A stretch of DNA of 64,000 bases from Candidatus Sulfomarinibacteraceae bacterium (GCA_963796455.1 CAWCLO010000006.1:229765-293764), one strand, 5' to 3'; counted from the stretch's first letter, positions 1 through 64,000 are shown. Made by a program: numbers and translations. The notes: generated by a model not told the origin, from the letters alone.

Positions 1-1126
1 AGATATTCGCCGGTTTGATGTCTCGGTGGATGAGACCGAGATCGTGGGCCTCGGCCAGCGCCCCTGCCACCATGTCCATCACCCGCAGCACCCGCCCCGG
101 CGCCTGGGGCCCACCGCGTTCCACCACCACGTCGAGCGGCGCGCCGTCGAGCAACTCCATCGCGTAGTAGAACACCCGATCGGGCGTCCGCCCGTAGTCG
201 TAGATGGTGATCGTATTGGGGTGGGTCAGTCGCGCCGTCTGTTGCACCTCGAGCTCGAATCGCGCCAGACAGTCCTCACCCGCCCGTTCGGGTTGCACGA
301 GCTTGATCGCCGTCGGCCGCCGCATCATGGCGTGGCTGGCACGGTAGACCATGCCCATGCCGCCCTCACCGAGTTTTTCGTCGAGGGTGTACTGACCGAG
401 ATGCATCGCCTGCCGGATCTCGCGGCGCAGGTTGTGGATGATGCGCGAAATCGAAACGCATACGATCGTCACCAGGGTCCACCAAATGAAGACGTTGACC
501 GCCAACGATGCCGTCTGGTAGGGCGCGATGGCCTCTCGCATCGAGCGATCAACGGCCAACGGCACCCAATCGAAGACGTAGAGGGCATTGAGCGGAATGA
601 TGGCAAGCACCGTGATCCAAACCGTCCGCCGCACCGAGCTCGGCACCAGCGCCGCCCGCAGTACATAGCCGAAGGCCAGACCCAACATCAGAGCAACGAG
701 AATCTGCTCGAGTTGCACGCCCGCCAGCAAACCGAAAACATCGGGCTCGATCGAACTCAGATCGATCCCGATGGCCTCGGCTGTCAGATCCAGCGCCTGC
801 GGAGCGATGTATCGCCCCATCAGGCAGACGGCCACGGTCGACCCCATCATCGAAGCGCTCTCGACGACCCTCCCGAATCGATGCGAATGGGCCCCGCGGC
901 GGCAGATGAGCCAGACCGTGGCACAGATCAGCAGCGCGGACCAGGAGAGTGCGGTCCCGAGGGTGAAGTACTCGCGCCAGAATCCCGTCGCGACATAGAT
1001 CGATGCCGACAGGGAATTGCCCACGAGCCACACGATCGTGAGCACCTTTCCCAGCACTCCGACCCGACGCTGATAAAACGACGGTCGCTCCGGTGTCCTG
1101 GCATCGGTGCTTTGCGAGACGGTCAT
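1..1126 (-). CDS. Serine/threonine protein kinase, 3' end cut by the window edge; N-terminal polytopic membrane domain followed by a Hanks-type kinase domain
   Basis: Absent from the ORF track because it has no stop in the window. Hand translation of the minus strand from ATG at 1126..1124 gives MTVSQSTDARTPERP... with about 5-6 hydrophobic segments. It then shows LGEGGMGMVYRA (Gly loop), TAIKL (catalytic Lys) and HRDIKPANI (catalytic loop, codons 28..2), all in one frame. The plus ORF 26..1888 is its antisense shadow. Confidence 0.85.
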   Translation of the reverse strand, partial: MTVSQSTDARTPERPSFYQRRVGVLGKVLTIVWLVGNSLSASIYVATGFWREYFTLGTALSWSALLICATVWLICRRGAHSHRFGRVVESASMMGSTVAVCLMGRYIAPQALDLTAEAIGIDLSSIEPDVFGLLAGVQLEQILVALMLGLAFGYVLRAALVPSSVRRTVWITVLAIIPLNALYVFDWVPLAVDRSMREAIAPYQTASLAVNVFIWWTLVTIVCVSISRIIHNLRREIRQAMHLGQYTLDEKLGEGGMGMVYRASHAMMRRPTAIKLVQPERAGEDCLARFELEVQQTARLTHPNTITIYDYGRTPDRVFYYAMELLDGAPLDVVVERGGPQAPGRVLRVMDMVAGALAEAHDLGLIHRDIKPANI

Positions 1127-1278
1127 CGAGGGAATCCTATCACCACGTCGAGAAAGCTCCGGTTCTTCCCGATACCGTGCTCGCAGCCCGCGCGGGGTTG
1201 TGGTCCAAAACGGCCGTCCACACGACCCAAAACGGTACGATCCACCCACATTCCACGACTCGAATCCGGAACGATTTC

Positions 1279-1293
1279 TGGCACCAAAATTGC
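1279..1293 (+). promoter_or_regulatory. Candidate sigma-54 (-24/-12) promoter upstream of the HD-domain gene
   Basis: TGGCAC-caaaa-TTGC matches the TGGCAC-N5-TTGC consensus, with GG at 1280-1281 and GC at 1292-1293. It is intergenic, about 85 nt upstream of the ATG at 1379. Confidence 0.55.
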
Positions 1294-1378
1294 TGAAATG
1301 ATTGTCGGGGGTTGTTACGAGCACGACGAACACCCATCGTTCTCGGCCAATCACATACGCATCGATCCGGAGGAACTC

Positions 1379-1888
1379 ATGAACACCAACGGTCTCACCC
1401 AGCGAAGCCGGCCAAGCCAATTTGGGTTCGTGCCCATCACCGACCGTGACCTCGATCGCGTCCGTGCATACGCCGAAGAGGTCTTCGAATGCGGTCAGTA
1501 TTCGGTGCACGGTTTGACCCACTGGCGCCGGGTCGAAACCATGGCCCTCGATCTCGGCCGCGAAACCGGTGCCGACCGAACGGTGGTGCGCCTGTTTGCC
1601 CTGCTCCACGATTGTTGCCGCAAAAACGACGGTGCCGATCCGGACCACGGTCCGCGGGCAGCCGACATGTTAGCCAAATTGGTAGGCAATATTCTGTCAA
1701 TCGATGCCGACCGGCTGTGCCTTCTCGAACAGGCCATCCGCTATCACACCGCGGGCCACACCTCCGACGACCCCACCATCGGAACATGCTGGGACGCCGA
1801 CCGGCTCGATCTCGGCCGCGTCGGAAAGCGCCCGGATGAAAAATATATGAGCACCGAACCCGGCAAAAGGCGGGCGCGGCTGCGCTGA
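1379..1888 (+). CDS. HD-domain phosphohydrolase-family protein
   Basis: This is the C-terminal part of ORF 26..1888. ATG at 1379 is preceded by GGAGGAA. The protein contains LLHDCCR (HD dyad), DPDHG and WDADRLDLGRVG, as in HD-superfamily proteins. Confidence 0.75.
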   Translation: MNTNGLTQRSRPSQFGFVPITDRDLDRVRAYAEEVFECGQYSVHGLTHWRRVETMALDLGRETGADRTVVRLFALLHDCCRKNDGADPDHGPRAADMLAKLVGNILSIDADRLCLLEQAIRYHTAGHTSDDPTIGTCWDADRLDLGRVGKRPDEKYMSTEPGKRRARLR

Positions 1889-1984
1889 ACCGTTGCCAAA
1901 ACGGAATGAGAGGAGTTCCGCTCGGCGCAGCGGTGTCACCGGAACCTCCAGGCCTCCGATCGAAAGCACTACCGACAAACCCGC

Positions 1985-2535
1985 AGATCCTTCGACTCGG
2001 GAGCATGGCTCCCCCGCTCAGGATGACATCTTGAAGCATTTTCTTCACTTTGCTCGCGAGTTCCCGAATCACTCGTGTCCACGACAGAGTCTCGGACTGC
2101 GACCAGGGACAGAGACAGAGAACGGTCGACAGCGTCAGGGAACAGGAGTCAGGGGCAGCGAACAGCGGCCGGGGCAGCGGTCAGCGACAGCAAACAGCAC
2201 TCACTTCTTCGGGTTCAACAACCGCCAGATCATGGCACGGACCTAATCGAAGGCGTTCATCGCTTCTCTGGCTCCATTTCGGCTGATCGCCCTGCACGCC
2301 GCCTGTCCTTGACATCGGCCACCCACCGGTTACCCCTTCTGTTGAACGACCCGGAGGTGGCCACGCCGTCACTGCACCTGATCGCTGCCACTGCCGCTGT
2401 TCCCTGTCGCTGCTAACTGTCGCTGCCAACTGTTGCTGCCCCTGAAATTCGGGCGCGGACACGGGCACGGGCAATCGCGAACCGGAAATGCTGAAAACGA
2501 AGCCGAAAGCAAGCAAAAACGCAGTCGAAGGATCT
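1985..2535. repeat. Composite palindromic element: family-1 repeat copy (1985..2029, inverted) and a degenerate partner (2488..2535) bracketing a CAG-rich long imperfect inverted repeat
   Basis: 1985..2029 reads AGATCCTTCGACT...GCTCAGGATGACAT, the reverse complement of ATGTCATCCTGAGC...AGTCGAAGGATCT. 2520..2535 reads CGCAGTCGAAGGATCT. Inside, TCAGGGGCAGCGAACAG (2149..2165) pairs with CTGTTGCTGCCCCTGA (2430..2445), and CGGGTTCAACAA (about 2210) pairs with CTGTTGAACGACCCG (2339..2353). Confidence 0.6.
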
Positions 2536-2715
2536 ATGAGAAAGACCCGATCAAGGGATCCCGCTCTTGCGGCTTGATGCTCGGCACGATGCCAGCGAGC
2601 CTTTCCCTCGAGCGATCAAAGAGGCAACTCGGTTTTTCGCGAGGAAATCGGAAGGCCGAGTTCCGTGTTCCCCAAGAAGAGCAATTTATTTCCACTTTCT
2701 TTTTGGGGGGCCGAA

Positions 2716-3886
2716 TTGAATATCCAGCCGAAGATTCGCCAGAATATCTGCCTGACCGCCCATCCCGACGGATGTCGCGAGCAGGTTCGGGAACAGATCG
2801 CCTACGTGCAGAGCCAACCGCCGATTGACGGACCGAAACGGGTTCTGGTCGTCGGCGCCTCCAACGGCTACGGATTGGCCGCGCGCATCGTGTCGGCGTT
2901 CTCCTGCTGGTGCTGCGACCGCCGGTGTGTTCCTCGAGCGCCCCGGCAACGAAAGGCGGACCGCGACTGTCGGCTGGTACAACAATGTCGCCTTCGAGGA
3001 AGAAGCCCGGGAGGCCGGCCTCGAAGCATTCAGCGTCAACGGCGATTCCTTTTCAACCGCGGTCAAAAACGAAACCATCGATCGCATCGCCGAGGAAATG
3101 GGCCCGGTTGACTGCGTGCTCTACAGCATCGCTGCGCCGCGGCGGATCGATGCCGAAACCGGCCAGATCTATTCGTCGGTGGTGAAGCCCATCGGCGAGG
3201 CCTTTCGCGGCAAGACGGTTGATATCAAGACCGGAAGTCTGTCCGACATGGTTGCCGAGCCCGCCACCGAAGAGGAGATCGCCGAAACCGTCAAGGTGAT
3301 GGGCGGTGAGGACTGGATGGATTGGATCTTCGCGTTGCACGAACGGCAATTGCTGGCCCACGGCGCGCGGACCCTGGCGCTCTCCTATGTGGGTCCGGAT
3401 ATCACGGCCCCGATCTACCGCGACGGCACCATGGGCCGGGCGAAGAAACATCTGGAGGCGACAGCCGAGAAGATCAACCGGTGTTTTGCCGATCGGGATG
3501 TCCGGGCGGCCATCTCCGTCAACAAGGCGCTGGTGACCCGGGCGAGCGCCGTGATCCCGACCGTGACGCTCTACATTTCACTTCTGTATTCGGTGATGAA
3601 GCGCAAGGGCATTCACGAAGGCTGCATCGAGCAGATGTATCGCCTCTATCGTGACTACCTCTATACGGACAGCCCGAAAGCTCTCGACTCCGCCGGGCGG
3701 ATCCGCCTGGATGATTGGGAGATGCGTGAGGATGTCCAGCGGGAGGTCGCCGAACTGTGGCAGCAGCTGAAAGAGACTTCAGAAACTCAGGTTGCCGAAA
3801 TCGACGAGTTTCGCAACGAGTTCCTCAAACACCACGGTTTTGACATGCCTGGTGTCGATTACAGCTTGGATGTGATCACGTTCTAG
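2716..3886 (+). pseudogene. fabV: Enoyl-[ACP]/trans-2-enoyl-CoA reductase FabV, interrupted by an apparent 1-nt frameshift near 2905 (true pseudogene or sequence error)
   Basis: From TTG at 2716: [23 protein letters not shown]...[25 protein letters not shown] (frame of ORF 2665..3111). The match continues as [16 protein letters not shown]...MGGEDWMDW...KGIHEGCIEQMYRLY in the frame of ORF 2825..3886. This is full-length colinear similarity to FabV as I recall it. The span is 1171 nt, which is 3n+1. Confidence 0.8.
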
Positions 3887-3924
3887 CCGCATCCGTGTAA
3901 TCTGGCGGTGCTGAGGGGGAATCA

Positions 3925-5148
3925 ATGCAAGCACCGCCTTTGGACGACCCGTTTGACGCTTTTTGCACCGACAGCAGCGCCTACCTGAAGGGCTCAGCGT
4001 CGGGAGAGCTCGCCGGGCTGAGCTTTGCGGCCAAGGACATTTTCGATGTGGCCGGCCACACCACCGGTGGCGGCAGCCCGGACTGGAAAGCCACCCATCG
4101 ACCCGCCGAAGAGACCGCCTGGGCGGTGCAGGCTCTGGTCGACGCCGGCGCCACGATGGTCGGCAAGACGATCACCGACGAGCTGACCCGGGGCGTCCTC
4201 GGCGAGAATTTCCATGGCGGCACCCCGATCAACCCCCGCGCTCCGGGGCGGGTGCCGGGCGGCTCATCGAGCGGTTCAGCGGCCGCTGTGGCGGGTGGCC
4301 TGGTTGACTTCGCGCTCGGCAGCGATACCGGTGGTTCGGTGCGCGCACCCGCCTCCTTCTGCGGTCTCTACGGTCTGCGCCCCACCCATGGCCGGATCCC
4401 GTTGCACGGCGTCATGGGCAATGCGCGCAGTCTCGACACCGTGGGCTGGTTCGCCCGCGAAGCCGAACTCTTCGCCAAAGTTGGCAGCGTGTTGTTACGG
4501 ACCGAGATACCCGAATCGAGGCTCCGCAAAATAGTTGTCGCCGACGACGCCTTCGAGATCGCCGATGCTCAAGTTCGTGAGGCATTGCAACCGGTCGTCG
4601 CGAAAATTTCGTCGTTGGTCGGCAGCTCGTCCCACGGACGGCTGGCACCCGTCCCTCTCGAGGATCTCCCCTATCCATTCGGGGTCTTGCAGGGCTCCGA
4701 GGCGTGGCAGACCTATGGCGACTGGATCGACACCGTCGACCCGAGACTCGGCTTCGAGGTGGCGGCGCGCTTTGCGGCCGGTCGCGGATTCACCGACGAC
4801 GAACGCCGGCGGGCGCAGTCGGTGCGAGAACACGTTGTCCGGCACGTCGAGGAAGCGCTGGATTCAGGCGTCGTCATCTGCCTGCCGACGATGCCCTTCC
4901 CGGCTCCAGAGCGAGGTCTGAATCTGTCCGAACGGCGAGCGATTCACCAACGGATCGATGCCCTTGTCGACGTCGCCGGCTGGGCTGGTACGCCGCAGAT
5001 GAGTTTGCCGCTGGCCGAGGTCGATGGGCTCCCGGTGGGTCTGTCCTTGATCGGTGCCAGGGGATCGGACGAGATGCTCCTCGCTTTTGGCCGCGAGATC
5101 GCGAGATCCCGAAGCCTTCACAGCTTGATCGCCGCGCCCCTGCGGTAA
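3925..5148 (+). CDS. Amidase (amidase-signature family)
   Basis: 407-aa ORF with the GGSSSGSAAAVA signature and a GSDTGGSVRAP motif; GAGGGGG lies upstream of the ATG. Confidence 0.9.
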   Translation: MQAPPLDDPFDAFCTDSSAYLKGSASGELAGLSFAAKDIFDVAGHTTGGGSPDWKATHRPAEETAWAVQALVDAGATMVGKTITDELTRGVLGENFHGGTPINPRAPGRVPGGSSSGSAAAVAGGLVDFALGSDTGGSVRAPASFCGLYGLRPTHGRIPLHGVMGNARSLDTVGWFAREAELFAKVGSVLLRTEIPESRLRKIVVADDAFEIADAQVREALQPVVAKISSLVGSSSHGRLAPVPLEDLPYPFGVLQGSEAWQTYGDWIDTVDPRLGFEVAARFAAGRGFTDDERRRAQSVREHVVRHVEEALDSGVVICLPTMPFPAPERGLNLSERRAIHQRIDALVDVAGWAGTPQMSLPLAEVDGLPVGLSLIGARGSDEMLLAFGREIARSRSLHSLIAAPLR

Positions 5149-5185
5149 GATTGAGAGAGACGATTGATCTCGCCGCGAGGAGAAG

Positions 5186-5908
5186 ATGCTCGAAAAACGA
5201 CCCTTGGTGCTGGTGGCCGGAATCGGGCGGAGTTCTTTTGACGAGCTTGCCCCGGTTCTCGACCGCCACAAGCTCGAGGTGGTGCAGGTCACCTCGGCCG
5301 AAGATTCCACCAAGCTCGCCCATTCCGAGCAGATCGAACTCATCATCCTCGACGCTGAACCAAAGGAGATGAGCCTCGAGCAGGTGGTTCGAACGATCCG
5401 GGCGGAATCCTCGGCTTCCAACAAGGCCTCACTCCTCGTCCTGGCCAGAGCCGGCAGCGAGGACGAAGCTCGCCAACTCATCGGACATGGAGTCAATCGG
5501 GTCATGCTTGCGGTCGACCCGCCAAAACTCATCGCCCAACAGGTCGCCGAGCTGCTCGATATCGCGCCTCGAACAACGCTGCGCTTGTCCACCCGGCTCC
5601 TGGTCGAGGTGGCCGACGGCTCGGAGGAGACTCTCGGGGCCGTCGTCAACCTGTCGTCGACCGGTTTCCTGTTGGAGACGGATGCGGATTTCGAACCCGG
5701 CCAGCACATCATCCTCTCGATCGATATCGACAATCAAACCGACCCGCTGTCGGCCAAGGCCGAGGTCGTGCGCCGGACCGACCCGGACCGTGATGGCCTC
5801 GAGGGCATCGGTGTGAGATTTCTCAAATTCGCCGGTGATGGACGCAAACGACTCGACACCATCCTCGATGTCGCTTTCCACGACACTCCCACTATGACCC
5901 CGACCTGA
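5186..5908 (+). CDS. Receiver-like domain plus C-terminal PilZ domain protein (putative c-di-GMP effector)
   Basis: The N-terminus is REC-like (LVLVAG...IILD...). The C-terminus carries the PilZ signature RTTLR ... NLSSTG. Confidence 0.7.
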   Translation: MLEKRPLVLVAGIGRSSFDELAPVLDRHKLEVVQVTSAEDSTKLAHSEQIELIILDAEPKEMSLEQVVRTIRAESSASNKASLLVLARAGSEDEARQLIGHGVNRVMLAVDPPKLIAQQVAELLDIAPRTTLRLSTRLLVEVADGSEETLGAVVNLSSTGFLLETDADFEPGQHIILSIDIDNQTDPLSAKAEVVRRTDPDRDGLEGIGVRFLKFAGDGRKRLDTILDVAFHDTPTMTPT

Positions 5909-5942
5909 TCCCGGATTTCCTCAGGTCGGTGCGGGATATCGG

Positions 5943-5969
5943 AAAAAAAGGGGTGGGAAAACCCCACCC
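5943..5969 (-). terminator. Rho-independent terminator of the minus-strand gene 5997..6494
   Basis: The minus strand reads GGGTGGG-GTTTT-CCCACCC followed by seven T (plus-strand A-run 5943..5949), about 30 nt after the stop codon. Confidence 0.75.
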
Positions 5970-5996
5970 GATAGAGCGCTTGAAAATAGACGACGA

Positions 5997-6494
5997 TTAG
6001 GGAATCGAGTAGCTGTTTTCGAATGAGCCTAAGGATCCCACGCCGGGGAAATCCGCCTCGGTCATCCAACTGCCTTTGCCTTTGATCCCATCAAAACGAC
6101 CAAAGCCCCCGAAATAGCCAAAGACCCCACACAGTGCCGGACAGTCGGCGGTGGCTGCTTTTTCAACCTGCCACCAGTAAGAAAACCCGTGCCCGTCAGT
6201 GGTCTTGGCAAAACACGAACCGGAACCGGACGTCACCACCCCGTCGGCACCGATCCGTAGCTCTCCAAAACAATCGGCCAGCGTATTGTTCGAAGGGTGG
6301 TCTGGATCAGCGGTCAGCATCGCACTGGTGTAGTGAACCAACTGGACCATTGAACCATCCGCCATTTCAGTCATTTCCTGAACATTGAAATGGTTCGTAA
6401 AGTGCCCTTTTCCGGATCCGGAATCCCCCGCCACAGCGGTCAGTGATCCGGCAACGACAACAACGGCCAACGCAATCACAACTCTTTTCGACAT
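5997..6494 (-). CDS. Secreted hypothetical protein
   Basis: 165-aa ORF with an AGGGGGAA RBS and the signal peptide MSKRVVIALAVVVVAGSLTAVAG. No family recognised. Confidence 0.6.
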   Translation of the reverse strand: MSKRVVIALAVVVVAGSLTAVAGDSGSGKGHFTNHFNVQEMTEMADGSMVQLVHYTSAMLTADPDHPSNNTLADCFGELRIGADGVVTSGSGSCFAKTTDGHGFSYWWQVEKAATADCPALCGVFGYFGGFGRFDGIKGKGSWMTEADFPGVGSLGSFENSYSIP

Positions 6495-6705
6495 ATTTCC
6501 CCCTTTGGTTTCGGGCCGTCGGTGGCCGGCTCCATTGCATCACCTTTGTCCACCACGCCACCGCGCGATGATCAACCGCATTTGAATATTTAGAGACAGA
6601 GTCTTAGTATCGACTAAAACCCGCCATTGTCAAGCAATCGAACACTCATGAGGCTCGACATCCCGGTGCAGCGTTTCGGTCTGAATCAACCCCGGGGGAA
6701 CGTTT

Positions 6706-9234
6706 TCACCGCCCCGCCGCCTCGATCACGAGGACCAACTCCGCGGTTTCGCCGTCTGTTGCTGAAACCACCAGTTTGACGGTAACCGGGTAGGAGGCGA
6801 GTACCAGCTTTTTCCCGTCCACCCTGGTTTCGAAGGACGGGTCGCCACCGTCTGCAATGCGCGCAGTGAGATCGATGGTTTTCTGCTGGATCTGGTTGCC
6901 ACCGGCATCGACCGCCGTCATCACCACCCGTTCGACACCGGTCCCGGTGACGCCGCACGAGATCTTGAAGTCCTGGGCGAGGAAGGAGCCACCCCACCTG
7001 CTGCGGGTGATTGCGATCGCAAATTGTCCGGACGGGGCCTCCGCCCGGCGAAGCTCTACCGGAACATCGGCCGGCGCCTGTTCCGCCGCCGACGATCGAT
7101 CCTCCGATGAAACGGCGGCGTCTTCGGCAGGTTTATCGTCGCGCGAGCCGCCGAGCAGATTGCCGAGAACGTTGTCGAGCTCACGTTCGATGGTGCGGCG
7201 CGCGACTCCCTCGGCGGCCGCTCCCCAATCGACGCTCGCACCGGTTCCGTCGAGCGGACCGCTCAAACCCAGCGGCAGAACCACCCGGCCGCTTGCAGCA
7301 TCCCAGAAGAGCTCCGCTGCACGGCTGCTCTCCTCCTTCATCCAGCCGCTGACCTCGGGAGAAAACTGAAGCTGAAAAGCACCGTTCATTACGCTCGACA
7401 GCATGTCCACGGTTCCCGTACCGGTGAGGTCGAAGGACTCCGACTCGAGCAATACGCTCTCCAGGTTGAGGGTCCCGCCGCTGATCTGGAAGTTGCCGGC
7501 GAGCTGGCTGAATTCTGTCGCGCCGGTTGCCGATTCCGAAGCGAGATTGGCGAGGGTGCGCTGGCCCAGCACGCCCGCCACCTGACCTACCGAGCGCAAA
7601 ACATCGAGTTTGCCCACCTGGCCATCGTTGATCCTCGCCGTGCCCTCTCCCTCGAGGGATCGAATCATGGATGTCGGATCGGCACCCGCACCGCTCCCGG
7701 CGATCCGGCCGGTAAAGCGCCCGAACAAGACCTCGTTCATCCCCATCTGATCGGCCACAAAGGGATTCATGTCAATATTTTCTGCCTCACCGGAGAACTC
7801 GAAAGATTGCGGCACCCTGGCCAGATCGCTCGCCAGGCGGCCGTTGAATCGGCCGTCGTAGAGTTCCATCGATACCGGTTCGAGGGTCGCAACCCCATTT
7901 TCCAATCGCACCCTGGCTTCGAGGTTGCGGAAACGAAGCGTGTCCCACGAGCCCTCGGCCACCTCGAGCGTGCCGTTGGCCACACCTCGCATCACAAAGC
8001 TGTCCGGATCGGGTGGGCTCTGGTTCGCTGTTTCGCCTGGCTCACCGCCGGCGACCAGACCGAGCAGTTCACCAAGATCGGCTCGTTGTGATTCGATGTT
8101 GAAATCGAGGGTCGGCCGCTCGGCCGCCGCAATTCGGAGGGTACCGGAAAAATCACTTCCGCCAACCTTGGCTCGCAGCCCTTCCAACGCGACCGTGGTG
8201 CCGCGCAGTGTTGCCACAGCGGCGAGATCGGTGATGTCCTGGGTCAGACTTTCCGATTTGAAGGTGAGCCCGTCAAGCGTGGCGCGACCGGTGATCTCGG
8301 GCAAACGACCCTCGCTCAACGCCCCGTGGACCCCTGCTTCGATTCCCACCGGGCGGCGACCGGAGAGCGACATACCGGTGTCTCCTGCGGCCTTTTCCAG
8401 CAGCGACGAGAGATCGGACACATCGATATCGGTCGGTTGCAGATCAATATCGATCTGGTGACCATCGGGTAACGCCTTCACCGTGCCCGAGAGGACCACC
8501 GCCGTCTTACCCACAACCAACTCGAAATGCTCGAGCTCCACGGTATCGCCCCCACCCCGGACCGCGAGATCGATCGTACCGACCTCCAGGTGGACTGGAT
8601 CCGGGCCGAGAGCGGCATCGCCCACATCGATCATTCCACGCGCCACCGCAATGCGAACATCTTCGCCGCCAAAATCCGAAACCTCGAGGTCGAGATCAGT
8701 GAGCGCCACCTCGAGAGGTTGCGCTTGGGATCTGGATGCATCGGTGACGCTCAATCGGCCACCCCGAATCTGGATCGCATCGATCGTCACATCGGCGACC
8801 GGGCCGGCATCGGCTTCTTCGCCGCCTTCCGAGATATCGTCATCGCCCCCCCCGAGATCAAAATTCCAATTGCCGTTGGCATCACGGACGAGGTTGACGG
8901 CCGGTTCCACCAGCACGATCGAGGTAACTTCCAGGCGTTTCTGGAGCAACGGTTTGAGCCGGGCCCCGATGCGTAAACTGCGCATGCTGAGAAGATCGCC
9001 CTCACCTTCGCCGGGTCGCGCAGCCACAGCCACATCATCGACAGTCAGGCCAAAGACCGGGAGGAACGACAACCTGATCGAACCGAGGCGGACATCGCGG
9101 CCGAGCACCTCTTCGACCCTGGTCTCGATGTAACCGCCGAAGCTGTCGGCATCAACAACAAAAAACAAAATGGCAACGGCGAGAACGAAGACCGCCGCAA
9201 ATGCAGCGACGGCGATCAAGATTTTCTTTTTCAT
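6706..9234 (-). CDS. AsmA-family outer-membrane biogenesis protein
   Basis: 842 aa with an N-terminal anchor MKKKILIAVAAFAAVFVLAVAILFF. A long beta-rich repeat body follows (LRLGSIRLSFLP..., GTL..L), typical of AsmA/TamB-like proteins. Confidence 0.8.
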   Translation of the reverse strand: MKKKILIAVAAFAAVFVLAVAILFFVVDADSFGGYIETRVEEVLGRDVRLGSIRLSFLPVFGLTVDDVAVAARPGEGEGDLLSMRSLRIGARLKPLLQKRLEVTSIVLVEPAVNLVRDANGNWNFDLGGGDDDISEGGEEADAGPVADVTIDAIQIRGGRLSVTDASRSQAQPLEVALTDLDLEVSDFGGEDVRIAVARGMIDVGDAALGPDPVHLEVGTIDLAVRGGGDTVELEHFELVVGKTAVVLSGTVKALPDGHQIDIDLQPTDIDVSDLSSLLEKAAGDTGMSLSGRRPVGIEAGVHGALSEGRLPEITGRATLDGLTFKSESLTQDITDLAAVATLRGTTVALEGLRAKVGGSDFSGTLRIAAAERPTLDFNIESQRADLGELLGLVAGGEPGETANQSPPDPDSFVMRGVANGTLEVAEGSWDTLRFRNLEARVRLENGVATLEPVSMELYDGRFNGRLASDLARVPQSFEFSGEAENIDMNPFVADQMGMNEVLFGRFTGRIAGSGAGADPTSMIRSLEGEGTARINDGQVGKLDVLRSVGQVAGVLGQRTLANLASESATGATEFSQLAGNFQISGGTLNLESVLLESESFDLTGTGTVDMLSSVMNGAFQLQFSPEVSGWMKEESSRAAELFWDAASGRVVLPLGLSGPLDGTGASVDWGAAAEGVARRTIERELDNVLGNLLGGSRDDKPAEDAAVSSEDRSSAAEQAPADVPVELRRAEAPSGQFAIAITRSRWGGSFLAQDFKISCGVTGTGVERVVMTAVDAGGNQIQQKTIDLTARIADGGDPSFETRVDGKKLVLASYPVTVKLVVSATDGETAELVLVIEAAGR

Positions 9235-9683
9235 TCAATTCTCCCGGGGAATTCTCTCCTACACCTTGACATGATTTCGGTGCCGGCAGTCACATACTGC
9301 AAAAGATCGAATTTTCTCTTGTATCTGCGATTGGTTTTGATTTCATTTACATATTCAACAATCAAAGACTGAAGAAGTCACCAGAAGCCTGCTTCGAGGT
9401 GCCTGCAAAGCATCTCGTTCAACCGCGATTTCAATTCGAATCGATCCCAAAGCGATCAACCGGGATCGCGGCGCACGTCGTTTCTCGACCGAGCATTGTG
9501 CCACCTGTTCAGCCAAATCGCCCGGGCTCCACGCCCTGTCATTTCGAAACCTGCGCGGCATTTGTCGCGTAACTCGTTCTGACTCGATCAGGAGATCTGT
9601 CTCCTCGAGGGCAGATGAATCTTTTGACATTTCGCAAAATACCGACAAGACCTTCGTACCCAGGTGTCGGCAGGGAGCATTCC

Positions 9684-10247
9684 ATGATTCAAGACCATCA
9701 CGTCCTCGGTCCTCGTTATTCAACGATCCTTTTGGTCCTGTGTGTATTGGTCACCGCCGGCGGTTCCGCAGCTCCCGGTCAGAAAAATGAACCGACCACT
9801 CAGAACACCGGCCAACCGCAACTCATCGAGAAGATTGTCTACGACTCGATCGCCTGGGCCCTGACCAAGGATCGCGCACGACTCGAAAGCATCATCGCCC
9901 ACGACGACGACTACTTCTCCTTCCACCCCGACGGGTTGGACGGGGTGCACGGTTATGCCGAGTTCGAACAGGGTTTCGATCTGTGGATGGATCCGCGATT
10001 CGAAGCGACCACCACGGAGGTCCGACAGTTCCGCTGCCACCTCTCGCGATCGGGAAATGTCGCCTGGTTCTCCGCTATCCTCGATGACTGCTTCACCTGG
10101 GACGGGCGGCCAGGTTGCTGGAAGGACACGCGCTGGACCGGCGTGCTCGAGAAACGCGAGGGAAAGTGGTTGATCGTGCAGATGCACTTCTCCTTTGCGG
10201 CGGATCGCAACAACAACTCTCCCTCCGAGGACGAGACAATGGAGTAG
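9684..10247 (+). CDS. Secreted NTF2-like (SnoaL/DUF4440-like) protein
   Basis: Internal ATG of ORF 9615..10247, with a hydrophobic signal LLVLCVLVTAGGSAA. The C-terminal W.GVLEKREGKWLIVQMHFS pattern is typical of NTF2-like folds. Confidence 0.55.
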   Translation: MIQDHHVLGPRYSTILLVLCVLVTAGGSAAPGQKNEPTTQNTGQPQLIEKIVYDSIAWALTKDRARLESIIAHDDDYFSFHPDGLDGVHGYAEFEQGFDLWMDPRFEATTTEVRQFRCHLSRSGNVAWFSAILDDCFTWDGRPGCWKDTRWTGVLEKREGKWLIVQMHFSFAADRNNNSPSEDETME

Positions 10248-10276
10248 GGTCGAAAGGGCACCGAAAGGACAGGACG

Positions 10277-10969
10277 ATGAGAACCATCGGTTTGGTTGGC
10301 GGCATGACCCCCGAGTCCACCGGCATTTATTACAGACTGCTGATTCAGGGCGCCAGAAAACCGGCCGGCGATCCTCTCGAAAACCCCGAAGTGGTCATCT
10401 ACAGCCTCAACCTCACCGAGGTTGTTCAATTGCAGCGCCTGGGCGATCGGCGGGAAGTTGCCGCCTACCTCGCTACCATTCTGGAACGGCTCAGGTCAGC
10501 CGGCGCCGAGGTCGGAGCCCTGACCGCCAACACGCCCCACGTCTACCTCGACGAGATCCGGGCAGAGACTGCCCTCCCCCTGGTCAGTATCGTCTCGGCC
10601 ACCCGGGATGCCGCCCGCGATGGTGGTCTCAGACGAGCCCTCCTCCTGGGAACCAGGACGACCATGGAGGCGGAGATGTACCCTCACGAATTTGCCGAGG
10701 CGGGAATCGAAATCGTCCTCCCCGACCAAGAAGATCGCGAGTTCCTGGATCACACCATCTATGGCGAGCTGGCGCTCGGCAAGGTCAGACCCTTGGTTCG
10801 ACAACGCACCCACGACATCTGCACCCGGCACATCGAAGAGGACGGTGTCGACTGCGTGATCCTCGGTTGCACCGAACTCCCGCTCGTGATCTCCCGCGAC
10901 GATTTTTCGATCGAGGTGTTGGACACCACCGAGATCCACGTCAAGGCGATCCTCGCCGCGGCCTCCTGA
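10277..10969 (+). CDS. Aspartate/glutamate racemase-family protein
   Basis: MRTIGLVGGMTPESTGIYY at the N-terminus and a second catalytic region, VILGCTELPLV; the real start is within ORF 10115..10969. Confidence 0.85.
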   Translation: MRTIGLVGGMTPESTGIYYRLLIQGARKPAGDPLENPEVVIYSLNLTEVVQLQRLGDRREVAAYLATILERLRSAGAEVGALTANTPHVYLDEIRAETALPLVSIVSATRDAARDGGLRRALLLGTRTTMEAEMYPHEFAEAGIEIVLPDQEDREFLDHTIYGELALGKVRPLVRQRTHDICTRHIEEDGVDCVILGCTELPLVISRDDFSIEVLDTTEIHVKAILAAAS

Positions 10970-10981
10970 TCGCTTTCGTCC

Positions 10982-11557
10982 TCACATCGCCGGCGGATCG
11001 ATGGCGTCCGGCACCTGATTCGAAACAGCCGGAATCGATTGCAGGTAAGCAAAGATCGCCTGGAGGTCTTCCTCCGTGGCCATCGCGAGATTGAACCACG
11101 GCATCGGCGGCAAAATGGGGCGTCCGATGCCCCGGTGCGTTCCGGTCCGCATCCCTGCAATGAATTCCTCCTCGGCCCAGTCACCGAGACCGGTGTCCTC
11201 ATCCGGTGTGAGGTTGGCCGCGAAGCTGACGCCCCACGGTCCTACCGTCGCGGATAAATGTTCGTTGAACCGCACCCACTCTCCCGGACCCACATTGTCG
11301 AAGGTATAGTCCGGCAATTCGAGGTCCTCGGGGTGGCCTGAAAGCAACCTTCCCTGATCCAGACTCGCACCACCACCCGAAAAGACCTTGGGCGTGTGGC
11401 AGTCGTTGCATCCTCCAATCGTCACGAGGTACTGGCCGCGTTCGACCATCTCCGCCGCCGTCGGCGGAAGGGGGTCGCTCGGCAGGCAGGCTCCGAGCAG
11501 AATCGTCCCGCCGAGCATCAGCACTCCAGCTACCGAAAAAGAACGCGCGTACTTCAT
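10982..11557 (-). CDS. c-type cytochrome (mono-haem), secreted or lipoprotein
   Basis: GGAGGAA RBS, signal peptide with LLGAC, and the haem-binding motif CNDCH. Confidence 0.8.
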   Translation of the reverse strand: MKYARSFSVAGVLMLGGTILLGACLPSDPLPPTAAEMVERGQYLVTIGGCNDCHTPKVFSGGGASLDQGRLLSGHPEDLELPDYTFDNVGPGEWVRFNEHLSATVGPWGVSFAANLTPDEDTGLGDWAEEEFIAGMRTGTHRGIGRPILPPMPWFNLAMATEEDLQAIFAYLQSIPAVSNQVPDAIDPPAM

Positions 11558-11643
11558 GGTTTCCTCCAGGCACGCTCGATGTGTTGTTCTGTTGATCAGG
11601 TTGAAATGTAGAGACTGAATCGCAGAATGTCAATGAAGTCTCC

Positions 11644-11702
11644 GCGGCACCCCATTGAATTCCACTGACGACAAGCTCATCCCTCACTCCAAAGGGCGCA
11701 AC
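11644..11702 (+). repeat. Degenerate outlying copy of the family-2 intergenic module
   Basis: GCGGCACCCCAT is followed by CACTGACGACAAGCTCA. The latter is near-identical to CACTGACGACAACCTCA in the copy at 33424..33440. Confidence 0.4.
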
Positions 11703-11794
11703 TCAACAACCAAACAATGTGAACCCTTTGTGCGTCGCTCCGATAGCATTCGGCTCCGCTTTGACACAATGGTGTTGGACCGCATCGACCGAAC

Positions 11795-13378
11795 ATGACG
11801 CCAAGGGAGGGGATCGCGGTGAAAGTTGCCGGCCACTGGTGGATTCTGATCGCAGCGGTAGCGGTCGCTTCTGCCAGCGGCTGCACGCACAGTGGCCCCG
11901 ACCCGTTCATCTACGGGCCGGAAGATATGGGGCGCGAACGGGCATGGCCGCCCGATTGCTTCACGGCCCCACTCGCGGGCTGCGTCGACGACCCCACTCA
12001 ACGCGACCCGATCGACCGCCTGGCGTCACCCTGGAGCGAGGTTTTCGGGCCCGATCTTGCCCATCGCATCTGTCGAGGTGATAGCGAAGCCCGACGGAGA
12101 TGGCTGGATGGGGCGCGTCAGCTCGCCGAGAGCGACCCACGCGAGCCAATCTACCTTCAGTTCCTCGACCGCTGCTCCTCGTCAGACTTCTGCGACTGGG
12201 CGATCGAGATGGCCGGCAGCGATCTCGAAGCCCTTCCGGCTCGCAACCTTTTGTTCGAAAGTGCGCGTCGGTGGTGCCCCGAGGTTCTCGAACCCGACAC
12301 CCTGGACCGGATCGGATCGAGTCTCGGTCGATCCGTTGCAAACGAGCCACCTTGGGTCACGAACAGCCAACAGATCCAATGTAAGGGCGTCTCGATACAA
12401 AAAGATCCCTGGCCGGACATGGTCGATCTCCACAAGGCTGGGTGCCTGGATCTCACTCAGTGGATCGAGCACCATCGCGACACGATCGATGAAACCGCGG
12501 CCGCCCTCGAGCGCTGCGTGCAGGGCAGCGAGATCCGCTACCAGGAAGCAAATTGTCTGCGCGAACTGGCCGGCCTCGACCGCGAACGAGCCGTCGCGTT
12601 GGTGCGTTCGGATGACCGCCGTGGGTGGGGAATCTCGTCGACGATCACGCGCTACGCCCGTGTCCTGTTGCGTTTCCCCGAAGCAGGTCAGCTCGAGGCC
12701 GAGCTGGCCCGACTCGGGCTCCTCCCCGTCCGGTCAATGCCAACGGCCGTCCCTGGACTGTCGCCGGTGCTTCCAGTCGAGGTGCTCGAGCAACGCGGCC
12801 GGCTTGCCAGATTCAACCCCGGTTGTTCGGCTCGTTACTGCGAACACTCGCCCTTGATCTACCAACTCATCGACCTCGTGTCACCCGTGCTCGATGAAGT
12901 CGTGATCGAAGAACGATGGCCGGCCCTCGAGGCAGCCGACCTCGGATCCGGACCGAAATCGGTCTCGACCTCGATCGGTGGGATTCCGGTCACGCTCGGA
13001 GTAGAAGATCACGAAGACCGCGGTTTCGACCGTGAGGACCACGATCGGTTACGGGCCGCCATCGAGAGCGCACGCGAACAGCCACACCTCCTGACCGCAT
13101 ACTCCGGCGGACACGCCTACCGGCTGCAGATTCGCAACCTGGGCGACTGGTACGACCTCGAAACCATACTGGGTGGACTGAACTCGATCCTCTCCGATCT
13201 CGGCAGCGATCTCCGGTATGCGACTCTGGACCCACATTGCATACCCTGTGCACAGGTCGTTGCTGGTCCGCAAAAAGGCCTGATCGACGCCGCCTTCAAA
13301 GGATTGATCGAAGTGACCGATCCGTTCAAGGAGCTGTGGACACAACGCGGTTTCGATTCCAACCGGGTCCTTCCTTGA
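11795..13378 (+). CDS. Hypothetical secreted protein or lipoprotein
   Basis: 527-aa ORF. The more likely start is GTG at 11819, after GGGAGGGG. The N-terminus is KVAGHWWILIAAVAVASASGC. No family recognised. Confidence 0.55.
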   Translation: MTPREGIAVKVAGHWWILIAAVAVASASGCTHSGPDPFIYGPEDMGRERAWPPDCFTAPLAGCVDDPTQRDPIDRLASPWSEVFGPDLAHRICRGDSEARRRWLDGARQLAESDPREPIYLQFLDRCSSSDFCDWAIEMAGSDLEALPARNLLFESARRWCPEVLEPDTLDRIGSSLGRSVANEPPWVTNSQQIQCKGVSIQKDPWPDMVDLHKAGCLDLTQWIEHHRDTIDETAAALERCVQGSEIRYQEANCLRELAGLDRERAVALVRSDDRRGWGISSTITRYARVLLRFPEAGQLEAELARLGLLPVRSMPTAVPGLSPVLPVEVLEQRGRLARFNPGCSARYCEHSPLIYQLIDLVSPVLDEVVIEERWPALEAADLGSGPKSVSTSIGGIPVTLGVEDHEDRGFDREDHDRLRAAIESAREQPHLLTAYSGGHAYRLQIRNLGDWYDLETILGGLNSILSDLGSDLRYATLDPHCIPCAQVVAGPQKGLIDAAFKGLIEVTDPFKELWTQRGFDSNRVLP

Positions 13379-13538
13379 GCCTGGATGCCGTCACAACGAG
13401 CGCCGCTACCACCGCCGTGCCCTGGGTCGACCTCATCGATCGAAGAATGGTGCAGCCCCAGTTATCCGGTCACGTTGGGATCGTCTGATCCGAGGCACCA
13501 GAAAAAACCCAATGTTCCGCACGGCGTAAAATAGGGCG

Positions 13539-14975
13539 ATGATCCGTATTTTCAACCTTGGAATCAGCGACACACGATGGCCGATACGCCGCTGCGCTGT
13601 GTGGTGTTCCTCTCTGCTTCTCGTGTGTTCGAGCGCGCTGGCGGAAACCAAAGCCCCACCGATCTCGCCCGACGAACTCCTCACAGGTTCAGCACTCGGA
13701 CTGGACTCTGAAACACCGGACACCATTGTCGGCAGCGACGAGGTGATGGCGCTGAGCGATGACATGCGGCGATTCCTCGACAAGCATGTCAGCGATCGGC
13801 TCGAAGAGTCTTATCGGCTCGAACGACTGGTTCGCGCAGTCCTCGGCAAGAACACCTTCGGCCTCGTGTACGACGACAACACACGGACCGCCGCTGAAAC
13901 CTTCACGGCAAAACGCGGCAACTGCCTGTCCTTCACAATCATGTTTGTCGTGTTGGCCCGCGGGGTGGGGCTCAACGCCCGCTTCCAGGAGGTCGAGATT
14001 CCACCCGAATGGACCTTTGCCAACGACACCTACATCTTGAACCGGCACATCAACATCAATTTTGATCTCAAGGTCGTCGGCCAGCGCATGGTCGATTTCA
14101 ACATCGAGGACTTCGACTCTGAATACGATATGCGCCTGGTTTCCGACCAGAGGGCGCTGGCCCACTTCTTCAACAACCTCGGCGCAGCACTCTTGCAGCA
14201 GGGTGACACCGAGGCTGCATTCCACGCCTTTCGCAAAGCCCTCAGCGAAAACGACCGGAGCTTCGCCCCCGCGTGGGACAATCTCGGCACCCTCTACAGC
14301 AGAAAGGGCCTCGGTTTCCATGCCGAAACTGCATATCTTCAGGCCCTCGAAATCGATCCCTTCGACCTCATCGCCATGAGCAACCTGACCACCGTTTATG
14401 ACCGGCGTGGCGACCCGGAGCTGGCGGCGAGTTATCGAAACAAGGTCAACTCACATCGGAAGAAAAACCCCTACTACCGGTACCAACTGGCCCGGAAGGC
14501 CTTCTTCGCCGAGGACTACGACGAGGCAATCGACCACCTCAAGTTCGCGATGCGGCAGGACAAGACCGAGGACCGTTTTTGTTTTCTGCTCGGTCTCGTC
14601 GATCTGCAGATGGGCGACCAGGAAAAATCCCGGAAGTGGATGGCCCGGGCCGAAAAACTAGCCGGGGACGACCCCTTAACGGCGTCTACTCCGCCAAGAT
14701 GGAAAGGCTCGAGAAGGCTTCGAGGTAGGCCTTTCCGTCTTCGTGATTCTGAGCGGAGCCCGGAGGGGGCGACACCATTTTCTGCCGCCCCTTCAGGGCT
14801 TCGATTTTTGGATGGCCCCGAAACCTGGGGCTCACGCCCCAGGCTAATATTTTGTCGCCGCTCCGCGGCTCAGGGGCTACCCTCCCTGCAAAATGTTTTC
14901 CCTGATGTACCTGAGTGGTCGTGGAGCAACCTGTCGCCGCCCCGCGGCCCGGATCGGCACTTGAGGATTGGTTAA
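13539..14975 (+). CDS. Transglutaminase-like cysteine peptidase domain plus TPR repeats; the annotated 3' end is doubtful
   Basis: Signal peptide, then RGNCLSFTIMFVVLARGVG (transglutaminase-like Cys) and TPR-like repeats (AWDNLGTLYSRKG..., YQLARKAFF...). Beyond about 14672 the ORF reads through family-1 repeats. A neighbouring frame ends naturally at 14728 (...VYSAKMERLEKASR*). Confidence 0.75.
   Translation: MIRIFNLGISDTRWPIRRCAVWCSSLLLVCSSALAETKAPPISPDELLTGSALGLDSETPDTIVGSDEVMALSDDMRRFLDKHVSDRLEESYRLERLVRAVLGKNTFGLVYDDNTRTAAETFTAKRGNCLSFTIMFVVLARGVGLNARFQEVEIPPEWTFANDTYILNRHININFDLKVVGQRMVDFNIEDFDSEYDMRLVSDQRALAHFFNNLGAALLQQGDTEAAFHAFRKALSENDRSFAPAWDNLGTLYSRKGLGFHAETAYLQALEIDPFDLIAMSNLTTVYDRRGDPELAASYRNKVNSHRKKNPYYRYQLARKAFFAEDYDEAIDHLKFAMRQDKTEDRFCFLLGLVDLQMGDQEKSRKWMARAEKLAGDDPLTASTPPRWKGSRRLRGRPFRLRDSERSPEGATPFSAAPSGLRFLDGPETWGSRPRLIFCRRSAAQGLPSLQNVFPDVPEWSWSNLSPPRGPDRHLRIG
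14743..14873. repeat. Family-1-related inverted pair flanking a perfect hairpin
   Basis: GTGATTCTGAGCGGAGCCCGGAGGGGGCGACACC (14743..14776) faces GTCGCCGCTCCGCGGCTCAGG (14854..14873). Between them is CCTGGGGC-TCAC-GCCCCAGG (14824..14843). Confidence 0.65.
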
Positions 14976-15016
14976 GCCTGGTACCGCACTTTCGGATCGA
15001 TCCCGCGCGTGCCTCC

Positions 15017-15177
15017 AGATCCTTCGACTACGCGCCGGAGGCGCTTCCGCTCAGGATGACATATTGAAGGATGACTGGCTCCAACCGGTAGTCCCGCGAG
15101 GAAGCGCTCTGCCTATGGGACAGGCTGCAATATGTCATCCTGAGCGGAGCCCCGCAGGGGGCGCAGTCGAAGGATCT
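15017..15177. repeat. Family-1 REP/MITE-like element: two 46-nt copies in inverted orientation
   Basis: 15017..15062 reads AGATCCTTCGACTACGCGCCGGAGGCGCTTCCGCTCAGGATGACAT. 15132..15177 reads ATGTCATCCTGAGCGGAGCCCCGCAGGGGGCGCAGTCGAAGGATCT. Confidence 0.8.
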
Positions 15178-15218
15178 GCGCTTTCGGGTCTTCCCATCGA
15201 TCCCATTGGTTCTTCGAC

Positions 15219-17633
15219 TCACTCCGCCTTCAGGATGATGGTCGGGTTGACCCGGGCGGCGCGCAGAGCGGGCACGAGACAGGCAATCGTGGCGACGAGC
15301 GCAAAACCCAGAGCTGTCGTCACGAAGGTCATCGCATCCGTCGCCTCGACGCCGAACAAAAGCCTCTCGACGAGATTGGTGGCCCAGTAGGACGCGATCA
15401 AACCGATGGCGACTCCGATCCCTACCAATGCCATCCCGCGGGTCAACACGAGCTTTGCCACCTGCCGCGCCGTTGCACCAAATGTCATGCGAACGCCGAT
15501 CTCGTGGTGTCGTTGCGCCACGAAATATGCGAGCACTCCATAAAGACCCACCAGCGCCAGAAGAACCGCGATGAAGGAGAGCAGACCGAGCGCCGACGTG
15601 ATCACCCGAAAGTCCGACAGCGCGTCGTCGATGATCGACTCCATGGTCTGAGGGTCGGCCAAGGGGACGTTCGTGGCCATGGATTTGACGATCCCACGGA
15701 TCGGGCCGATCAGAGCGGTGGGTTCGGTGAGCGTCCGGACGGTGAGTTCCATCCGAGTACCGGCGTTTTGCGAATAGGACATGTACATTGCGTGGAAGGG
15801 ATCGCTGGTGACTCTCCGCAGTCGCGCATTGCCGACCACTCCGACAATCTCATGCAGAGTCAGCTCACCCATATCAACGAGCAGTTTTTTTCCGAGAGGG
15901 TTTTCACCGGGGAAGAACAGCTCCGCCAGTGACTGCGTTATGACCATGACCCTGGGGGCGTCGGGGGAATCGGTCGCGGCGAGGTCCCGTCCCGCCAGCA
16001 ACGGGATGCCCATCGTCTCGAGATAGCCGGGAGTTGCTACCCGAAAATCCGCCGAACGGGCCATGCTCGCCTGCCGGTCCTCCGGCGGCTGGTCTTCGGC
16101 GTAGAGGTAGATATTGCCGCCGCCATGAATCACCGGGAGCCGACTGACCAGACCCGCGGAGCCAACACCAGGCAGCGCACGAACCTCCTCGATCAGTGAC
16201 TCGAAGAAACTGATGCGCTCTTCCGGAGAGGGATAGTCGCTTTCGGTAAGCCAGACACCGGCCGTCAATACATTTTCGGAGTCGAAACCGGGATCGATGT
16301 TCATCTGTTTCGCCAGAGAGCGGATCAAAAGCCCGGCGCCGATCAACAACAGGACCGAGATCGCGACCTGGGCCACGACGAATGCGTTGCGCAGCATCGA
16401 TCCGCGCTGCGCCCAGGTGGCGCGAGTCCCGGTCTTGAGCTGTTGCGAAGGATCGACGATGGTGCCCTGGAGCGCCGGTACCAGACCAAAGAGGATGCCC
16501 GTCGCGCCGGAAACGACAAGCGCGAACAGAAGCACCGGCACGCTGACCGCCGGACGGGTGATCCCGAGATTACCGAGGGGCAGGAGGCGAATCAGAACCC
16601 CCTGGAACAACAAAGCCAGCACCACGCCGACCGCGCCCGCCATCAGGGACATGAGCGTGCTCTCGGTGAGGAGCTGTCGCACCAGCCGGCGGCGCGAAGC
16701 CCCCATGGCCGAGCGAACCGCGATCTCGGTGAGGCGGCCCTGCCCCCGCGCCAAAAGAAGCCCCGCAACATTACTGCATGCCAACAGCAGCACCAGCGAA
16801 ACGGCACCCATCAGCAGCAACAGACTCGGGCGCACGTTTTCGACCAATGCTTTGTGTAAACCGGTCACATCGAGCGCCTTGTTTTCATTGCTCTCCGGAT
16901 AGAGTTGCTGCAGACGAGCGGAAATGGTGCTCACCTCGGCCTGGGCCTGACCCACCGAGACACCCGGTAGGAGCCGCCCGACCAGAAGCAGATTGTGCCA
17001 TCGACGGGCTCCGGCCCCGGGCCCGTTGCGAAAGGTCAACCGCCAGATATCCGCTTCGGTCATGAAGAAAAAACCGGCCGGGAGCACGCCAACCACCGTG
17101 GCCGGTGAACCATTCATGATGATCGAGCTGCCCACCGCATCCGCAGCTCCACCGAGGGTGCTCTGCCAGTAGGCGTGGCTCACCATGACCACGTTGGGGC
17201 CATCCTCAACACCCTCCGAAGCCGTGAAGAGCCGGCCGGCCGCGGGTCTGGTGCGCAGGGTCTGGAAGAGATCCCAGGTACAGAAAGCGCTGTCCACCAA
17301 AGATGCTTCAGCACCCGAACGGATGTTGACCCGACCGCCGTACATGAATGCAGACAGGTTTTCGAAAGATTTGCTCTGATCACGATAATCGTAATAGTCA
17401 TAACCCGAGACCCACGGGTTGACGCGGCCGTTGAAGGTGGCCCTGCCCATGACCAGGCGATCGGGTTCGTCAAAGGGAAGGCTGCTCAGAAGCACCGCGT
17501 GAATCGTCCCGAACATGGCGGTCGTAGCGCCGATGCCGATGGCCAGAGTCACGATCACCGCGGCGGTGAAACCGGGCCTCTTCTTCATCATCCGGAGAGC
17601 AAACTTCAGATCGGCAGAAAGGTTGCGCGACAT
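15219..17633 (-). CDS. ADOP-family duplicated ABC-type permease (two MacB-like FtsX modules), intact
   Basis: ATG at 17633 follows GGAGGAG. LKFALRMMKKRPGFTAAVIVTLAIGIGATTAMF is the typical ADOP N-terminus, and two FtsX-like 4-TM modules are present. The C-terminus is AARVNPTIILKAE. Confidence 0.9.
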   Translation of the reverse strand: MSRNLSADLKFALRMMKKRPGFTAAVIVTLAIGIGATTAMFGTIHAVLLSSLPFDEPDRLVMGRATFNGRVNPWVSGYDYYDYRDQSKSFENLSAFMYGGRVNIRSGAEASLVDSAFCTWDLFQTLRTRPAAGRLFTASEGVEDGPNVVMVSHAYWQSTLGGAADAVGSSIIMNGSPATVVGVLPAGFFFMTEADIWRLTFRNGPGAGARRWHNLLLVGRLLPGVSVGQAQAEVSTISARLQQLYPESNENKALDVTGLHKALVENVRPSLLLLMGAVSLVLLLACSNVAGLLLARGQGRLTEIAVRSAMGASRRRLVRQLLTESTLMSLMAGAVGVVLALLFQGVLIRLLPLGNLGITRPAVSVPVLLFALVVSGATGILFGLVPALQGTIVDPSQQLKTGTRATWAQRGSMLRNAFVVAQVAISVLLLIGAGLLIRSLAKQMNIDPGFDSENVLTAGVWLTESDYPSPEERISFFESLIEEVRALPGVGSAGLVSRLPVIHGGGNIYLYAEDQPPEDRQASMARSADFRVATPGYLETMGIPLLAGRDLAATDSPDAPRVMVITQSLAELFFPGENPLGKKLLVDMGELTLHEIVGVVGNARLRRVTSDPFHAMYMSYSQNAGTRMELTVRTLTEPTALIGPIRGIVKSMATNVPLADPQTMESIIDDALSDFRVITSALGLLSFIAVLLALVGLYGVLAYFVAQRHHEIGVRMTFGATARQVAKLVLTRGMALVGIGVAIGLIASYWATNLVERLLFGVEATDAMTFVTTALGFALVATIACLVPALRAARVNPTIILKAE

Positions 17634-17822
17634 CAGATCTCCTCCTCTGGTCAAAGAGACGGGTATCCGTCAGCATAACGAACCCCTGAAATGACTGTCA
17701 TCAATATGTGAGATACGGATTACAGGTAAATGGTTTCATGGTGGGTTTTGTGTGAACGGCAGTTGAGAAGACCCTGCTATTCTCTCCCACGTCCGGGAGA
17801 ACCCGGTGAAATCGGGAGGCAC

Positions 17823-19352
17823 ATGGCAGCTGTAAAAATCGGAACTGTCGCCTTTGACAACGAACGTTACCTGGCCGAGCAGAGCGAAGCGATCCTCGAA
17901 CGGATGCGGCAGGTGGGCGGCAAGCTCTACCTCGAGTTCGGCGGCAAGCTTCTTTTCGACTACCACGCCTCGCGTGTCCTGCCCGGTTTTGACCCCAACG
18001 TGAAAATGCGCCTTTTGCGGCGTCTCGCCAACCAGACCGAGATCATCCTCTGTGTGTACGCGGGGGACATCGATCGCCGCAAGGTTCGGGCGGACTTCGG
18101 CATCACCTACGATGCCGATACCTTCAAGCTGATCGACGATCTCCGCGACAACGAGCTCGAGGTGCGCGCGGTGGTCATCACCCGATACGAAGACCAGCCT
18201 GCCGCCGAGACCTTCGCCAACAAACTGCAGCGACGCGGCATCACGGTCCACACCCACCGACCGATTCCCGGTTACCCGGCCGATGTGTCCCGGGTGGTGA
18301 GCGATGAAGGATACGGCGCCAACGCGTATGTTGAAACCGACGCCCAGCTCGTGGTCGTCAACGCGCCGGGCCCGAACAGCGGCAAGATGGGCACCTGCCT
18401 TTCGCAGGTTTACCACGAGCACCAGCGGGGGGTGCGGGCCGGCTACGCCAAGTTCGAGACCTTCCCGATCTGGAACCTGCCGTTGCGCCACCCGGTCAAC
18501 GCAGCCTACGAGGCCGCCACCGCCGAACTGCACGATGTCAACATGATCGATCCCTTCCATCTCGAGGCCCACGACGAGCGCTCGGTCAATTACAACCGCG
18601 ACATCGAGGCCTTTCCCCTGCTCAAACGAATCCTCGAAAAGATCACCGGTGAATCCATGTACCAGTCGCCCACCGACATGGGGGTCAACCGGGCGGGCTT
18701 CGCCATCATCGACGACGAAGCCGCGCAGGCGGCGGGCAAGAGCGAGATCATTCGCCGCTACTTCCGCTATGCCTGCGACGAGGTCCTCGGTCTCGAAGAC
18801 GGCGCTGCCGTTCGCCGGATCGAAGCCTTGATGGAGGAGTTTGATCTGAAGCCGGAAGACCGGTCGGTGGTGCGACCCGCCCGAAAGGCCGCAACCGACG
18901 CCGAAGACAAGGCCGACAAGGGCCACCACGGTGTATTCTCGGGTGCCGCCATTGAGCTGCCGGACGGAGAGATCGTCACCGGACACAACAGCCCGCTGAT
19001 GCACGCCTCGGCAGCCCTGGTCTTGAACGCCATCAAGGTGATGGCCGGCATCCCCAAACACCTCGATCTGATCAGTCTGCCGGTGGTCGAATCCATCGGC
19101 ACCCTGCGCAAGGATCTTCTCGGCCGGGGCTCCATCAGCCTCAACCTGGAGGAGACTCTGATCGCGCTCAGCATCAGTTCCACCACCAACCCCACCGCGC
19201 AGCAGGCGATGCGCCAGCTGCCGAGTATCAAAGGCTGTGATCTCCACCTCACCCATCTGCCGACACCTGGAGACGAACGTGGTCTGCGGCGCCTCGGCGT
19301 CAAGCTGACCTGTGATCCCAGCTTTGCGAGCAACAAGCTTTTTGTGTCGTAG
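17823..19352 (+). CDS. DUF1846 / UPF0371-family protein
   Basis: From MAAVKIG: GKLYLEFGGKLLFDYHASRVLPGFDPN, YAKFETFPIWNLPLRHPVNAAYEAATAELHDVNMIDPFHL and SPTDMGVN. These blocks are colinear with UPF0371 proteins as I recall them. Confidence 0.85.
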   Translation: MAAVKIGTVAFDNERYLAEQSEAILERMRQVGGKLYLEFGGKLLFDYHASRVLPGFDPNVKMRLLRRLANQTEIILCVYAGDIDRRKVRADFGITYDADTFKLIDDLRDNELEVRAVVITRYEDQPAAETFANKLQRRGITVHTHRPIPGYPADVSRVVSDEGYGANAYVETDAQLVVVNAPGPNSGKMGTCLSQVYHEHQRGVRAGYAKFETFPIWNLPLRHPVNAAYEAATAELHDVNMIDPFHLEAHDERSVNYNRDIEAFPLLKRILEKITGESMYQSPTDMGVNRAGFAIIDDEAAQAAGKSEIIRRYFRYACDEVLGLEDGAAVRRIEALMEEFDLKPEDRSVVRPARKAATDAEDKADKGHHGVFSGAAIELPDGEIVTGHNSPLMHASAALVLNAIKVMAGIPKHLDLISLPVVESIGTLRKDLLGRGSISLNLEETLIALSISSTTNPTAQQAMRQLPSIKGCDLHLTHLPTPGDERGLRRLGVKLTCDPSFASNKLFVS

Positions 19353-19444
19353 CCCGCATTTTTCACCGGTTTTCGGAACCGCCGCATTTGTCTGCTTGGA
19401 ATCGATTTCAACCACCGGTTTCGCCCCGACACCAGCCCGGGCAC

Positions 19445-19484
19445 GTGTCCGCAATTAATCGGACAGGTGTTGCGTAGCGGACAC
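19445..19484 (+). promoter_or_regulatory. Candidate enhancer (UAS) for a bacterial enhancer-binding protein: nested inverted repeats
   Basis: GTGTCCGC (19445..19452), CGGACAG (19460..19466) and GCGGACAC (19477..19484). TGTCCG-N8-CGGACA is a perfect inverted repeat. The site lies about 50-90 nt upstream of the -24 element. Confidence 0.45.
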
Positions 19485-19535
19485 TTCGGATAGCGCCAAA
19501 GCCCGCAGCCAGGTGATTCCGAGCGACCACGTCAT

Positions 19536-19550
19536 TGGCACGACAATTGC
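19536..19550 (+). promoter_or_regulatory. Sigma-54 (-24/-12) promoter of the HlyD/ABC/FtsX efflux operon
   Basis: TGGCAC-gacaa-TTGC is a perfect match to TGGCAC-N5-TTGC. It lies directly upstream of the adaptor gene, so the TTG at 19535 in the ORF track cannot be the start. Confidence 0.7.
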
Positions 19551-19588
19551 GAATGACCATCTCGATGGTCATTCGAGACACCAACTCA

Positions 19589-20833
19589 ATGGATCGACCG
19601 GTCACTCGCCGGCCCAGACCGCGACTGATCTGGATCGCAGCGGGTGCCGCCGCAATCATCGGAGCCATTCTGGCCTGGCCAACGGTCGAGAGATGGTTCT
19701 CGGCGGACCGCTCGGTAGCCCGCAACCGGTTGCGCTTTGGCATCGCTGAGATCGGCAATCTGGAACACACTGTTGCGGTTGAGGGAAGGGTCGTTGCGGC
19801 GTCACGCCCCACCCTTTACAGCCCCGCCGACGGTATCGCATCGGTGCGGGTGGCCGAGGGCCAGAAGGTCGCAGCCGGCAGCATCCTGGCAGAAATCGAG
19901 AGCCCCGGGCTCGAGAGCCGACTCCGCCAGGAGCGAGCGACTGCCGATGCGTATGCTTCGGAAGGCAGCCGTCTCACCCTCGAAGCTCGTCAAGGCGATC
20001 TCGAGAACGAACAATCGGTCGAGCTTGGCGAGGTCCGGCAGGCCGCTGCAGCGCGTCTCGTGAAACGAAATGAGCATCTTTTCGACCTCGGCCTGGTCAA
20101 CCAGATCGATCTTGAAACCGCACGGGACAATCACAGAATCGCAACGCTCCAGTTGCAACAGGCGCGGCACCGGCTCGATCTCGAACGCGATATTCGGCGA
20201 TTCGAAAAGAATGACGCGTCCCACCGGTTGGAGCGCCAGCTCCTGATCGTCACCGAGCTCGAGCGTCAGGTAAAAGACCTGACAATGGTCGCTCCGTTCG
20301 ACGGGCTGGTAGCGACATTGTCGGTCGAGGACCGCGACGCGGTCGTTCGTGGCCGGGCGATGATCGGCGTAGTCGATCTGACCGACCTCGAGGTGGAGAT
20401 CGGAATCCCGGAGAACGCTGCCGACCAGGTGGCCCCGGGGGTTCCGGCGGCGATGACGATCGACGGGGTCGTCCACGTCGGAGTGATCACCCGCGTTGCT
20501 CCGGAAGTGCGCAACGGACAGGTGGTGGGACGGGTGACCTTCTCCGGCGGTGTTCCGCGCGGGCTTCGGCAGAACCAACGCGTCACAACCCGCCTCCTGC
20601 TCGACCGGCGTGAAAACGTCATGAAGGTCCCGCGGGGCCCGTTCCTGGAAAGCGGCGGTGGCCGCTCGGTTTACGTGGTGGAGGACGGACTGGCGCGCCG
20701 ACGTGACATCGAAGTCGGCGCGGTCAGTGTCGCAGAAGTTGAGGTTACCGCGGGTCTTCGTGAGGGCGACGAGATCGTGCTCTCTGACATGAGCCAGTTC
20801 GACGGCGCCGAAACCGTACTGATCAGGGATTGA
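19589..20833 (+). CDS. HlyD-family (MacA-like) periplasmic adaptor subunit
   Basis: MDRPVTRRPRPRLIWIAAGAAAIIGAILAW forms the N-terminal anchor, followed by lipoyl, coiled-coil and beta-barrel regions typical of HlyD. An alternative ATG at 19565 is possible. Confidence 0.85.
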   Translation: MDRPVTRRPRPRLIWIAAGAAAIIGAILAWPTVERWFSADRSVARNRLRFGIAEIGNLEHTVAVEGRVVAASRPTLYSPADGIASVRVAEGQKVAAGSILAEIESPGLESRLRQERATADAYASEGSRLTLEARQGDLENEQSVELGEVRQAAAARLVKRNEHLFDLGLVNQIDLETARDNHRIATLQLQQARHRLDLERDIRRFEKNDASHRLERQLLIVTELERQVKDLTMVAPFDGLVATLSVEDRDAVVRGRAMIGVVDLTDLEVEIGIPENAADQVAPGVPAAMTIDGVVHVGVITRVAPEVRNGQVVGRVTFSGGVPRGLRQNQRVTTRLLLDRRENVMKVPRGPFLESGGGRSVYVVEDGLARRRDIEVGAVSVAEVEVTAGLREGDEIVLSDMSQFDGAETVLIRD

Positions 20834-20848
20834 GAGAGGAGAGGGCGA

Positions 20849-21580
20849 ATGGCAATACTCGATATGCGGGAGGTCACCCGGGTCTACCGGACTGATCTCG
20901 TGGAGACAGTGGCTTTGAACAAGTTCACGGTGACGGTTGACGAGGGCGATTTTGTCTCGGTATCCGGCCCATCCGGCTCGGGTAAAACGACCTTCCTCAA
21001 TGTGGCCGGTTTGCTCGACACCTTCGATTCGGGCACCTACCTCCTCGATGGCGAGGACGTCAGCCGCTTGTCGGACCGGCAGCAATCGCGGATTCGGAAT
21101 CACAAGGTCGGTTTTATCTTCCAGACCTTCAATCTGATCCCAGACCTCAGCGCTTTTGACAACGTCGACGTCCCACTCCGGTACCAGGGGCTTCCGTCGC
21201 GCGAGCGCCGCATCCGGATCGAGTCGGCGCTGAACATGGTCGGGTTGTTCAACCGCAAGAGCCACCTGCCATCGCAGCTTTCCGGGGGTCAACAACAGCG
21301 CGTGGCGATCGCGCGCGCACTCGCCGGCCAGCCGCGAATAATTCTCGCCGACGAGCCAACCGGAAACCTCGACACCGCCACCGCCCGCGAAATCATGGAG
21401 CTCCTTGAATTGGTCAACCAGTCGGGCACAACCATCGTCATGGTGACCCACGATGCCGGTTGCGCCGCCTCCGCCAACCACCAAATCCACATTCTCGACG
21501 GGAGGCTCATCGACCTCAAAAAAGAATCCACGGCCGGTCTGGGAATGAGTCAACTGGCGGCCGTGCCATCGGCTGGATGA
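20849..21580 (+). CDS. ABC transporter ATP-binding protein (MacB/LolD type)
   Basis: Walker A GPSGSGKTT, signature LSGGQQQRVAIARAL and Walker B ILADEPTGNLD. Confidence 0.95.
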   Translation: MAILDMREVTRVYRTDLVETVALNKFTVTVDEGDFVSVSGPSGSGKTTFLNVAGLLDTFDSGTYLLDGEDVSRLSDRQQSRIRNHKVGFIFQTFNLIPDLSAFDNVDVPLRYQGLPSRERRIRIESALNMVGLFNRKSHLPSQLSGGQQQRVAIARALAGQPRIILADEPTGNLDTATAREIMELLELVNQSGTTIVMVTHDAGCAASANHQIHILDGRLIDLKKESTAGLGMSQLAAVPSAG

Positions 21581-21590
21581 AGGAGATGGT

Positions 21591-22922
21591 ATGAGCCTGT
21601 ACACCCTGCAGTTGGCATGGCGCAGCCTGCGCACGACGCCGTGGTTGTCGCTGGTGGCGGTGGTCGGTCTGGCAATCGGTATCGCGGTGCCCACGACTTT
21701 GATCAGCATTCGCCACGTGTTTGCACGCAACCCGATTCCGCATAAGAGCGATGTATTGTTCAACGTCCGGGTCGACAACTGGGACCCGAATTCTCAGTTC
21801 TTCGATATCAAACCGGGCGACCCCCCAAAACACATCACCTATCGCGACATGACGGGGATGATGGAGAGCGATATTCCGGCAGGCGAAACCGGCATTGCCT
21901 CGGCGACCGTGTTTGTTTTCCCCGCTCGCTCGTCTGAGCGGCCATATCAGGCAAGGGTGAGGCTCTGTCATTCCGACTTCTTTCAGATGTTCGACGTCCC
22001 GTTTCGTCACGGTTCCGGCTGGTCGCGGCAAGACGATCGCTCACTTGCCCGCGTCGTGGTGCTGAGTAGCGACACCAACCAACGTCTTTTCGGAGGCGAA
22101 GACAGCGTCGGCCGCACGGTACGTCTGGGCGCGCACGATTTCACCGTGATCGGGGTGCTCGGGAAATTCAGACCGCTCCCCCAGTATTACGACGTCATCA
22201 ACAATTCCATGGGCAACCCCCGAGACATCTTCGTGCCCTTCGACCTGGTTCTGGAGGAGGAGCTTGGCCTCAATCATTTCGGTGACACAGATTCCTGGGG
22301 AAACTCGGATTTTGGAAACCGTGTCGATTACGTCAAACAGGCTGAATTCACCTGGATTCAGTACTGGGTCGAGCTCGAGCCAGACAGCGTGGCTTCATAC
22401 CGCGACTGGGTCGACGCCTACGTCATGGAACAAAAACAACTCGACCGCTTCCCCAAACCCCTCAACAACCGCGTCACGCCGGTGATGGAGTGGCTCAGGG
22501 TGCGCGAAATGGTGCCGCAACAGATCAATGGCATCGTCGGCATCGGGATCCTGTTTCTGGTGGTTTGTTGCCTCAATCTGGTTGGATTGCTTTTGGCCAA
22601 GTTCCTCGCCCGCTCGGGAGTGCTCGGTGTCCACCGCGCGCTCGGTGCGTCGCGGGCTGCGGTTTTCCTGCAACGGCTGGTCGAATGCGTCCTGATCGGC
22701 GTGATCGGTGGAGTATTCGGGGCCTTTCTTGCCTCGCTGTCGATGCGGCTCATCAGCGCGTCGATTCCAGCTCGTATCGTGGCCAAAAACGTGCTAGTGG
22801 TCGACGGCTACGCACTGGCGGTCGCCTTGTGTCTGGCGATCGTCGCGGCGATCGCGGCCGGCCTCTACCCAGCCTGGCGGGCATGCCGAGTCGCCCCGGC
22901 GATCCAACTCAAGATCAACTGA
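21591..22922 (+). CDS. ABC transporter permease, FtsX/MacB-like with periplasmic domain
   Basis: 443 aa with an N-terminal TM, a large periplasmic domain and a C-terminal FtsX 3-TM module ending ACRVAPAIQLK. Confidence 0.85.
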   Translation: MSLYTLQLAWRSLRTTPWLSLVAVVGLAIGIAVPTTLISIRHVFARNPIPHKSDVLFNVRVDNWDPNSQFFDIKPGDPPKHITYRDMTGMMESDIPAGETGIASATVFVFPARSSERPYQARVRLCHSDFFQMFDVPFRHGSGWSRQDDRSLARVVVLSSDTNQRLFGGEDSVGRTVRLGAHDFTVIGVLGKFRPLPQYYDVINNSMGNPRDIFVPFDLVLEEELGLNHFGDTDSWGNSDFGNRVDYVKQAEFTWIQYWVELEPDSVASYRDWVDAYVMEQKQLDRFPKPLNNRVTPVMEWLRVREMVPQQINGIVGIGILFLVVCCLNLVGLLLAKFLARSGVLGVHRALGASRAAVFLQRLVECVLIGVIGGVFGAFLASLSMRLISASIPARIVAKNVLVVDGYALAVALCLAIVAAIAAGLYPAWRACRVAPAIQLKIN

Positions 22923-22938
22923 GAAAGGGAGTCCGACG

Positions 22939-24144
22939 ATGGGTCCGATCATCCGTTCATTGCTTCGAAACCGGGTCCGTACGGGATTGCTGGTGGCCGA
23001 AATCGCCGTGACCCTGGCCATCGTTCTCAACTGCCTCGGGTTGTTGCTCGAGCAGCGGCGCGAGCTGACCCGACCCACCGGAATCGATGAGGTTAACTTG
23101 GTGGCGGTCGAGATGCGGCCGTGGGATCCCGCCTACCGGGACGACTCGACGCGCTCGGGAATAGCCCGCGCCGACCTTGCTGCGCTGCGAGCGCTGCCGG
23201 GGGTCGCAGATGCTTCTGCGATAGGACCCTTTCCTCTTCAGGGCGGCGGCAGCTCCACCCAGGTGAAGGCCCTGGGCGCCGGGGACGAACTCAAAGTGCG
23301 GGCCCCGGTGTACTACGCCGACGAACGGATCATCTCCACCCTTGGCCTCGAGCTGGTGGCGGGCCGTGACTTTACTCCGGATGACGTACCGGTCGAGAGC
23401 GGGCCCGCGATCGTCAACATTATCGTCACCCAAGCCCTCGCCGATGCCGTCTTTCCTGATGGAGACGCTCTTGGCGGGAGCTTCGATACTGGAAGCGAGG
23501 AGTGGCCCGACGTCGTTGTCGGGATCGTCAACCAGATGCACACACCCTACGGTGGAGGTCCCATGGAGGACCAAATCATGATCTACCCGACCGCTCGCCA
23601 TAGCGCCAGCTTCATGTCCTACCTGGTGCGGGCCGAACCCGGACAGCTCGAAGGTTTGCTGCCGGTGATCGAGGACACCATTGTCGCCCAGGACGATCGT
23701 CGCGTCGTCACAGCCAAACCGCTGCTCGAGTACAAGGCGCGGGGCTCAGCCATGAGCATATTCTTTGCACAAATACTCTCCGTGATCATCGCGCTGCTGC
23801 TCGGAGTGACTGCCCTCGGAATTTTCGGCATGACCTCGTTTGCCATAACTCAGCGAACCCGCGAGATCGGCACCCGCCGGGCGCTCGGCGCGAACCGGCA
23901 GGAGGTGATCATCCACTTTCTGACCGAAAACGCTATCGTCGTCATCGTGGGCACGGGTCTCGGTCTGATCGGCGCCGTCGCACTCAACGCAGTACTGATG
24001 TCGGCTATGGATGCGAGTGCGCTGAGCCCGGTTCTTGCCGCAGCAGGTGTCTTGTTGCTGTGGGTGGTCGGATTTGTTGCCACCATCGCGCCGGCCGTGA
24101 AGGCTTCGCGACTGCAACCGGTGCTGGCCACCCGTTCGGTTTAA
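22939..24144 (+). CDS. ABC transporter permease, FtsX/MacB-like (second paralogue)
   Basis: 401 aa with the same architecture; contains TREIGTRRALGA and ends KASRLQPVLATRSV. Confidence 0.85.
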   Translation: MGPIIRSLLRNRVRTGLLVAEIAVTLAIVLNCLGLLLEQRRELTRPTGIDEVNLVAVEMRPWDPAYRDDSTRSGIARADLAALRALPGVADASAIGPFPLQGGGSSTQVKALGAGDELKVRAPVYYADERIISTLGLELVAGRDFTPDDVPVESGPAIVNIIVTQALADAVFPDGDALGGSFDTGSEEWPDVVVGIVNQMHTPYGGGPMEDQIMIYPTARHSASFMSYLVRAEPGQLEGLLPVIEDTIVAQDDRRVVTAKPLLEYKARGSAMSIFFAQILSVIIALLLGVTALGIFGMTSFAITQRTREIGTRRALGANRQEVIIHFLTENAIVVIVGTGLGLIGAVALNAVLMSAMDASALSPVLAAAGVLLLWVVGFVATIAPAVKASRLQPVLATRSV

Positions 24145-24227
24145 CGCGAGCGGTTGATGCATAGCCTCCGCAACAACGAACACCATCGACCGCAGACGAG
24201 GCGAAGAAAACCCGCTACCATCACAGA

Positions 24228-25640
24228 ATGAGCGCACCACAACAAGTCCTGATCGTCGAGGATCAGCCCCAGGTCGCCCGAGCCCTCGAGCTCGCCCTCG
24301 AGATCGAAGGCTTCGGCTCGATTTTGGCGACGCGGCCCGAAGAGGCGCTGACCCTCCTCGACCGCGAAACCGATGTCGCGCTCGTGATCCAGGACATGAA
24401 CTTTTCGCCAGGGCAGACCTCGGGGAAAGAGGGTGTGGAGCTGTTCCGGCGCATGCATCGGCTGCGGCCGGAGTTGCCGATCATACTGGTCACTGCTTGG
24501 GGCAGCCTCGAAGTGGCGGTGAGCCTGATGCAGGATGGCGCGGCGGACTATATCGAGAAACCGTGGAACGACGAGCGTCTGGCATCGAGCGTCCGGCGCC
24601 ACCTCCGGCTGGCCGTGCTCAAGGCCGAGCGGGGCCGAACCGGCGACGGCGCGAAGTGGCTTCGCGACGAGCTCTCAGCAAGTGCAGACCTTTGCGGATT
24701 GGTGTACGCCAGCGAGGAGATGCACGAGGTGGTTTCGCTCGCGGTCAAGGTCGCCCGCGCCGATGTGCCGGTGTTGATCACTGGACCCAACGGCGCCGGC
24801 AAAGAGCGGGTCGCCGACCTCATCCAGGCGAACTCGAGCCGCAGCGCGCGGCCGTGGATCAAGGTCAACGCCGCCGCACTGCCCGCGGAGCTGATCGAAG
24901 CTGAGCTTTTCGGCGCCGAGGCGGGAGCCTACACCGGGGCCTCGCGGAGCCGCGTCGGGCGATTCGAGGCTGCCGACGGCGGCACCCTGCTGCTTGACGA
25001 AATCGCAGAGCTGCCGCCACCAGGCCAAACCAAGTTGCTGCGGGTCCTGCAATCCGGCGAACTCGCACGGCTCGGCAGCTCGACCACCCGGCAGGTCGAT
25101 GTCAGGATCATCGCGGCCACCAACGCCGATCTGCAGCAGGCCCTCACTGAAGGCCGCATACGTGAGGACCTTCTTTATCGATTGAATGTGATCGAAATCG
25201 ACATCCCCTCCCTCGCCGAACGGGAGGCTGATATCGAGCCGCTGGCCCGCCACTTCCTGGCTCGATACGGGATCGAAAGCGGGCGGCCGGAGCTCGAGTT
25301 CGGTGAGGAGGCGATGCGAGCCCTCGAGGTCTACTCGTGGCCCGGCAACGTGCGCGAGCTCGAGAACCGGATTCGTCGCGCCTGCCTCGTGGCGGCGGGG
25401 GACGAGATTGACTCCGTCGACTTCGGTTTTGGCGATGAAACCGCCGAAGGCGCACCGAAATCTTCCGGACGGAGCAGCGAGCACGAGCGCATCGAGGCGG
25501 CCCTACGCTCGAGCGACGGTGTGGTCAGCCACGCCGCGAAATTGCTCGGAATCAGCCGGCAAGCCCTGTATCGCCGTATGGACCGGCTTGGAATTGTCAT
25601 CGAACGGCGGCCCGGCCCGGCACCCTCGGACGACCGGTGA
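24228..25640 (+). CDS. Sigma-54-dependent response regulator (NtrC family: REC + AAA+ + Fis-type HTH)
   Basis: REC domain (VLIVEDQ..., DLNFSPG), Walker A GPNGAGKE, the GAFTGA-type loop GAYTGA, and a C-terminal HTH AAKLLGISRQALYRRM. Confidence 0.95.
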   Translation: MSAPQQVLIVEDQPQVARALELALEIEGFGSILATRPEEALTLLDRETDVALVIQDMNFSPGQTSGKEGVELFRRMHRLRPELPIILVTAWGSLEVAVSLMQDGAADYIEKPWNDERLASSVRRHLRLAVLKAERGRTGDGAKWLRDELSASADLCGLVYASEEMHEVVSLAVKVARADVPVLITGPNGAGKERVADLIQANSSRSARPWIKVNAAALPAELIEAELFGAEAGAYTGASRSRVGRFEAADGGTLLLDEIAELPPPGQTKLLRVLQSGELARLGSSTTRQVDVRIIAATNADLQQALTEGRIREDLLYRLNVIEIDIPSLAEREADIEPLARHFLARYGIESGRPELEFGEEAMRALEVYSWPGNVRELENRIRRACLVAAGDEIDSVDFGFGDETAEGAPKSSGRSSEHERIEAALRSSDGVVSHAAKLLGISRQALYRRMDRLGIVIERRPGPAPSDDR

Positions 25641-26971
25641 CCGTTGGCCGCAGAGGGCGCTGGAGTGTCAGCGGTTTGGCCATGCTTTCGGCTGGCGCCG
25701 GGGTCGCGATGGGAGCCGGCATCGCCCTGTTGGCGCGATACCTTGGCTCCTCACTGTGGCTCGCCGCCGGGCTCGCAATCCTGATCGGCCTGCCGCTGGC
25801 GATGCTGCTCACGGCGCGGTTGTTTGCGCCCGTGGGCAAGGTGCTGAGCGCCCTCGAGGACGGCGTCGATGGCCTCCGCGGCGGCGATTTCAGCCTTCGT
25901 CTCGCGATCAATCGGACTGACGAGATCGGAAATTTGGTCGAGGTATACAACTCTCTCGGTGAACTGATGGGACGCGAGCGCCGCGACCTCCGCCAACGTG
26001 AGCTCATGCTCGCGTCGGTGCTCGAGGCGACGCCGACCTCGGTTCTGCTGGTCAACCCGGTCGACCGGGTCCTGGTGGCCAACCGGGCGGCGAGAAACCT
26101 ACTGGCCTCTGGCGGCCGGTTGGAAGGCCGGACCTTGGAGGAAGCCCTCGGTGACTGCCCACCGGATCTCCACCGCGAGCTTTCTGCGACGGGCGCCGGT
26201 GACGGCCTCGTAACGCTGCCCGCAGAGGACGGCCAGGAGACCCTGCAAGTGTCACGTCGTATCTATCAGCTCAATGCCCGCAACCACAGTCTGCTCATGG
26301 TGCGCCGGATGACGCCCGAATTGCGCCGGCACGAGGCTGCGGTGTGGAAGCGAGTGATCCGTGTCGTCGGTCACGAGATCAACAATTCGCTGGCGCCGAT
26401 CCGGTCGCTGATCGCGAGCGGCCGCAAGCTCGTTAACGGCGGTGATCCAAGCGGGCGGCTGCCCGAGATTCTCGACACGATCGACGCTTCGGCCCAGCGT
26501 TTGCATCGATTTGTTGATGGCTATCGAAGAATGGCACGGCTACCTGCGGCGAGACCCGAGAGCATTGAGATCTGTTCCTTTCTCAAAGATCTGCAACGGC
26601 TGGTCGCCTTCGAAATCCTTCGCCCGGACGGACCCATCACGGCAAGGCTCGACCCGTCGCAGATCCAGCAGGTCGTGCTCAACCTGGTCCGCAACGGGCG
26701 TGAAGCAGGTTCCGAAACCATCGAGGTCGCGGCGTACACCGAAGGCGCGGAACTCGTCCTCGAGGTCCGCGATCGCGGCGCGGGGATGGATGCGGATACT
26801 CTGGCGCAGGCCTTGGTGCCGTTCTGGACCACAAAGGCCGACGGCTCCGGTCTCGGCCTCGCCCTGTGCCGGGAGATCCTGGAGATTCACGACGGCACCC
26901 TGAGACTGAGATCGCGGGATGGCGGAGGCCTGGTCGTCACGTGCCGTCTCCCACTCGATTCCGCACTATAG
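25637..26971 (+). CDS. Sensor histidine kinase (TM/HAMP, PAS-like, HisKA, HATPase_c)
   Basis: The GTG start overlaps the regulator stop (GTGA). H-box VGHEINNSLAPI, N-box LVRNGREA and G-box DGSGLGLALCREI. Confidence 0.9.
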   Translation: MTVGRRGRWSVSGLAMLSAGAGVAMGAGIALLARYLGSSLWLAAGLAILIGLPLAMLLTARLFAPVGKVLSALEDGVDGLRGGDFSLRLAINRTDEIGNLVEVYNSLGELMGRERRDLRQRELMLASVLEATPTSVLLVNPVDRVLVANRAARNLLASGGRLEGRTLEEALGDCPPDLHRELSATGAGDGLVTLPAEDGQETLQVSRRIYQLNARNHSLLMVRRMTPELRRHEAAVWKRVIRVVGHEINNSLAPIRSLIASGRKLVNGGDPSGRLPEILDTIDASAQRLHRFVDGYRRMARLPAARPESIEICSFLKDLQRLVAFEILRPDGPITARLDPSQIQQVVLNLVRNGREAGSETIEVAAYTEGAELVLEVRDRGAGMDADTLAQALVPFWTTKADGSGLGLALCREILEIHDGTLRLRSRDGGGLVVTCRLPLDSAL

Positions 26972-27147
26972 AAATTCGTCCGCGGGAAGCGCCAGGAAAA
27001 AGGCGTCGCGTGGCGGCCGTTCACAGCTGTTGCGCATCGGAGCGTCCGCAGTATCACACGCGAGGATTTTCGATTTGCAGTATTCCCGAGCAAACGATCG
27101 ACCCGCTCCTTCGTATCTCTGTGTGACAATCTCCACAGGAGGGGCCC

Positions 27148-27627
27148 ATGCGTGAACGAATCGTGATCACCCTTATCGTCTCGTTGCTGACCGTCACACC
27201 CGGTCTCCTGAGGGTTTCTTTTGCCAGCGACGACGCCGATCTCGCGGAGGATCTGCGCGCCACCGAGGAGGCCTTCGCCCAGACCATGGCGGACCGCGAC
27301 CATGAAGCCTTCATCTCGTTCCTGGCGGAAGAAACCGTCTTCTTCGGGGGCAATGGAGAAATTCGCGGCAAAGCGGCCGTGGCAGCGGCGTGGAAACCAT
27401 ATTACGAGGGAAGCGTCGCGCCCTTCTCCTGGCAGCCGGAGAGCGCCACCGTCCTCGACTCGGGCAGCCTCGGGCTCACCTCGGGACCTGTCTTTGCACC
27501 CGACGGGACCCGAGTCGGCACCTTCAATTCCGTGTGGCGACGGGGTGGCGACGGCACCTGGAAGGTCGTCTTCGACCGCGGTTGCCCCGCCTGCGAGTGC
27601 CCGCCAACAAGCGCTTCTGCAAATTGA
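27148..27627 (+). CDS. Secreted DUF4440/SnoaL-like (NTF2-fold) protein
   Basis: AGGAGGGG RBS and a signal peptide, then EEAFAQTMADRDHEAFISFLAEETVFF...GTWKVVFDRG, typical of DUF4440. Confidence 0.75.
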   Translation: MRERIVITLIVSLLTVTPGLLRVSFASDDADLAEDLRATEEAFAQTMADRDHEAFISFLAEETVFFGGNGEIRGKAAVAAAWKPYYEGSVAPFSWQPESATVLDSGSLGLTSGPVFAPDGTRVGTFNSVWRRGGDGTWKVVFDRGCPACECPPTSASAN

Positions 27628-27680
27628 CCGCCTCCCGGTAAAGCCGAGGGAACCGAATGAGTCGAAGACGCAGAACCTGC

Positions 27681-28020
27681 CCTGAGCGAGCAAAGCGAGT
27701 CGAACGGGTCCTTCGACTCCGCGCCATTGCGCTTCGCTCAGGATGACATCTTGAACCCAATCGAGCGGCACCGGATGGTTTGCACCAACTGGTAATCCCG
27801 CGAGGTGCGACCAACCGGGGCCGATCCGAGCCGCGGAGCGGCGACATGTTTCAATGTGCCATCCGGAGCAAGTCGAAGAATCTGGCTGCGCGCGCCAACC
27901 GACCTGGTTTGCCACGGCAAACCGGAACTTTACAGGAGGCCATTAAACTCCCCTGAGGCCACTGCCGCTTCAAAATGTCATCCTGAGCGGAGCCCCGCCT
28001 GGGGCGTAGTCGAAGGATCT
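27681..28020. repeat. Cluster of family-1 REP/MITE-like repeats (head-to-head pair plus distal inverted partner)
   Basis: CTGAGCGAGCAAAGCGAGTCGAA (about 27683) faces TTCGACTCCGCGCCATTGCGCTTCGCTCAGGATGACAT (ends 27748). 27975..28020 reads ATGTCATCCTGAGCGGAGCCCCGCCTGGGGCGTAGTCGAAGGATCT. CCGAGCCGCGGAGCGGCGACAT at 27826..27847 resembles the 14854..14873 arm. Confidence 0.8.
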
Positions 28021-28046
28021 ATGTTTCGCCGCGAACTACCAGGGCG

Positions 28047-29072
28047 CTATGGATATCTGCCGGCGAACAACCCCGGCAAACCGCCCGTGTGCCAAAAAAT
28101 GACCGGGTCGCCCTCACCAAAATGCCCAGTAGCATGAAGATCCAATAAACCCGCAAAGGCCTTTCCTGTGTACGTCGGATCAAGCAGAACGCCGTCTGAC
28201 CGCGCCAGGCTCTCGATGGCGGCCGTGCCCTCGCTCGTAGGCACCGCGTAGCCCTGCCCGACGTAGGTGTTCTCGATCAGTGAAACGTCTCCCGGCCCGA
28301 CATCTTCAGACAAGCCGATCAACTCGAGAGCTTCGTTGGCCAGTCGAGCCACCAACTCCGGATAATTCGTCCAGATCTTCGCCACATCGATACCAACGAG
28401 CCGCAACGAAGATCCGATGGCATGCAGACCGGCCAGCAGACCGGCGAGAGTGCCACCCGAACCGGTCGCCACCACGATCCACGCATCGGCCACGCCCGCG
28501 GCGTGCGCCTGCTCCTCGATCTCGAGCGCCGCCCGGACATACCCGACCGAACCGAGCCCGTTCGAACCGCCAAGGGGCACGTGATAGTGATCGCCGACTC
28601 GGGCGAATGCCTCTTCGCGAACATAGGCATCGAGTTCTTCGAAGGTGCAGCCATCCGACGCGATGGGCCCCGGCGGAATGAAATAGACCTCGGCACCAAC
28701 GAGCCGATCAAGCAGAAGATTGCCACTGACTTTCTTAGGTTTTTTCCCAAACAGCAGAAGGTGCGGCTCGAGTCCGCATATTCGCGCCGCTGCGGCCGTC
28801 AACCTCGCATGATTCGACTGCGCCCCGCCCACGGTGACGACCTTCTTTGCACCCTGCTCGAGGGCCTCCGCCAGGAGGTACTCGAGCTTTCGGGTCTTGT
28901 TTCCGCCGGCAACCGGTCCCAGCGTGTCATCACGTTTGACAAAGACTCTGCGACCCAACTCACGGCTGATATTCTCGAGATAATCCAGCGGGGTCGGATA
29001 GGCACCGAGGCAACGCCGCGGCAGCCGCTCCAGTGCTCGGGCCAAGGCGAGATCTTGCATGGCAAACGACAC
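28047..29072 (-). CDS. PLP-dependent ACC deaminase / D-cysteine desulfhydrase-family protein
   Basis: YPTPLDYL..., KRDDTLGPVAGGNKTRKLEYLLAEA and TVGGAQSNHARLTAAAA match the family hallmarks. Confidence 0.9.
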   Translation of the reverse strand: MSFAMQDLALARALERLPRRCLGAYPTPLDYLENISRELGRRVFVKRDDTLGPVAGGNKTRKLEYLLAEALEQGAKKVVTVGGAQSNHARLTAAAARICGLEPHLLLFGKKPKKVSGNLLLDRLVGAEVYFIPPGPIASDGCTFEELDAYVREEAFARVGDHYHVPLGGSNGLGSVGYVRAALEIEEQAHAAGVADAWIVVATGSGGTLAGLLAGLHAIGSSLRLVGIDVAKIWTNYPELVARLANEALELIGLSEDVGPGDVSLIENTYVGQGYAVPTSEGTAAIESLARSDGVLLDPTYTGKAFAGLLDLHATGHFGEGDPVIFWHTGGLPGLFAGRYP

Positions 29073-29203
29073 TAGCAGATTCCGTCTCGTGAAGAACCAG
29101 GGTCAGGAAGTGTGCCACCCATGAAAATGGACTAAGATTCAAGGGTTCGCTAAAACGAAACCCCTGAATTTCCCGGGGGCGCGTCGAGAGAGGAGAGCCC
29201 AGA

Positions 29204-30262
29204 ATGGCCCTGGTCGGAAAGCTGGAAGACATTCGGCCGGCGGAGATCATGGTGTATCTCGCCGATTCGATGAAGACCGGCAAACTGATCTTCACCACCG
29301 GTCGCCAAGAAGGCATGATCGTGTTCCGGGACGGGAAGATCATCTATGCCGCATCGAGCTCGGTCCGCGAGACCTTCGGCAGCATCGCACTGAACCTGGA
29401 GATCATCCGGCCTTTTCAACTCGAAGAGGCCGTCAGCCTGCAACACCGCTCCGGCGAAGACCGGCGCCTCGGAGACATCCTGGTGGCGATGGGCGCCATG
29501 AGGGACGACGACGTCCAAAGGGTTCTGATCCACCAGGTCGGTCAGGTCGTCAAGGAGATCTTCGAGTGGGGAACCGGTTTCTTCAGATTCAGAAACATGG
29601 AGATCGAGGCCCTGGGAGAGGTTGAGATCGGCGCCCGGGATTTCGTCGTCGGAACACCGCTGGACACCCGTAGCGTGGCGCTGGACGCAGCGCGGGAGCA
29701 GGACGAGAGCACCCGCGATACCGAACTCGCCCTCGAGGATGAGGACGAAACCGAAGAACCGACCGAACCCACGACCCTCGGCGAGATCATGGCCGCGGTG
29801 GCGGGGCCTGCCCTGACCGCCGAAATAATTCGAGAGATCTTCGTGCTCGCCGCCGCCACCCTCACTCGAGGGATGCTCCTGGCAGTTCGTGAACACAGTG
29901 TGCAGGGTCTGGCCTGCTACGGCCTGGATGACGGCGTCCTCCCGCCGGCAGAGAGGGTCCGTCAGCTGAGCATGCCCCTGGACGAGTACTCCTTCATTTC
30001 CTCGGTCGTACAAGAACGCCGAGTCTTTCGCCGCCAACCCGATTACGTCCGCGCCAACACCACTTTCTTCCAGGCGCTCGGCGGAGAGTGGCCTGATGAG
30101 GGGGTCGCCATCCCGATGATTCTCGGCGACCGGGTCGCGCTGGTCTTTTATGGCGACAACAAACCCAAAGACCTACCCGTCGGTTCCACCGACATTCTGG
30201 AAACGGGTCTGCAAGCCGTGTGCGCGCGGCTCGACGCGGCAAGTCAACCTGCGGGGGAGTGA
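29204..30262 (+). CDS. DUF4388 domain-containing protein
   Basis: GKLEDIRPAEIMVYLADSMKTGKLIFTTGRQEGMIVFRDGKIIYAAS is the classic DUF4388 N-terminal pattern. An acidic linker and a second domain follow. Confidence 0.7.
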   Translation: MALVGKLEDIRPAEIMVYLADSMKTGKLIFTTGRQEGMIVFRDGKIIYAASSSVRETFGSIALNLEIIRPFQLEEAVSLQHRSGEDRRLGDILVAMGAMRDDDVQRVLIHQVGQVVKEIFEWGTGFFRFRNMEIEALGEVEIGARDFVVGTPLDTRSVALDAAREQDESTRDTELALEDEDETEEPTEPTTLGEIMAAVAGPALTAEIIREIFVLAAATLTRGMLLAVREHSVQGLACYGLDDGVLPPAERVRQLSMPLDEYSFISSVVQERRVFRRQPDYVRANTTFFQALGGEWPDEGVAIPMILGDRVALVFYGDNKPKDLPVGSTDILETGLQAVCARLDAASQPAGE

Positions 30263-30372
30263 CCACGAGTTCACATCGAGGCATCGCCAGGTATGGCACT
30301 CGGGTTGGGGGTCGCAAAGCTTCCAGGTAGCGGCCAACCAGATGATGTAGTTTTGCGGGGAGGGAGAATGCC

Positions 30373-31941
30373 ATGAAGAATTCCTCGATATTGCAATTTC
30401 TGGTTGCGGTGGCCCTGCTGGTATTCGGCGAAGCCGCAGTCGATGCGACCGAATATGACCTTTACTACCTGGGCGGCCAGTCCAATATGGATGGCTACGG
30501 AAAGGTGGCGGACCTTCCTGAGGCGCTGATAGGGCCGGTCGATGGAGTCATGATCTTTCACGGCAACTCCTCCGCAGACGGCAAACCGGTGGATGGCCGC
30601 GGCACCTGGGCAGAGCTTCGTCCGGGGCATGGCGCCGGCTATGGCTTCGACGGCGAGACCGCAAAATACTCCGATCGTTTCGGCGTCGAGCTGACCTTTG
30701 CCACCACTCTGAAAAAACTCGACCCAACCGCCAGGATCGCCATCATCAAGTACTCACGCGGCGGCACCTCCATCGATCGCGAAGCCGGCAACTACGCCGG
30801 AGCGTGGGACCCGGACTTTCCTGGAACCGACGGCATCGGCATCAACCAGTACGATCACTTCCTCGCGACAATCCGAAACGCCACGTCGGTGGCCGACATC
30901 GACGGTGACGGGGAAACGGACACTCTCGTACCGAAGGGCATCGTCTGGATGCAGGGCGAATCCGACGCCTATCTTTCCGAAGAAATTGCGACGCGATACG
31001 AGGCCCACCTCACCCGGCTCATGAATCTGATGCGGGCAGCCCTGCTGACCGACGACCTGCCGGTGGTGATCGGCCGCATCTCGGATTCGGGGCGCGACGA
31101 GGATGAAAAGGACGGCATGGTCTGGAACTACGGCAAAACGGTGCGCGCGGCGCAGGCCGCATTTGTCGACGCAGACGGGCACGCGGCGTTCGTCACCAGC
31201 ACCGAAGGCTACGGCTACTCCGATCCGTATCACTACGACAGCGCCGGATACATCGATCTCGGCCGGGAGTTTGCAGCAGCGGTGCACGGTCTCCGGACGC
31301 AGACCTCGTCGCTTTCGGCCGACCCCGACCCCCTGCGCTTCCAAACGCAGATCGATGCCTTTTCCAATTCGGACAAGAAAGAGAGGCCTCCCGGGCACCC
31401 GTTGCTCTTCGTCGGCAGCTCGAGCATCCGTCGCTGGCCCACATCGACTTCGTTCCCGGACTGCGATTCCCTCAACCGCGGTTTCGGGGGCGCCCACATT
31501 TCGGACGTCCAGTACTTCTATGATCAAACGGTGCTCCGTTACCGGCCGAAAGCGATCGTCTTTTATGCCGGTGACAACGATGTCGCCTTTGGCAAGGGAG
31601 CGGATCAGGTCTTCGAAGATTTCAGATCCTTCGTCGAATCCGTGCGGCGCGATCTCCAGGGCACGCCGATCTATTTCATCGCCATCAAACCAAGCGGTAG
31701 CCGCTGGGAGCTTTGGGACACGATGCAGAAGGCCAATGCGCTCGTTCACACCTGGGCCGGATCACAACCCGATCTCCATTACATCGACGTCGCCACGCCG
31801 ATGATCGGCATAGATGGCGCACCCAGAGAAGAGCTCTTCGTCGACGACCGGCTGCACCTCAACGACCAGGGTTACGATCTGTGGGACAGCATCGTCCGGC
31901 CGCACCTGGCATTTTATTGCGGCAAGGACTATATCCAGTAG
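30373..31941 (+). CDS. Secreted two-domain esterase: SASA/DUF303 (sialate O-acetylesterase-like) plus SGNH/GDSL hydrolase
   Basis: Signal peptide, then YDLYYLGGQSNMDGYG (SASA block). The second half has LLFVGSSSIRRW, GFGGAH, FYAGDNDV and DRLHLNDQGY (SGNH blocks I, II, III and V). Confidence 0.8.
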   Translation: MKNSSILQFLVAVALLVFGEAAVDATEYDLYYLGGQSNMDGYGKVADLPEALIGPVDGVMIFHGNSSADGKPVDGRGTWAELRPGHGAGYGFDGETAKYSDRFGVELTFATTLKKLDPTARIAIIKYSRGGTSIDREAGNYAGAWDPDFPGTDGIGINQYDHFLATIRNATSVADIDGDGETDTLVPKGIVWMQGESDAYLSEEIATRYEAHLTRLMNLMRAALLTDDLPVVIGRISDSGRDEDEKDGMVWNYGKTVRAAQAAFVDADGHAAFVTSTEGYGYSDPYHYDSAGYIDLGREFAAAVHGLRTQTSSLSADPDPLRFQTQIDAFSNSDKKERPPGHPLLFVGSSSIRRWPTSTSFPDCDSLNRGFGGAHISDVQYFYDQTVLRYRPKAIVFYAGDNDVAFGKGADQVFEDFRSFVESVRRDLQGTPIYFIAIKPSGSRWELWDTMQKANALVHTWAGSQPDLHYIDVATPMIGIDGAPREELFVDDRLHLNDQGYDLWDSIVRPHLAFYCGKDYIQ

Positions 31942-31996
31942 GCACTCCCGTTACGATTTCAATCGGGCCGGCACTCGGTGATGTGGCCGGGCCGAG

Positions 31997-32515
31997 TCAG
32001 GCTTCTGAGTTGAGGGTGAACCCGGAGAGGTTGACAGACTCTCTGTCGATGGAGTGATTGAAGAACTTCAGTTTGCTGGTGGTCACCGCGTTGACCATTC
32101 CCTTTGCCCGCATCCCCGCGATGATGGCCTTGTCTGGCAAGATTCCCTCGATTGACTTCTTACCGGCATCACACGACATCGTGATGACGGTGTCGAAGTC
32201 GCAACACAGTCTTCTGATCTTTTTGCACAGACCTTCATTCAGAATGCACATCCAGACCAATGGATACTTTCCGACCCAGGAGCCCACGTCGAAACCGGTT
32301 CTGTACAACATGCCGGTGAGTCGTTCGACCTCCTCCTCCATCGCTACCGCTCTGTAGCCAGTCGGGGTCGGTTCGTAGGTCGCCGAAACCTCATCCGGTG
32401 TTTCGATGTGCAGACTCATGCTGGCGCATGCGGGACAGCCGACCACAAAAATTCTCCGCGCAGCGATCGCATCGCTCAGAATTTCGTCGTCAGACCGCAG
32501 TTCGGAAAAGATCAT
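31997..32515 (-). CDS. Cys-rich hypothetical protein in a visibly AT-richer patch
   Basis: 172-aa ORF with GCPACASMS, WMCILNEGLCKKIRRLCCDFD and MSCDAGKK. No family recognised. Confidence 0.5.
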   Translation of the reverse strand: MIFSELRSDDEILSDAIAARRIFVVGCPACASMSLHIETPDEVSATYEPTPTGYRAVAMEEEVERLTGMLYRTGFDVGSWVGKYPLVWMCILNEGLCKKIRRLCCDFDTVITMSCDAGKKSIEGILPDKAIIAGMRAKGMVNAVTTSKLKFFNHSIDRESVNLSGFTLNSEA

Positions 32516-32800
32516 GCCGTCCTCCGTTTCCGCCGATAGATTCGAATCGTCGCAACTCCGAGAGATGCAACCCCGCTGCTATCGCATTGTTGATCGTGCT
32601 TTTTTGTCTTTCCCTTCAAAGATGGTGCCTGGCGACGGATATCGCAAGGGCTGCAGGCGCCGCCAGTGACCACATCCTCACATCGAGGCGTTGCGAGTCG
32701 CGTGACCCCTCGAAGGCGCGAATGTTTCACGGGCACCGGATGTTGGTACGAATAGGCCGGGGCGGTAACAGCCGCTCGGACCGGAAGGAGACAACACATC

Positions 32801-33412
32801 ATGACCGAATTCAAGCTCACCTACTTCGATTTTGACGGTGGCAGGGCGGAACCGATCCGGCTCGCATTTCATATCGGCGGCATCGATTTCGAGGACATCC
32901 GGCTGAAGTTTCCTGAGTTCGGCGAAGCGCGGTCGTCCTTTCGGTTCCGCGCTCTGCCGGTGCTCGATCTCGACGGCCAGCAGATCACCCAGTCGAACTC
33001 CATGCTTCGCTACGTGGGCAAGCCGGCTGGTCTCTACCCCACCGACGACCTGCAGGCCCTCTATTGCGACGAGACGATGGACGCGGTCGAAGACCTGAGC
33101 CACGAGATCGGCAAAACATTCGGTCTGAAAGACGACGAACTGAAACAGGCCCGTGAAAAGTTTGTTGAGGGCAAACTCACGACCTACATCAAGGGCCTCG
33201 ATGACCTTCTCACCCGCGGTGGCGGCCAGTTTTTTGCGGACGGAAAAATGACCGTCGCCGACCTCAAGGTCTTCGTCGAGACCCGGACTCTGGCCAAGGG
33301 CATCCTCGACCACGTCCCGACCGACATCGTCGAAAGTCTCGCACCGGCTCTGGTAGAGCACCGCGACCGCATCGCCAACGACCCGCGGGTGGTGGCCTAC
33401 TACTCCCGCTAG
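32801..33412 (+). CDS. Glutathione S-transferase
   Basis: AAGGAG RBS, an N-terminal thioredoxin-like domain (KLTYFDFDGGRAEPIRLAF...LPVLDLDGQQITQSNSMLRYV) and a helical C-terminal domain. Confidence 0.85.
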   Translation: MTEFKLTYFDFDGGRAEPIRLAFHIGGIDFEDIRLKFPEFGEARSSFRFRALPVLDLDGQQITQSNSMLRYVGKPAGLYPTDDLQALYCDETMDAVEDLSHEIGKTFGLKDDELKQAREKFVEGKLTTYIKGLDDLLTRGGGQFFADGKMTVADLKVFVETRTLAKGILDHVPTDIVESLAPALVEHRDRIANDPRVVAYYSR

Positions 33413-33482
33413 TGTGTGGCAACACTGACGACAACCTCACGTTGAGGCAACGCAAGGCGTGCCTCCGATGAACTATCGGAGG
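33413..33482 (+). repeat. Family-2 intergenic module (copy i), starting 1 nt after the GST stop
   Basis: GTGTGGCAACACTGACGACAACCTCACGTTGAGGCAACGCAAGGCGTG, then the perfect hairpin CCTCCGAT-GAACT-ATCGGAGG (33462..33482). Confidence 0.7.
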
Positions 33483-33501
33483 TGTGGGTCCCCCCTGCGC
33501 G

Positions 33502-34740
33502 TCACCTACCTGGAGGTGCAAACCGCCACACGTCGTTGTCGACGTTGAGGTAGTTGAAAGGGTCGAAAAAATTGAAGGTCTCGCGGTCGCCGCCAAAGGT
33601 CAGAATCGACGGTCGCCAGCCTCGCCCCGCACCCCACACGACGAGGGCATCGAAGTCGTACTTGATGTCTTCGGGTCCGTCGGCGTTCCAGGGCGAATCG
33701 CTGACCTGTTCCCAGTGCCTGCCATTCCTGCTGACCCAGACGTCCATCGGATTGGATGGCTTGAAAGGATCGGTCGGATCCGAGCTCAGACCAAAACCGC
33801 CAAACAGTACGATCTGGTTCAGCACCACCACCGCCTGGTGGCCCGGCCGGGCGGGCCACGGCGCGGCATCCGTCACCTGCTGCCAATGAGCACCGTCCCG
33901 CGAACGCCAGACGTCGTTGAAGTACGGCGGGCAACGATCACCGGATTCGCAGGTGAAACCGTCCTCGCCTCCGATCATGTAGAGATAACCGTTCTTCGAA
34001 ACTGCAATCCCCCCGGCACGCGGCGCCCATGGGGCTTGCTTGGTGACCTTGAACCAGCGGGCACCATCGTATGACTTCCAGACATCGTTGAAGTACTCAC
34101 GCGCAGGCTGTCCATCGACGATGGATGAGTCGTCGTTGAAGGACCCGCCCATCACGTATATCGCGCCGCGATGGACGACCGCCGAGAGGCCGGCCCGCCC
34201 CGCCCAGGGAGCGTTGCCGGTCATCTTGCGCCAATGGACGCCGTCACGGCTCCGCCACACATCGTTGAAAAACTCTGACTTCGGCACCTGTGCAGGGCAA
34301 TCCGGCACAAACGGAGGACACTCGTTATCGACGATGTTGAAATTCTGGCCGCCGAGGACATACATGTGACGCCCCTTCGTAACGGCTTGAAAATAGGCGC
34401 GCGCGGGCCAGTGGCTCTCATCGTCGGTGAACAGGATCGGGTCCCAGCTTTCGCCGAAATCGTCGCTCGCCCACACGTCACCCCAAATGATGCTCGCACC
34501 AGGGACAGGCACCTCGGCCGGGTCGAGCGGAGTGCGACCACCCATCACGTAGAGCCGCTTGCCCAGCTTCACCGCCTGAAGTCCGGCGCGGGGAGCCCAT
34601 TGGGCGGCGGGATTCTGAATGTCCCACTCCCACGATTCAATGTTGGAGATCCCCCAACCTTTTTCCTCCTGGGCTACTGCCGTCGAAGTTGTAACGAGAA
34701 TCAGAACAGCACCGAGAGTCAACAGAACTCGAAAACGCAT
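33502..34740 (-). CDS. Secreted Kelch-repeat beta-propeller protein
   Basis: Starts MRFRVLLTLGAVLILVTTSTAVA (internal ATG of ORF 33502..34863). It has repeated W.PRAG...V....LYV.GG and NDVW.S.DG..W units. Confidence 0.8.
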   Translation of the reverse strand: MRFRVLLTLGAVLILVTTSTAVAQEEKGWGISNIESWEWDIQNPAAQWAPRAGLQAVKLGKRLYVMGGRTPLDPAEVPVPGASIIWGDVWASDDFGESWDPILFTDDESHWPARAYFQAVTKGRHMYVLGGQNFNIVDNECPPFVPDCPAQVPKSEFFNDVWRSRDGVHWRKMTGNAPWAGRAGLSAVVHRGAIYVMGGSFNDDSSIVDGQPAREYFNDVWKSYDGARWFKVTKQAPWAPRAGGIAVSKNGYLYMIGGEDGFTCESGDRCPPYFNDVWRSRDGAHWQQVTDAAPWPARPGHQAVVVLNQIVLFGGFGLSSDPTDPFKPSNPMDVWVSRNGRHWEQVSDSPWNADGPEDIKYDFDALVVWGAGRGWRPSILTFGGDRETFNFFDPFNYLNVDNDVWRFAPPGR

Positions 34741-34814
34741 GGATATCCCCCACTTTTGTTTGTGTCGTGGGGCTAATCGTTCAATCTCGGCGAAAATTCC
34801 AGGAAAATGCCGCC

Positions 34815-34865
34815 GATCACAACTCACAATGAGGCACAACGAAATTACGAAACCACGGGCCATCC
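34815..34865 (+). repeat. Family-2 intergenic module (copy ii)
   Basis: GATCACAACTCACAATGAGGCACAACGAAATTACGAAACCACGGGCCATCC, between the divergent Kelch and DUF1330 genes. Confidence 0.6.
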
Positions 34866-34915
34866 AACGAATAAAGCGGCCTTACCATGTGTTGGATCAG
34901 CAAAAGGAGAAAACC

Positions 34916-35242
34916 ATGTCCGTCTACTTGATCGCTGATGTCACGGTCACGAATGACGAGTGGATTCCCGCCTACGCGGAAAAGGTCCACGATATCGTTC
35001 ACAAACATGGAGGCAAGTACCTTTCCCGCAGCGGAAACATCACGACCATCGAGGGCGAGGAACTCGGCTCGACGCTGATCGCGTTGTTGGAGTTTCCCTC
35101 GATGGATGCGGTGACCGCCTTTGCGGACGACCCGGCCTACGCGGAATACCGGCAAGCTCGTCAGGCCGGCACCATCAGCAGACTTCGTGTCATTGATGAG
35201 ACCGATTTGGCCGGCACGATCCCTTACCTTGAAAAGGGTTAG
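34916..35242 (+). CDS. DUF1330 domain-containing protein
   Basis: AAAAGGAGAA RBS; MSVYLIADVTVTNDEW...HGGKYLSRSGNITTIEGE...LLEFPSMDAVTAFADDPAYAEYRQAR. Confidence 0.85.
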   Translation: MSVYLIADVTVTNDEWIPAYAEKVHDIVHKHGGKYLSRSGNITTIEGEELGSTLIALLEFPSMDAVTAFADDPAYAEYRQARQAGTISRLRVIDETDLAGTIPYLEKG

Positions 35243-35337
35243 TCCGGCCGAGTGACCATCCGAACCATTGAGACCTCTCGTCCCGGTGAGCCTCCGAGCA
35301 AAGCCGGGATGCGGTTCGTTACCCTGTCATCTCGACT

Positions 35338-36129
35338 TCAGTCCACAGCTTTGAGAATGTAAATCGCCCACGGAGCGACACTTCGTTCGCTGACCCACGG
35401 GATACCGTCGTCGGCAGTGCCCAACGGCAGTTCAATCCGTTCGGTTTCGAGCCCGGCCCCCCGATAGACGGCGCGGTAATTCTCGTCCGTCCACAAGATA
35501 TCGTCCACCGGACGACCGTCGCTGTAGTCGGTGGTCACGATCCGCACCACGTCCCCGGGTCGTGCGTTTTTGTTTTCCGGATAGTCGCGAGTCGAAAACG
35601 TCACCCATTCGTGGGTGTAGATCTCCGGTGTGGAGACGATGTTGACCATCCGGCCGGTGGGCCGGAGCAGTCGCCTCAATCCCGTGAAAATCCGGACTCT
35701 GCGCTGGTGGTCCGGAATGTTGTCGAAGGTGAAGGCCGATTGAACGAGGTCATAGCCGAATTCCGGGAGCGACGAGAAATCTCCGTCTTCGATGACCTGG
35801 TAATCGCCTTCCGGGTCTCGATCAAGGGCTATGGCGACCATATCCGCGGAAATGTCCAGACCCAGCGTGTGGAAGCCGAGCTGCTTCAGAAAACGCGTCG
35901 ATCTCCCGGTGCCGCACCCGAAATCCACCGCCAGATTTCCGGTCACGTGCTCACTCAGTAGACCGGGGAGATCGCGGAACACGAGATGGTAGGTACCCCC
36001 CAACGCGAGCTCGTCATACGCCGCCGCCCGGCGAGCGTCCTCATAGGTATTGCGAAAATCCATATTGGCCCTCCCCGACTTCTCGGCTTCCAAAATGAAG
36101 GATGCCATGCGGTTTTTCAAGAGTGCCAC
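35338..36129 (-). CDS. Class I SAM-dependent methyltransferase
   Basis: Motif I VDFGCGTGRSTRFL and the post-I LGLDIS. The start could be the GTG at 36129 or the ATG at 36108. Confidence 0.85.
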   Translation of the reverse strand: MALLKNRMASFILEAEKSGRANMDFRNTYEDARRAAAYDELALGGTYHLVFRDLPGLLSEHVTGNLAVDFGCGTGRSTRFLKQLGFHTLGLDISADMVAIALDRDPEGDYQVIEDGDFSSLPEFGYDLVQSAFTFDNIPDHQRRVRIFTGLRRLLRPTGRMVNIVSTPEIYTHEWVTFSTRDYPENKNARPGDVVRIVTTDYSDGRPVDDILWTDENYRAVYRGAGLETERIELPLGTADDGIPWVSERSVAPWAIYILKAVD

Positions 36130-36156
36130 GCATCAAAAACACACAGTCGCGGCCAT

Positions 36157-36287
36157 TGATCACAACCTCACAACGAGGCAATGCGACGTGTGACACCTCC
36201 CCAGGGTGCCACATTCACAATTCCACAATTGTCAGTCAGTGGACCGATTGACGTTTATAAACCAACAAATTTGAATGTGGCACCCAT
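36157..36287 (+). repeat. Family-2 intergenic module (copy iii) plus a downstream GGCACCCAT box
   Basis: TGATCACAACCTCACAACGAGGCAATGCGACGTGTGACACCTCCCCAGGGTGCCACA (36157..36213; hairpin TGTGACACC/GGTGCCACA). An exact GGCACCCAT follows at 36279..36287. Confidence 0.75.
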
Positions 36288-36617
36288 CCACCTTTCCCCA
36301 ACAGTTGCCAGGTTCGGTTGTGTTGATGTTATGGATTTCTCACCGGTGGTGACGGTCTCTTCGTGTCGATACCCCGCACAGAGCATCCTGGTGTTCGTCG
36401 AATGATAGATAACCCGAGCAAAATCATCTATTTTGATGAGAAAATCCATTCGTTTGAACGATTGCATTAGCCCCGGTCGCGCCATATTGTGTTAAATGAG
36501 GGCGATTCGGTGGAATGGGGGGGCATCCTGTTCACCATCAAGTCCGGTTCTTTCCTTGTCACGATCGCTTTGGTGCTGAGTCGGTGTTTTTATGCTCTCA
36601 TCCCAGAATTCGACCAC

Positions 36618-39116
36618 ATGGGAGGCGTTGTGAGTTCTTTCTACGGGAAACCGATACGTGGGTTGTTGACGGCCTCGGTCTTTGCTGTCCTTGCCTTTGC
36701 CTCGACACTCGGATTGCACGCTGGAGAGTTGAAGGCTGAGGCCGAAGACCCAAGTTGTGTGTGGTCCACCAACTTCACCGTGGGCGATCTCGACGGCGGA
36801 GTGTGGGACTCGGTCGTTTTTGACGACGGGAGCGGACCAGCCCTCTATGTGGGCGGCTCATTTCTTCGCGCGTCGGGGCTCGAAGTCAATCACGTTGCCC
36901 GATGGGACGGCGAATCCTGGTCAGCTCTGGCGGGATCGACCGACGTCGGAGTGAACGAGGAGGTGCGGGCCCTGGGGGTCTTCGATGACGGGTCCGGGCC
37001 GGCTCTCTATGTGGGTGGGGACTTCACCGAAGCAGGCGGCGCCGCAGCAGCCCACGTCGCACGATGGGACGGTTCTGCCTGGACGACGCTCACAGGGGCG
37101 TCGGGGTCGGGCACATCAGGGCCAGTGTGGTCGTTGACAACCTTTGACGATGGCGACGGCAACGGGTTGTACGTTGGTGGAGATTTCGATGACGCCGGTG
37201 GGATCGAGGTCAAGCACATCGGGCGGTGGAGTGGAACTGAATGGTCGGCCCTGACCGGGACTACCGGAACGGGCACAAACGACGTGGTTCACAAGATGAT
37301 CACGTGGGACGATGGTTCCGGAACGTCGCTTTTTTTGGGCGGCCGATTCTCGTGGGCCGGGGGCACCCCGATGGCGAGGATCGCCGAGTGGGACGGCACC
37401 GATTGGATCGCGTTGACGGGTTCGTCCGGATCCGGCACCGGAAGTTGGGTGGAGGACCTCGCGGTCTACGACGACGGCACAGGCTCAGCGCTCTTCGCCG
37501 GCGGCCATTTCACCACCGCCGGGGGGGTGGCGGCGAACCACGTCGCCAAATGGGATGGAACCGAGTGGTCGGCTCTCGTTGGACCGGGTGGGAATGGCGC
37601 AGATAATACCGTCTGGTCTCTCGGAGTCTTCCAGGGCCGGCTGATCGCCGGGGGCCGCTTGGATACGGCCGGCGGTGTGACGGCGAGCGGTATCGCAAGC
37701 TGGGACGGCAGCTCGTGGGCCGGAATGAGTGGCCCCTCCGGAGTCGGGATCGAGGGCACAGTTGATGCACTGGTGGTCTACGACGACGGGTCAGGCGACG
37801 GCCTCTACGCGAGCGGGAGCCTGTTCCTTGCTGGCGGGAGATATGCAAACAACATCGCGCGATGGGACGGAGAGAAATGGTCTTCCCTGGGAGATCCTGC
37901 TGGCGATGCTGTCAACCGTTCCGTCAAGGCCCTCGTGACCTGGAACGATGGCGGCGGCGAGATCCTCGTGGCCGGCGGCCAATTCGGAGGGGCCGGCGAC
38001 ATCACTGCGAAAAACATCGCGGCGTGGAACGGCAGCCAATGGTCTGCCTTCTCGGGAGCCGCCGGAGAAGGAACGGACGGGATGGTCGAAGCCATTGCAG
38101 TGTACGATGACGGATCGGGATCCGCCCTCTACGTTGGCGGTTGGTTTGATCACGCCGGAGGCGTCGAGGTCAACGGAATCGCGAAATGGGACGGCAGCGA
38201 GTGGTCGGCGCTAACCGGACCCGGTGGTACCGGCGTTGATGGCAACTCGGTGCGGGCCCTCGCGGTCTTCGACGATGGGACCGGACCTGCGCTCTACGCG
38301 GGTGGGTCTTTCTCCACCGCGGGAGGCACGACAGTCAACAACATCGCGCGGTGGGACGGGGACGGGTGGGCTCGCCTCATTGGTCCCTCCGGCATCGGCA
38401 CGACCAGCGCCGTCGAAGCGTTGGCGGTCTTCGATGATGGCGACGGGGCGTCGCTTTTCGCTGCCGGTCAGTTCACCACCGCAGGTGGAATCACCGTCAA
38501 CTACGTCGCGAGCTGGGACGGGGAAGAATGGCACCCTGTAGGAAATCCAGCGGATCCCGGGTTCAGCTACTCGGTTGAGACTCTCGCTGTCTATGACGAC
38601 GGTTCCGGTGCCTCGCTGTACGCGGGCGGTCAATTTGCCTGGGCGGGAAAGGACTCGACCAGTCCCGATGTGGTGAATCACATCGCCCGATGGGATGGCG
38701 GGCTGTGGACCGCGCTCGACGACGGGGTGGCCATCGGCACACCTGGAGCGGTCTACACACTTGCCGCCTATGACAACAACGGGAGCTCACTTTTGATTGT
38801 CGGGGCATCGACTTCCACCATCGGCAGCGTTCCCGCGAAAAACCTCGGGTCCTGGGACGGCACGTCATGGTCAACCCTCGATGGTCCCCATGGCGAGGGT
38901 GTGAATTACAGACCGGTCACCGCTACGTCATACGACGACGGTGACGGCAACGCCCTCTTCGTCGGGGGTGGCTTCAAGACCGCGGGAGGCGTCCCATCGC
39001 TCGCCATCGGACAGTGGATGTGCAGCAGTTCTCAACCCACGTTGATATTTGAAAGTGGTTTCGAGACGGGGCAACTGGACGATTGGTCGGCAGTTGTGCC
39101 CCCACCTGGGCCTTGA
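36618..39116 (+). CDS. Large secreted repeat protein: about 13 tandem ~55-aa units (likely beta-propeller blades) with a C-terminal FETG-x4-W-S-x-V-V-P tail
   Basis: Starts MGGVVSSFYGKPIRGLLTASVFAVLAFAS (signal). The repeated unit is [IV]A[RKS]WDG..W[ST]AL.G..G.G....V.AL.VFDDGSGPALY.GG.F..AGG. The protein ends FESGFETGQLDDWSAVVPPPGP. Confidence 0.8.
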   Translation: MGGVVSSFYGKPIRGLLTASVFAVLAFASTLGLHAGELKAEAEDPSCVWSTNFTVGDLDGGVWDSVVFDDGSGPALYVGGSFLRASGLEVNHVARWDGESWSALAGSTDVGVNEEVRALGVFDDGSGPALYVGGDFTEAGGAAAAHVARWDGSAWTTLTGASGSGTSGPVWSLTTFDDGDGNGLYVGGDFDDAGGIEVKHIGRWSGTEWSALTGTTGTGTNDVVHKMITWDDGSGTSLFLGGRFSWAGGTPMARIAEWDGTDWIALTGSSGSGTGSWVEDLAVYDDGTGSALFAGGHFTTAGGVAANHVAKWDGTEWSALVGPGGNGADNTVWSLGVFQGRLIAGGRLDTAGGVTASGIASWDGSSWAGMSGPSGVGIEGTVDALVVYDDGSGDGLYASGSLFLAGGRYANNIARWDGEKWSSLGDPAGDAVNRSVKALVTWNDGGGEILVAGGQFGGAGDITAKNIAAWNGSQWSAFSGAAGEGTDGMVEAIAVYDDGSGSALYVGGWFDHAGGVEVNGIAKWDGSEWSALTGPGGTGVDGNSVRALAVFDDGTGPALYAGGSFSTAGGTTVNNIARWDGDGWARLIGPSGIGTTSAVEALAVFDDGDGASLFAAGQFTTAGGITVNYVASWDGEEWHPVGNPADPGFSYSVETLAVYDDGSGASLYAGGQFAWAGKDSTSPDVVNHIARWDGGLWTALDDGVAIGTPGAVYTLAAYDNNGSSLLIVGASTSTIGSVPAKNLGSWDGTSWSTLDGPHGEGVNYRPVTATSYDDGDGNALFVGGGFKTAGGVPSLAIGQWMCSSSQPTLIFESGFETGQLDDWSAVVPPPGP

Positions 39117-39255
39117 GCGCGTTTAAACCCCGCGTTTTCAATCGGGCAAATTCAGGTCACGATTTGTTTTGGACAGCACTCGGAACTCATGGTGAATCGA
39201 GGGAACCCGCTAGATAGCTGAACCCGCGCTACTCTGATTCCGTGGAGTACGGGTC

Positions 39256-39632
39256 ATGAATCTCACGATCACCATTGACGAGGAGGTCCTTCGCCGGGCG
39301 CGGATCCGCGCCCTTCAGCAGGGCACATCGGTCAACGCTCTGCTTCGCGATTTCCTCGAAAGCTACGCCGGCTCGAACATCGAGGCGGAAGCGCGCCGTC
39401 TTCTCGCGAAAATGGCTCGTGAGTCGACTGCGTCGAGCGGCCCCGGCGGCAGAACATGGACCCGCAGCTGGTCACGCAGTCCATCGAAACCGCCCGCCGC
39501 TTCGACATCGCGATCTGGGACGCACTGATCATCGAGGCCGCGCGCGCGGCCGGCTGCACGACCGTGCTCAGCGAAGACCTCCAGGTGGGCCAGGATTTTG
39601 ACCGCGTGACAGTCGCGAATCCATTTGCGTGA
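39256..39632 (+). pseudogene. vapBC remnant: a copy of the 41098..41765 locus carrying a 291-bp internal deletion that fuses vapB to the 3' end of vapC out of frame
   Basis: The first ~70 codons are near-identical to VapB at 41098 (MNLTITIDEEVLRRARIRALQQGTSVNALL...). After GACCCGCA (39459..39466) the DNA continues as the vapC 3' end (DPQLVTQSIETARRFDIAIWDALIIEAARAAGCTTVLSEDLQ...ANPFA*, stop 39630..39632). Confidence 0.8.
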
Positions 39633-39875
39633 ATAGGCCTGTCGCGCGCACCGGGTGACACGTATCACGCCAGGGTGCCGCGGAGAGATTCGCACCTTCG
39701 TTAGGGGTGATACCCGTTATGTGGCAACCATGATCTCTCATTCTCATTGGTGCTATCCTGAAGCGCGTATCCATTGCGAATCGACAGTGAATCGGGGCTG
39801 CATGGCGGCCCGCGCCCGGCAGCCAATTCTTGAAATCCCGGGGAAGACCCGGCCCTGCAAAGGAGGACTCCACCA

Positions 39876-40319
39876 ATGTCTTTCAAGTCTCTGAACCGCT
39901 CGAGAAAACGCGCCTGGTCGACGACTCTCATTCTGGTGCCACTCCTGATGATCTGTCCAAACTTGGGCGCTGACGATCTTTCGTCAGAAATCAAAACGGT
40001 ACTGAAGGCAGAGCTCGAAAAAGAATTCGGCCCGCTCGAAGCCCAGATCATGGCCGACGACCAACAAATGTGGGGCCGGGTGATCTCTATCGACTATGAG
40101 CTCCCGGAAGGCACGCGGCTGGACGACACCTGGGGTGACAAAGTCGTCGCGGCCGCAGCCCGGTTGGGGATCACCGCGGAGGTCGACGGAAACGAGGTGC
40201 GGGCCGACGGGCAGACAATAGCCGGCAATGAAGCCTCCAGTATGCAGTTCACAACCGCCCGAAATCTCGACGATCCGGACGCCATCGCTTTCACGGCGAT
40301 GTTCACAGGGGGCGGTTGA
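39876..40319 (+). CDS. Hypothetical secreted protein
   Basis: AAAGGAGGA RBS and a signal-like N-terminus (KRAWSTTLILVPLLMICPNLGA). No family recognised. Confidence 0.5.
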   Translation: MSFKSLNRSRKRAWSTTLILVPLLMICPNLGADDLSSEIKTVLKAELEKEFGPLEAQIMADDQQMWGRVISIDYELPEGTRLDDTWGDKVVAAAARLGITAEVDGNEVRADGQTIAGNEASSMQFTTARNLDDPDAIAFTAMFTGGG

Positions 40320-40330
40320 CTTTCCGAGCG

Positions 40331-40382
40331 GGTGGCACTGAACCCAGTCTCACGATGAGGCAATGCGAAGTGTGGCGCCCAT
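40331..40382 (+). repeat. Family-2 intergenic module (copy iv, nearly full length)
   Basis: GGTGGCACTGAACCCAGTCTCACGATGAGGCAATGCGAAGTGTGGCGCCCAT, starting 12 nt after the stop of 39876..40319. Confidence 0.75.
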
Positions 40383-40453
40383 CTGATCGTTCAGCTGATC
40401 CAAGCGAATTTGCAGAGTGATTCGTGGGGCCCAAACCCGTCCACGCTGCCTTG

Positions 40454-40789
40454 TCAGGAGGCGCTCGGACAACCGGTAGCGACCGCGAGGGCCCTGCACA
40501 CCTCGTCCATGACATCTGCGCTGAGGTGGCCGATGAAACTGCACAACCGAGATCGATCGACGGTTTGAACGTGGTCCAGATTGACCGCAGAATCACGCTT
40601 CAACCCGTGCTCTATCCCGACCCGCACCTCGCTGGGAACCCCGTAAATCGCTGATGTGATCGGCGCCACCATCACCGTCCGCAGAAGCGGGATCACGCTC
40701 TGCCGGCTGATAACCAGCACCGGCCGCCTCTTGTCAGGTTTGGCGAAGTCGTAAATCCAGATGTCGCCGCGCTTCACTCTTCGGGCCAC
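40454..40789 (-). CDS. Type II toxin, MazF/PemK-family endoribonuclease
   Basis: VKRGDIWIYDFAKPDKRRPVLVISRQSVI...VAPITS matches the PemK/MazF pattern. Confidence 0.85.
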   Translation of the reverse strand: MARRVKRGDIWIYDFAKPDKRRPVLVISRQSVIPLLRTVMVAPITSAIYGVPSEVRVGIEHGLKRDSAVNLDHVQTVDRSRLCSFIGHLSADVMDEVCRALAVATGCPSAS

Positions 40790-41007
40790 GAACCCTCCTC
40801 GCCCCAGCCGTCAAGTTCTTCACTGACTTGGAGGCTGTCGCCGTAGCCCTGTTTGTATTGGGCATCCATGCGCGCTTCACGCTGACTCTCGAGATAGGCC
40901 GAAACCAGCCCTCGCAGTACCTTCGAGCGGCCGATCCGTTGGACCTCCTCGTCCTCGTCCAGGCCTGCCAGCAGTTTCTCGTCGATTAAAATCTGTACAT
41001 GTTTCAT
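40774..41007 (-). CDS. Cognate antitoxin (ribbon-helix-helix / CopG-like)
   Basis: 77-aa ORF that overlaps the toxin start by 16 nt. MKHVQILIDEKLLAGLDE...RSKVLRGLVSAYL fits an RHH fold, and the tail is acidic. Confidence 0.7.
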   Translation of the reverse strand: MKHVQILIDEKLLAGLDEDEEVQRIGRSKVLRGLVSAYLESQREARMDAQYKQGYGDSLQVSEELDGWGEEGSWPEE

Positions 41008-41097
41008 GTTGATAATATATGTTGATATTTATGATGAATCAAGGCAAACGGTTGGATAATTGATCCCGTGCTACACTGATTCCGTGGAGCACGGTCT

Positions 41098-41364
41098 ATG
41101 AATCTCACCATCACCGTTGACGACGAGGTCCTTCGCCGAGCCCGGATCCGCGCCCTTCAGCAGGGCACATCGGTCAACGCTCTGCTTCGCGAGTTCCTCG
41201 AAAGCTACGCCGGCTCGAACATCGAGGCGGAAGCGCGGCGTCGCCTCGCGACATTGGCTCGTGAGTCAACCGCGTCGAGCGGCTCCGGCGGCAGAGCATG
41301 GACCCGCAACGACGTCTACAGCGACCGCTTCGATCACGATCAGTCGGTCCACGAATCAGAATGA
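41098..41364 (+). CDS. vapB: Type II antitoxin VapB (RHH-like)
   Basis: MNLTITVDDEVLRRARIRALQQGTSVNALLREFLESY; its stop overlaps the vapC ATG (ATGA at 41361..41364). Confidence 0.8.
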   Translation: MNLTITVDDEVLRRARIRALQQGTSVNALLREFLESYAGSNIEAEARRRLATLARESTASSGSGGRAWTRNDVYSDRFDHDQSVHESE

Positions 41365-41765
41365 GCTCTTTTGTCGACACCAATGTCGTGGTCTATGCCT
41401 TCGACCTTGCCGATCCGCCCAAACAGCGCGTTGCCATCGAGATCCTGGAAAAAGGCGACCGCCTCGTGCTCAGCACCCAGGTCCTGCTCGAAACATGGTG
41501 GGTGCTGACTCGTAGGCTCGCCAACCCACTTGAAGACTCCCAGGCATCGGAAGTTATCGATCGACTCAGTGAACTGCCGGTCGTTTCCACCGACCCGCAG
41601 CTGGTCACGCAGTCCATCGAAACCGCCCGCCGCTTCGATATCGCGATCTGGGACGCACTGATCATCGAGGCAGCCCGTGCGGCCGGTTGCACGACCGTGC
41701 TCAGCGAAGATCTCCAGGCGGGCCAGGATTTTGACGGCGTGACAGTGGCGAATCCATTCGTTTGA
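41361..41765 (+). CDS. vapC: Type II toxin VapC (PIN-domain ribonuclease)
   Basis: MSSFVDTNVVVYAFD..., ...STQVLLE..., ...DALIIEAA..., showing the acidic PIN residue pattern; this is the internal start of ORF 41298..41765. Confidence 0.85.
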   Translation: MSSFVDTNVVVYAFDLADPPKQRVAIEILEKGDRLVLSTQVLLETWWVLTRRLANPLEDSQASEVIDRLSELPVVSTDPQLVTQSIETARRFDIAIWDALIIEAARAAGCTTVLSEDLQAGQDFDGVTVANPFV

Positions 41766-41861
41766 ACCAGCCTGTCGCACGAACTGGATCACGTGCGCCA
41801 CGCCAAGGTGCTCCTGATGATGCGAGCTCCTGCGTGGTACGCTTTTCGGTAGGACCAATCG

Positions 41862-44800
41862 ATGAGAAGTACCCCCAGAGCTTCCGTGAATCCACTGTGT
41901 GGTTGCACGCCCGCCGCCTGGCGGGTGCGAGGGGCGATGGCGGCTGTGCTCGTTTTCGCTGTGGTGCTCCCCGTGACCGCTGCCGTTCAGCCAGAAGACC
42001 CGGTCGCAGTCGAACGGCTCCGCAGAACGGTTGGCGGAGGCTCGAGCGTCAGCCTTGATCGAGCCACCGGCACCGTGAGCTTCTTGAGAATCGAGACACC
42101 ACTGAAGGTCGAGACGAAGACCGGGCAGATACCTCACGAGCAGACTATGGCTTTTCTCGAGACGCAAGCCGGTGCATTCGGTCTCGACGATCCCCGGAGC
42201 GAACTCGTTCTGCTCGGCACATCGATCGACCGTTTCGGCTTTTCGCACGCACGGTACCAGCAGTTTCATCGCGGGGTTCCGGTGTTCGCTTCCGACCTAC
42301 GCAGCCACTTCGACCGCGACGGCGCGCTGGTGGCCATCAGCTCGACGATAGTTCCGATTGGAACCCTCGACCCGGTGGCCGGTATCCCAACCAAGCGCGC
42401 AGCAACAATCGCAGTGACCGCCGTCGAAGAACTGCTGGAATCTCGGCGCGTTGGATTAATCCTCAATGCTCTCGAACCACAGCTCATGATCTTCCGCACG
42501 GGCCTCCTGCAAGGCATCGCCGGGCACAACCATCTTGCCTACCGTATCGAGGTGGTCGACCGGGCCCGCGGGATTCGCGAGTTTCTCTTCGTCGACGCTC
42601 ACTCCGGCACGGTCCTGGATCGGATCAGCGGCATCCACCACGACATCGATCGTGAGATCTTTTCGGGCGCCTTCGACCCCGCAAACCTGGTGTGGTCCGA
42701 GGGAGACACCCTGCCGTTCGTGGGCGACGAGGCCGCTGCCATCAACAACCTGATCGACTTCGCTGAGGACAGCTACAACTTCTTTCTCACCCTCAGCGGC
42801 GGCACCCACCCGTCCTTCGACGCCGCCGACGCCACCATGAAGAGCGTCTTCGACGACGAAGCGCTGGGCTGCTTGCTCGCGCCCAACGCTTCCTGGAATG
42901 GTGTCAACACCAGCTACTGCAGCGGCACCACAGCAGACGACGTGGTGGCTCACGAGTGGGCCCATGCCTACACCGAGTACAACCACGGGTTGATCTACCA
43001 GTGGCAGCCGGGCGCCCTCAACGAGTCCTACTCGGACATCTTCGGTGAGGTCATCGACTGGCTCAACGGCGCCGGATCGGACGCGCCGTTGACGGCCCGA
43101 TCGAGCGACGGGACCGAGTGTTCGGCCTACGACCCCGTCAGCCCGGGTTCCGACGACAGCCTCCGCTGGCTCGAGGGCGAGGACGCCACGGCCTTCGGCG
43201 GCGCCATCCGCGATCTGTGGAGTCCGGAGTGCCACGATCATCCCGGGCGGGTGAGCTCCACCTCCTACAAGTGCTCGATCGAGGATGGCGGCGGCGTCCA
43301 CAGCAACTCTGGGGTCCCGAACCACGCTTTCGCCCTGCTCGTCGACGGTGGCACGTACAACGGCCAGGCGATCTCGGGAATCGGGCACATCCGGGCAGCC
43401 CAGATCTACTGGTACGCCATGACCACCTATCAGGGGCCGGCCACCGATTTCGCCGACCACGCCGATGCGCTCGAGGCTTCGTGTACCGCACTCATCGGCG
43501 TCGATCTGCCGGCGCCGAGCACTGACACGGACACTCCCGAATCCTCGGGGCTCACGATCACCGCGGGCCACTGCGCGGAACTCGCCAAGGTCATCCTGGC
43601 GACGGAGCTGCGGTCGGAGCCGACACAGTGCGGTTTCGAACCCATCTTCGATCCCGATCCCCCAGCGCTGTGCGCAGGGCTCGGCGCCAAGCAGACCTTT
43701 TCCTTCACCGACTGGGAGACCGGGCTCGGCGGTTGGACCGTGAGCACCCGTGACGTGCTCAGCCCGTCAACCTTCGACACACCCGACTGGGCTGTCGTCG
43801 GCGATCTCCCGGACGCACGCGCCGGGATGGCGGCCTTCGTCGATGACATCCTGGGCGGCGACTGCGTCGATGATCTCGAGGCCGGCGTGCTGATCCTCGA
43901 AAGCCCCGATATCGAGATCCCGGCGGGCGCCCAGGTGCCTCGCATCGCCATCGACCAGTGGCTGGCGACCGAAGTGTTGCAGGACGGCGGCAACCTCAAG
44001 GTGAGCGTCAACGGCGGGCCCTTCGACCTGGTACCGATCTCCGCCTTCGACGTCGGCCCCTATAACGACACCCTGGCGGTCCTTGTCATCACTCCCGATT
44101 TCGATATCGGAGAGAGCGACAACCCGATGCGGGGCGAGGCCGCCTTCACCGGCACCGACGGTGGTGAGGTCAGCGGTAGTTGGGGCCAGTCCCACGTCTC
44201 GCTCTACGGCCCCGCCGCACCGGCGACACCATCAGGCTGCGATTCGAGTTCGGCATCGACGGCTGCAACGGCCTCACCGGCTGGTACGTGGACGAAGTCG
44301 AGTTCTACAGCTGCGCCGACGAGCTGCCGCCTTCTGATTGCGGCAACGGTTCCTACGACGAAGGCGAGATCTGCGACGACGGCAACGCGGTCAACAACGA
44401 CGGGTGCTCCAACACCTGCCAGGTCGAACCAGGCTGGCAGTGCACCGAACCAATGGCTTCAGGAACCATCGAAGACCCGAGCTTCGAGGCCGGCTACCCA
44501 AGCACCGCTTGGACGGTCGAATCCGATGCCGGGCTCCCGGTCATCTGCAGCTACGGGACCTGCTTTGCCGACGTCGCCTACGACGGCGACTGGTACGCAT
44601 GGTTCGGCGGCGTCTTCTTCGACCCCGAGGAGGCCAGCCTGAGCCAGGACATCACCATCAACGAAGACAACACAACGCTCGACTTCCACCTGATGATCGA
44701 CGCCTGCGACAGCGCAGCCGACTATCTCGAGGTCCTGATCGACGGCGAGCAGGTTTGGAGCGTCACCGGCTCCAGCCCACTCTGCGGAAACACCTCGTGG

Positions 44801-45022
44801 AGCGCCCACTCCATCGACGTCACCGGCTCCAACGACGGCGAAAGCCACACCCTCACCTTCCACAGCCAGACCTTCGCCCAGAACCTGCTGTTCTCGAACT
44901 TCTACATCGACCAACTCAGCCTTCCCGGCCAGGCAAGCGTCTGCACCGCGGATCCGCCCCCCATTTTTACCGACGATTTCGAAACCGGAAGCCCTTCAGA
45001 GTGGACTTCTTCCGTGCCCTGA
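41862..45022 (+). pseudogene. Secreted M4 (thermolysin-family) zinc metalloprotease with a long C-terminal extension, interrupted by one apparent frameshift near 44205-44225
   Basis: The catalytic core VVAHEWAHAYTEYNHGLIYQWQPGALNESYSDIFGE carries HExxH plus NExxSD. After ...SWGQSHVSLYGP the sensible reading moves to the frame of ORF 44180..45022 (GDTIRLRFEFGIDGCNGLTGWYVDEVEFYSC). That frame contains the Cys-rich repeat CGNGSYDEGEICDDGNAVNNDGCSNTCQVEPGWQC and ends IFTDDFETGSPSEWTSSVP. The span is 3161 nt, which is 3n+2. Confidence 0.8.
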
Positions 45023-45027
45023 GCCAT

Positions 45028-45159
45028 CCTCACAATTGCCATCCAACTGCTCAGGCCCAAAACGGTCTTAGGAATTTCTCGCATGGGTGCATGGGTGCCA
45101 CTGATCACAACCTCACAATTGCCATTCACCTGCCAGGCCCAACGGTCTTTCGAATTTGC
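45028..45159 (+). repeat. Family-2-related tandem duplication (two units 83 bp apart) directly after the protease stop
   Basis: Unit 1 (45028..45078): CCTCACAATTGCCATCCAACTGCTCAGGCCCAAAACGGTCTTAGGAATTTC. Unit 2 (45111..45159): CCTCACAATTGCCATTCACCTGCCAGGCCCAACGGTCTTTCGAATTTGC. Between them lie ATGGGTGCC (45091..45099, the only inverted core box) and ACTGATCACAA. Confidence 0.75.
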
Positions 45160-45268
45160 ACAATCAATCGAGGAAACGCCAATTCGTTGGGCCTCAATCC
45201 TCTCAAAAAATTTTTGATCGAGCAGAATAGACGATCCTGAAAACCCCCGGTAAACACGGTTGCGTATA

Positions 45269-45293
45269 TATCGCGTGATGAAGTATCGCGTGA
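45269..45293 (+). promoter_or_regulatory. Direct repeat TATCGCGTGA x2 upstream of padR (possible operator or promoter element)
   Basis: TATCGCGTGA occurs at 45269..45278 and 45284..45293 (15-bp period), about 60 nt upstream of the PadR start. Confidence 0.3.
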
Positions 45294-45352
45294 CGTAGTT
45301 TCTCTCCGCGCGCCAGCGATTGAGGGAACTCTTCAGAACCTGGAGGCCTGCG

Positions 45353-45685
45353 ATGTTCAGCGCCAACCTGAAACGGGGCAGCATCGAACTGCTGATCCTC
45401 TCGACCTTGGAAAACCGGGTCCGACATGGCTATGAGATTGGGGAGCCGCCGGAGAAGCGCTCGTCGGGCCGGCTCGAGTTCCGGGTTTCCACTCTCTACA
45501 CCGCGCTTTATCGGATGGAGGAGCGTGGCTGGATCAAAGGCCGATGGGTCGAGAAGGCCCGTGAGCGGAGACGTTGTTACTACACGCTGACGCCGGCCGG
45601 CAAAAAGATTCTGGCCAGCCAAGAGAAGGGAGTGGAACAACTTTCGTCCACGATCAACCAGGTGATCGGGCTGAGCCATGCCTGA
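45353..45685 (+). CDS. PadR-family transcriptional regulator
   Basis: ATG at 45353 follows CTGGAGG. LKRGSIELLILSTLENRVRHGYEI...STLYTALYRMEERGWIKGRWVE...RRCYYTLTPAGKK is the PadR winged-helix pattern. Confidence 0.85.
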   Translation: MFSANLKRGSIELLILSTLENRVRHGYEIGEPPEKRSSGRLEFRVSTLYTALYRMEERGWIKGRWVEKARERRRCYYTLTPAGKKILASQEKGVEQLSSTINQVIGLSHA

Positions 45686-48381
45686 TCGAGCCCGCCACCG
45701 AGCCGTCCGAGAACTGGCCGATCACCTCGAAGACCTGTATCAAGAGGCGCTCGATCGGGGCGCCACCGATGACGAGGCCCAAGAGTATGTGGAAACAAAA
45801 CTGGGCGAGACCGCCGACACCGCCGCCGACGTCCTGACGGCGGCTCGGGAAAAACTCGGAAGCCGCCTTGGCAACTGGGCCGAGGGGCGCGAGGACAGCC
45901 TTCTGGGCTCGAACGCCTCTTTCGCCGCGGCGGCTGACCGGCTGCGCGAGCTTCGGTTGGCGGTGCGCTCGTTGATGAGACGACCCGCTTCTTTCTCCTG
46001 GTGGCCATGGTCTCCCTGACCATCGGCATCGGGGCCAACACGGCCATTTTTTCGCTGGTGAACGCCGTTTTCATCCGCCAGTTTCCTTACGAGAATTCCG
46101 AACAGTCCGTGCGGGTCTATACCGTGGTTCCAGAACCGCACCGACTACGGAACAAGCTCGTTCCCGAACTACCTGGACATCCGCGACTTTGACGGTCCTT
46201 TCCAGGCCTCGGGGCGTTTAAGACGGTACTTTCGCGGGTGGAGCTCCAGGACGAGACCGTCCGCATCATGGGTGAGGCGGTCTCCCAGACTCTCTTTCCC
46301 ATGCTGGGCGTGGACACCGCTATTGGTCGGTCATTCCTGCCAGAGGAGGAGAACCCGGCGCACACCCGGTGATGATGCTGGGGCACGGCTTCTGGCAGCG
46401 CACCTTCGCAGGCGACCCGGAGATCGTCGGCAAGACGATCCGTCTCGCGGGGAGGGAGCTTTACGGTTGTGGGTGTCACCCCGGAGGGCTTCCACGGGCT
46501 GACGGGCGCCGTGTTCCGCGGACTTCTTCGTCCCCCTGGTGATGTACCCAACGGTGTCCGGATCGTCGAACGACTCACACCTCGAGGACCGGCTCGACCG
46601 CAGGTACTTCGTGTTGGGCAGGGTCGCCGAGGGGGTGACGCTGGAGAGCATGCGGGCAGGTCTCGAGGTGCTCGCCAGCCGCATCCAAAAAGACAACCCC
46701 GACATCGATCAGGAGTGGATCTTCACGACCGTTCCCCTGGAGGACGTGGCTCTCGATCCGGAGTTCGACAGCGCCGTCAAGCCCTTTGCCATGCTCTTCA
46801 TGGCCGCCGGTGGTCTGGTCCTGCTCCTGGCTTGCACGAATCTGTCGTCATTCCTCCTGGCCCGAGGTGCGGAGCGCGAGAAGGAGATCGCACTCCGGCT
46901 CGCCATCGGCGCGCAACGCGGCGCACTGGTACGGCAGCTGCTCACCGAGACGATGCTCTTGGCGTTGCTGGGTGGGGCCTCGGGGCTCGTGGCTTCCCAA
47001 GGGCTGTTGAGCCTGCTCGCCCGTTACCAGCCCCCACTTCCGGTTCCCATCACCCTCGACCTGGGGTTGGACATGACGGTTCTCCTCTTCACCTTCGGGA
47101 TCTCGTGCCTGGCCGGTCTGCTCTTCGGCCTGGCACCGGCCCTGCGCAGCACCAGCCCCGATGTGCCTTCAGCCCTGAAGGAAGGCACGGCCGCGACTCG
47201 TCATCGACGTTTCGGTCTGCAGAACGGTCTCGTGGCTTTCCAGATGGAGCTGTCGGTCGTACTACTGATGGGAGGCGGCCTTTTCGTGCGCAGCCTGGCG
47301 GCAGCCGAAATGCGGACCTGGGTTTCTCCACCAGGAACGCGGAAATCGCCTGGTTGGATCTTTCGATCAGCGGCGTTCCGGCCGCCGAGCAGCTCGCCAT
47401 GCGGGATGAGCTGACTCGCCGGGCTCGCGCCCTACCCGGCATCGACAAGGCGACCTCTGCGTCGCACATCCCCTTCCTGTTCCCCGCCAGCGGCGGGTTC
47501 TCTCCATCCCAGGTGCTGATCCGCCGCCCCGGGGGTCCGGCCACAACGTGCAACGGGAGGAGGTTGACCCGGAGTTTTTCGCGACGATGGGGATCCCGGT
47601 GCTGGAGGGACGATCCTCACCAACGACGATCGCCCGGACACCCGTGCTGTCGCCATGGTGAACGAGACCGCCGCCAAACGCTTCTGGCCCGGAGGAACCC
47701 CCGTGGGCAGGCAATTCTCCCTACCTCGAATCCGAAAGCACGGTGCGGATCGTTGGTGTCGTCAAGGACACCAAGGTCGAGCGGCTCCGGGAACCAGCCA
47801 AACCGCTCTTCTACTTCCCCATCGCACAGAGCCCGGACTCGGACATCGTGCTGGTGGCCCGCAGCCCCGCGGCACCCGAGGAGATCACCGTGATGCTCAA
47901 AAAGGAGTCGATCCGGGAAGTGAGCCCGAGCCTGATGATCATGGATGCGAAGACGATGGAGGAAAACGTCGGCGTGATCCTGCTCCCGGGCCGCATTGCC
48001 GCCTTTCTCCTGGGTGTCTTCGGCCTGCTCGCGCTGACCCTCGCCTCCATCGGACTTTATGGCGTGGTCAGCTTCTCGGCTACCCGGCGCACCCGTGAGA
48101 TGGGCATCAGGATTTCCCTCGGGGCCGACGCACGGACACTGATCGCCATGATCCTGAGGAGCGCCATGGCCGTGGTGGGCATCGGGGGAATCGTCGGCCT
48201 CGCCACCGCTTTCGGCCTCGCCCAGCTCGTCCGGCACGTGCTGTACGGGGTGGGGCCTTTGGACCTCGCGACCATCCTCGGCGTGCCCTTTGTGCTCAGC
48301 TGCGTGGCTGCTGGAGCCGCTCTGATCCCTGCGCTCCGTGCGAGCCAGGTGGACCCGGTGAAGGCCCTGAAGTACGAGTAG
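45678..48381 (+). pseudogene. ADOP-family duplicated permease (PadR-linked), broken by at least eight frameshifts
   Basis: The ATG overlaps the padR stop. Recognisable ADOP blocks sit in alternating frames: ...RELRLAVRSLMRRPA / FFLLVAMVSLTIGIGANTAIFSLVNAVF / TSSFPNYLDIRDF / VELQDETVRIMGEAVSQTLFPMLGVD / PVMMLGHGFWQRTFAGDPEIVGKTIRL / FVPLVMYP...LLLACTNLSSFLLARGAEREKEIALRLAIGAQRG... / LGFSTRNAEIAWLDLS / VDPEFFATMGIPVLEGR / AVAMVNETAAKRFWPGG / VRIVGVVKDTK...TREMGIRISLGA...ASQVDPVKALKYE*. Confidence 0.8.
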
Positions 48382-48523
48382 GCGGAATAGCGTATTCGCG
48401 GCGATCTGAGGTTTGCTCACAGAGCATTCCACCAGGCCGTATCCGAAACCGCCGGTCGCCGGACCGTCTCGCTCAGAATGACAGGGTTCCGATCGGCACA
48501 TTGACATGTGAAATAATCCGTCG

Positions 48524-49710
48524 ATGCGAGTTTTGCGTGCCGTCGCCCTGATTGCCGTTCTGAGCGTTACGACATCGTGCGCCCGTGACCCGGACCCCAT
48601 GGGTCTGACCGACCGGGCGCTCGACGATGCCATCGCTGGAATCGAAGCGGGACACAGAACCACACCCGTCGTCGTACAACCGGCCCCCGGCTCGGACGCA
48701 ACGGTCACCTTCCTGGTCAAGAGCTCCAACGGTCCCGTACCCCGCATCGTCTCGGATGTCACTGGATGGGGCGAGAGCCCGGACGACAGCTTCTTCGACC
48801 AGTCCATCGGCACGATGACCCGATATCGCTTGACCGACTGGTACCGGCTCGAGACCCAAGTCGCCGCACGCTCCCGGATCGAGTACCTGGTCGTGCTCGG
48901 CGATACCGACTACCGGGTCGATCCAAACAACCCGCGACGGGCATGGTCGCGCGGCGGCCACGCCGTCTCCGAATTCGTGACCCCCGACCACGTGCCGCCG
49001 CCCGAGCTGACCGACCCTCCCGTGACACCTCACGGCAGAACGATCGAAGCGGCAATCGACAGCCGCGCACTCGGCGCGCCGCGCCGGTTGCTCGTCTGTC
49101 GCCTCCCGGTTACCGCGGCGACGGCGGCTACCCGGTCGCGGTGTTTCACGCCGGCCGGGGGGTGGCGCACGAAGGACAGGCAGCGCGCGTTCTCGATTGG
49201 ATCATCGCCCACGGGGAAATCGAACCGATCGTAGGCCTGTTCCTGGATTCGTACCTTCCAGGCGATCCCGACAACCACGAGGGGCCGCCTCTCCGCACAT
49301 TCCTGACCGAGGAGGCGCCGCGATGAGTTTGGCCCCGGGCTATGCCGTCTCAGCATCGGTGCGAGATGGGCTGTCCTCGCCATTTCCTACGCGCGAGAGG
49401 ATGCCCTCCATGCCGCCCTCTCCCCCACCCGGGCATTCGGACGACTCGGGCTGCTGATTCCGGGGCGACGGTTGACCTCCTCGAACATCGAGGAGTTTTC
49501 GCTCCAGCATGGGCATCGCCTCCAGATCGCCATCGTCGCAGGCCGCTACGACCAGGCCAACCTCCCCACGGCTCGAAACGCACAACGGGCACTTGCAGAC
49601 GCCGGCCACGCGTCGATTTCATCGAGATCCCAGAAGGCCACAACGCCACAACTTGGCGCAACCACCTTCGCGACGCGTTCGTCAGCCTCTTTGGTGGTCA
49701 CGACACCTGA
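48524..49710 (+). pseudogene. Secreted esterase (enterochelin-esterase/esterase-D-like fold), several frameshifts
   Basis: The lipoprotein-like signal MRVLRAVALIAVLSVTTSC and an N-terminal beta domain are in frame 1. PPGYRGDGGYPVAVFHAGRG...IVGLFLDSY is in frame 2. RAFGRLGLLIPG (in the frame of ORF 49472..49717) and VDFIEIPEGHNATTWRNHLRDAFVSLFGG (ORF 49342..49710) are in further frames. The family call is from motif memory only. Confidence 0.55.
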
Positions 49711-49752
49711 TCAATAACCAAGGCGCACGATAGGCCGCGCGATACACAGTAA

Positions 49753-49810
49753 CAATGGTGCAATGGTGAGGGTGGCACCCATCGAAAGGTGCCGCGCATC
49801 CGGCACCCAT
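49753..49810 (+). repeat. Family-2 intergenic module (copy viii) with two exact GGCACCCAT boxes
   Basis: CAATGGTGCAATGGTGAGGGTGGCACCCATCGAAAGGTGCCGCGCATCCGGCACCCAT. Boxes lie at 49774..49782 and 49802..49810, with the hairpin GGCACC-N8-GGTGCC. Confidence 0.75.
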
Positions 49811-49927
49811 CCCGACCCTTTAATACTCTCCACTCAATAATGCACCCCGAAAACCGTATAGATAAAGAGACCTCGACGATAAACTGGTCTCTAGGAAGGA
49901 CGCCTTTCTCAAGGCGGGGGATTTCTC

Positions 49928-51576
49928 ATGACCAACGGAAACGAGACCGCCACTGGTTACCTCTCAGAGGCAAACAAAAAGAAATTCACGTTGACTGCCG
50001 GCGTCCTCGGAGCGGCATTCCTGATCGGCCAGTTCCTTCTGCCGATGCTCTTGATGTTCGGACTGATGGCCGGCGAGATCACCGGCTTTGGCACAGACGA
50101 CACCCTGTACGCCTATCCGCAGCGATCGGCGGTCCTCGACGACACGCTCTACTACGTGGTTCGCCGAAGCTCGTTGGGCCCGGAGGGATTGCCCGCAGCC
50201 ATAAAACAGCTTGATCTCGACCTCACCCAGCCGCCCGTCGAAACCATCCAGATGCCGGACACGGGAGTGTCGCTGATCGCCAGCGACGGCCGTCTATATG
50301 TCCATTCTCAAACCGAACCGCAGCCATCTGAAAGATAAAGAGCCCATCAAGGTGCGACCCCAGGGCACCCTCCAGGCGGCAATCAGGCAAAGGGTCTTCT
50401 ACCAGGCGCTCCGCCGGTCCTGGAACGCTGGCCCACGTCACTTGTTCTCGCCACGCACTGGGACGAAGGCTGGCAACGCGGCCCCAGCCTCGAGTTGATC
50501 ATGCCCGACCCGGATTGCCGATGCGGCTTTTCCTGGGTGCATGCCATTGCCGATGACAGCGGTCTGCACGTATTCCTCGAGCTCGGATCGACGCTCTACT
50601 ACGGTCTTTGGGACCCGACTTCGGACATCGAAGTCAATTGGCAGCTCGTCGGGTCAGCCGGCCGGAGCTGGTGGCCTCTTTTCGACAACGGCCGACCAGT
50701 CGTTTTCACCCTCACCCCCAGAGATCAAGACGGCGAGTTCGTCGGTCTTCGGCAGCACGAGACAGGCTGGGAGGAGTTCTTCCGCGGGGGCTACGCGCCC
50801 GACTCCGACATCTCGGCCTACCCGTTGTCGGATCCGGGGAGCTTTCTGGTGCTCGCCGGTTCCGGCTACAACAGCAGTATCAAGGCCACGATCGTCCGCG
50901 GTGCGGATATCTCTGACGAATTGATCATCGACGAAGAGATCGAAGAAATCGGCGAAAAACCCGTCGACGATTTCGGCCGCACCATGTACCTCTTCATGGG
51001 CGTCCAGTACGGTGCGACGTTCCTGCTCCCGATGCTGCTGGCCATGATTCTCTCCATCTTGATGAAGCGTCATCGCATCGCCACCGTTCGCACTCAAGAC
51101 GGCGAAGCATCTCATGCTTCCTGACCCGGCGCGCGATCGCCCAGTTCATCGACGCCCTCGTGATGGCCGCACCGGCGGTCCTCGGGATATGGTTTGCCTC
51201 AACGGACTTCTGGACCCCCATTGGTACCTGGCAGAGGGCTTCTGGGAAAGTGTGGGCTCGATTACCCCCATCCTCGGCGGCCTCACGGCTTCCTTCTTGA
51301 TGTTCTTCGTATTCGCCTACACCGAGGGGAAACGCGGTGTGACCCGGGAAGTGGGCTACCAGAATTCGAGTTCTAGGCACCGACCTCCAACCGTGCGGAT
51401 TCTCCCGCGCGCTGGTTCGCAACCTGCTGAAGGTGATCGACGGCTTTTTCAACTTCATGGTCGGAATCATGGTGGTCGCTCTCAGCGAAAACTGGCAGCG
51501 AGTCGGCGACATGGCCGCCCGGACGGTGGTTGTCAACTCGCCCTTGCCCACACCGAATCCAGTGGGAAACGAATAA
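49928..51576 (+). pseudogene. Membrane protein with C-terminal RDD domain, split over at least four frames
   Basis: ORFs 49928..50338 and 50495..51124 form the N-terminal TM and body. Then come LTRRAIAQFIDALVMAAPAVLGIW and GKRGVTPGKWATRIRVLG...LVRNLLKVIDGFFNFMVGIMVVALSENWQRVGDMAARTVVVNS...* (stop 51574..51576), which is RDD-family-like. Confidence 0.55.
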
Positions 51577-51639
51577 GGCGCTGTCCTTCCCTTGCAGCCT
51601 GTGAATGTGGAGGTGGCACCTTTTCGTTGCCCCCGACAA

Positions 51640-52435
51640 CTCACCGAACCGTGCCGTTTGCGACCGGCACCGCAGGGATAGCCCTCGCTATTTTCGCCTC
51701 CTACCTGTGGACCTGGCGTAGCTTTCATCCTTCACCAATGCCATCAAGGTGTGCAGGGATCTGTTCTGTGACTTCGTGATCTATTACTACCCCATGGGGG
51801 AGGCAATCTTCCGCACGGGGCTTCCAGTGGAGGGCTTCCTCTACTCCCCGTTCGTCGCCATCCTGCTGGCGGGTATCCGCCGTTGGGCATCACAGCGTCT
51901 ACCGTTGATCTGGGGCATCCTGCAATCTATTGCCGTGATTCTGTACGTAGTATTGTTCCACCGGCTCGTTCCTGCCGGGCTTCCGATCCAGTTTCTGTTC
52001 GTCGCCCTGCTCCTTTCATCTTTTCCCCTCCCTGCTCAATCTCCTGGCCGGTCAGGTGGGGGTTTCTCATGGTGGTCGCCCTGTTGGGTTCATTCCGCGA
52101 CTCGGGATGGGTGGTAGCCAACCCGCACTCGCAGTACTTCCCGCACTTCGTCCTTCGTCTGGCTGAATTGTCGGGACACGACGGCACGTCCACCTCCCGA
52201 TTCTGTGTTGGGTCGCCATTGGCATCGCGGTCGCGGCACGCGGTTTGGGGTTGACTTCATTCTTTTGACCGTATCAATCGTCTTTTCGAATATCGTCTTC
52301 TTCAACATATTCGGGAGCTTTTACAACTACGGGTATCTCGGCTTCCTGTTCTGCGCCAACCTGTTGCTCATCATCTCGGCGTACGCAGAACTCCTCCCTC
52401 CCTCCTGGGGATCGATTCGAAACAACCGGAGCTAG
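51640..52435 (+). pseudogene. Remnant of a polytopic membrane protein (possibly GT87/DUF2029-like glycosyltransferase), frameshifted
   Basis: DFVIYYYPMGEAIFRTGLPVEGFLYSPFVAILLAGI and later hydrophobic stretches lie in different frames (ORFs 51749..52117, 51883..52254, 52205..52435). The family assignment is weak. Confidence 0.3.
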
Positions 52436-52484
52436 CATCCCGAGACGTCCGTCCTCAAAGCGTCACGCGGCATCCATGAAAATT

Positions 52485-52528
52485 CAGCAATGCGGTATGT
52501 GGCACCAATGGCACCCATATACACCCAT
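52485..52528 (+). repeat. Family-2 intergenic module (copy ix)
   Basis: CAGCAATGCGGTATGTGGCACCAATGGCACCCATATACACCCAT, with the exact box at 52510..52518. Confidence 0.7.
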
Positions 52529-52541
52529 GTTTAACAACACA

Positions 52542-53793
52542 TCAGGGCACCACCGACGACCACGCCGAGGTATCTCCGGTTTCGAAACCGTCGTGAAGGA
52601 GGACGAACGGAATGATGTCGTAGACAAAAGCCTCCCCACCGGGAGGATCGGCTCCAAATGGGAGCGGCCATGACCCATGACAGGTTGGATGCAGCCACCC
52701 CGTAGCTGTACATTGCATGCGCCTGGGGATCTGGAGGATCCAAGATGACCTCAAGATTCCATCCTCTATCCCCTCTTTCATACACGTGAACGGCGCCGGC
52801 ATCCTCCGCCCAGAAGTCATCCTGGTACTTACCAACCAGCAGGGTTCCATCACTGATCGCCAATTTCCTTCCAAAGTTCTCCCAGTACACGAAATTCTGG
52901 GGGTGGAGATTCGCCGAGAGAACCCAGTCATCGTCTATGAACTCCCAGACATAAACCGACCCGAGGCCATAGCCGTCGTGCTCCTCGAGCGACGAGGCGG
53001 CGATCGTACGATTCTGGGAGATGCCGACCGCGAATCCCAGCCCGTTTGCATCCGCGATTGACTTCGAACCCCAGAACGACCACACGCTTTCGCTTCGGGT
53101 CAAAATCCCGATGTATCCGTCCATGCTGGGCGGGGCATCGAATTTCCCCGCCACGAGCACGTCTTCGGTCATGCTCAGCACATCACCGACCCTCGATCCG
53201 TCCCAGGACTCTGCCTCCCAGATCTGGGTGTGCGCCCACACCTCGCCGTTGAACCGATAAAAGGCAATCTCACCGTTGTCCCGAAACGGAAGCCCCACAG
53301 CCATCCAGATCCCCTTCAGGGCGACGGCAGCCCCAAAGTGATCGCTATGGGCGGTGCCATGTGGGTTCGAGATCTTCTGACTGAACTGCCATTGACCATC
53401 GATTCTCCGAAACACGAGGACCACCTGTTCCTGTGACGCACCGACCGCAATGTGGGGACCGTCGATCGACAGTGAACCGCCGGAATTGCAGAACCCCGAA
53501 TATGCAGGGATACCTTCTGGTTCGAGCTCCTCCACGAACTCCCAGCCATCGAGGGTTCTTCCGTAGATATACAAAGCGCCCTGGGTGAGATCGTGCATAT
53601 GACTCGGCGCACATGCAGCCAATGTGTTGCCTGAGATGGCAACGTTGTAACCGTAGCGGTCTCCCGAGACCCCATCTCCTGGTGCCAGAATAAGTGGGGG
53701 AGGAATCTCCTCTGCAGCCGTGGAGTTTGGACCAATAACAACCAACGCCACAAATACTGAAACCAGTCCAACGGTTTTTGGTGTCATTTTCAT
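52542..53793 (-). pseudogene. Secreted FG-GAP-like beta-propeller repeat protein with a FETG-x4-W-S-x-V-V-P tail; one apparent frameshift near 52657
   Basis: Starts MKMTPKTVGLVSVFVALVVIG (signal). It has repeated units such as YGYNVAISGNTLAACAP, FGAAVALKGIWMAVG and GAVHVYE. The main frame is lost after ...SWVMAAP, and the frame of ORF 52542..52931 continues FGADPPGGEAFVYDIIPFVLLHDGFETGDTSAWSSVVP*. Confidence 0.75.
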
Positions 53794-54028
53794 CAGTGTC
53801 TCCCTTGGTCTCGAGACAGCTCCCGTAATAGAACAGGCCGACATACGATGTCCAGCCCAGAAGGGTGACAATTCGAAGATATGGAATCTGGCACCCTCCA
53901 GAACCAATTGCGCTAGCTGCAATTTGGATGCCATAAACCCATGAGCGAATTGAGATCGCCTGGTGAGACAAGTCCATTTTTCGATCCAACCGAATCGCCA
54001 TCTGTCCCAGTTTGAAGCGAAACGGTGC

Positions 54029-54252
54029 CGATCTCATCCTCACAATGAGGTAATGCACATCGTGGTGTGCATGCCCGAACGAATCCGGGACGACGCATTG
54101 GGAAAGGAGGCACCAATCAAACCACCCATTCGGTTCCCTTAATGCGGAAGTGCGGCACCCATCACAGCGATCTGGGCACCCCTCGCTCAAACACCTGGAG
54201 GACGACCCCGGATTGCGAAGGGTGGCGCCCATGGCATACAAGAGGCACCCAT
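54029..54252 (+). repeat. Family-2 cluster (copy vi): one long module plus an array of GGCACCCAT-type boxes in the divergent promoter region
   Basis: CGATCTCATCCTCACAATGAGGTAATGCACATCGTGGTGTGCAT (hairpin ATGCACA/TGTGCAT). Boxes: GGCACCAAT 54109..54117, GGCACCCAT 54154..54162, GGCGCCCAT 54224..54232 (preceded by GGATTGCGAAGGGT) and GGCACCCAT 54244..54252. Confidence 0.75.
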
Positions 54253-54300
54253 GACCTGGTAAACTCACGGTCAAAAGAACAGAAAAAGGAGTCGACGACC

Positions 54301-56130
54301 ATGCGCGATTCACATCGCAGCGCTCTGTTGGCACTCGTCATGGTGGCAGTTGTTGCGGGCACGGGCCCCGCACACGCCAGCGAACCCACCGGGGATCCGG
54401 CCGCCGCCGCACGCGTCACGCTCAAAGGATTTGACGCTCAGGTCCGCCGGGCGATCGAAGACTTCAACGTACCGGGTCTGGCAATCGCGGTAGTGGCCGG
54501 CGGCGAGGTCGTGTACGCGGAAGGTTTCGGCTACCGCGACGTGGACAATGAACTGCCGATGACGTCAGATACGTTGTTCGCCATCGGCTCGACGACCAAG
54601 GCGATGACCGTCACGGTTTTGGGCATGTTGGTTGATGAGGGCAAGATCGACTGGGATACGCCGTTGCGCATCTATCTACCGGGATTCCGGCTCAGCGACC
54701 CTCTGACCACCGAACGCATTACGCCGCGGGACCTCGTAACCCACCGATCGGGGCTGCCGCGGCACGACCTCGTCTGGTACAACAACAACGAAGCGACCAG
54801 GGAAGACGTCGTGACCCGGCTCGCCTACCTCGAGCTGACCGAGGACCTGCGGGCAAAGTTTCAGTACAACAACCTGATGTTCATGACCGCCGGATATCTC
54901 ACGGGCCAGCTCAGCGGCAAGAGTTGGGAAGAAGTGGTTCGCGAGCGCCTGTTCGAGCCCCTCGGCATGCAGCGATCGAATTTCTCGGTGGAGGACTCGA
55001 AGAAAGACGCCGACTACTCGCTGCCCTATCGCGAAAACGACGACGACGAGATTGAACTGATCCCATTTCGAAACATCGACCTCGTCGGCCCGGCCGGTTC
55101 GGTCAACTCCAGCGTTAACGAGATGGCGCGTTGGCTCATATTCAATTTGCGGGGCGGAAAGGTCGGCGACCGCCAGCTGATCAACCCCACCACCCTTGGC
55201 GACATCCATTCGCCCCAGATGACCACGGGAGCCACGCCGGATCGGCCGGACATTTCAGTCTCGACCTACGGGATGGGATGGAGCATCACCACCTACCGCG
55301 GTCATCGTCGTATCTCTCACGGGGGCGGCATCGATGGCTTCATCACCTCGGTCATGTTCTTCCCCGACGATGATCTCGGACTCGTGGTCTTCAACAACCG
55401 CGGGACGGGACTTCCGTCGTTGGTGGCCCAGCACGCCGCCGATCGCATGCTCGGTCTGGAGGAGATCGACTGGATCGGCGAGAGGCTGGAGGAGCGGAAG
55501 AAGGCAAAGGCTGAATCCGAGAAAGCCGAGGAGAAGAAGGAGGCGACCCGCATCGCAGACACCAGCCCATCGCACCCACTCGCTGACTACACCGGCGAAT
55601 ACACAAATCCGGGCTACGGCAGGTTACGAATATCGCTGTCTGGCGAAGCGCTCGAGGCACATTTCAACGGCATCACGGCGCTGCTCGATCACTGGCACTA
55701 CGACGTCTGGAACGGGGCAGAGATCGATGGAGGCGACAAGACCTTCGAGGACGAGAAGTTCATCTTTCGCAGCAACGTGGACGGCTTGATCGCCGCTGTA
55801 GAATCGAATTTGGAGCCGCGAGGCGACCCGATCATTTTCAGGAAACAGACAAACCCGCGACTGTCCGATCCGAAATACCTGCAGGGCTTCGTTGGAATCT
55901 ACGAGATGGCCGACGGCACCAAGCTCCACATCGACCTATCCGGCCAGGTCCTCACCCTCAATATTCCTGGCCAGCAGCTCTTGACCCTCGAGCCCAATCT
56001 CAGCGGTCGCTTCGTGATCAAGGAGATGCGCGTGATCAGCGTCGGCTTCGAGCATGATGACCAAGACCGTGCCGTCAAAGCGATTCTGTACCAGCCCGGC
56101 AGTGTCAACGAGGCGCCGCGTATCGAGTAG
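54301..56130 (+). CDS. Secreted serine hydrolase of the beta-lactamase (class C / PBP-like) family with a DUF3471-like C-terminal domain
   Basis: AAAAAGGAG RBS and the signal MRDSHRSALLALVMVAVVAGTGPAHA. Motifs include S-x-x-K (FAIGSTTKAMT) and YNN. The C-terminal YTGEYTNPGYGRLRISL pattern fits DUF3471. Confidence 0.9.
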   Translation: MRDSHRSALLALVMVAVVAGTGPAHASEPTGDPAAAARVTLKGFDAQVRRAIEDFNVPGLAIAVVAGGEVVYAEGFGYRDVDNELPMTSDTLFAIGSTTKAMTVTVLGMLVDEGKIDWDTPLRIYLPGFRLSDPLTTERITPRDLVTHRSGLPRHDLVWYNNNEATREDVVTRLAYLELTEDLRAKFQYNNLMFMTAGYLTGQLSGKSWEEVVRERLFEPLGMQRSNFSVEDSKKDADYSLPYRENDDDEIELIPFRNIDLVGPAGSVNSSVNEMARWLIFNLRGGKVGDRQLINPTTLGDIHSPQMTTGATPDRPDISVSTYGMGWSITTYRGHRRISHGGGIDGFITSVMFFPDDDLGLVVFNNRGTGLPSLVAQHAADRMLGLEEIDWIGERLEERKKAKAESEKAEEKKEATRIADTSPSHPLADYTGEYTNPGYGRLRISLSGEALEAHFNGITALLDHWHYDVWNGAEIDGGDKTFEDEKFIFRSNVDGLIAAVESNLEPRGDPIIFRKQTNPRLSDPKYLQGFVGIYEMADGTKLHIDLSGQVLTLNIPGQQLLTLEPNLSGRFVIKEMRVISVGFEHDDQDRAVKAILYQPGSVNEAPRIE

Positions 56131-56138
56131 CCGACGAT

Positions 56139-56250
56139 GCAGTGGCCCATGGTGTCACCCATGCACAAAGAATGAGTGATTGCGAAGGGTGGCACCCATG
56201 ATACCCATAGCCGAGGTAATCCGCAGTGTGGCTCCCAGGGGGTGCCAGTG
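56139..56250 (+). repeat. Family-2 modules (copy vii, two tandem cores) in the convergent gap
   Basis: GCAGTGGCCCATGGTGTCACCCAT, then AATGAGTGATTGCGAAGGGTGGCACCCATGATACCCAT (box 56191..56199), then CCGAGGTAATCCGCAGTGTGGCTCCCAGGGGGTGCCAGTG. Confidence 0.75.
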
Positions 56251-56256
56251 GGATTG

Positions 56257-57510
56257 CTACGGGCAGGTCGCGAATGCCGTTGTGTCGGTAATCGTATCTG
56301 CCGGATGACCTTCTTGGTTTGAATAGAGCCTTCTTGCACCGGTCTCGGTATCCGTCACAGTTACGTTGAACGCAACATTCGTGGTTGCCGCAAAAAAGAC
56401 CCAATAGTTATTATTCATCGGGCATCCATTGAGGACCTTGAGCAAGAATTCCAGATTGTTCGGGTTGCTGTAGTAAAACATCCCCGCATCAGCCGTTCGA
56501 AGACTCGACACAAACGCCGGTTTGAATGCGGTTTCCCCGCTGCCGTGCCACTCGATCTTGACCTCGAATCGATCCCCTTCTCCCAAGCATATCTCCCGGT
56601 CGGTGTTGACGCAGCTGCCGCCACTTGGGGGCTGGGACGCACCGTAGTCATCCCAAATTGTTCGGCATTCTGCGTGGCGGAACTCAGAATAGTCGGCGAA
56701 GAGCAATGAAAGATCGAAATTCGCGGTCTTGCCGATTCTCAATGCGGAATTGCTTCCGTCGATGTGCACTCCGTCGATGAACGTAAAAAATGCATCGAGG
56801 ATTTCGTTGTTTGCATCACTGACTGCACAGGCCACCCTTCCGAATTTCAGATCGGCGACACCGGTGTTTTTGACAACCCCGGACAAATCTACTTCCCCTT
56901 TATAGTCTTCGGAGGCCCAGGGCCCCTGCCACAGAACAAGGTTTGCATCAGGTGTCGCTGACGTGTAGGTCCTACTGTCAAAACTGTAGTAGACACCATC
57001 GGTATTGGTGGGAGTTTCGACATAGAAACTGAAAAACCCCGTCTCACCCGGTCGAAGGCAGGTGCCGGTCTCGATGTCCGACGATGTCATGGTCAGATTG
57101 GTACCGTATATGTAGGTGTAATCATTCTCAATGGCATTCCCCGAGGAGTCGCGAAGCTCTACCTCGAACTTGACGAACGAATACGTTCTTGATCCTACGT
57201 TCTTTACTCTTCCCATGTAGACAAACTTGTTGTCGTACGCATATCGGTAGAAGAGTTCATTTCCAACGAGTTCGAGAGATGTCGATTTCTCGGTTCCGGA
57301 GGGATGGCTCCCGTCGAATGGGATTTTTTCCCTGACCTTTTGGATGCGCTCGTTCCTCTTCAATAGTTCAACGTGTCTTTCAAGGTCGCTTCGGTCATCA
57401 AGGACTTTACTGGCTTTGACCTCTTTCAAGATGGCGACAGGATCAGAGGCCAGGAGGTTCCCGCAATAGCAAAAAACCACGGCGAGCATGACGAACGCTA
57501 TCTTTTTCAT
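56257..57510 (-). CDS. Secreted hypothetical protein in an AT-richer patch
   Basis: Starts MKKIAFVMLAVVFCYCGNLLA (internal ATG of ORF 56257..57540). The body is beta-rich, with a Cys-bounded C-terminal module ...RFEVKIEWHG...LEFLLKVLNGCPMNNNYWVFFAATTNVAFNVTVTDTETG...TTAFATCP*. Confidence 0.65.
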   Translation of the reverse strand: MKKIAFVMLAVVFCYCGNLLASDPVAILKEVKASKVLDDRSDLERHVELLKRNERIQKVREKIPFDGSHPSGTEKSTSLELVGNELFYRYAYDNKFVYMGRVKNVGSRTYSFVKFEVELRDSSGNAIENDYTYIYGTNLTMTSSDIETGTCLRPGETGFFSFYVETPTNTDGVYYSFDSRTYTSATPDANLVLWQGPWASEDYKGEVDLSGVVKNTGVADLKFGRVACAVSDANNEILDAFFTFIDGVHIDGSNSALRIGKTANFDLSLLFADYSEFRHAECRTIWDDYGASQPPSGGSCVNTDREICLGEGDRFEVKIEWHGSGETAFKPAFVSSLRTADAGMFYYSNPNNLEFLLKVLNGCPMNNNYWVFFAATTNVAFNVTVTDTETGARRLYSNQEGHPADTITDTTAFATCP

Positions 57511-57770
57511 GGTGTCTCCAAACTCGGTTAGTCCACGCAATCATTCGGAAAATCGTTTTTACTCAAAACCACCCTTGAGGCCTCTATGCCTTCCTGCCCT
57601 CTGTACGTTTTTCAAAGAATCTCTGCGGCAAGAAGACGTAAACCCGAACTCACCATTTCCCAAGAGCGCAACTTGCATGCCAGGGTTGAGACCAAGCAGC
57701 CACCGAGCGATTCGTTCCCGATGTCTCAAAACGCAGCAGATTAAGAAAACATGTCCCGTATTGGCTCGAT

Positions 57771-57815
57771 GTGGGTAGTGATCGCATGGATTGAATTGCG
57801 ATGGCTGGCACCCAT
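57771..57815 (+). repeat. Family-2 intergenic module (copy x, degenerate)
   Basis: GTGGGTAGTGATCGCATGGATTGAATTGCGATGGCTGGCACCCAT, with the exact box at 57807..57815. Confidence 0.6.
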
Positions 57816-57836
57816 AGGAGAATGTGCTGAGCATCC

Positions 57837-57888
57837 ATGTCATCCTGAGCGAAGGCACCATCCGATGGCTCCGCAGTCGAACGATCCG
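57837..57888 (+). repeat. Family-1 REP/MITE-like repeat, single copy
   Basis: ATGTCATCCTGAGCGAAGGCACCATCCGATGGCTCCGCAGTCGAACGATCC. Confidence 0.7.
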
Positions 57889-57987
57889 GGCAAGCCCCCC
57901 AAACACCTGGACGAGGACTCCGTATACTCGGTCAGCCCGCTGAGGTAATTGAATCTGATTGAGTGAATCGACCAAGGAGGATTGGTG

Positions 57988-61284
<3,297 letters not shown>

Positions 61285-61307
61285 GGACCTTCTTCATTCA
61301 ACCAAAC

Positions 61308-61335
61308 GCCGGCGGGACAACCCGCCGGCTTTTTT
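61308..61335 (+). terminator. Rho-independent terminator of the tricorn-like protease gene
   Basis: GCCGGCGGG-ACAA-CCCGCCGGC followed by TTTTTT, 24 nt after the stop. Confidence 0.9.
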
Positions 61336-61342
61336 GATTCCA

Positions 61343-61391
61343 GGTGGCCGGCACAAACCTCTCACGCGCCTTTCATCTGGGTGGCACCCAT
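61343..61391 (+). repeat. Family-2 intergenic module (copy xi)
   Basis: GGTGGCCGGCACAAACCTCTCACGCGCCTTTCATCTGGGTGGCACCCAT, with the exact box at 61383..61391, immediately after the terminator T-run. Confidence 0.65.
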
Positions 61392-61562
61392 CCACGATTG
61401 GCCAGGTGCTCATTTGACATTAACGCAAACGAGTCCTGAGTCTTAAAAAAACAGAAACTACATCGAAGAAACGTGAAGGGGGATCGCATCGCCAACGCGT
61501 CGGTGGCGCCCGCAGATACGGCGCCTCCGGTCCATTTCGAATACTGCCGAAAAGGTGGATAT

Positions 61563-63751
61563 ATGGCTTTTGAGCGAATCGATCGACCGCCACTCGAACA
61601 ACGAAGATATCTGCGGATTCGGCGATCGGTTGTGGCGCTCCTCATCCCGCTCTGCCTCGCAATGGCTCACACCGACCCAGTCGAAGCCTACGATGTCGAT
61701 CATTACTTTCTGACGTACTACCTCTCCTTGAGCGTTGGTTTCACCGCCCGCCAGTCGTACCAGATCGCAAGCGGCGCCATGGCCCTTGATTACGATCCGG
61801 ACACTGCCCCGCTGCCGACGACAAAAGCACAAAAGCTCGCCATTGCCCAGGGCACACCTCCCCCCCACATCGTCACCATCTGGCTCCGGTACCACGCATT
61901 CGACGACATCAATCTCCGTGATCTGGGGCGTGCCGAGGTCGAGCGGGCCAAGCAGGAGCAGAAAGACCGCCTTCGCGATCTCGGCGTCGCTCAAAAGAAC
62001 CCGGGACCGCTGCTCCACTATGTCCAGGATTATTATCCGCACTTCGGCTGGGAGAGCATGCGGGGTCACGTCTTTGCGGGCCACCTACCAGACTTTCTCG
62101 ACGACAGTCCTGAAATCGGCGCGGTGCGACCCTCGAATCCATCATGGAACTCACACGGTTTCGTACTGAAATGGGTGAACCTGCCCGGATCTATGACGTG
62201 AATCGGATCTTCGAAGTTCTCGAGGAGCTTTCAGCCGCCAATCCTATTCGGGACCACGTTCCCGCCAGCGCCGAAATTCGAGATCGATCGCCGGATGAAC
62301 TCGAATACAGCGAGCATCTGGTCAAAGACCTCACCAATCTTCTGATCGACGCCGCCAAGACGGGGATCGGTTGGCACGACGTTTTCCTCTTTGCCGTGAA
62401 AGAATACGGGTATTACCCGGACCTCTTCAACATCGCTTTGGATCTGGCCAAATCGCCAATTTCATTCAATTCCCACACGGTCATCAACAGAGCGATTGAT
62501 GAAGATGTCTACGCCGGCCGACTCCTGTGGCATCCGGAAAGAGACTGCGACTATCAGCTCCCAGTTGACTACATCGGCTACAACTACGACCGCGACGCGT
62601 GGGTCATCTCACCCGTATACCCGATCGAATCGGTTGCGTTCGAGTTCCTCGAACCGCGTGTGACATTCAGCGGTGCCCCCGGATCTTCTTCGGATGCACT
62701 GGTCGCCACGGTAGAGGCGCCGTACGAGCTTTCGGGCATTTTGCCGATACCAAACCTCGGGGGCCAGCTCTCAGTTCGCGAAACCTTCGAGATTACCAGG
62801 AATACCCAATACGGAGCACGACCGCCACCTCCGCGGAAACGGGTCTTTTTCGGCCCGGCGCCAGTACCGGAAAGCCCGTTCCGATTTCGAAGCCGGCATC
62901 AACGTTTCCGTCACCGTCCACGTGTGCGGATATTCTCCCCAGACGCAGGAGATTCTGGTTCAGGTGCCGCCGGAGGACGACCCGAGACTTGCCGAGAGCC
63001 AACCCTCCCCTACCACCACCGAAAACCCGCGCGGTTGGGATGACGCGGTCGCAGATGGGGAGCGGGAAACCGAATCTAACGCGAACGATCGTGGCTCATC
63101 CACCGCGGGGGCCGGATCTTCCGCTACGACCTCGCCCAGTGTCCCGATCGTACCGGAGGACAGTGTCGCAGACGCCGCTCGCCGAACCTCTGACCGTGTG
63201 CGGCAGGACCAGGAACGGGACCGCGAGGCAGCCGGTGATCTCGCCGATGCCCTCGGCGGTCTCAGCGACGCCCTTGGGGGTGGGTCACAACCTCCCGTTC
63301 GGGCCCCGGTCCAATCCGCCGGCGATCCGTTGCCCGGTGAAACGGGTATTCCTCAGGTGGCGGCACGCCTCAATCGGGCCAGCCGCGGCAACCAACCGGG
63401 AGTGGTGGCACCCAGCCACCGCCCACTGGATCACAGAATCAACCGCCGAGTGGAGGCAATGAGAGCGCCGGTTCGTGCGTCATCCAGGAGCTGCCGTTTG
63501 GAAAGGACGGGCATTTTCTCGTGCGCGCCGAAAGCGGATATTCGGGTGATGCAACGGCCTATCAGGTGTGGTCGGTCCCAGGCGAAAAAACCTTTGCCGA
63601 CGGCTCGGGGTGCCGGAGCGAACGATCGTGCCTCGATTTCTACATGCGCCAGACGGGTACGACTCAGCTCCGCACGACGGTGATGGGCTATCACCAGTCC
63701 AAATCGTCGGCCCTCAAAGCCGCTCGCAAGGCATGCCCGAGCGCCCGATGA
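61563..63751 (+). pseudogene. Secreted hypothetical protein (N-terminal region weakly reminiscent of Zn-dependent phospholipase C/P1-nuclease folds), reading frame broken several times
   Basis: MAFERIDRPPLEQRRYLRIRRSVVALLIPLCLAMAHT (signal), then ...LLHYVQDYYPHFGWE...GH. Sensible protein text switches frame near 62150 (to MELTRFRTEMGEPARIYD...), near 62810-62880 (to ...DFEAGINVSVTVHVCGYSPQTQEILVQVPPEDD...) and near 63350-63400 (to ...CVIQELPFGKDGHFLVRAESGYSGDATAYQVWSVPGEK...ACPSAR*, stop 63749..63751). It could instead be two or three separate genes. Confidence 0.4.
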
Positions 63752-63797
63752 AACGAGATGCAACGCGAAGACCATCCCTACACCGGAAGGAACGATC

Positions 63798-63953
63798 ATG
63801 AAGATTCGCTGCGCCATCGCCGCATGTGTCCTGTATCTCTTTTCCGCACCGCTCCCTTCGTTCGCGGACGAAGCCGACGCTATCCGCGACACTCTTCTGG
63901 GTCGAACCGCGATCTTCAAGATCGAAATGCCGGTCGTCAAAGGCTCCAACTGA
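63798..63953 (+). CDS. Small signal-peptide ORF, probably the 5' part of a longer gene running off the window
   Basis: MKIRCAIAACVLYLFSAPLPSFADEADAIRD... stops at 63951..63953. A neighbouring frame continues (LMPDGRLDEKTYYKRLK) to the window end. Confidence 0.35.
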   Translation: MKIRCAIAACVLYLFSAPLPSFADEADAIRDTLLGRTAIFKIEMPVVKGSN

Positions 63954-64000
63954 TGCCCGACGGCCGCCTCGACGAGAAAACCTATTACAAACGCCTCAAA

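Follow-up and report, generated by a model that had tools for sequence, protein, structure and literature searches.

Intergenic repeats between gene modules of a Candidatus Sulfomarinibacteraceae contig are probably orphan terminal repeats of single-gene TIRYT transposons

Results

Gene modules and an intergenic repeat family

The DNA analysed here (the window) is a 64,000-nucleotide stretch of a 295-kb Candidatus Sulfomarinibacteraceae contig. Pfam searches of the window ORFs bore out the essentials of the gene list proposed in a preceding sequence-only reading, identifying GST, Kelch, DUF1330, methyltransferase, propeller, M4 protease, PadR, FG-GAP, beta-lactamase with DUF3471, and tricorn. 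The toxin-antitoxin modules named there appear as RHH with PIN twice and PemK with RHH once, and the ADOP pseudogene as FtsX fragments split over two frames. GC content per module spans 0.51 to 0.635, so the composition of the window is indeed patchy.

From ~30.2 kb to the right edge, one repeat family occupies ~15 intergenic clusters. A motif scan with its core 11-mer, GTGGCACCCAT, allowing at most one mismatch, detected 15 matches on the plus strand and one on the minus strand. All 16 are intergenic and lie within 29-64 kb, of which intergenic DNA makes up 17%; the leftmost 29 kb of the window gave none, and a control scan of 849 kb of unrelated loci gave 11, both strands summed. With a profile built from five long copies, nhmmer matched 30229-30334, 32640-32741, 33395-33503, 36126-36233 and 40309-40414, all on the plus strand (E 1e-16 to 1e-20), with partial copies at 45091 and 54030. 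The repeat family that had been noticed between the modules is thus real and far above chance. It begins to the left of the ~33.4 kb first proposed, with clear copies at 30257 and 32664; a weak copy at 29112 is probably merely the PALP start codon region. Repeat material directly follows a stop codon or terminator at each of the five places where this had been reported (33413, 40331, 45028, 56139 and 61343), but a cluster at nearly every boundary was an overstatement, as clusters are found in only about one intergenic region out of two. An Rfam gathering scan of the window returned Acido-Lenti-1 as its sole match.

Anatomy and placement of the arms

The window repeat is a composite of units that we call arms. 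An arm consists of two tandem 8-nt repeats, 2-4 nt, and a conserved tip, GTGGCACCC, which takes the form (G)GGTG[G/C]CAC(CC); the left-end type has an additional AT(G). Several arm subfamilies are present, as single arms, arm doublets and extra tips (Table 1). In the long form, of ~55 nt, two different arms are joined in inverted orientation into a doublet, two ends without an interior. The window's doublets are of the V'-U kind, those of nine relatives U'-spacer-U (U'-45 nt-U in L016, L061, L104, L050 and others). Density reaches ~15 clusters per 35 kb in the window; L126 has 28 arms within 21 kb.

Window arms are confined to the intergenic parts of a mosaic region, which starts directly after the conserved backbone gene DUF4388; the half of the window that is syntenic backbone is arm-free. 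The uniform orientation described earlier holds as the 15:1 strand bias of the core, but it is broken by two units (36204-36233 and 45089-45119) and by the left half of each doublet, which face the opposite way. Repeats in relatives are also co-oriented (13:1 in L016, 15:1 in L051, 20:8 in L126).

Table 1. Repeat units and the tricorn module, in window coordinates
Feature	Position	Strand	Evidence	Remarks
Degenerate arm doublet, V'-type left and U-type right	30248..30300	+	nhmmer 30229-30334, E 1.5e-17; sequence reading	Begins at DUF4388 stop codon; first clear array unit
Arm doublet, 5' of GST gene	32655..32710	+	nhmmer E 5e-19	
Arm doublet, 1 nt past GST stop, convergent genes	33413..33466	+	nhmmer E 1.6e-16	
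Arm doublet, divergent methyltransferase/propeller gap	36145..36197	+	nhmmer E 1.9e-18; arm HMM	
Arm of another subfamily, AATTGTGG AATTGTGA AT GTGGCACCC, opposite orientation	36204..36233	-	arm HMM E 0.005	
Single arm, exact GTGGCACCCAT tip	36261..36288	+	arm HMM E 0.0014; motif scan	
Arm doublet past small ORF, convergent genes	40326..40384	+	nhmmer E 1.8e-20; seed HMM E 5e-9	U arm is best match to relatives' consensus
Cluster past M4 protease	45028..45155	.	motif scan, arm HMM, sequence reading	95% identical copy at L130 7143-7179
LE-type V' arm, ATGGGTGCCAC TG ATCACAAC CTCACAA, in M4-protease cluster	45089-45119	-	arm HMM	Bordered by duplicated 45-nt segment
W-type arm, CAATGGTG CAATGGTG AGG GTGGCACCCAT, and second tip 28 nt downstream	49746..49810	+	arm HMM E 1.3e-6	TIRYT genes of L127/L129 are bracketed by this arm type
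Arm with two additional tips, immediately 3' of reversed FG-GAP gene	52467..52518	+	motif scan, arm HMM	
Cluster, FG-GAP/beta-lactamase-like gap	54030..54253	+	nhmmer, motif scan, arm HMM	U 5' half 54030-54064; tips 54107, 54152, 54242; U 3' half 54210-54233
Cluster ~20 nt past beta-lactamase-like stop	56152..56238	+	arm HMM E 1.4e-7	Window's best U arm (56165-56200) and two degenerate tips; 88-97% matches to L108, L051, L098
U 3' half, 5' of tricorn gene	57799..57815	+	motif scan, sequence reading	Unrelated REP-like insert downstream, 57838-57890
Tricorn module (5'UTR, gene, terminator)	57899..61334	+	89% nt identity to L130	
Doublet-like unit directly past tricorn terminator, exact tip 61381	61345..61392	+	motif scan, arm HMM	
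Isolated tip GTGGCACCCAG, decayed right-hand region, weak	63404..63414	+	motif scan	

The arms bracket a transposase gene in relatives

In relatives, the window's repeat stands at both ends of one gene, for a ~330-aa transposase, as its terminal inverted repeats. At full-length genes (L125, two in L126, L127-129) the reverse complement of the repeat lies ~75 nt upstream of the ATG and the repeat itself overlaps the stop codon. U-type, W-type and related arms, matched by the window arms, stand at both gene ends in these loci and in L098. L098, L016, L108 and L007 carry the same left end beside 5' gene fragments, and 5'-truncated and 3'-truncated fragments of the element are dispersed in relatives. 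The 8-mers are not the same in all arm subfamilies and vary together with the transposase paralogue that they flank, as seen in six elements (L125/L127, L126a, L126b, L108, L060 and L122); relatives carry several paralogous transposases per locus. To our knowledge, arms with this anatomy, a tandem 8-mer pair varying with the paralogue, have no earlier description.

By its sequence, the ~330-aa protein is assigned to the HUH Y1 transposases of the REP-associated class (TIRYT; RAYT group 1 or subclass 2.1). The relatives' transposases match PF01797 and score 80.6-85.7 bits against NF047646 REP_Tyr_transpos (NCBIfam, cut-off 80). A Y1 nuclease domain comes first in them, and behind it a DnaA-domain-IV-like HTH tail, which scores 28.4 bits against Bac_DnaA_C, below the cut-off of 31.5. 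The motifs NH[YF]H, WQ and Y[IV]HLNP match the subclass 2.1 table of Quentin et al. (2018, PMC6006769), and among PDB sequences 4ER8 (TnpA-REP) was the sole match. Quentin et al. treat subclass 2.1 and the TIRYTs described by Di Nocera et al. (2013, PMC3733652) as equivalent, and '2.1 (1)' in their summary table denotes RAYT Group 1 of Bertels et al. (2017, PMC5581495). The bracketed gene as a whole is accordingly classed from its sequence as a TIRtron, a single-gene element encoding a ~330-aa HUH Y1 transposase, the TIRYT. A tblastn search found no TIRYT gene or fragment in the 64-kb window, and we assume a cognate TIRYT in the window's own genome.

Homology breakpoints at arm tips

Among arm-bearing relatives, common DNA consists of single-gene-sized segments in non-syntenic, differing contexts. 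At several homology breakpoints an arm tip is only 0-4 nt away. The tricorn module is the only stretch that the window has in common with the close relative L130, where its neighbours on both sides are unrelated; the L130 tricorn homology begins 0 nt after an arm tip, and in the window it ends at 61334. Arm-free relatives keep the synteny RND-tricorn-OmpW. L125 and L126 share DUF5916 at 97.6% identity, against 72% for the adjoining TIRYT gene, with the junction directly past ...GTGGCACCCTAG. The junctions of PemK, glyoxalase, S15 and L095/L125 are also 0-4 nt from a tip, that of PemK (L036/L130) being at the tip in both genomes. In relatives, DNA of differing origin is joined at repeat tips. 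A check proposed in the sequence-only reading was whether gain, loss or shuffling of modules coincides with the repeats; within the reach of the data, part of that expectation is borne out, by the relatives' single-gene segments in other contexts and the breakpoints at arm tips.

HSP ends within 100 nt of an arm numbered 26 of 41, against 4.7 expected at random. As about every second intergenic region contains arms, however, a breakpoint in any intergenic region will often be near one; this null explains much of the 100-nt enrichment, and only the coincidences at 0-4 nt from or within a tip (~8 junctions) exceed it. The same consideration favours a reading in which the arms are passive selfish repeats, REP- or MITE-like insertions in tolerant intergenic DNA, with the mosaicism owed to separate processes, for example horizontal transfer, IS activity or homologous recombination; a shared preference for intergenic DNA alone would then bring breakpoints and arms together. 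The same regions do contain an IS110 element and a further REP-like family, and classical REPs act passively. The eight tip junctions, among them that of PemK, nevertheless argue against it, and so does the comparison of filled with empty sites: the pattern it predicts, with both flanks collinear, occurred in no case among the compared relatives, whose loci are mostly MAG or metagenome contigs. Moreover, the backbone half is arm-free, whereas GTAG REPs are reported to be limited to core regions in two species (PMC3733652). We consider this reading unlikely, though it is the best of the alternatives.

Discussion

Taken together, the window repeats are probably orphan terminal-repeat arms of TIRtrons, whose tips may be the seams joining gene modules. 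The arm family is new, while its kind (TIRYT/RAYT) is known and poorly understood. The sequence-only reading had offered, as a fallback, a different and undescribed recombination system; this comes close, the repeats being the ends of an HUH Y1 transposase gene in relatives, but the kind is one already described, if barely studied.

That the arms are protein-binding or regulatory sites, iteron-like arrays for a domesticated TIRYT or other HTH protein with an insulator, terminator or nucleoid-organising role, appears improbable. Such a role would suit the tandem tips (up to 7 per 130 nt in L051), the palindromic GGGTG-N-CACCC core, which fits a dimeric binder of double-stranded DNA, the DnaA-like HTH tail, and the view of RAYTs as domesticated (PMC5581495). 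It is at odds with the many co-existing arm subfamilies and with an arm orientation independent of that of neighbouring genes, clusters being found in convergent, divergent and tandem gaps alike; the scattered, truncated TIRtron pieces in relatives look like transposon decay and not like a conserved regulon.

The integron-like or CALIN-like array first suggested, with the repeats as attC sites and an IntI tyrosine recombinase beyond the window, is very improbable, as neither a tyrosine recombinase, in the window or ~30 related loci, nor attC features were found and the repeats are the ends of a HUH transposase gene in relatives. Its appeal lay in co-oriented sites, mostly single-gene modules, toxin-antitoxin pairs and decayed genes within the array, a module order that varies in relatives, and a cassette-sized spacing of 0.6-1.9 kb in L016. 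Integron attC sites are imperfect palindromes of 57-141 nt with R'' (RYYYAAC) and R' (GTTRRRY) boxes, L boxes and extrahelical bases. Canonical R''/R' cores had not been seen in the earlier reading either, and the consensus of 94 arms contains no conserved AAC/GTT pair; a crude R''/L''-L'/R' scanner found 0 attC sites on either strand of 29-64 kb, and when six units were folded as DNA, each strand in turn (z -2.7 to +1.8), no common hairpin emerged. The lack of intI in the window was likewise upheld, by Pfam (long ORFs of 13.5-63 kb) and XerD phmmer, and no tyrosine recombinase was detected there or in ~30 related loci of 8-21 kb. The phmmer search covered every ORF of at least 100 aa in the window and in 120 genome-scan loci (L001-L120), and its only matches fell in L064, a chance locus from an unrelated Chitinophaga. 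PALP and DUF4388 border the array on its left, where intI would be expected for plus-strand cassettes.

The closest known counterparts of the element in relatives are the TIRtrons of PMC3733652, which include an acidobacterial subgroup. Common to both are RAYT-type motifs, a long transposase with a C-terminal Bac_DnaA_C-like HTH extension, a gene flanked by terminal inverted repeats and not GTAG hairpins, and TIR copies dispersed as singles, dimers and clusters. The tip found here does not fit GGGGWSAS, the published TIR motif; further differences are the very high copy density, the local co-orientation of the arms, their restriction to the mosaic region and the position of their tips at homology breakpoints. 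Quentin et al. (PMC6006769) found no repeats near subclass 2.1 genes, in contrast to the arms described here.

REP, BIME and REPIN sequences with their RAYTs (TnpA-REP, PDB 4ER8) share the enzyme superfamily, short, extragenic, high-copy and lineage-specific repeats, and a gene between inverted copies, and our inverted doublets resemble REPINs. The arms, however, are direct 8-mer repeats with no hairpin and no GTAG or CGTC tag, single arms are co-oriented and do not alternate, and a locus may hold several paralogous transposases; a classical GTAG REP/RAYT pair is present separately in L122.

HUH chemistry is also common to IS200/IS605 (IS608, ISDra2) and IS91/ISCR elements. ISCR elements capture adjacent genes via one-ended rolling-circle transposition, and IS200/IS605 elements have a ~150-aa TnpA, a target of four or five nucleotides and subterminal hairpins. 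The enzyme here is RAYT-like, twice that size and has an added HTH, and the ends are inverted repeats with tandem 8-mers instead of subterminal hairpins with guide sequences. NF033573 transpos_IS200 matched none of the four ~330-aa TIRYT genes tested, only the separate 177-aa classical RAYT of L122 (24.7 bits, cut-off 55), and with ends that are TIRs the element is not assigned to IS200/IS605.

If the window repeats are TIRtron arms, the HTH tail may read the 8-mer pair and the Y1 domain, probably acting on single-stranded DNA, would nick at the conserved tip. Arms could be copied in trans as miniature elements, and cutting and joining at their tips would turn the sites into seams for foreign or relocated gene modules. 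IS608 and ISDra2 insert strand-specifically, coupled to the lagging-strand template, with a replichore-wide orientation bias (Ton-Hoang 2010, as cited in PMC3333891); by analogy, the strong local strand bias of the arms might stem from a single-strand, replication-fork-coupled reaction. Cumulative GC skew marks the plus strand of the window as the C-rich one; gene orientation bias instead suggests that plus is the leading strand.

Co-oriented repeats between the gene modules

A repeat search and an nhmmer profile identified one plus-strand family in the window, together with two partial copies and four positions carrying the 3' half of the unit (Table). Among 9-mers, GGCACCCAT shows the strongest over-representation in the window, with 10 copies on the plus strand and 1 on the minus strand. 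Scanning the window for the 11-mer GTGGCACCCAT with at most one mismatch gave 15 matches on the plus strand and 1 on the minus strand. All 16 matches lie within 29-64 kb and are intergenic, intergenic DNA making up 17% of this region, and a control scan of 849 kb of unrelated loci gave 11 matches on both strands. The left 29 kb of the window holds neither these repeats nor an integrase. Thus the same-orientation repeats between gene modules described in the sequence-only reading were confirmed, and so, by Pfam, was its gene list. The GC content of the modules ranges from 0.51 to 0.635. Repeat clusters occur between genes in tandem as well as between convergent and divergent pairs, and so do not act as promoters of the genes that follow.

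The repeats are the ends of a TIRYT gene

We scanned species-representative genomes with a 19-nt degenerate pattern. At least 120 loci were among the matches listed; from the pattern degeneracy and the collection size, about half of these 120 are estimated to be chance matches in coding DNA. The coherent set among the matches listed consists of Sulfomarinibacteraceae, other Thermoanaerobaculia, Holophagae and a few bins of other labels, the best relatives belonging to Ca. Sulfomarinibacteraceae. Together with the Acido-Lenti-1 RNA that it contains, these relatives mark the window as acidobacterial. The unit consensus in these relatives is GCAACAATGAGTCAATGCGAAGGGTGGCACCCAT, and the units frequently form inverted pairs ~45 nt apart. 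At four loci (L098, L016, L108, L007) a reverse-complement unit precedes the start of a PF01797 gene, or of its 40-codon fragment, by ~85 nt. Full-length homologues of this transposase have 328-335 aa (629 proteins at E < 1e-30, many called RayT by JGI). At the loci with full-length genes, L125, L126 (two genes) and L127-129, ATGGGTGCCACCCTTCGCATT.ACTCA.T.TTGC is located ~75 nt 5' of the ATG and AACAATGAGTGATTGCGAAGGGTGGCACC overlaps the stop codon. The copies at both ends of these genes indicate that the window repeat is the terminal inverted repeat, here denoted arm, of a TIRYT gene.

The TIRYT proteins scored 80.6-85.7 bits with the NCBIfam REP-associated tyrosine transposase model (cut-off 80), their tail gave a sub-threshold match to Bac_DnaA_C / DnaA C-terminal, and 4ER8 (TnpA-REP) was their sole PDB sequence match. 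The motifs NH[YF]H, WQ and Y[IV]HLNP are the ones that Quentin et al. (PMC6006769) list for subclass 2.1, which they equate with the TIRYTs and their single-gene elements, the TIRtrons, of Di Nocera et al. (PMC3733652). The latter authors had already described a well-defined group of TIRYTs in acidobacteria, and dispersed TIR copies occurring as singles, dimers and clusters (PMC3733652). No TIRYT gene or fragment was found in the window. The window repeats form a family that is new and very dense, and the TIRYT/TIRtron kind to which it belongs is known but hardly studied.

Two intact TIRYT paralogues (72% nt), each with its own 8-mer arm subfamily, and a 5' fragment lie inside 7 kb of L126. 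In one MAG, three contigs (L047, L091, L099) carry a >1-kb segment at 97-98% identity that ends in a U arm with the tip duplicated, which suggests a multi-copy element exceeding an arm in size. The arm family is also present in bins of Methylomirabilota (L029/L119), Acidimicrobiia (L061) and Deltaproteobacteria (L110), through either mis-binning or cross-phylum transfer; L061 has single-gene segments in common with Sulfomarinibacteraceae-type loci, 98% and 92% identical.

Anatomy and orientation of the arms

An arm is built of two tandem 8-nt repeats, 2-4 nt and then GTGGCACCC; left-end-type arms carry an additional AT(G) and right ends run on with T(G/A/T). Across six TIRtrons the 8-mers vary and the tip is retained, reading CTGGCAC in L108, L060 and L122. 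Subfamilies U, W, V and the AATTGTGR type are present in the window. In the ~55-nt long form, a V' arm (V in complement) and a U arm make up a doublet, two ends with the interior absent, and the polarity is identical in 6 of 6 doublets.

Arms are locally co-oriented in relatives as well, with ratios of 13:1 (L016), 15:1 (L051), 9:2 (L125) and 20:8 (L126), and in L130 the orientation flips inside 23 kb. For IS608 and ISDra2, insertion into the lagging-strand template leads to orientation bias (Ton-Hoang 2010, as cited in PMC3333891), and by analogy such insertion would be the most economical explanation of arm co-orientation. The window lies within a single GC-skew regime, in which skew and gene-strand bias conflict over the leading strand.

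Several homology breakpoints fall at arm tips

In the arm-bearing loci compared, every stretch of DNA in common is single-gene sized and non-syntenic. The tricorn gene has a relative in L130 (91% aa, 89% nt), and its 5'UTR, gene and terminator are the only part common to both loci. Neither flank is shared: tricorn is next to GH95 and IS110 in L130, but in the window next to a hypothetical gene and a PLC-like remnant. Homology in L130 starts directly past the arm tip GTGACACCCAT and, in both genomes, ends at the start of the arm unit behind the terminator. In arm-free relatives the order RND-tricorn-OmpW is retained (78% nt). A metagenome scan with the tricorn protein returned mostly relatives of <=69% identity with arm counts at background, and DUF4388 orthologues (L122, L123), at 59-63% identity too distant for a synteny test, are devoid of arms.

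Internal HSP ends lie <=100 nt from an arm in 26 of 41 cases (random expectation 4.7, maximum 13 in 2000 trials). Since arms occur in about half of the intergenic regions, this enrichment alone is weak evidence; the exact coincidences of breakpoint and tip (Table) are stronger. Among the arm-bearing loci compared, no two showed a filled and an empty version of one site between collinear flanks. Arm tips thus behave as seams joining DNA of differing ancestry. Variation of modules at the repeats, predicted in the sequence-only reading, was found in part, as single-gene segments in different contexts, several with ends at or within 4 nt of a tip; TIRYT may make the joints, or the arms may just mark hot spots. 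The seams seem unlikely to be assembly errors at repeats, because arms measure at most ~55 nt, whereas the "k141" in the contig names of several comparison loci implies k-mers of 141 nt. Some other loci are apparently long-read assemblies, judging by contig naming.

Table. Positions of repeats, arms, homologous segments, junctions and other features in the window and the comparison loci
Feature	Location	Sequence or detail
Repeat family, plus strand	30257, 32664, 33423, 36154, 40336	E 1e-16 to 1e-20
Partial copies	45091, 54030
3' half of repeat	40361, 54211, 56178, 57794	ATTGCGAAGGGTGGCACCCAT
U arm 8-mers		CAATGAGT / CAATGCGA
W arm 8-mers	49746-49783	CAATGGTG x2
V arm	as complement in long forms and at 45089-45119	GTTGTGAG GTTGTGAT
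AATTGTGR-type arm	36204-36233
L126b arm 8-mers		ATCAACAA / ATGTGAAC
L108 arm 8-mers		ATCGTCTGA x2
L060 arm 8-mers		AACTCCGT x2
L122 arm 8-mers		ATAACATC / ATAAGTGG
TIRYT paralogues and fragment	L126 3685-11010
Tricorn part common to L130	57899-61334
DUF5916 (adjoins TIRYT genes at 72%)	L125 / L126	97.6% nt
353-aa membrane protein	L014 / L061	98% nt
Glyoxalase	L042 / L130	89% nt
PemK	L036 / L130	84% nt
S15 peptidase	L061 / L125	92% nt
Junction	L126 7481/7482	directly behind ...GTGGCACCCTAG
Junction, glyoxalase right end		0 nt from arm tip
Junction, PemK right end		at outer tip, both genomes
Junction	L095/L125	3 nt from arm tip
Junction, S15		4 nt from arm tip
Junction, tricorn left end		0 nt from arm tip
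Junction	L014/L061	inside tip
Junction, glyoxalase left end		inside tip
IS110-family transposase	L130 13886-15151
177-aa RAYT	L122 12190-13040
Second repeat family	2007-2039, 14743-14769, 15040-15177, 27727-27759, 27967-28020, 57838-57890	GTCATCCTGAGCGRAG...CGCAGTCGAAsGATC
Acido-Lenti-1 RNA (RF01687)	14824-14870	47.5 bits
vapBC, first copy	39189-39678	stops after antitoxin (truncated)
vapBC, second copy	41031-41811
FtsX/ADOP-like fragments	45678-49234	downstream of padR

Possible meaning of the arm arrays

Among RAYTs, the largest group is Group 1 (the TIRYTs), and repeats associated with Group 1 / subclass 2.1 genes were not found by Quentin et al. (PMC6006769). The Sulfomarinibacteraceae lineage provides a clear case, with abundant arms and a readable anatomy (a paralogue-specific 8-mer pair and a conserved tip) that leads to testable hypotheses on the target of the DnaA-like HTH and the cut site of the Y1 domain. 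A third useful property is that the arm tips appear as the seams of a gene mosaic. We consider it possible, though rather doubtful, that arm arrays are working sites of a gene-capture system with an HUH nuclease in place of a tyrosine recombinase. TIRYT would then cleave arm tips and attach single-gene modules to them, always in the same orientation. At a backbone position, here the one downstream of DUF4388, exchangeable modules would accumulate as a polar, integron-like array, and modules would pass horizontally among Sulfomarinibacteraceae and neighbouring lineages. If the seams reflect enzyme activity, integron-like modular gene arrays would have a second route of origin, unrelated in mechanism; if not, the window is a caution that co-oriented repeats between cassettes with toxin-antitoxin modules can mimic CALIN.

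The array is not an integron

The integron-like (CALIN-like) option of the sequence-only reading was rejected, with no integrase in the window and no attC features or common fold in its repeats. A phmmer search with XerD of all ORFs >=100 aa in the window and the 120 genome-scan loci L001-L120 detected a tyrosine recombinase at one unrelated chance locus only, and PALP and DUF4388 genes flank the left end of the array, where intI is expected for plus-oriented cassettes. Conserved AAC/GTT boxes are absent from the consensus of 94 arms, and a scanner for R''/R' and L stems gave 0 sites on both strands of 29-64 kb. When six units were folded as DNA, each on both strands, the structures were unrelated (z -2.7 to +1.8), with no hairpin in common. 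The alternative offered in the sequence-only reading, another recombination system, is upheld in part: the repeats are HUH transposase ends, and TIRYT may act on the modules.

Other identities were also rejected. For the repeat as the 3' end of a coding gene (...NNASMRRVAP*), the upstream ORFs have only 29-120 codons; the likeness comes from the overlap of the right arm with the TIRYT stop codon. For TGGCAC as a sigma-54 promoter, no copy has a correctly spaced -12 TTGC element (by eye); for tandem integration into the DUF4388 3' end, the protein C-terminus bears no relation to the repeat; and for tRNA/tmRNA att sites, the window contains no tRNA.

Other elements in the window and its relatives

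An IS110-family transposase lies immediately past the post-terminator arm of tricorn in L130; REPs are targets of IS110-family elements, e.g. ISPpu9. In L122, a classical 177-aa RAYT lies between GTAG-tagged hairpin REPs ~1.4 kb downstream of the DUF4388 orthologue, the same backbone position as the start of the window's arm array.

The window also contains a second, unrelated repeat family, one copy of which separates a TIRYT arm from the tricorn 5'UTR. Units resembling this family are found behind the tricorn terminator in two arm-free relatives, L131 and L136. Two further copies flank the Acido-Lenti-1 RNA, the sole known RNA family found in the window. The vapBC module (FitA-like RHH and PIN) is duplicated at 88-89% identity, and the FtsX/ADOP-like permease fragments, in at least two reading frames, are consistent with a pseudogene.

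Follow-up and report, generated by a model that had tools for sequence, protein, structure and literature searches.

A short C-terminal tail on unrelated exported proteins of Acidobacteriota, related to jelly-roll first strands and a candidate docking or sorting tag

Three exported proteins of different architecture, encoded in the window analysed here (a 64,000-nucleotide stretch from a Candidatus Sulfomarinibacteraceae bacterium), end in almost the same short sequence, which raises the question of whether this ending is a signal in its own right and, if so, what it might do. The motif F-E-T-G-x4-W-[ST]-x-x-V-P has three matches in the window, each 0-4 residues ahead of a stop codon, and a search of all six frames found no further instance in the window. 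The corresponding degenerate DNA pattern also matched three times, compared with 0.00 times on average over 100 dinucleotide-preserving shuffles of the window. The three extreme C-terminal tails of the preliminary description are present where it had placed them. The first, LIFESGFETGQLDDWSAVVPPPGP (39042..39113, plus strand, stop codon 39114-39116), terminates a propeller-repeat protein and is a variant in which S replaces D before GFE and four residues, PPGP, are added after VP; the C-terminus of an 82% identical orthologue (P0204) is LVFESDFESGQLDDWSTVEPPLQP. The second, IFTDDFETGSPSEWTSSVP (44963..45019, plus strand, stop codon 45020-45022), forms the C-terminus of an M4 protease, and the third, VLLHDGFETGDTSAWSSVVP (52545..52604, minus strand, read 52604-52545, stop codon 52544-52542), that of an FG-GAP protein. 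Synonymous sites vary among the three stretches that encode the tails, indicating conservation at the protein level rather than a DNA repeat.

All three carriers have, by inspection, signal-peptide-like N-termini. The propeller-repeat exoprotein (36489..39116, plus strand), with Rax2/DUF5122-type blades, probably starts at an internal Met ahead of KPIRGLLTASVFAVLAFASTLGLHA. The M4 (thermolysin-family) metalloprotease (41862..45022, plus strand) comprises, in order, an FTP propeptide, Peptidase_M4_C, an InhA-like MAM domain, a Cys-rich DUF4215 repeat, a CBM-type jelly-roll and the tail. Its body (41862-~44220) and its tail-bearing end (44180-45022) lie in different frames, and the sequence around the break (~44221-44224) suggests that one G appears to have been lost from a G run; a 98% identical relative (P0159) has a single uninterrupted frame through this site. 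The FG-GAP repeat exoprotein (52542..53934, minus strand) has a one-base offset at ~52659 (AAP|FGAD), the body frame ending at 52531 and the tail frame at 52542, and the same frame shift is present in a contig (L122) that is 99.8% identical across the region. Single-base frame correction was thus needed in two of the three tail genes, a point absent from the preliminary description; the assembly is indel-rich.

The preliminary description had proposed a motif search beyond the window, and this search recovered the motif repeatedly at extreme C-termini. Scanning one genome per species with a pattern that did not include the stop codon yielded at least 120 loci, and the exact ...VP-stop end was found in 109 of the 120 in-frame matches listed. 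Among these listed matches, Acidobacteriota-named MAGs hold 95 of the 109 VP-stop tails, from at least 61 genomes, and the highest count per genome is at least 8; additional tail variants in the flanks lie 0-17 residues from the stop. The carriers in other genomes all come from MAGs. In Thermoanaerobaculia/Holophagae (Acidobacteriota), a very large number of otherwise unrelated exported proteins, mostly with a signal peptide, terminate in the tail. The consensus reads [ILV]-F-x-D-G-F-E-S/T-G-D-T-S-A-W-S-x-x-V-P-COOH, and residues not set by the search pattern are conserved as well (F-18, 96%; D-16, 94%; G-15, 95%; D/T/S/A, 53-72%). The conserved unit spans 19 residues and is preceded by an unconserved, flexible G/P/S-rich linker; there is no conservation in the sequence upstream of the tail, in stop codon choice or in the downstream DNA, and an upstream Cys occurs in fewer than half of the tails, at variable distance. 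No Pfam or NCBIfam model matched the tails of the three window proteins or of 63 other carriers, and we found no paper describing the tail.

These 63 carriers, drawn from 64 complete open reading frames of at least 150 aa with a signal-peptide-like N-terminus among 84 complete ones, contain 67 Pfam families, including S8, C25, M28, InhA-MAM, FG-GAP, beta-helix, GH114 and MauG. Also represented are the NCBIfam 'choice-of-anchor' B/J/Q families and relatives of myxosortase- and rhombosortase-dependent M36 proteases. The tail is found on several unrelated exported carriers per genome and has a restricted phyletic distribution, both of which are general features of a sorting or docking tag.

As to the origin of the tail, the same ~15 residues correspond to the N-terminal strand of CBM_4_9/PF14099-type jelly-roll domains. 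The internal copies, hF-x-D-G-F-E-[ST]-G-x-x-x-x-W, align to profile positions ~1-46 of CBM_4_9 / PF14099, and the strand motif F-E-x-G-x4-W is present in internal and terminal forms with a common consensus. One such internal counterpart, IEDPSFEAGYPSTAWTVES (44468..44524, plus strand), opens the CBM-type jelly-roll of the M4 protein itself. The preliminary description had named a mostly internal occurrence of the motif as an objection to its proposal; this holds in part, outside this lineage, because the motif is abundant in large multi-domain proteins, standing at the start of hundreds of internal copies of such domains. The two forms are nevertheless separable in a profile search, the terminal signature being the replacement of L by T, the S, and V-P-stop. 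A complete jelly-roll, a beta-sandwich of ~130-210 residues, is not what ends these proteins, as only ~19 residues lie ahead of the stop. The tail resembles the opening beta-strand and loop of concanavalin-like jelly-roll (CBM_4_9 / PF14099-type) domains and probably descends from them; after detachment it would have specialised, exchanging a buried Leu for Thr and gaining the fixed S-x-x-V-P end. The idea that the tail might be the last strand of a domain common to the three proteins did not hold up: in the AlphaFold model of the M4 protein the tail is unpacked (pLDDT ~40), next to a jelly-roll with pLDDT >90.

Tails also occur in tandem arrays of 2-3 copies with a period of 20-22 aa, and in one of these (P0012) the inner tail retains VP. 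Of 10 variable positions, tails on unrelated proteins share 5.26 when they come from the same genome and 4.25 when they come from different genomes, a within-genome value reached by 0 of 2000 permutations, although shuffling of tails or gene conversion, instead of receptor co-evolution, could also account for this likeness; all three window tails read FETG, compared with 12% T overall. Among homologues of the window's propeller protein, some carry the tail at the position that dockerin modules occupy in others: at least 15 of 120 have the tail and 25, by pattern classification, have dockerin-like modules, with Dockerin_1 (PF00404) recorded on 8 of the 120 and one named 'GC-type dockerin domain-anchored protein', and at least 14 end directly after the last blade. 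A shorter form, ...IFADGFE-stop, terminates homologues named Pseudomonadota/Lysobacterales. Since its end is ragged (0-6 extra residues), recognition cannot universally depend on a free carboxylate in one fixed position.

The reading we favour, with confidence somewhat above even, is that the tail is a free-standing, lineage-specific C-terminal docking or sorting tag of Sec-exported proteins, derived from a jelly-roll strand and bound by an envelope receptor. The carrier would cross the inner membrane by Sec, and its flexible tail, on the G/P/S-rich linker, would be bound non-covalently by one dedicated cell-envelope receptor per genome, for which beta-strand augmentation or complementation would be the simplest mode; the receptor would then either retain the exoprotein at the cell surface, in a dockerin-like manner, or pass it to an outer-membrane export step. 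The sorting or anchoring tag proposed in the preliminary description thus stands as a recurrent terminal element on unrelated exported proteins, given the 67 Pfam families, the dockerin position and the choice-of-anchor overlap, but not as one unique to termini. No gene recurs beside the tail-bearing genes at ~120 loci, and neither a receptor nor a processing enzyme emerged there. Strand complementation gained no computational support here, because, with the first strand of the domain itself deleted, AlphaFold gave no confident placement of the tail in the slot left empty (pLDDT 42-52). More tentatively, and with low probability, the tag could be one half, the donor, of a split jelly-roll, with an envelope receptor or secretion component of Thermoanaerobaculia/Holophagae providing a jelly-roll minus its first strand, into which dozens of exoproteins per cell would plug; equally speculative is the extension of this scheme to the shorter ...hFxDGFE-COOH version in the proteins named Pseudomonadota/Lysobacterales. 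If true, the split jelly-roll would represent a new class of bacterial sorting signal that has neither a membrane anchor nor a folded domain.

Other explanations of the tail have to be weighed against the tag. The window encodes a tricorn-like S41 protease of 1100 aa (57982-61284; PD40 propeller, Tricorn C1, Tricorn PDZ and Peptidase_S41) ~5 kb from the FG-GAP gene, so the preliminary description went too far in stating that no candidate for a processing enzyme is visible there, even if nothing links this protease to the tag. The tail could be a signal for a periplasmic C-terminal-specific protease of this kind (S41/Tsp/tricorn-type, with PDZ), marking exoproteins to be matured, controlled as zymogens or turned over, and not to be localised; many carriers are themselves proteases (S8, M4, C25, M28), and PDZ domains bind C-terminal peptides via strand augmentation. 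We regard this as rather improbable: no S41 gene is recurrent near the tail-bearing genes at ~120 loci, non-enzymes (propeller, FG-GAP, beta-helix) are tailed equally, the inner tandem copy keeps VP without a free carboxylate, and PDZ ligands usually have a hydrophobic last residue, not Pro or Glu. It is likewise unlikely that the tail sticks directly, through its F, F and W, to exopolysaccharide, LPS or the jelly-rolls of other exoproteins (self-association) and so glues exoproteins to the matrix. Aromatic residues typically stack on sugars, the sequence originates in carbohydrate-binding-type jelly-roll domains, and tandem tails suggest avidity, but a 19-residue peptide predicted to be unstructured makes a poor sugar-binding platform, the first strand of CBM4/9/22 folds is a structural edge or core strand rather than a ligand site, and the genome-specific flavour of the tails suits a protein partner better.

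Non-functional and purely intramolecular roles fare worse. Were the linker/first-strand junction of jelly-rolls a favoured break point in domain shuffling, the tail could be a functionless stub, in line with the hundreds of internal domains opened by the same motif and with the existence of proteins carrying the motif, ~70 aa and the tail, as well as of the shorter ...GFE-stop stubs. A neutral stub, however, would not end at one residue in >100 unrelated proteins, nor would it be expected to have its own terminal consensus (T for L, S, V-P); the retention of the peptide while synonymous sites vary freely, the strong enrichment in one lineage and the tandem duplication of the tail further make this quite improbable. 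That the tail acts within its own protein, by capping an exposed beta-edge or helping the preceding domain to fold, would suit the M4-family proteins, in which it follows a jelly-roll whose last strand would adjoin a first strand. Yet the tail follows domains of unrelated structure (propeller, FG-GAP, subtilase, beta-helix), AlphaFold packs the tail neither in the native protein nor in the strand-deleted construct, and a flexible linker lies ahead of the tail, leaving this role very improbable.

A docking or sorting tag of this kind would mark many exoproteins of varied function, among them proteases, glycosidases, adhesin-like repeats and haem enzymes. C-terminal sorting signals such as LPXTG, PEP-CTERM and the T9SS CTD each led to dedicated machinery and are standard for predicting bacterial protein location. 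The carriers here belong to Thermoanaerobaculia and Holophagae, abundant and almost uncultured Acidobacteriota of sediments and soils with hardly any described secretion biology. A terminal HMM for the tag would improve the annotation of extracellular proteomes in these lineages and would make the partner findable via phylogenetic profiling.

Among known systems, the tripartite signals (PEP-CTERM/exosortase, LPXTG/sortase, GlyGly-CTERM/rhombosortase and MYXO-CTERM/myxosortase) share with the tag a short extreme-C-terminal signature, many exoproteins per genome, lineage restriction and overlapping cargo (choice-of-anchor families, M36 relatives), but they have a transmembrane helix and a basic cluster behind the motif, whereas the tag ends 0-4 residues after VP. 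The preliminary description, which had set the tails apart from PEP-CTERM, LPXTG, GlyGly-CTERM and T9SS signals, is borne out: no hydrophobic helix or basic tail follows any of the three window tails, and no model matches them. PEP-CTERM (TIGR02595 / PF07589) is excluded by the lack of its ~20-residue helix and Arg/Lys cluster, and LPXTG, GlyGly-CTERM and MYXO-CTERM by the same features and by the inconstant Cys. Sorting by an intramembrane or membrane-bound enzyme, whose precursor substrate is held by a membrane anchor, can therefore not operate in the same manner, and partner and mechanism are likely different. The T9SS C-terminal domain (Por_Secre_tail; TIGR04183 / PF18962) resembles the tag in being C-terminal on diverse Sec-exported Gram-negative cargo without a membrane anchor, but is a folded beta-sandwich of ~70-100 residues in Bacteroidota and relatives, whereas the tag is a 19-residue, predicted unstructured unit of Acidobacteriota behind an unconserved linker. 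An outer-membrane beta-signal does not fit either, as the tail ends in V-P (G-F-E in the short form) rather than in an F/Y/W that closes the amphipathic last strand of a beta-barrel, and its carriers are soluble-domain proteins. Dockerins (type I, PF00404, and the 'GC-type' of Planctomycetota) are likewise C-terminal additions to many unrelated secreted proteins, occupy the same place in the propeller homologues, lack a membrane helix, and have lineage- or genome-specific flavours and, as presumably the tag does, non-covalent docking to a partner. They are, however, folded Ca-binding modules of ~60-70 residues with a duplicated DxDxDG motif (~22-residue segments), which the tail lacks, and PF00404 is found on none of the carriers, dockerins instead replacing the tail in homologues; we know of no cohesin-like partner for the tag. 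In donor-strand complementation or exchange (chaperone-usher and type V pili), a short terminal beta-strand completes the incomplete beta-sandwich of another protein, a mechanistic analogy only, which the AlphaFold test in cis did not support. In sequence, the tag resembles the N-terminal strand of the CBM_4_9 (PF02018), Polysacc_lyase PF14099 and LamG-type jelly-rolls, with which it shares hF-x-D-G-F-E-[ST]-G-x-x-x-x-W while covering only the first ~15-19 of their 136-210 positions and differing in its T for the buried L and its S-x-x-V-P-stop, and this kinship offers a concrete structural hypothesis open to testing.

A C-terminal tail of about 19-20 residues closes three genes of the window: the propeller-repeat protein (36489-39116, plus strand) ends with LIFESGFETGQLDDWSAVVPPPGP at 39042-39113, the M4 protease (41862-45022, plus strand) with IFTDDFETGSPSEWTSSVP at 44963-45019 and the FG-GAP protein (52542-53934, minus strand) with VLLHDGFETGDTSAWSSVVP at 52604-52545, in each case followed by the stop codon. 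Six-frame translation recovered F-E-[ST]-G-x4-W at these three sites, 14-18 codons from the stop, and nowhere else in the window, in agreement with the positions assigned in the preliminary description, and a codon-degenerate DNA pattern of the tail yielded three matches versus 0.00 in 100 shuffles. The same description had considered the carriers unrelated and the tails free of any following hydrophobic or basic segment, and both statements hold for all three proteins. According to Pfam and NCBIfam, the bodies consist of Rax2/DUF5122-type propeller repeats, of an M4 protease with FTP propeptide, M4_C, InhA-like MAM and Cys-rich DUF4215 repeat, and of FG-GAP repeats, respectively. Signal-peptide-like N-termini were found on all three carriers, but the tail is selective, being absent from other exported products of the window, such as the beta-lactamase-fold protein at 54067-56130.

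As a correction to the earlier gene calls, the window assembly splits both the M4 and the FG-GAP gene across two frames. At the M4 break, a G run (~44221-44224) is one G short, and P0159, a relative at 98% identity, has an uninterrupted frame there; the FG-GAP break, one extra base at ~52659, is common to a second assembly, the related ENA contig L122, which is 99.8% identical there. Two neighbouring genes that are intact in L122 are broken in the window: a PadR-linked ADOP/FtsX permease (46539-47414 and 47743-48381; 901 aa in L122) and an esterase (48524-49326; 395 aa in L122). Over window positions 41811-54149, the alignment to L122 is 94.5% identical and opens 98 gaps in 9.7 kb, until identity rises to 99.8% over the last 1.85 kb. 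Because of these gaps, and because the neighbouring genes are broken here only, the window must be regarded as indel-rich, and most of its frame breaks, the FG-GAP case set apart, are probably assembly errors. A stretch of ~757 bp (51540-52296) that is missing from L122 sits exactly at the switch from 94.5% to 99.8% identity and could reflect an insertion or deletion, or one of the two assemblies could be chimeric at this point. The stretch that separates the propeller gene from the M4 gene contains a direct repeat (39189-39678 and 41031-41811, 88-89% identity). Its first copy is ~283 bp short, and the second includes a complete PIN/VapC gene (41298-41765); enclosed by the two copies are a MazF/PemK toxin gene (40454-40789, on the minus strand) and a signal-peptide ORF that lacks annotation (39876-40319). 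Elsewhere, the window encodes an AsmA/YhdP-family protein (6706-9234, minus strand), a protein of 478 aa that combines a transglutaminase-like core with TPR repeats (13539-14975, plus strand) and further MacB/FtsX (ADOP-type) permeases (15219-17654, 21591-22922 and 22939-24144), all typical of Acidobacteriota gene content.

To assess the distribution of the tail, we scanned one genome per species (GTDB) with the pattern [DGEAV]-F-E-[ST]-G-x4-W-[ST]-x-x-V-P, which includes no stop codon, and obtained at least 120 loci. A stop directly follows the pattern in 109 of the 120 in-frame matches listed. Records named Acidobacteriota hold 95 of these 109 tails (Thermoanaerobaculia, 46; Holophagae, 26; unclassified Acidobacteriota, 23), and the DNA matches listed from other phyla are few and consist of W/C/R codon variants within an unrelated membrane protein. 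The only match in the viral collection, at an internal W-W, was rejected as a chance match. In the tails listed, positions that the pattern leaves free are also conserved, namely [ILV] (88%), F (96%), D (94%) and G (95%), followed between G and W by D (72%), T (69%), S (53%) and A (63%); FETG is found in all three window tails versus 12% T overall. The flanks of the loci listed contain further variants, 0-17 residues from the stop (...WSATIP, ...WSAALP, ...WSSVEP and ...WSDVVGMSP, each followed by a stop). Since synonymous positions vary among the three window tail-coding stretches, conservation is at the peptide level. In the tails listed, the upstream G/P/S-rich linker is unconserved, as is the downstream DNA, and the stop codons are mixed; the varying synonymous sites, mixed stops and unconserved downstream DNA rule out a DNA-level origin as a repeat element, recombination site or readthrough product. 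A Cys lies 5-10 residues before the conserved F in ~28% of the tails (window included), above background although not universally (e.g., ...QWMCSSSQPTLIF and ...SVCTADPPPIF in the window), and is probably the final disulfide-forming Cys of the upstream domain.

Relatives of the window are present in marine-sediment and salt-marsh metagenomes. Among the matches listed, the closest relative with a name is a Ca. Sulfomarinibacteraceae MAG (P0204, 82% identical). In four marine-sediment runs (X1, X2, X5 and X7), many contigs match window 52550-52593 over just 35-45 tail-coding nucleotides (90-95% alike) and differ in the flanks, indicating that many other genes of these communities encode near-identical tails. 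Neither a Pfam nor an NCBIfam model covers the tail in the three window proteins or 63 further carriers scanned, a word-indexed search of proteins for the three window tails gave no candidate, and a PDB sequence search with the consensus returned HasA alone, insignificantly (E~0.2). Literature searches on the tail peptide and on Thermoanaerobaculia sorting signals, along with one paper on Ca. Sulfomarinibacter, yielded nothing on the tag. We are highly confident that the tail exists as a real, widespread and apparently undescribed C-terminal tag with this distribution.

To trace the provenance of the tail, a profile built from the three window tails was searched exhaustively against 1.84 billion cluster representatives, which produced 460 proteins at E<=0.001. 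The preliminary description had held that a mostly internal motif would speak against a terminal signal; internal-only copies do prevail among the best 150 of these proteins (82), but the motif is C-terminal only in 48 and both internal and terminal in 14. The internal-only proteins usually contain 2-8 copies with a period of 130-290 residues, each at the start of a concanavalin-like jelly-roll domain and aligned by Pfam to positions 1-46 of CBM_4_9 (PF02018) and PF14099. The M4 protease itself carries such a counterpart, IEDPSFEAGYPSTAWTVES (44468-44524, plus strand), where its own C-terminal domain begins; this domain is modelled by AlphaFold at pLDDT >90 and matched by Foldseek to CBM61/11/16/22, gingipain cleaved-adhesin and MAM domains. 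Internal copies read ...G-[DN]-L-S-x-W-[TS] before continuing into the domain (L, 68%; T after W, 51%), whereas terminal ones read ...G-D-T-S-A-W-S-x-x-V-P-stop (T, 59%; S, 85%; V, 81%; P, 85%). Given these systematic differences, the tail looks, at the sequence level, like a specialised, detached derivative of the jelly-roll first strand rather than an unrelated invention or a random truncation. In two proteins (P0015 and P0022), the motif is followed by a mini-domain of ~70 aa and then by the tail. A shorter form, ...[ILV]F-x-[DN]-G-F-E plus 0-6 residues, ends 30 of the 45 homologues of the M4 C-terminal region, the three closest relatives of which bear the long form. On a 136-kb ENA/NCBI contig (L123, 70-4419), adjoining genes for an M4 protease (936 aa) and a DUF4215 protein (472 aa) end in IFADGFEE and IFADGFED, respectively, with genuine stop codons. 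The only two named organisms among the short-form homologues are assigned to Pseudomonadota and Lysobacterales, and the idea of a terminal first strand therefore reaches beyond the Acidobacteriota.

The cargo is diverse. A signal-peptide-like start was detected by a crude rule in 64 of the 84 complete-ORF carriers among the loci listed, and a Pfam scan of 63 of these (each >=150 aa) identified 67 families, including subtilases, C25, M28, InhA-MAM, FG-GAP, beta-helix, GH114, MauG-type di-haem enzymes and Lcl_C. Several bodies match NCBIfam 'choice-of-anchor' families (B/J/Q) or relatives of myxosortase- or rhombosortase-dependent M36 proteases, families known for swapping C-terminal sorting signals. 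No neighbouring gene recurs beside the carriers in the ~120 loci listed except a Ser/Thr-kinase-TPR family, which is generally abundant and was judged irrelevant as a partner.

In the AlphaFold model of the M4 protein, the tail (pLDDT ~40) is not packed in cis against the confidently folded domain beside it, and the domains preceding tails have unrelated folds, so that a last strand of a shared domain is rejected. When the jelly-roll was modelled minus its own first strand, the tail (pLDDT 42-52) found no confident placement in the vacated slot. An intramolecular role is contradicted by this lack of confident packing in both forms and by the diversity of cargo families. Tandem tails, two or three copies with a 20-22 aa period, end four of the proteins from the profile search (P0012, P0013, P0043 and P0045), the inner copy of P0012 retaining VP; judging from such sequences, the tail appears to be a self-contained unit. 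These tandem copies, the precise end, the separate consensus and the lineage enrichment contradict a neutral stub of domain shuffling. Once related carriers had been removed, tails from one genome shared 5.26 of 10 variable positions, versus 4.25 for tails from different genomes, and none of 2000 permutations was as extreme. Among 120 propeller homologues, at least 15 bear the tail right after the last blade, where 25 have dockerin-type modules by pattern classification (Dockerin_1, PF00404, recorded for 8) and at least 14 simply stop. A Phycisphaerales homologue is named 'GC-type dockerin domain-anchored protein' by NCBI, and Planctomycetota-type homologues of window 37917-39113 (P0206, P0223, P0237, P0276 and others) terminate in repeated dockerin-like segments closing ...G-C-(P).

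Because the tail is unpacked in cis, self-contained, genome-specific in flavour, selectively present and located where dockerins occur, we lean towards a docking or sorting function, which fits a many-to-one tag. Alternatively, the tail could conceivably be a C-terminal signal read by an S41/PDZ-type protease, since a tricorn-like protein of this C-terminus-recognising type is encoded in the window, ~5 kb from a tagged gene (57982-61284, plus strand; 1100 aa; PD40 propeller, Tricorn C1, Tricorn PDZ and Peptidase_S41). However, nothing ties this protease to the tag, and it shows no association with tagged genes in the other loci listed. Direct binding of polysaccharide, or self-association, is possible but weakly supported. 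Under the docking or sorting reading, the exoprotein would leave via Sec and a dedicated envelope component would then read the tail. The simplest way for a detached first strand to bind would be beta-strand augmentation or complementation of the partner; no acceptor for the strand was found, and we consider such strand complementation rather unlikely.

Compared with known systems, the tag would work most like dockerins and sorting signals, while belonging to none of them. The helix and basic tail of PEP-CTERM, LPXTG, GlyGly-CTERM and MYXO-CTERM were tested for and are absent, as are the folded ~80 residues of the T9SS CTD and the Ca-binding repeats of dockerins. Its sequence likeness to CBM_4_9/PF14099 domains is confined to the first strand, the rest of the domain being absent. 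The tag is best classed with the C-terminal docking and sorting modules.
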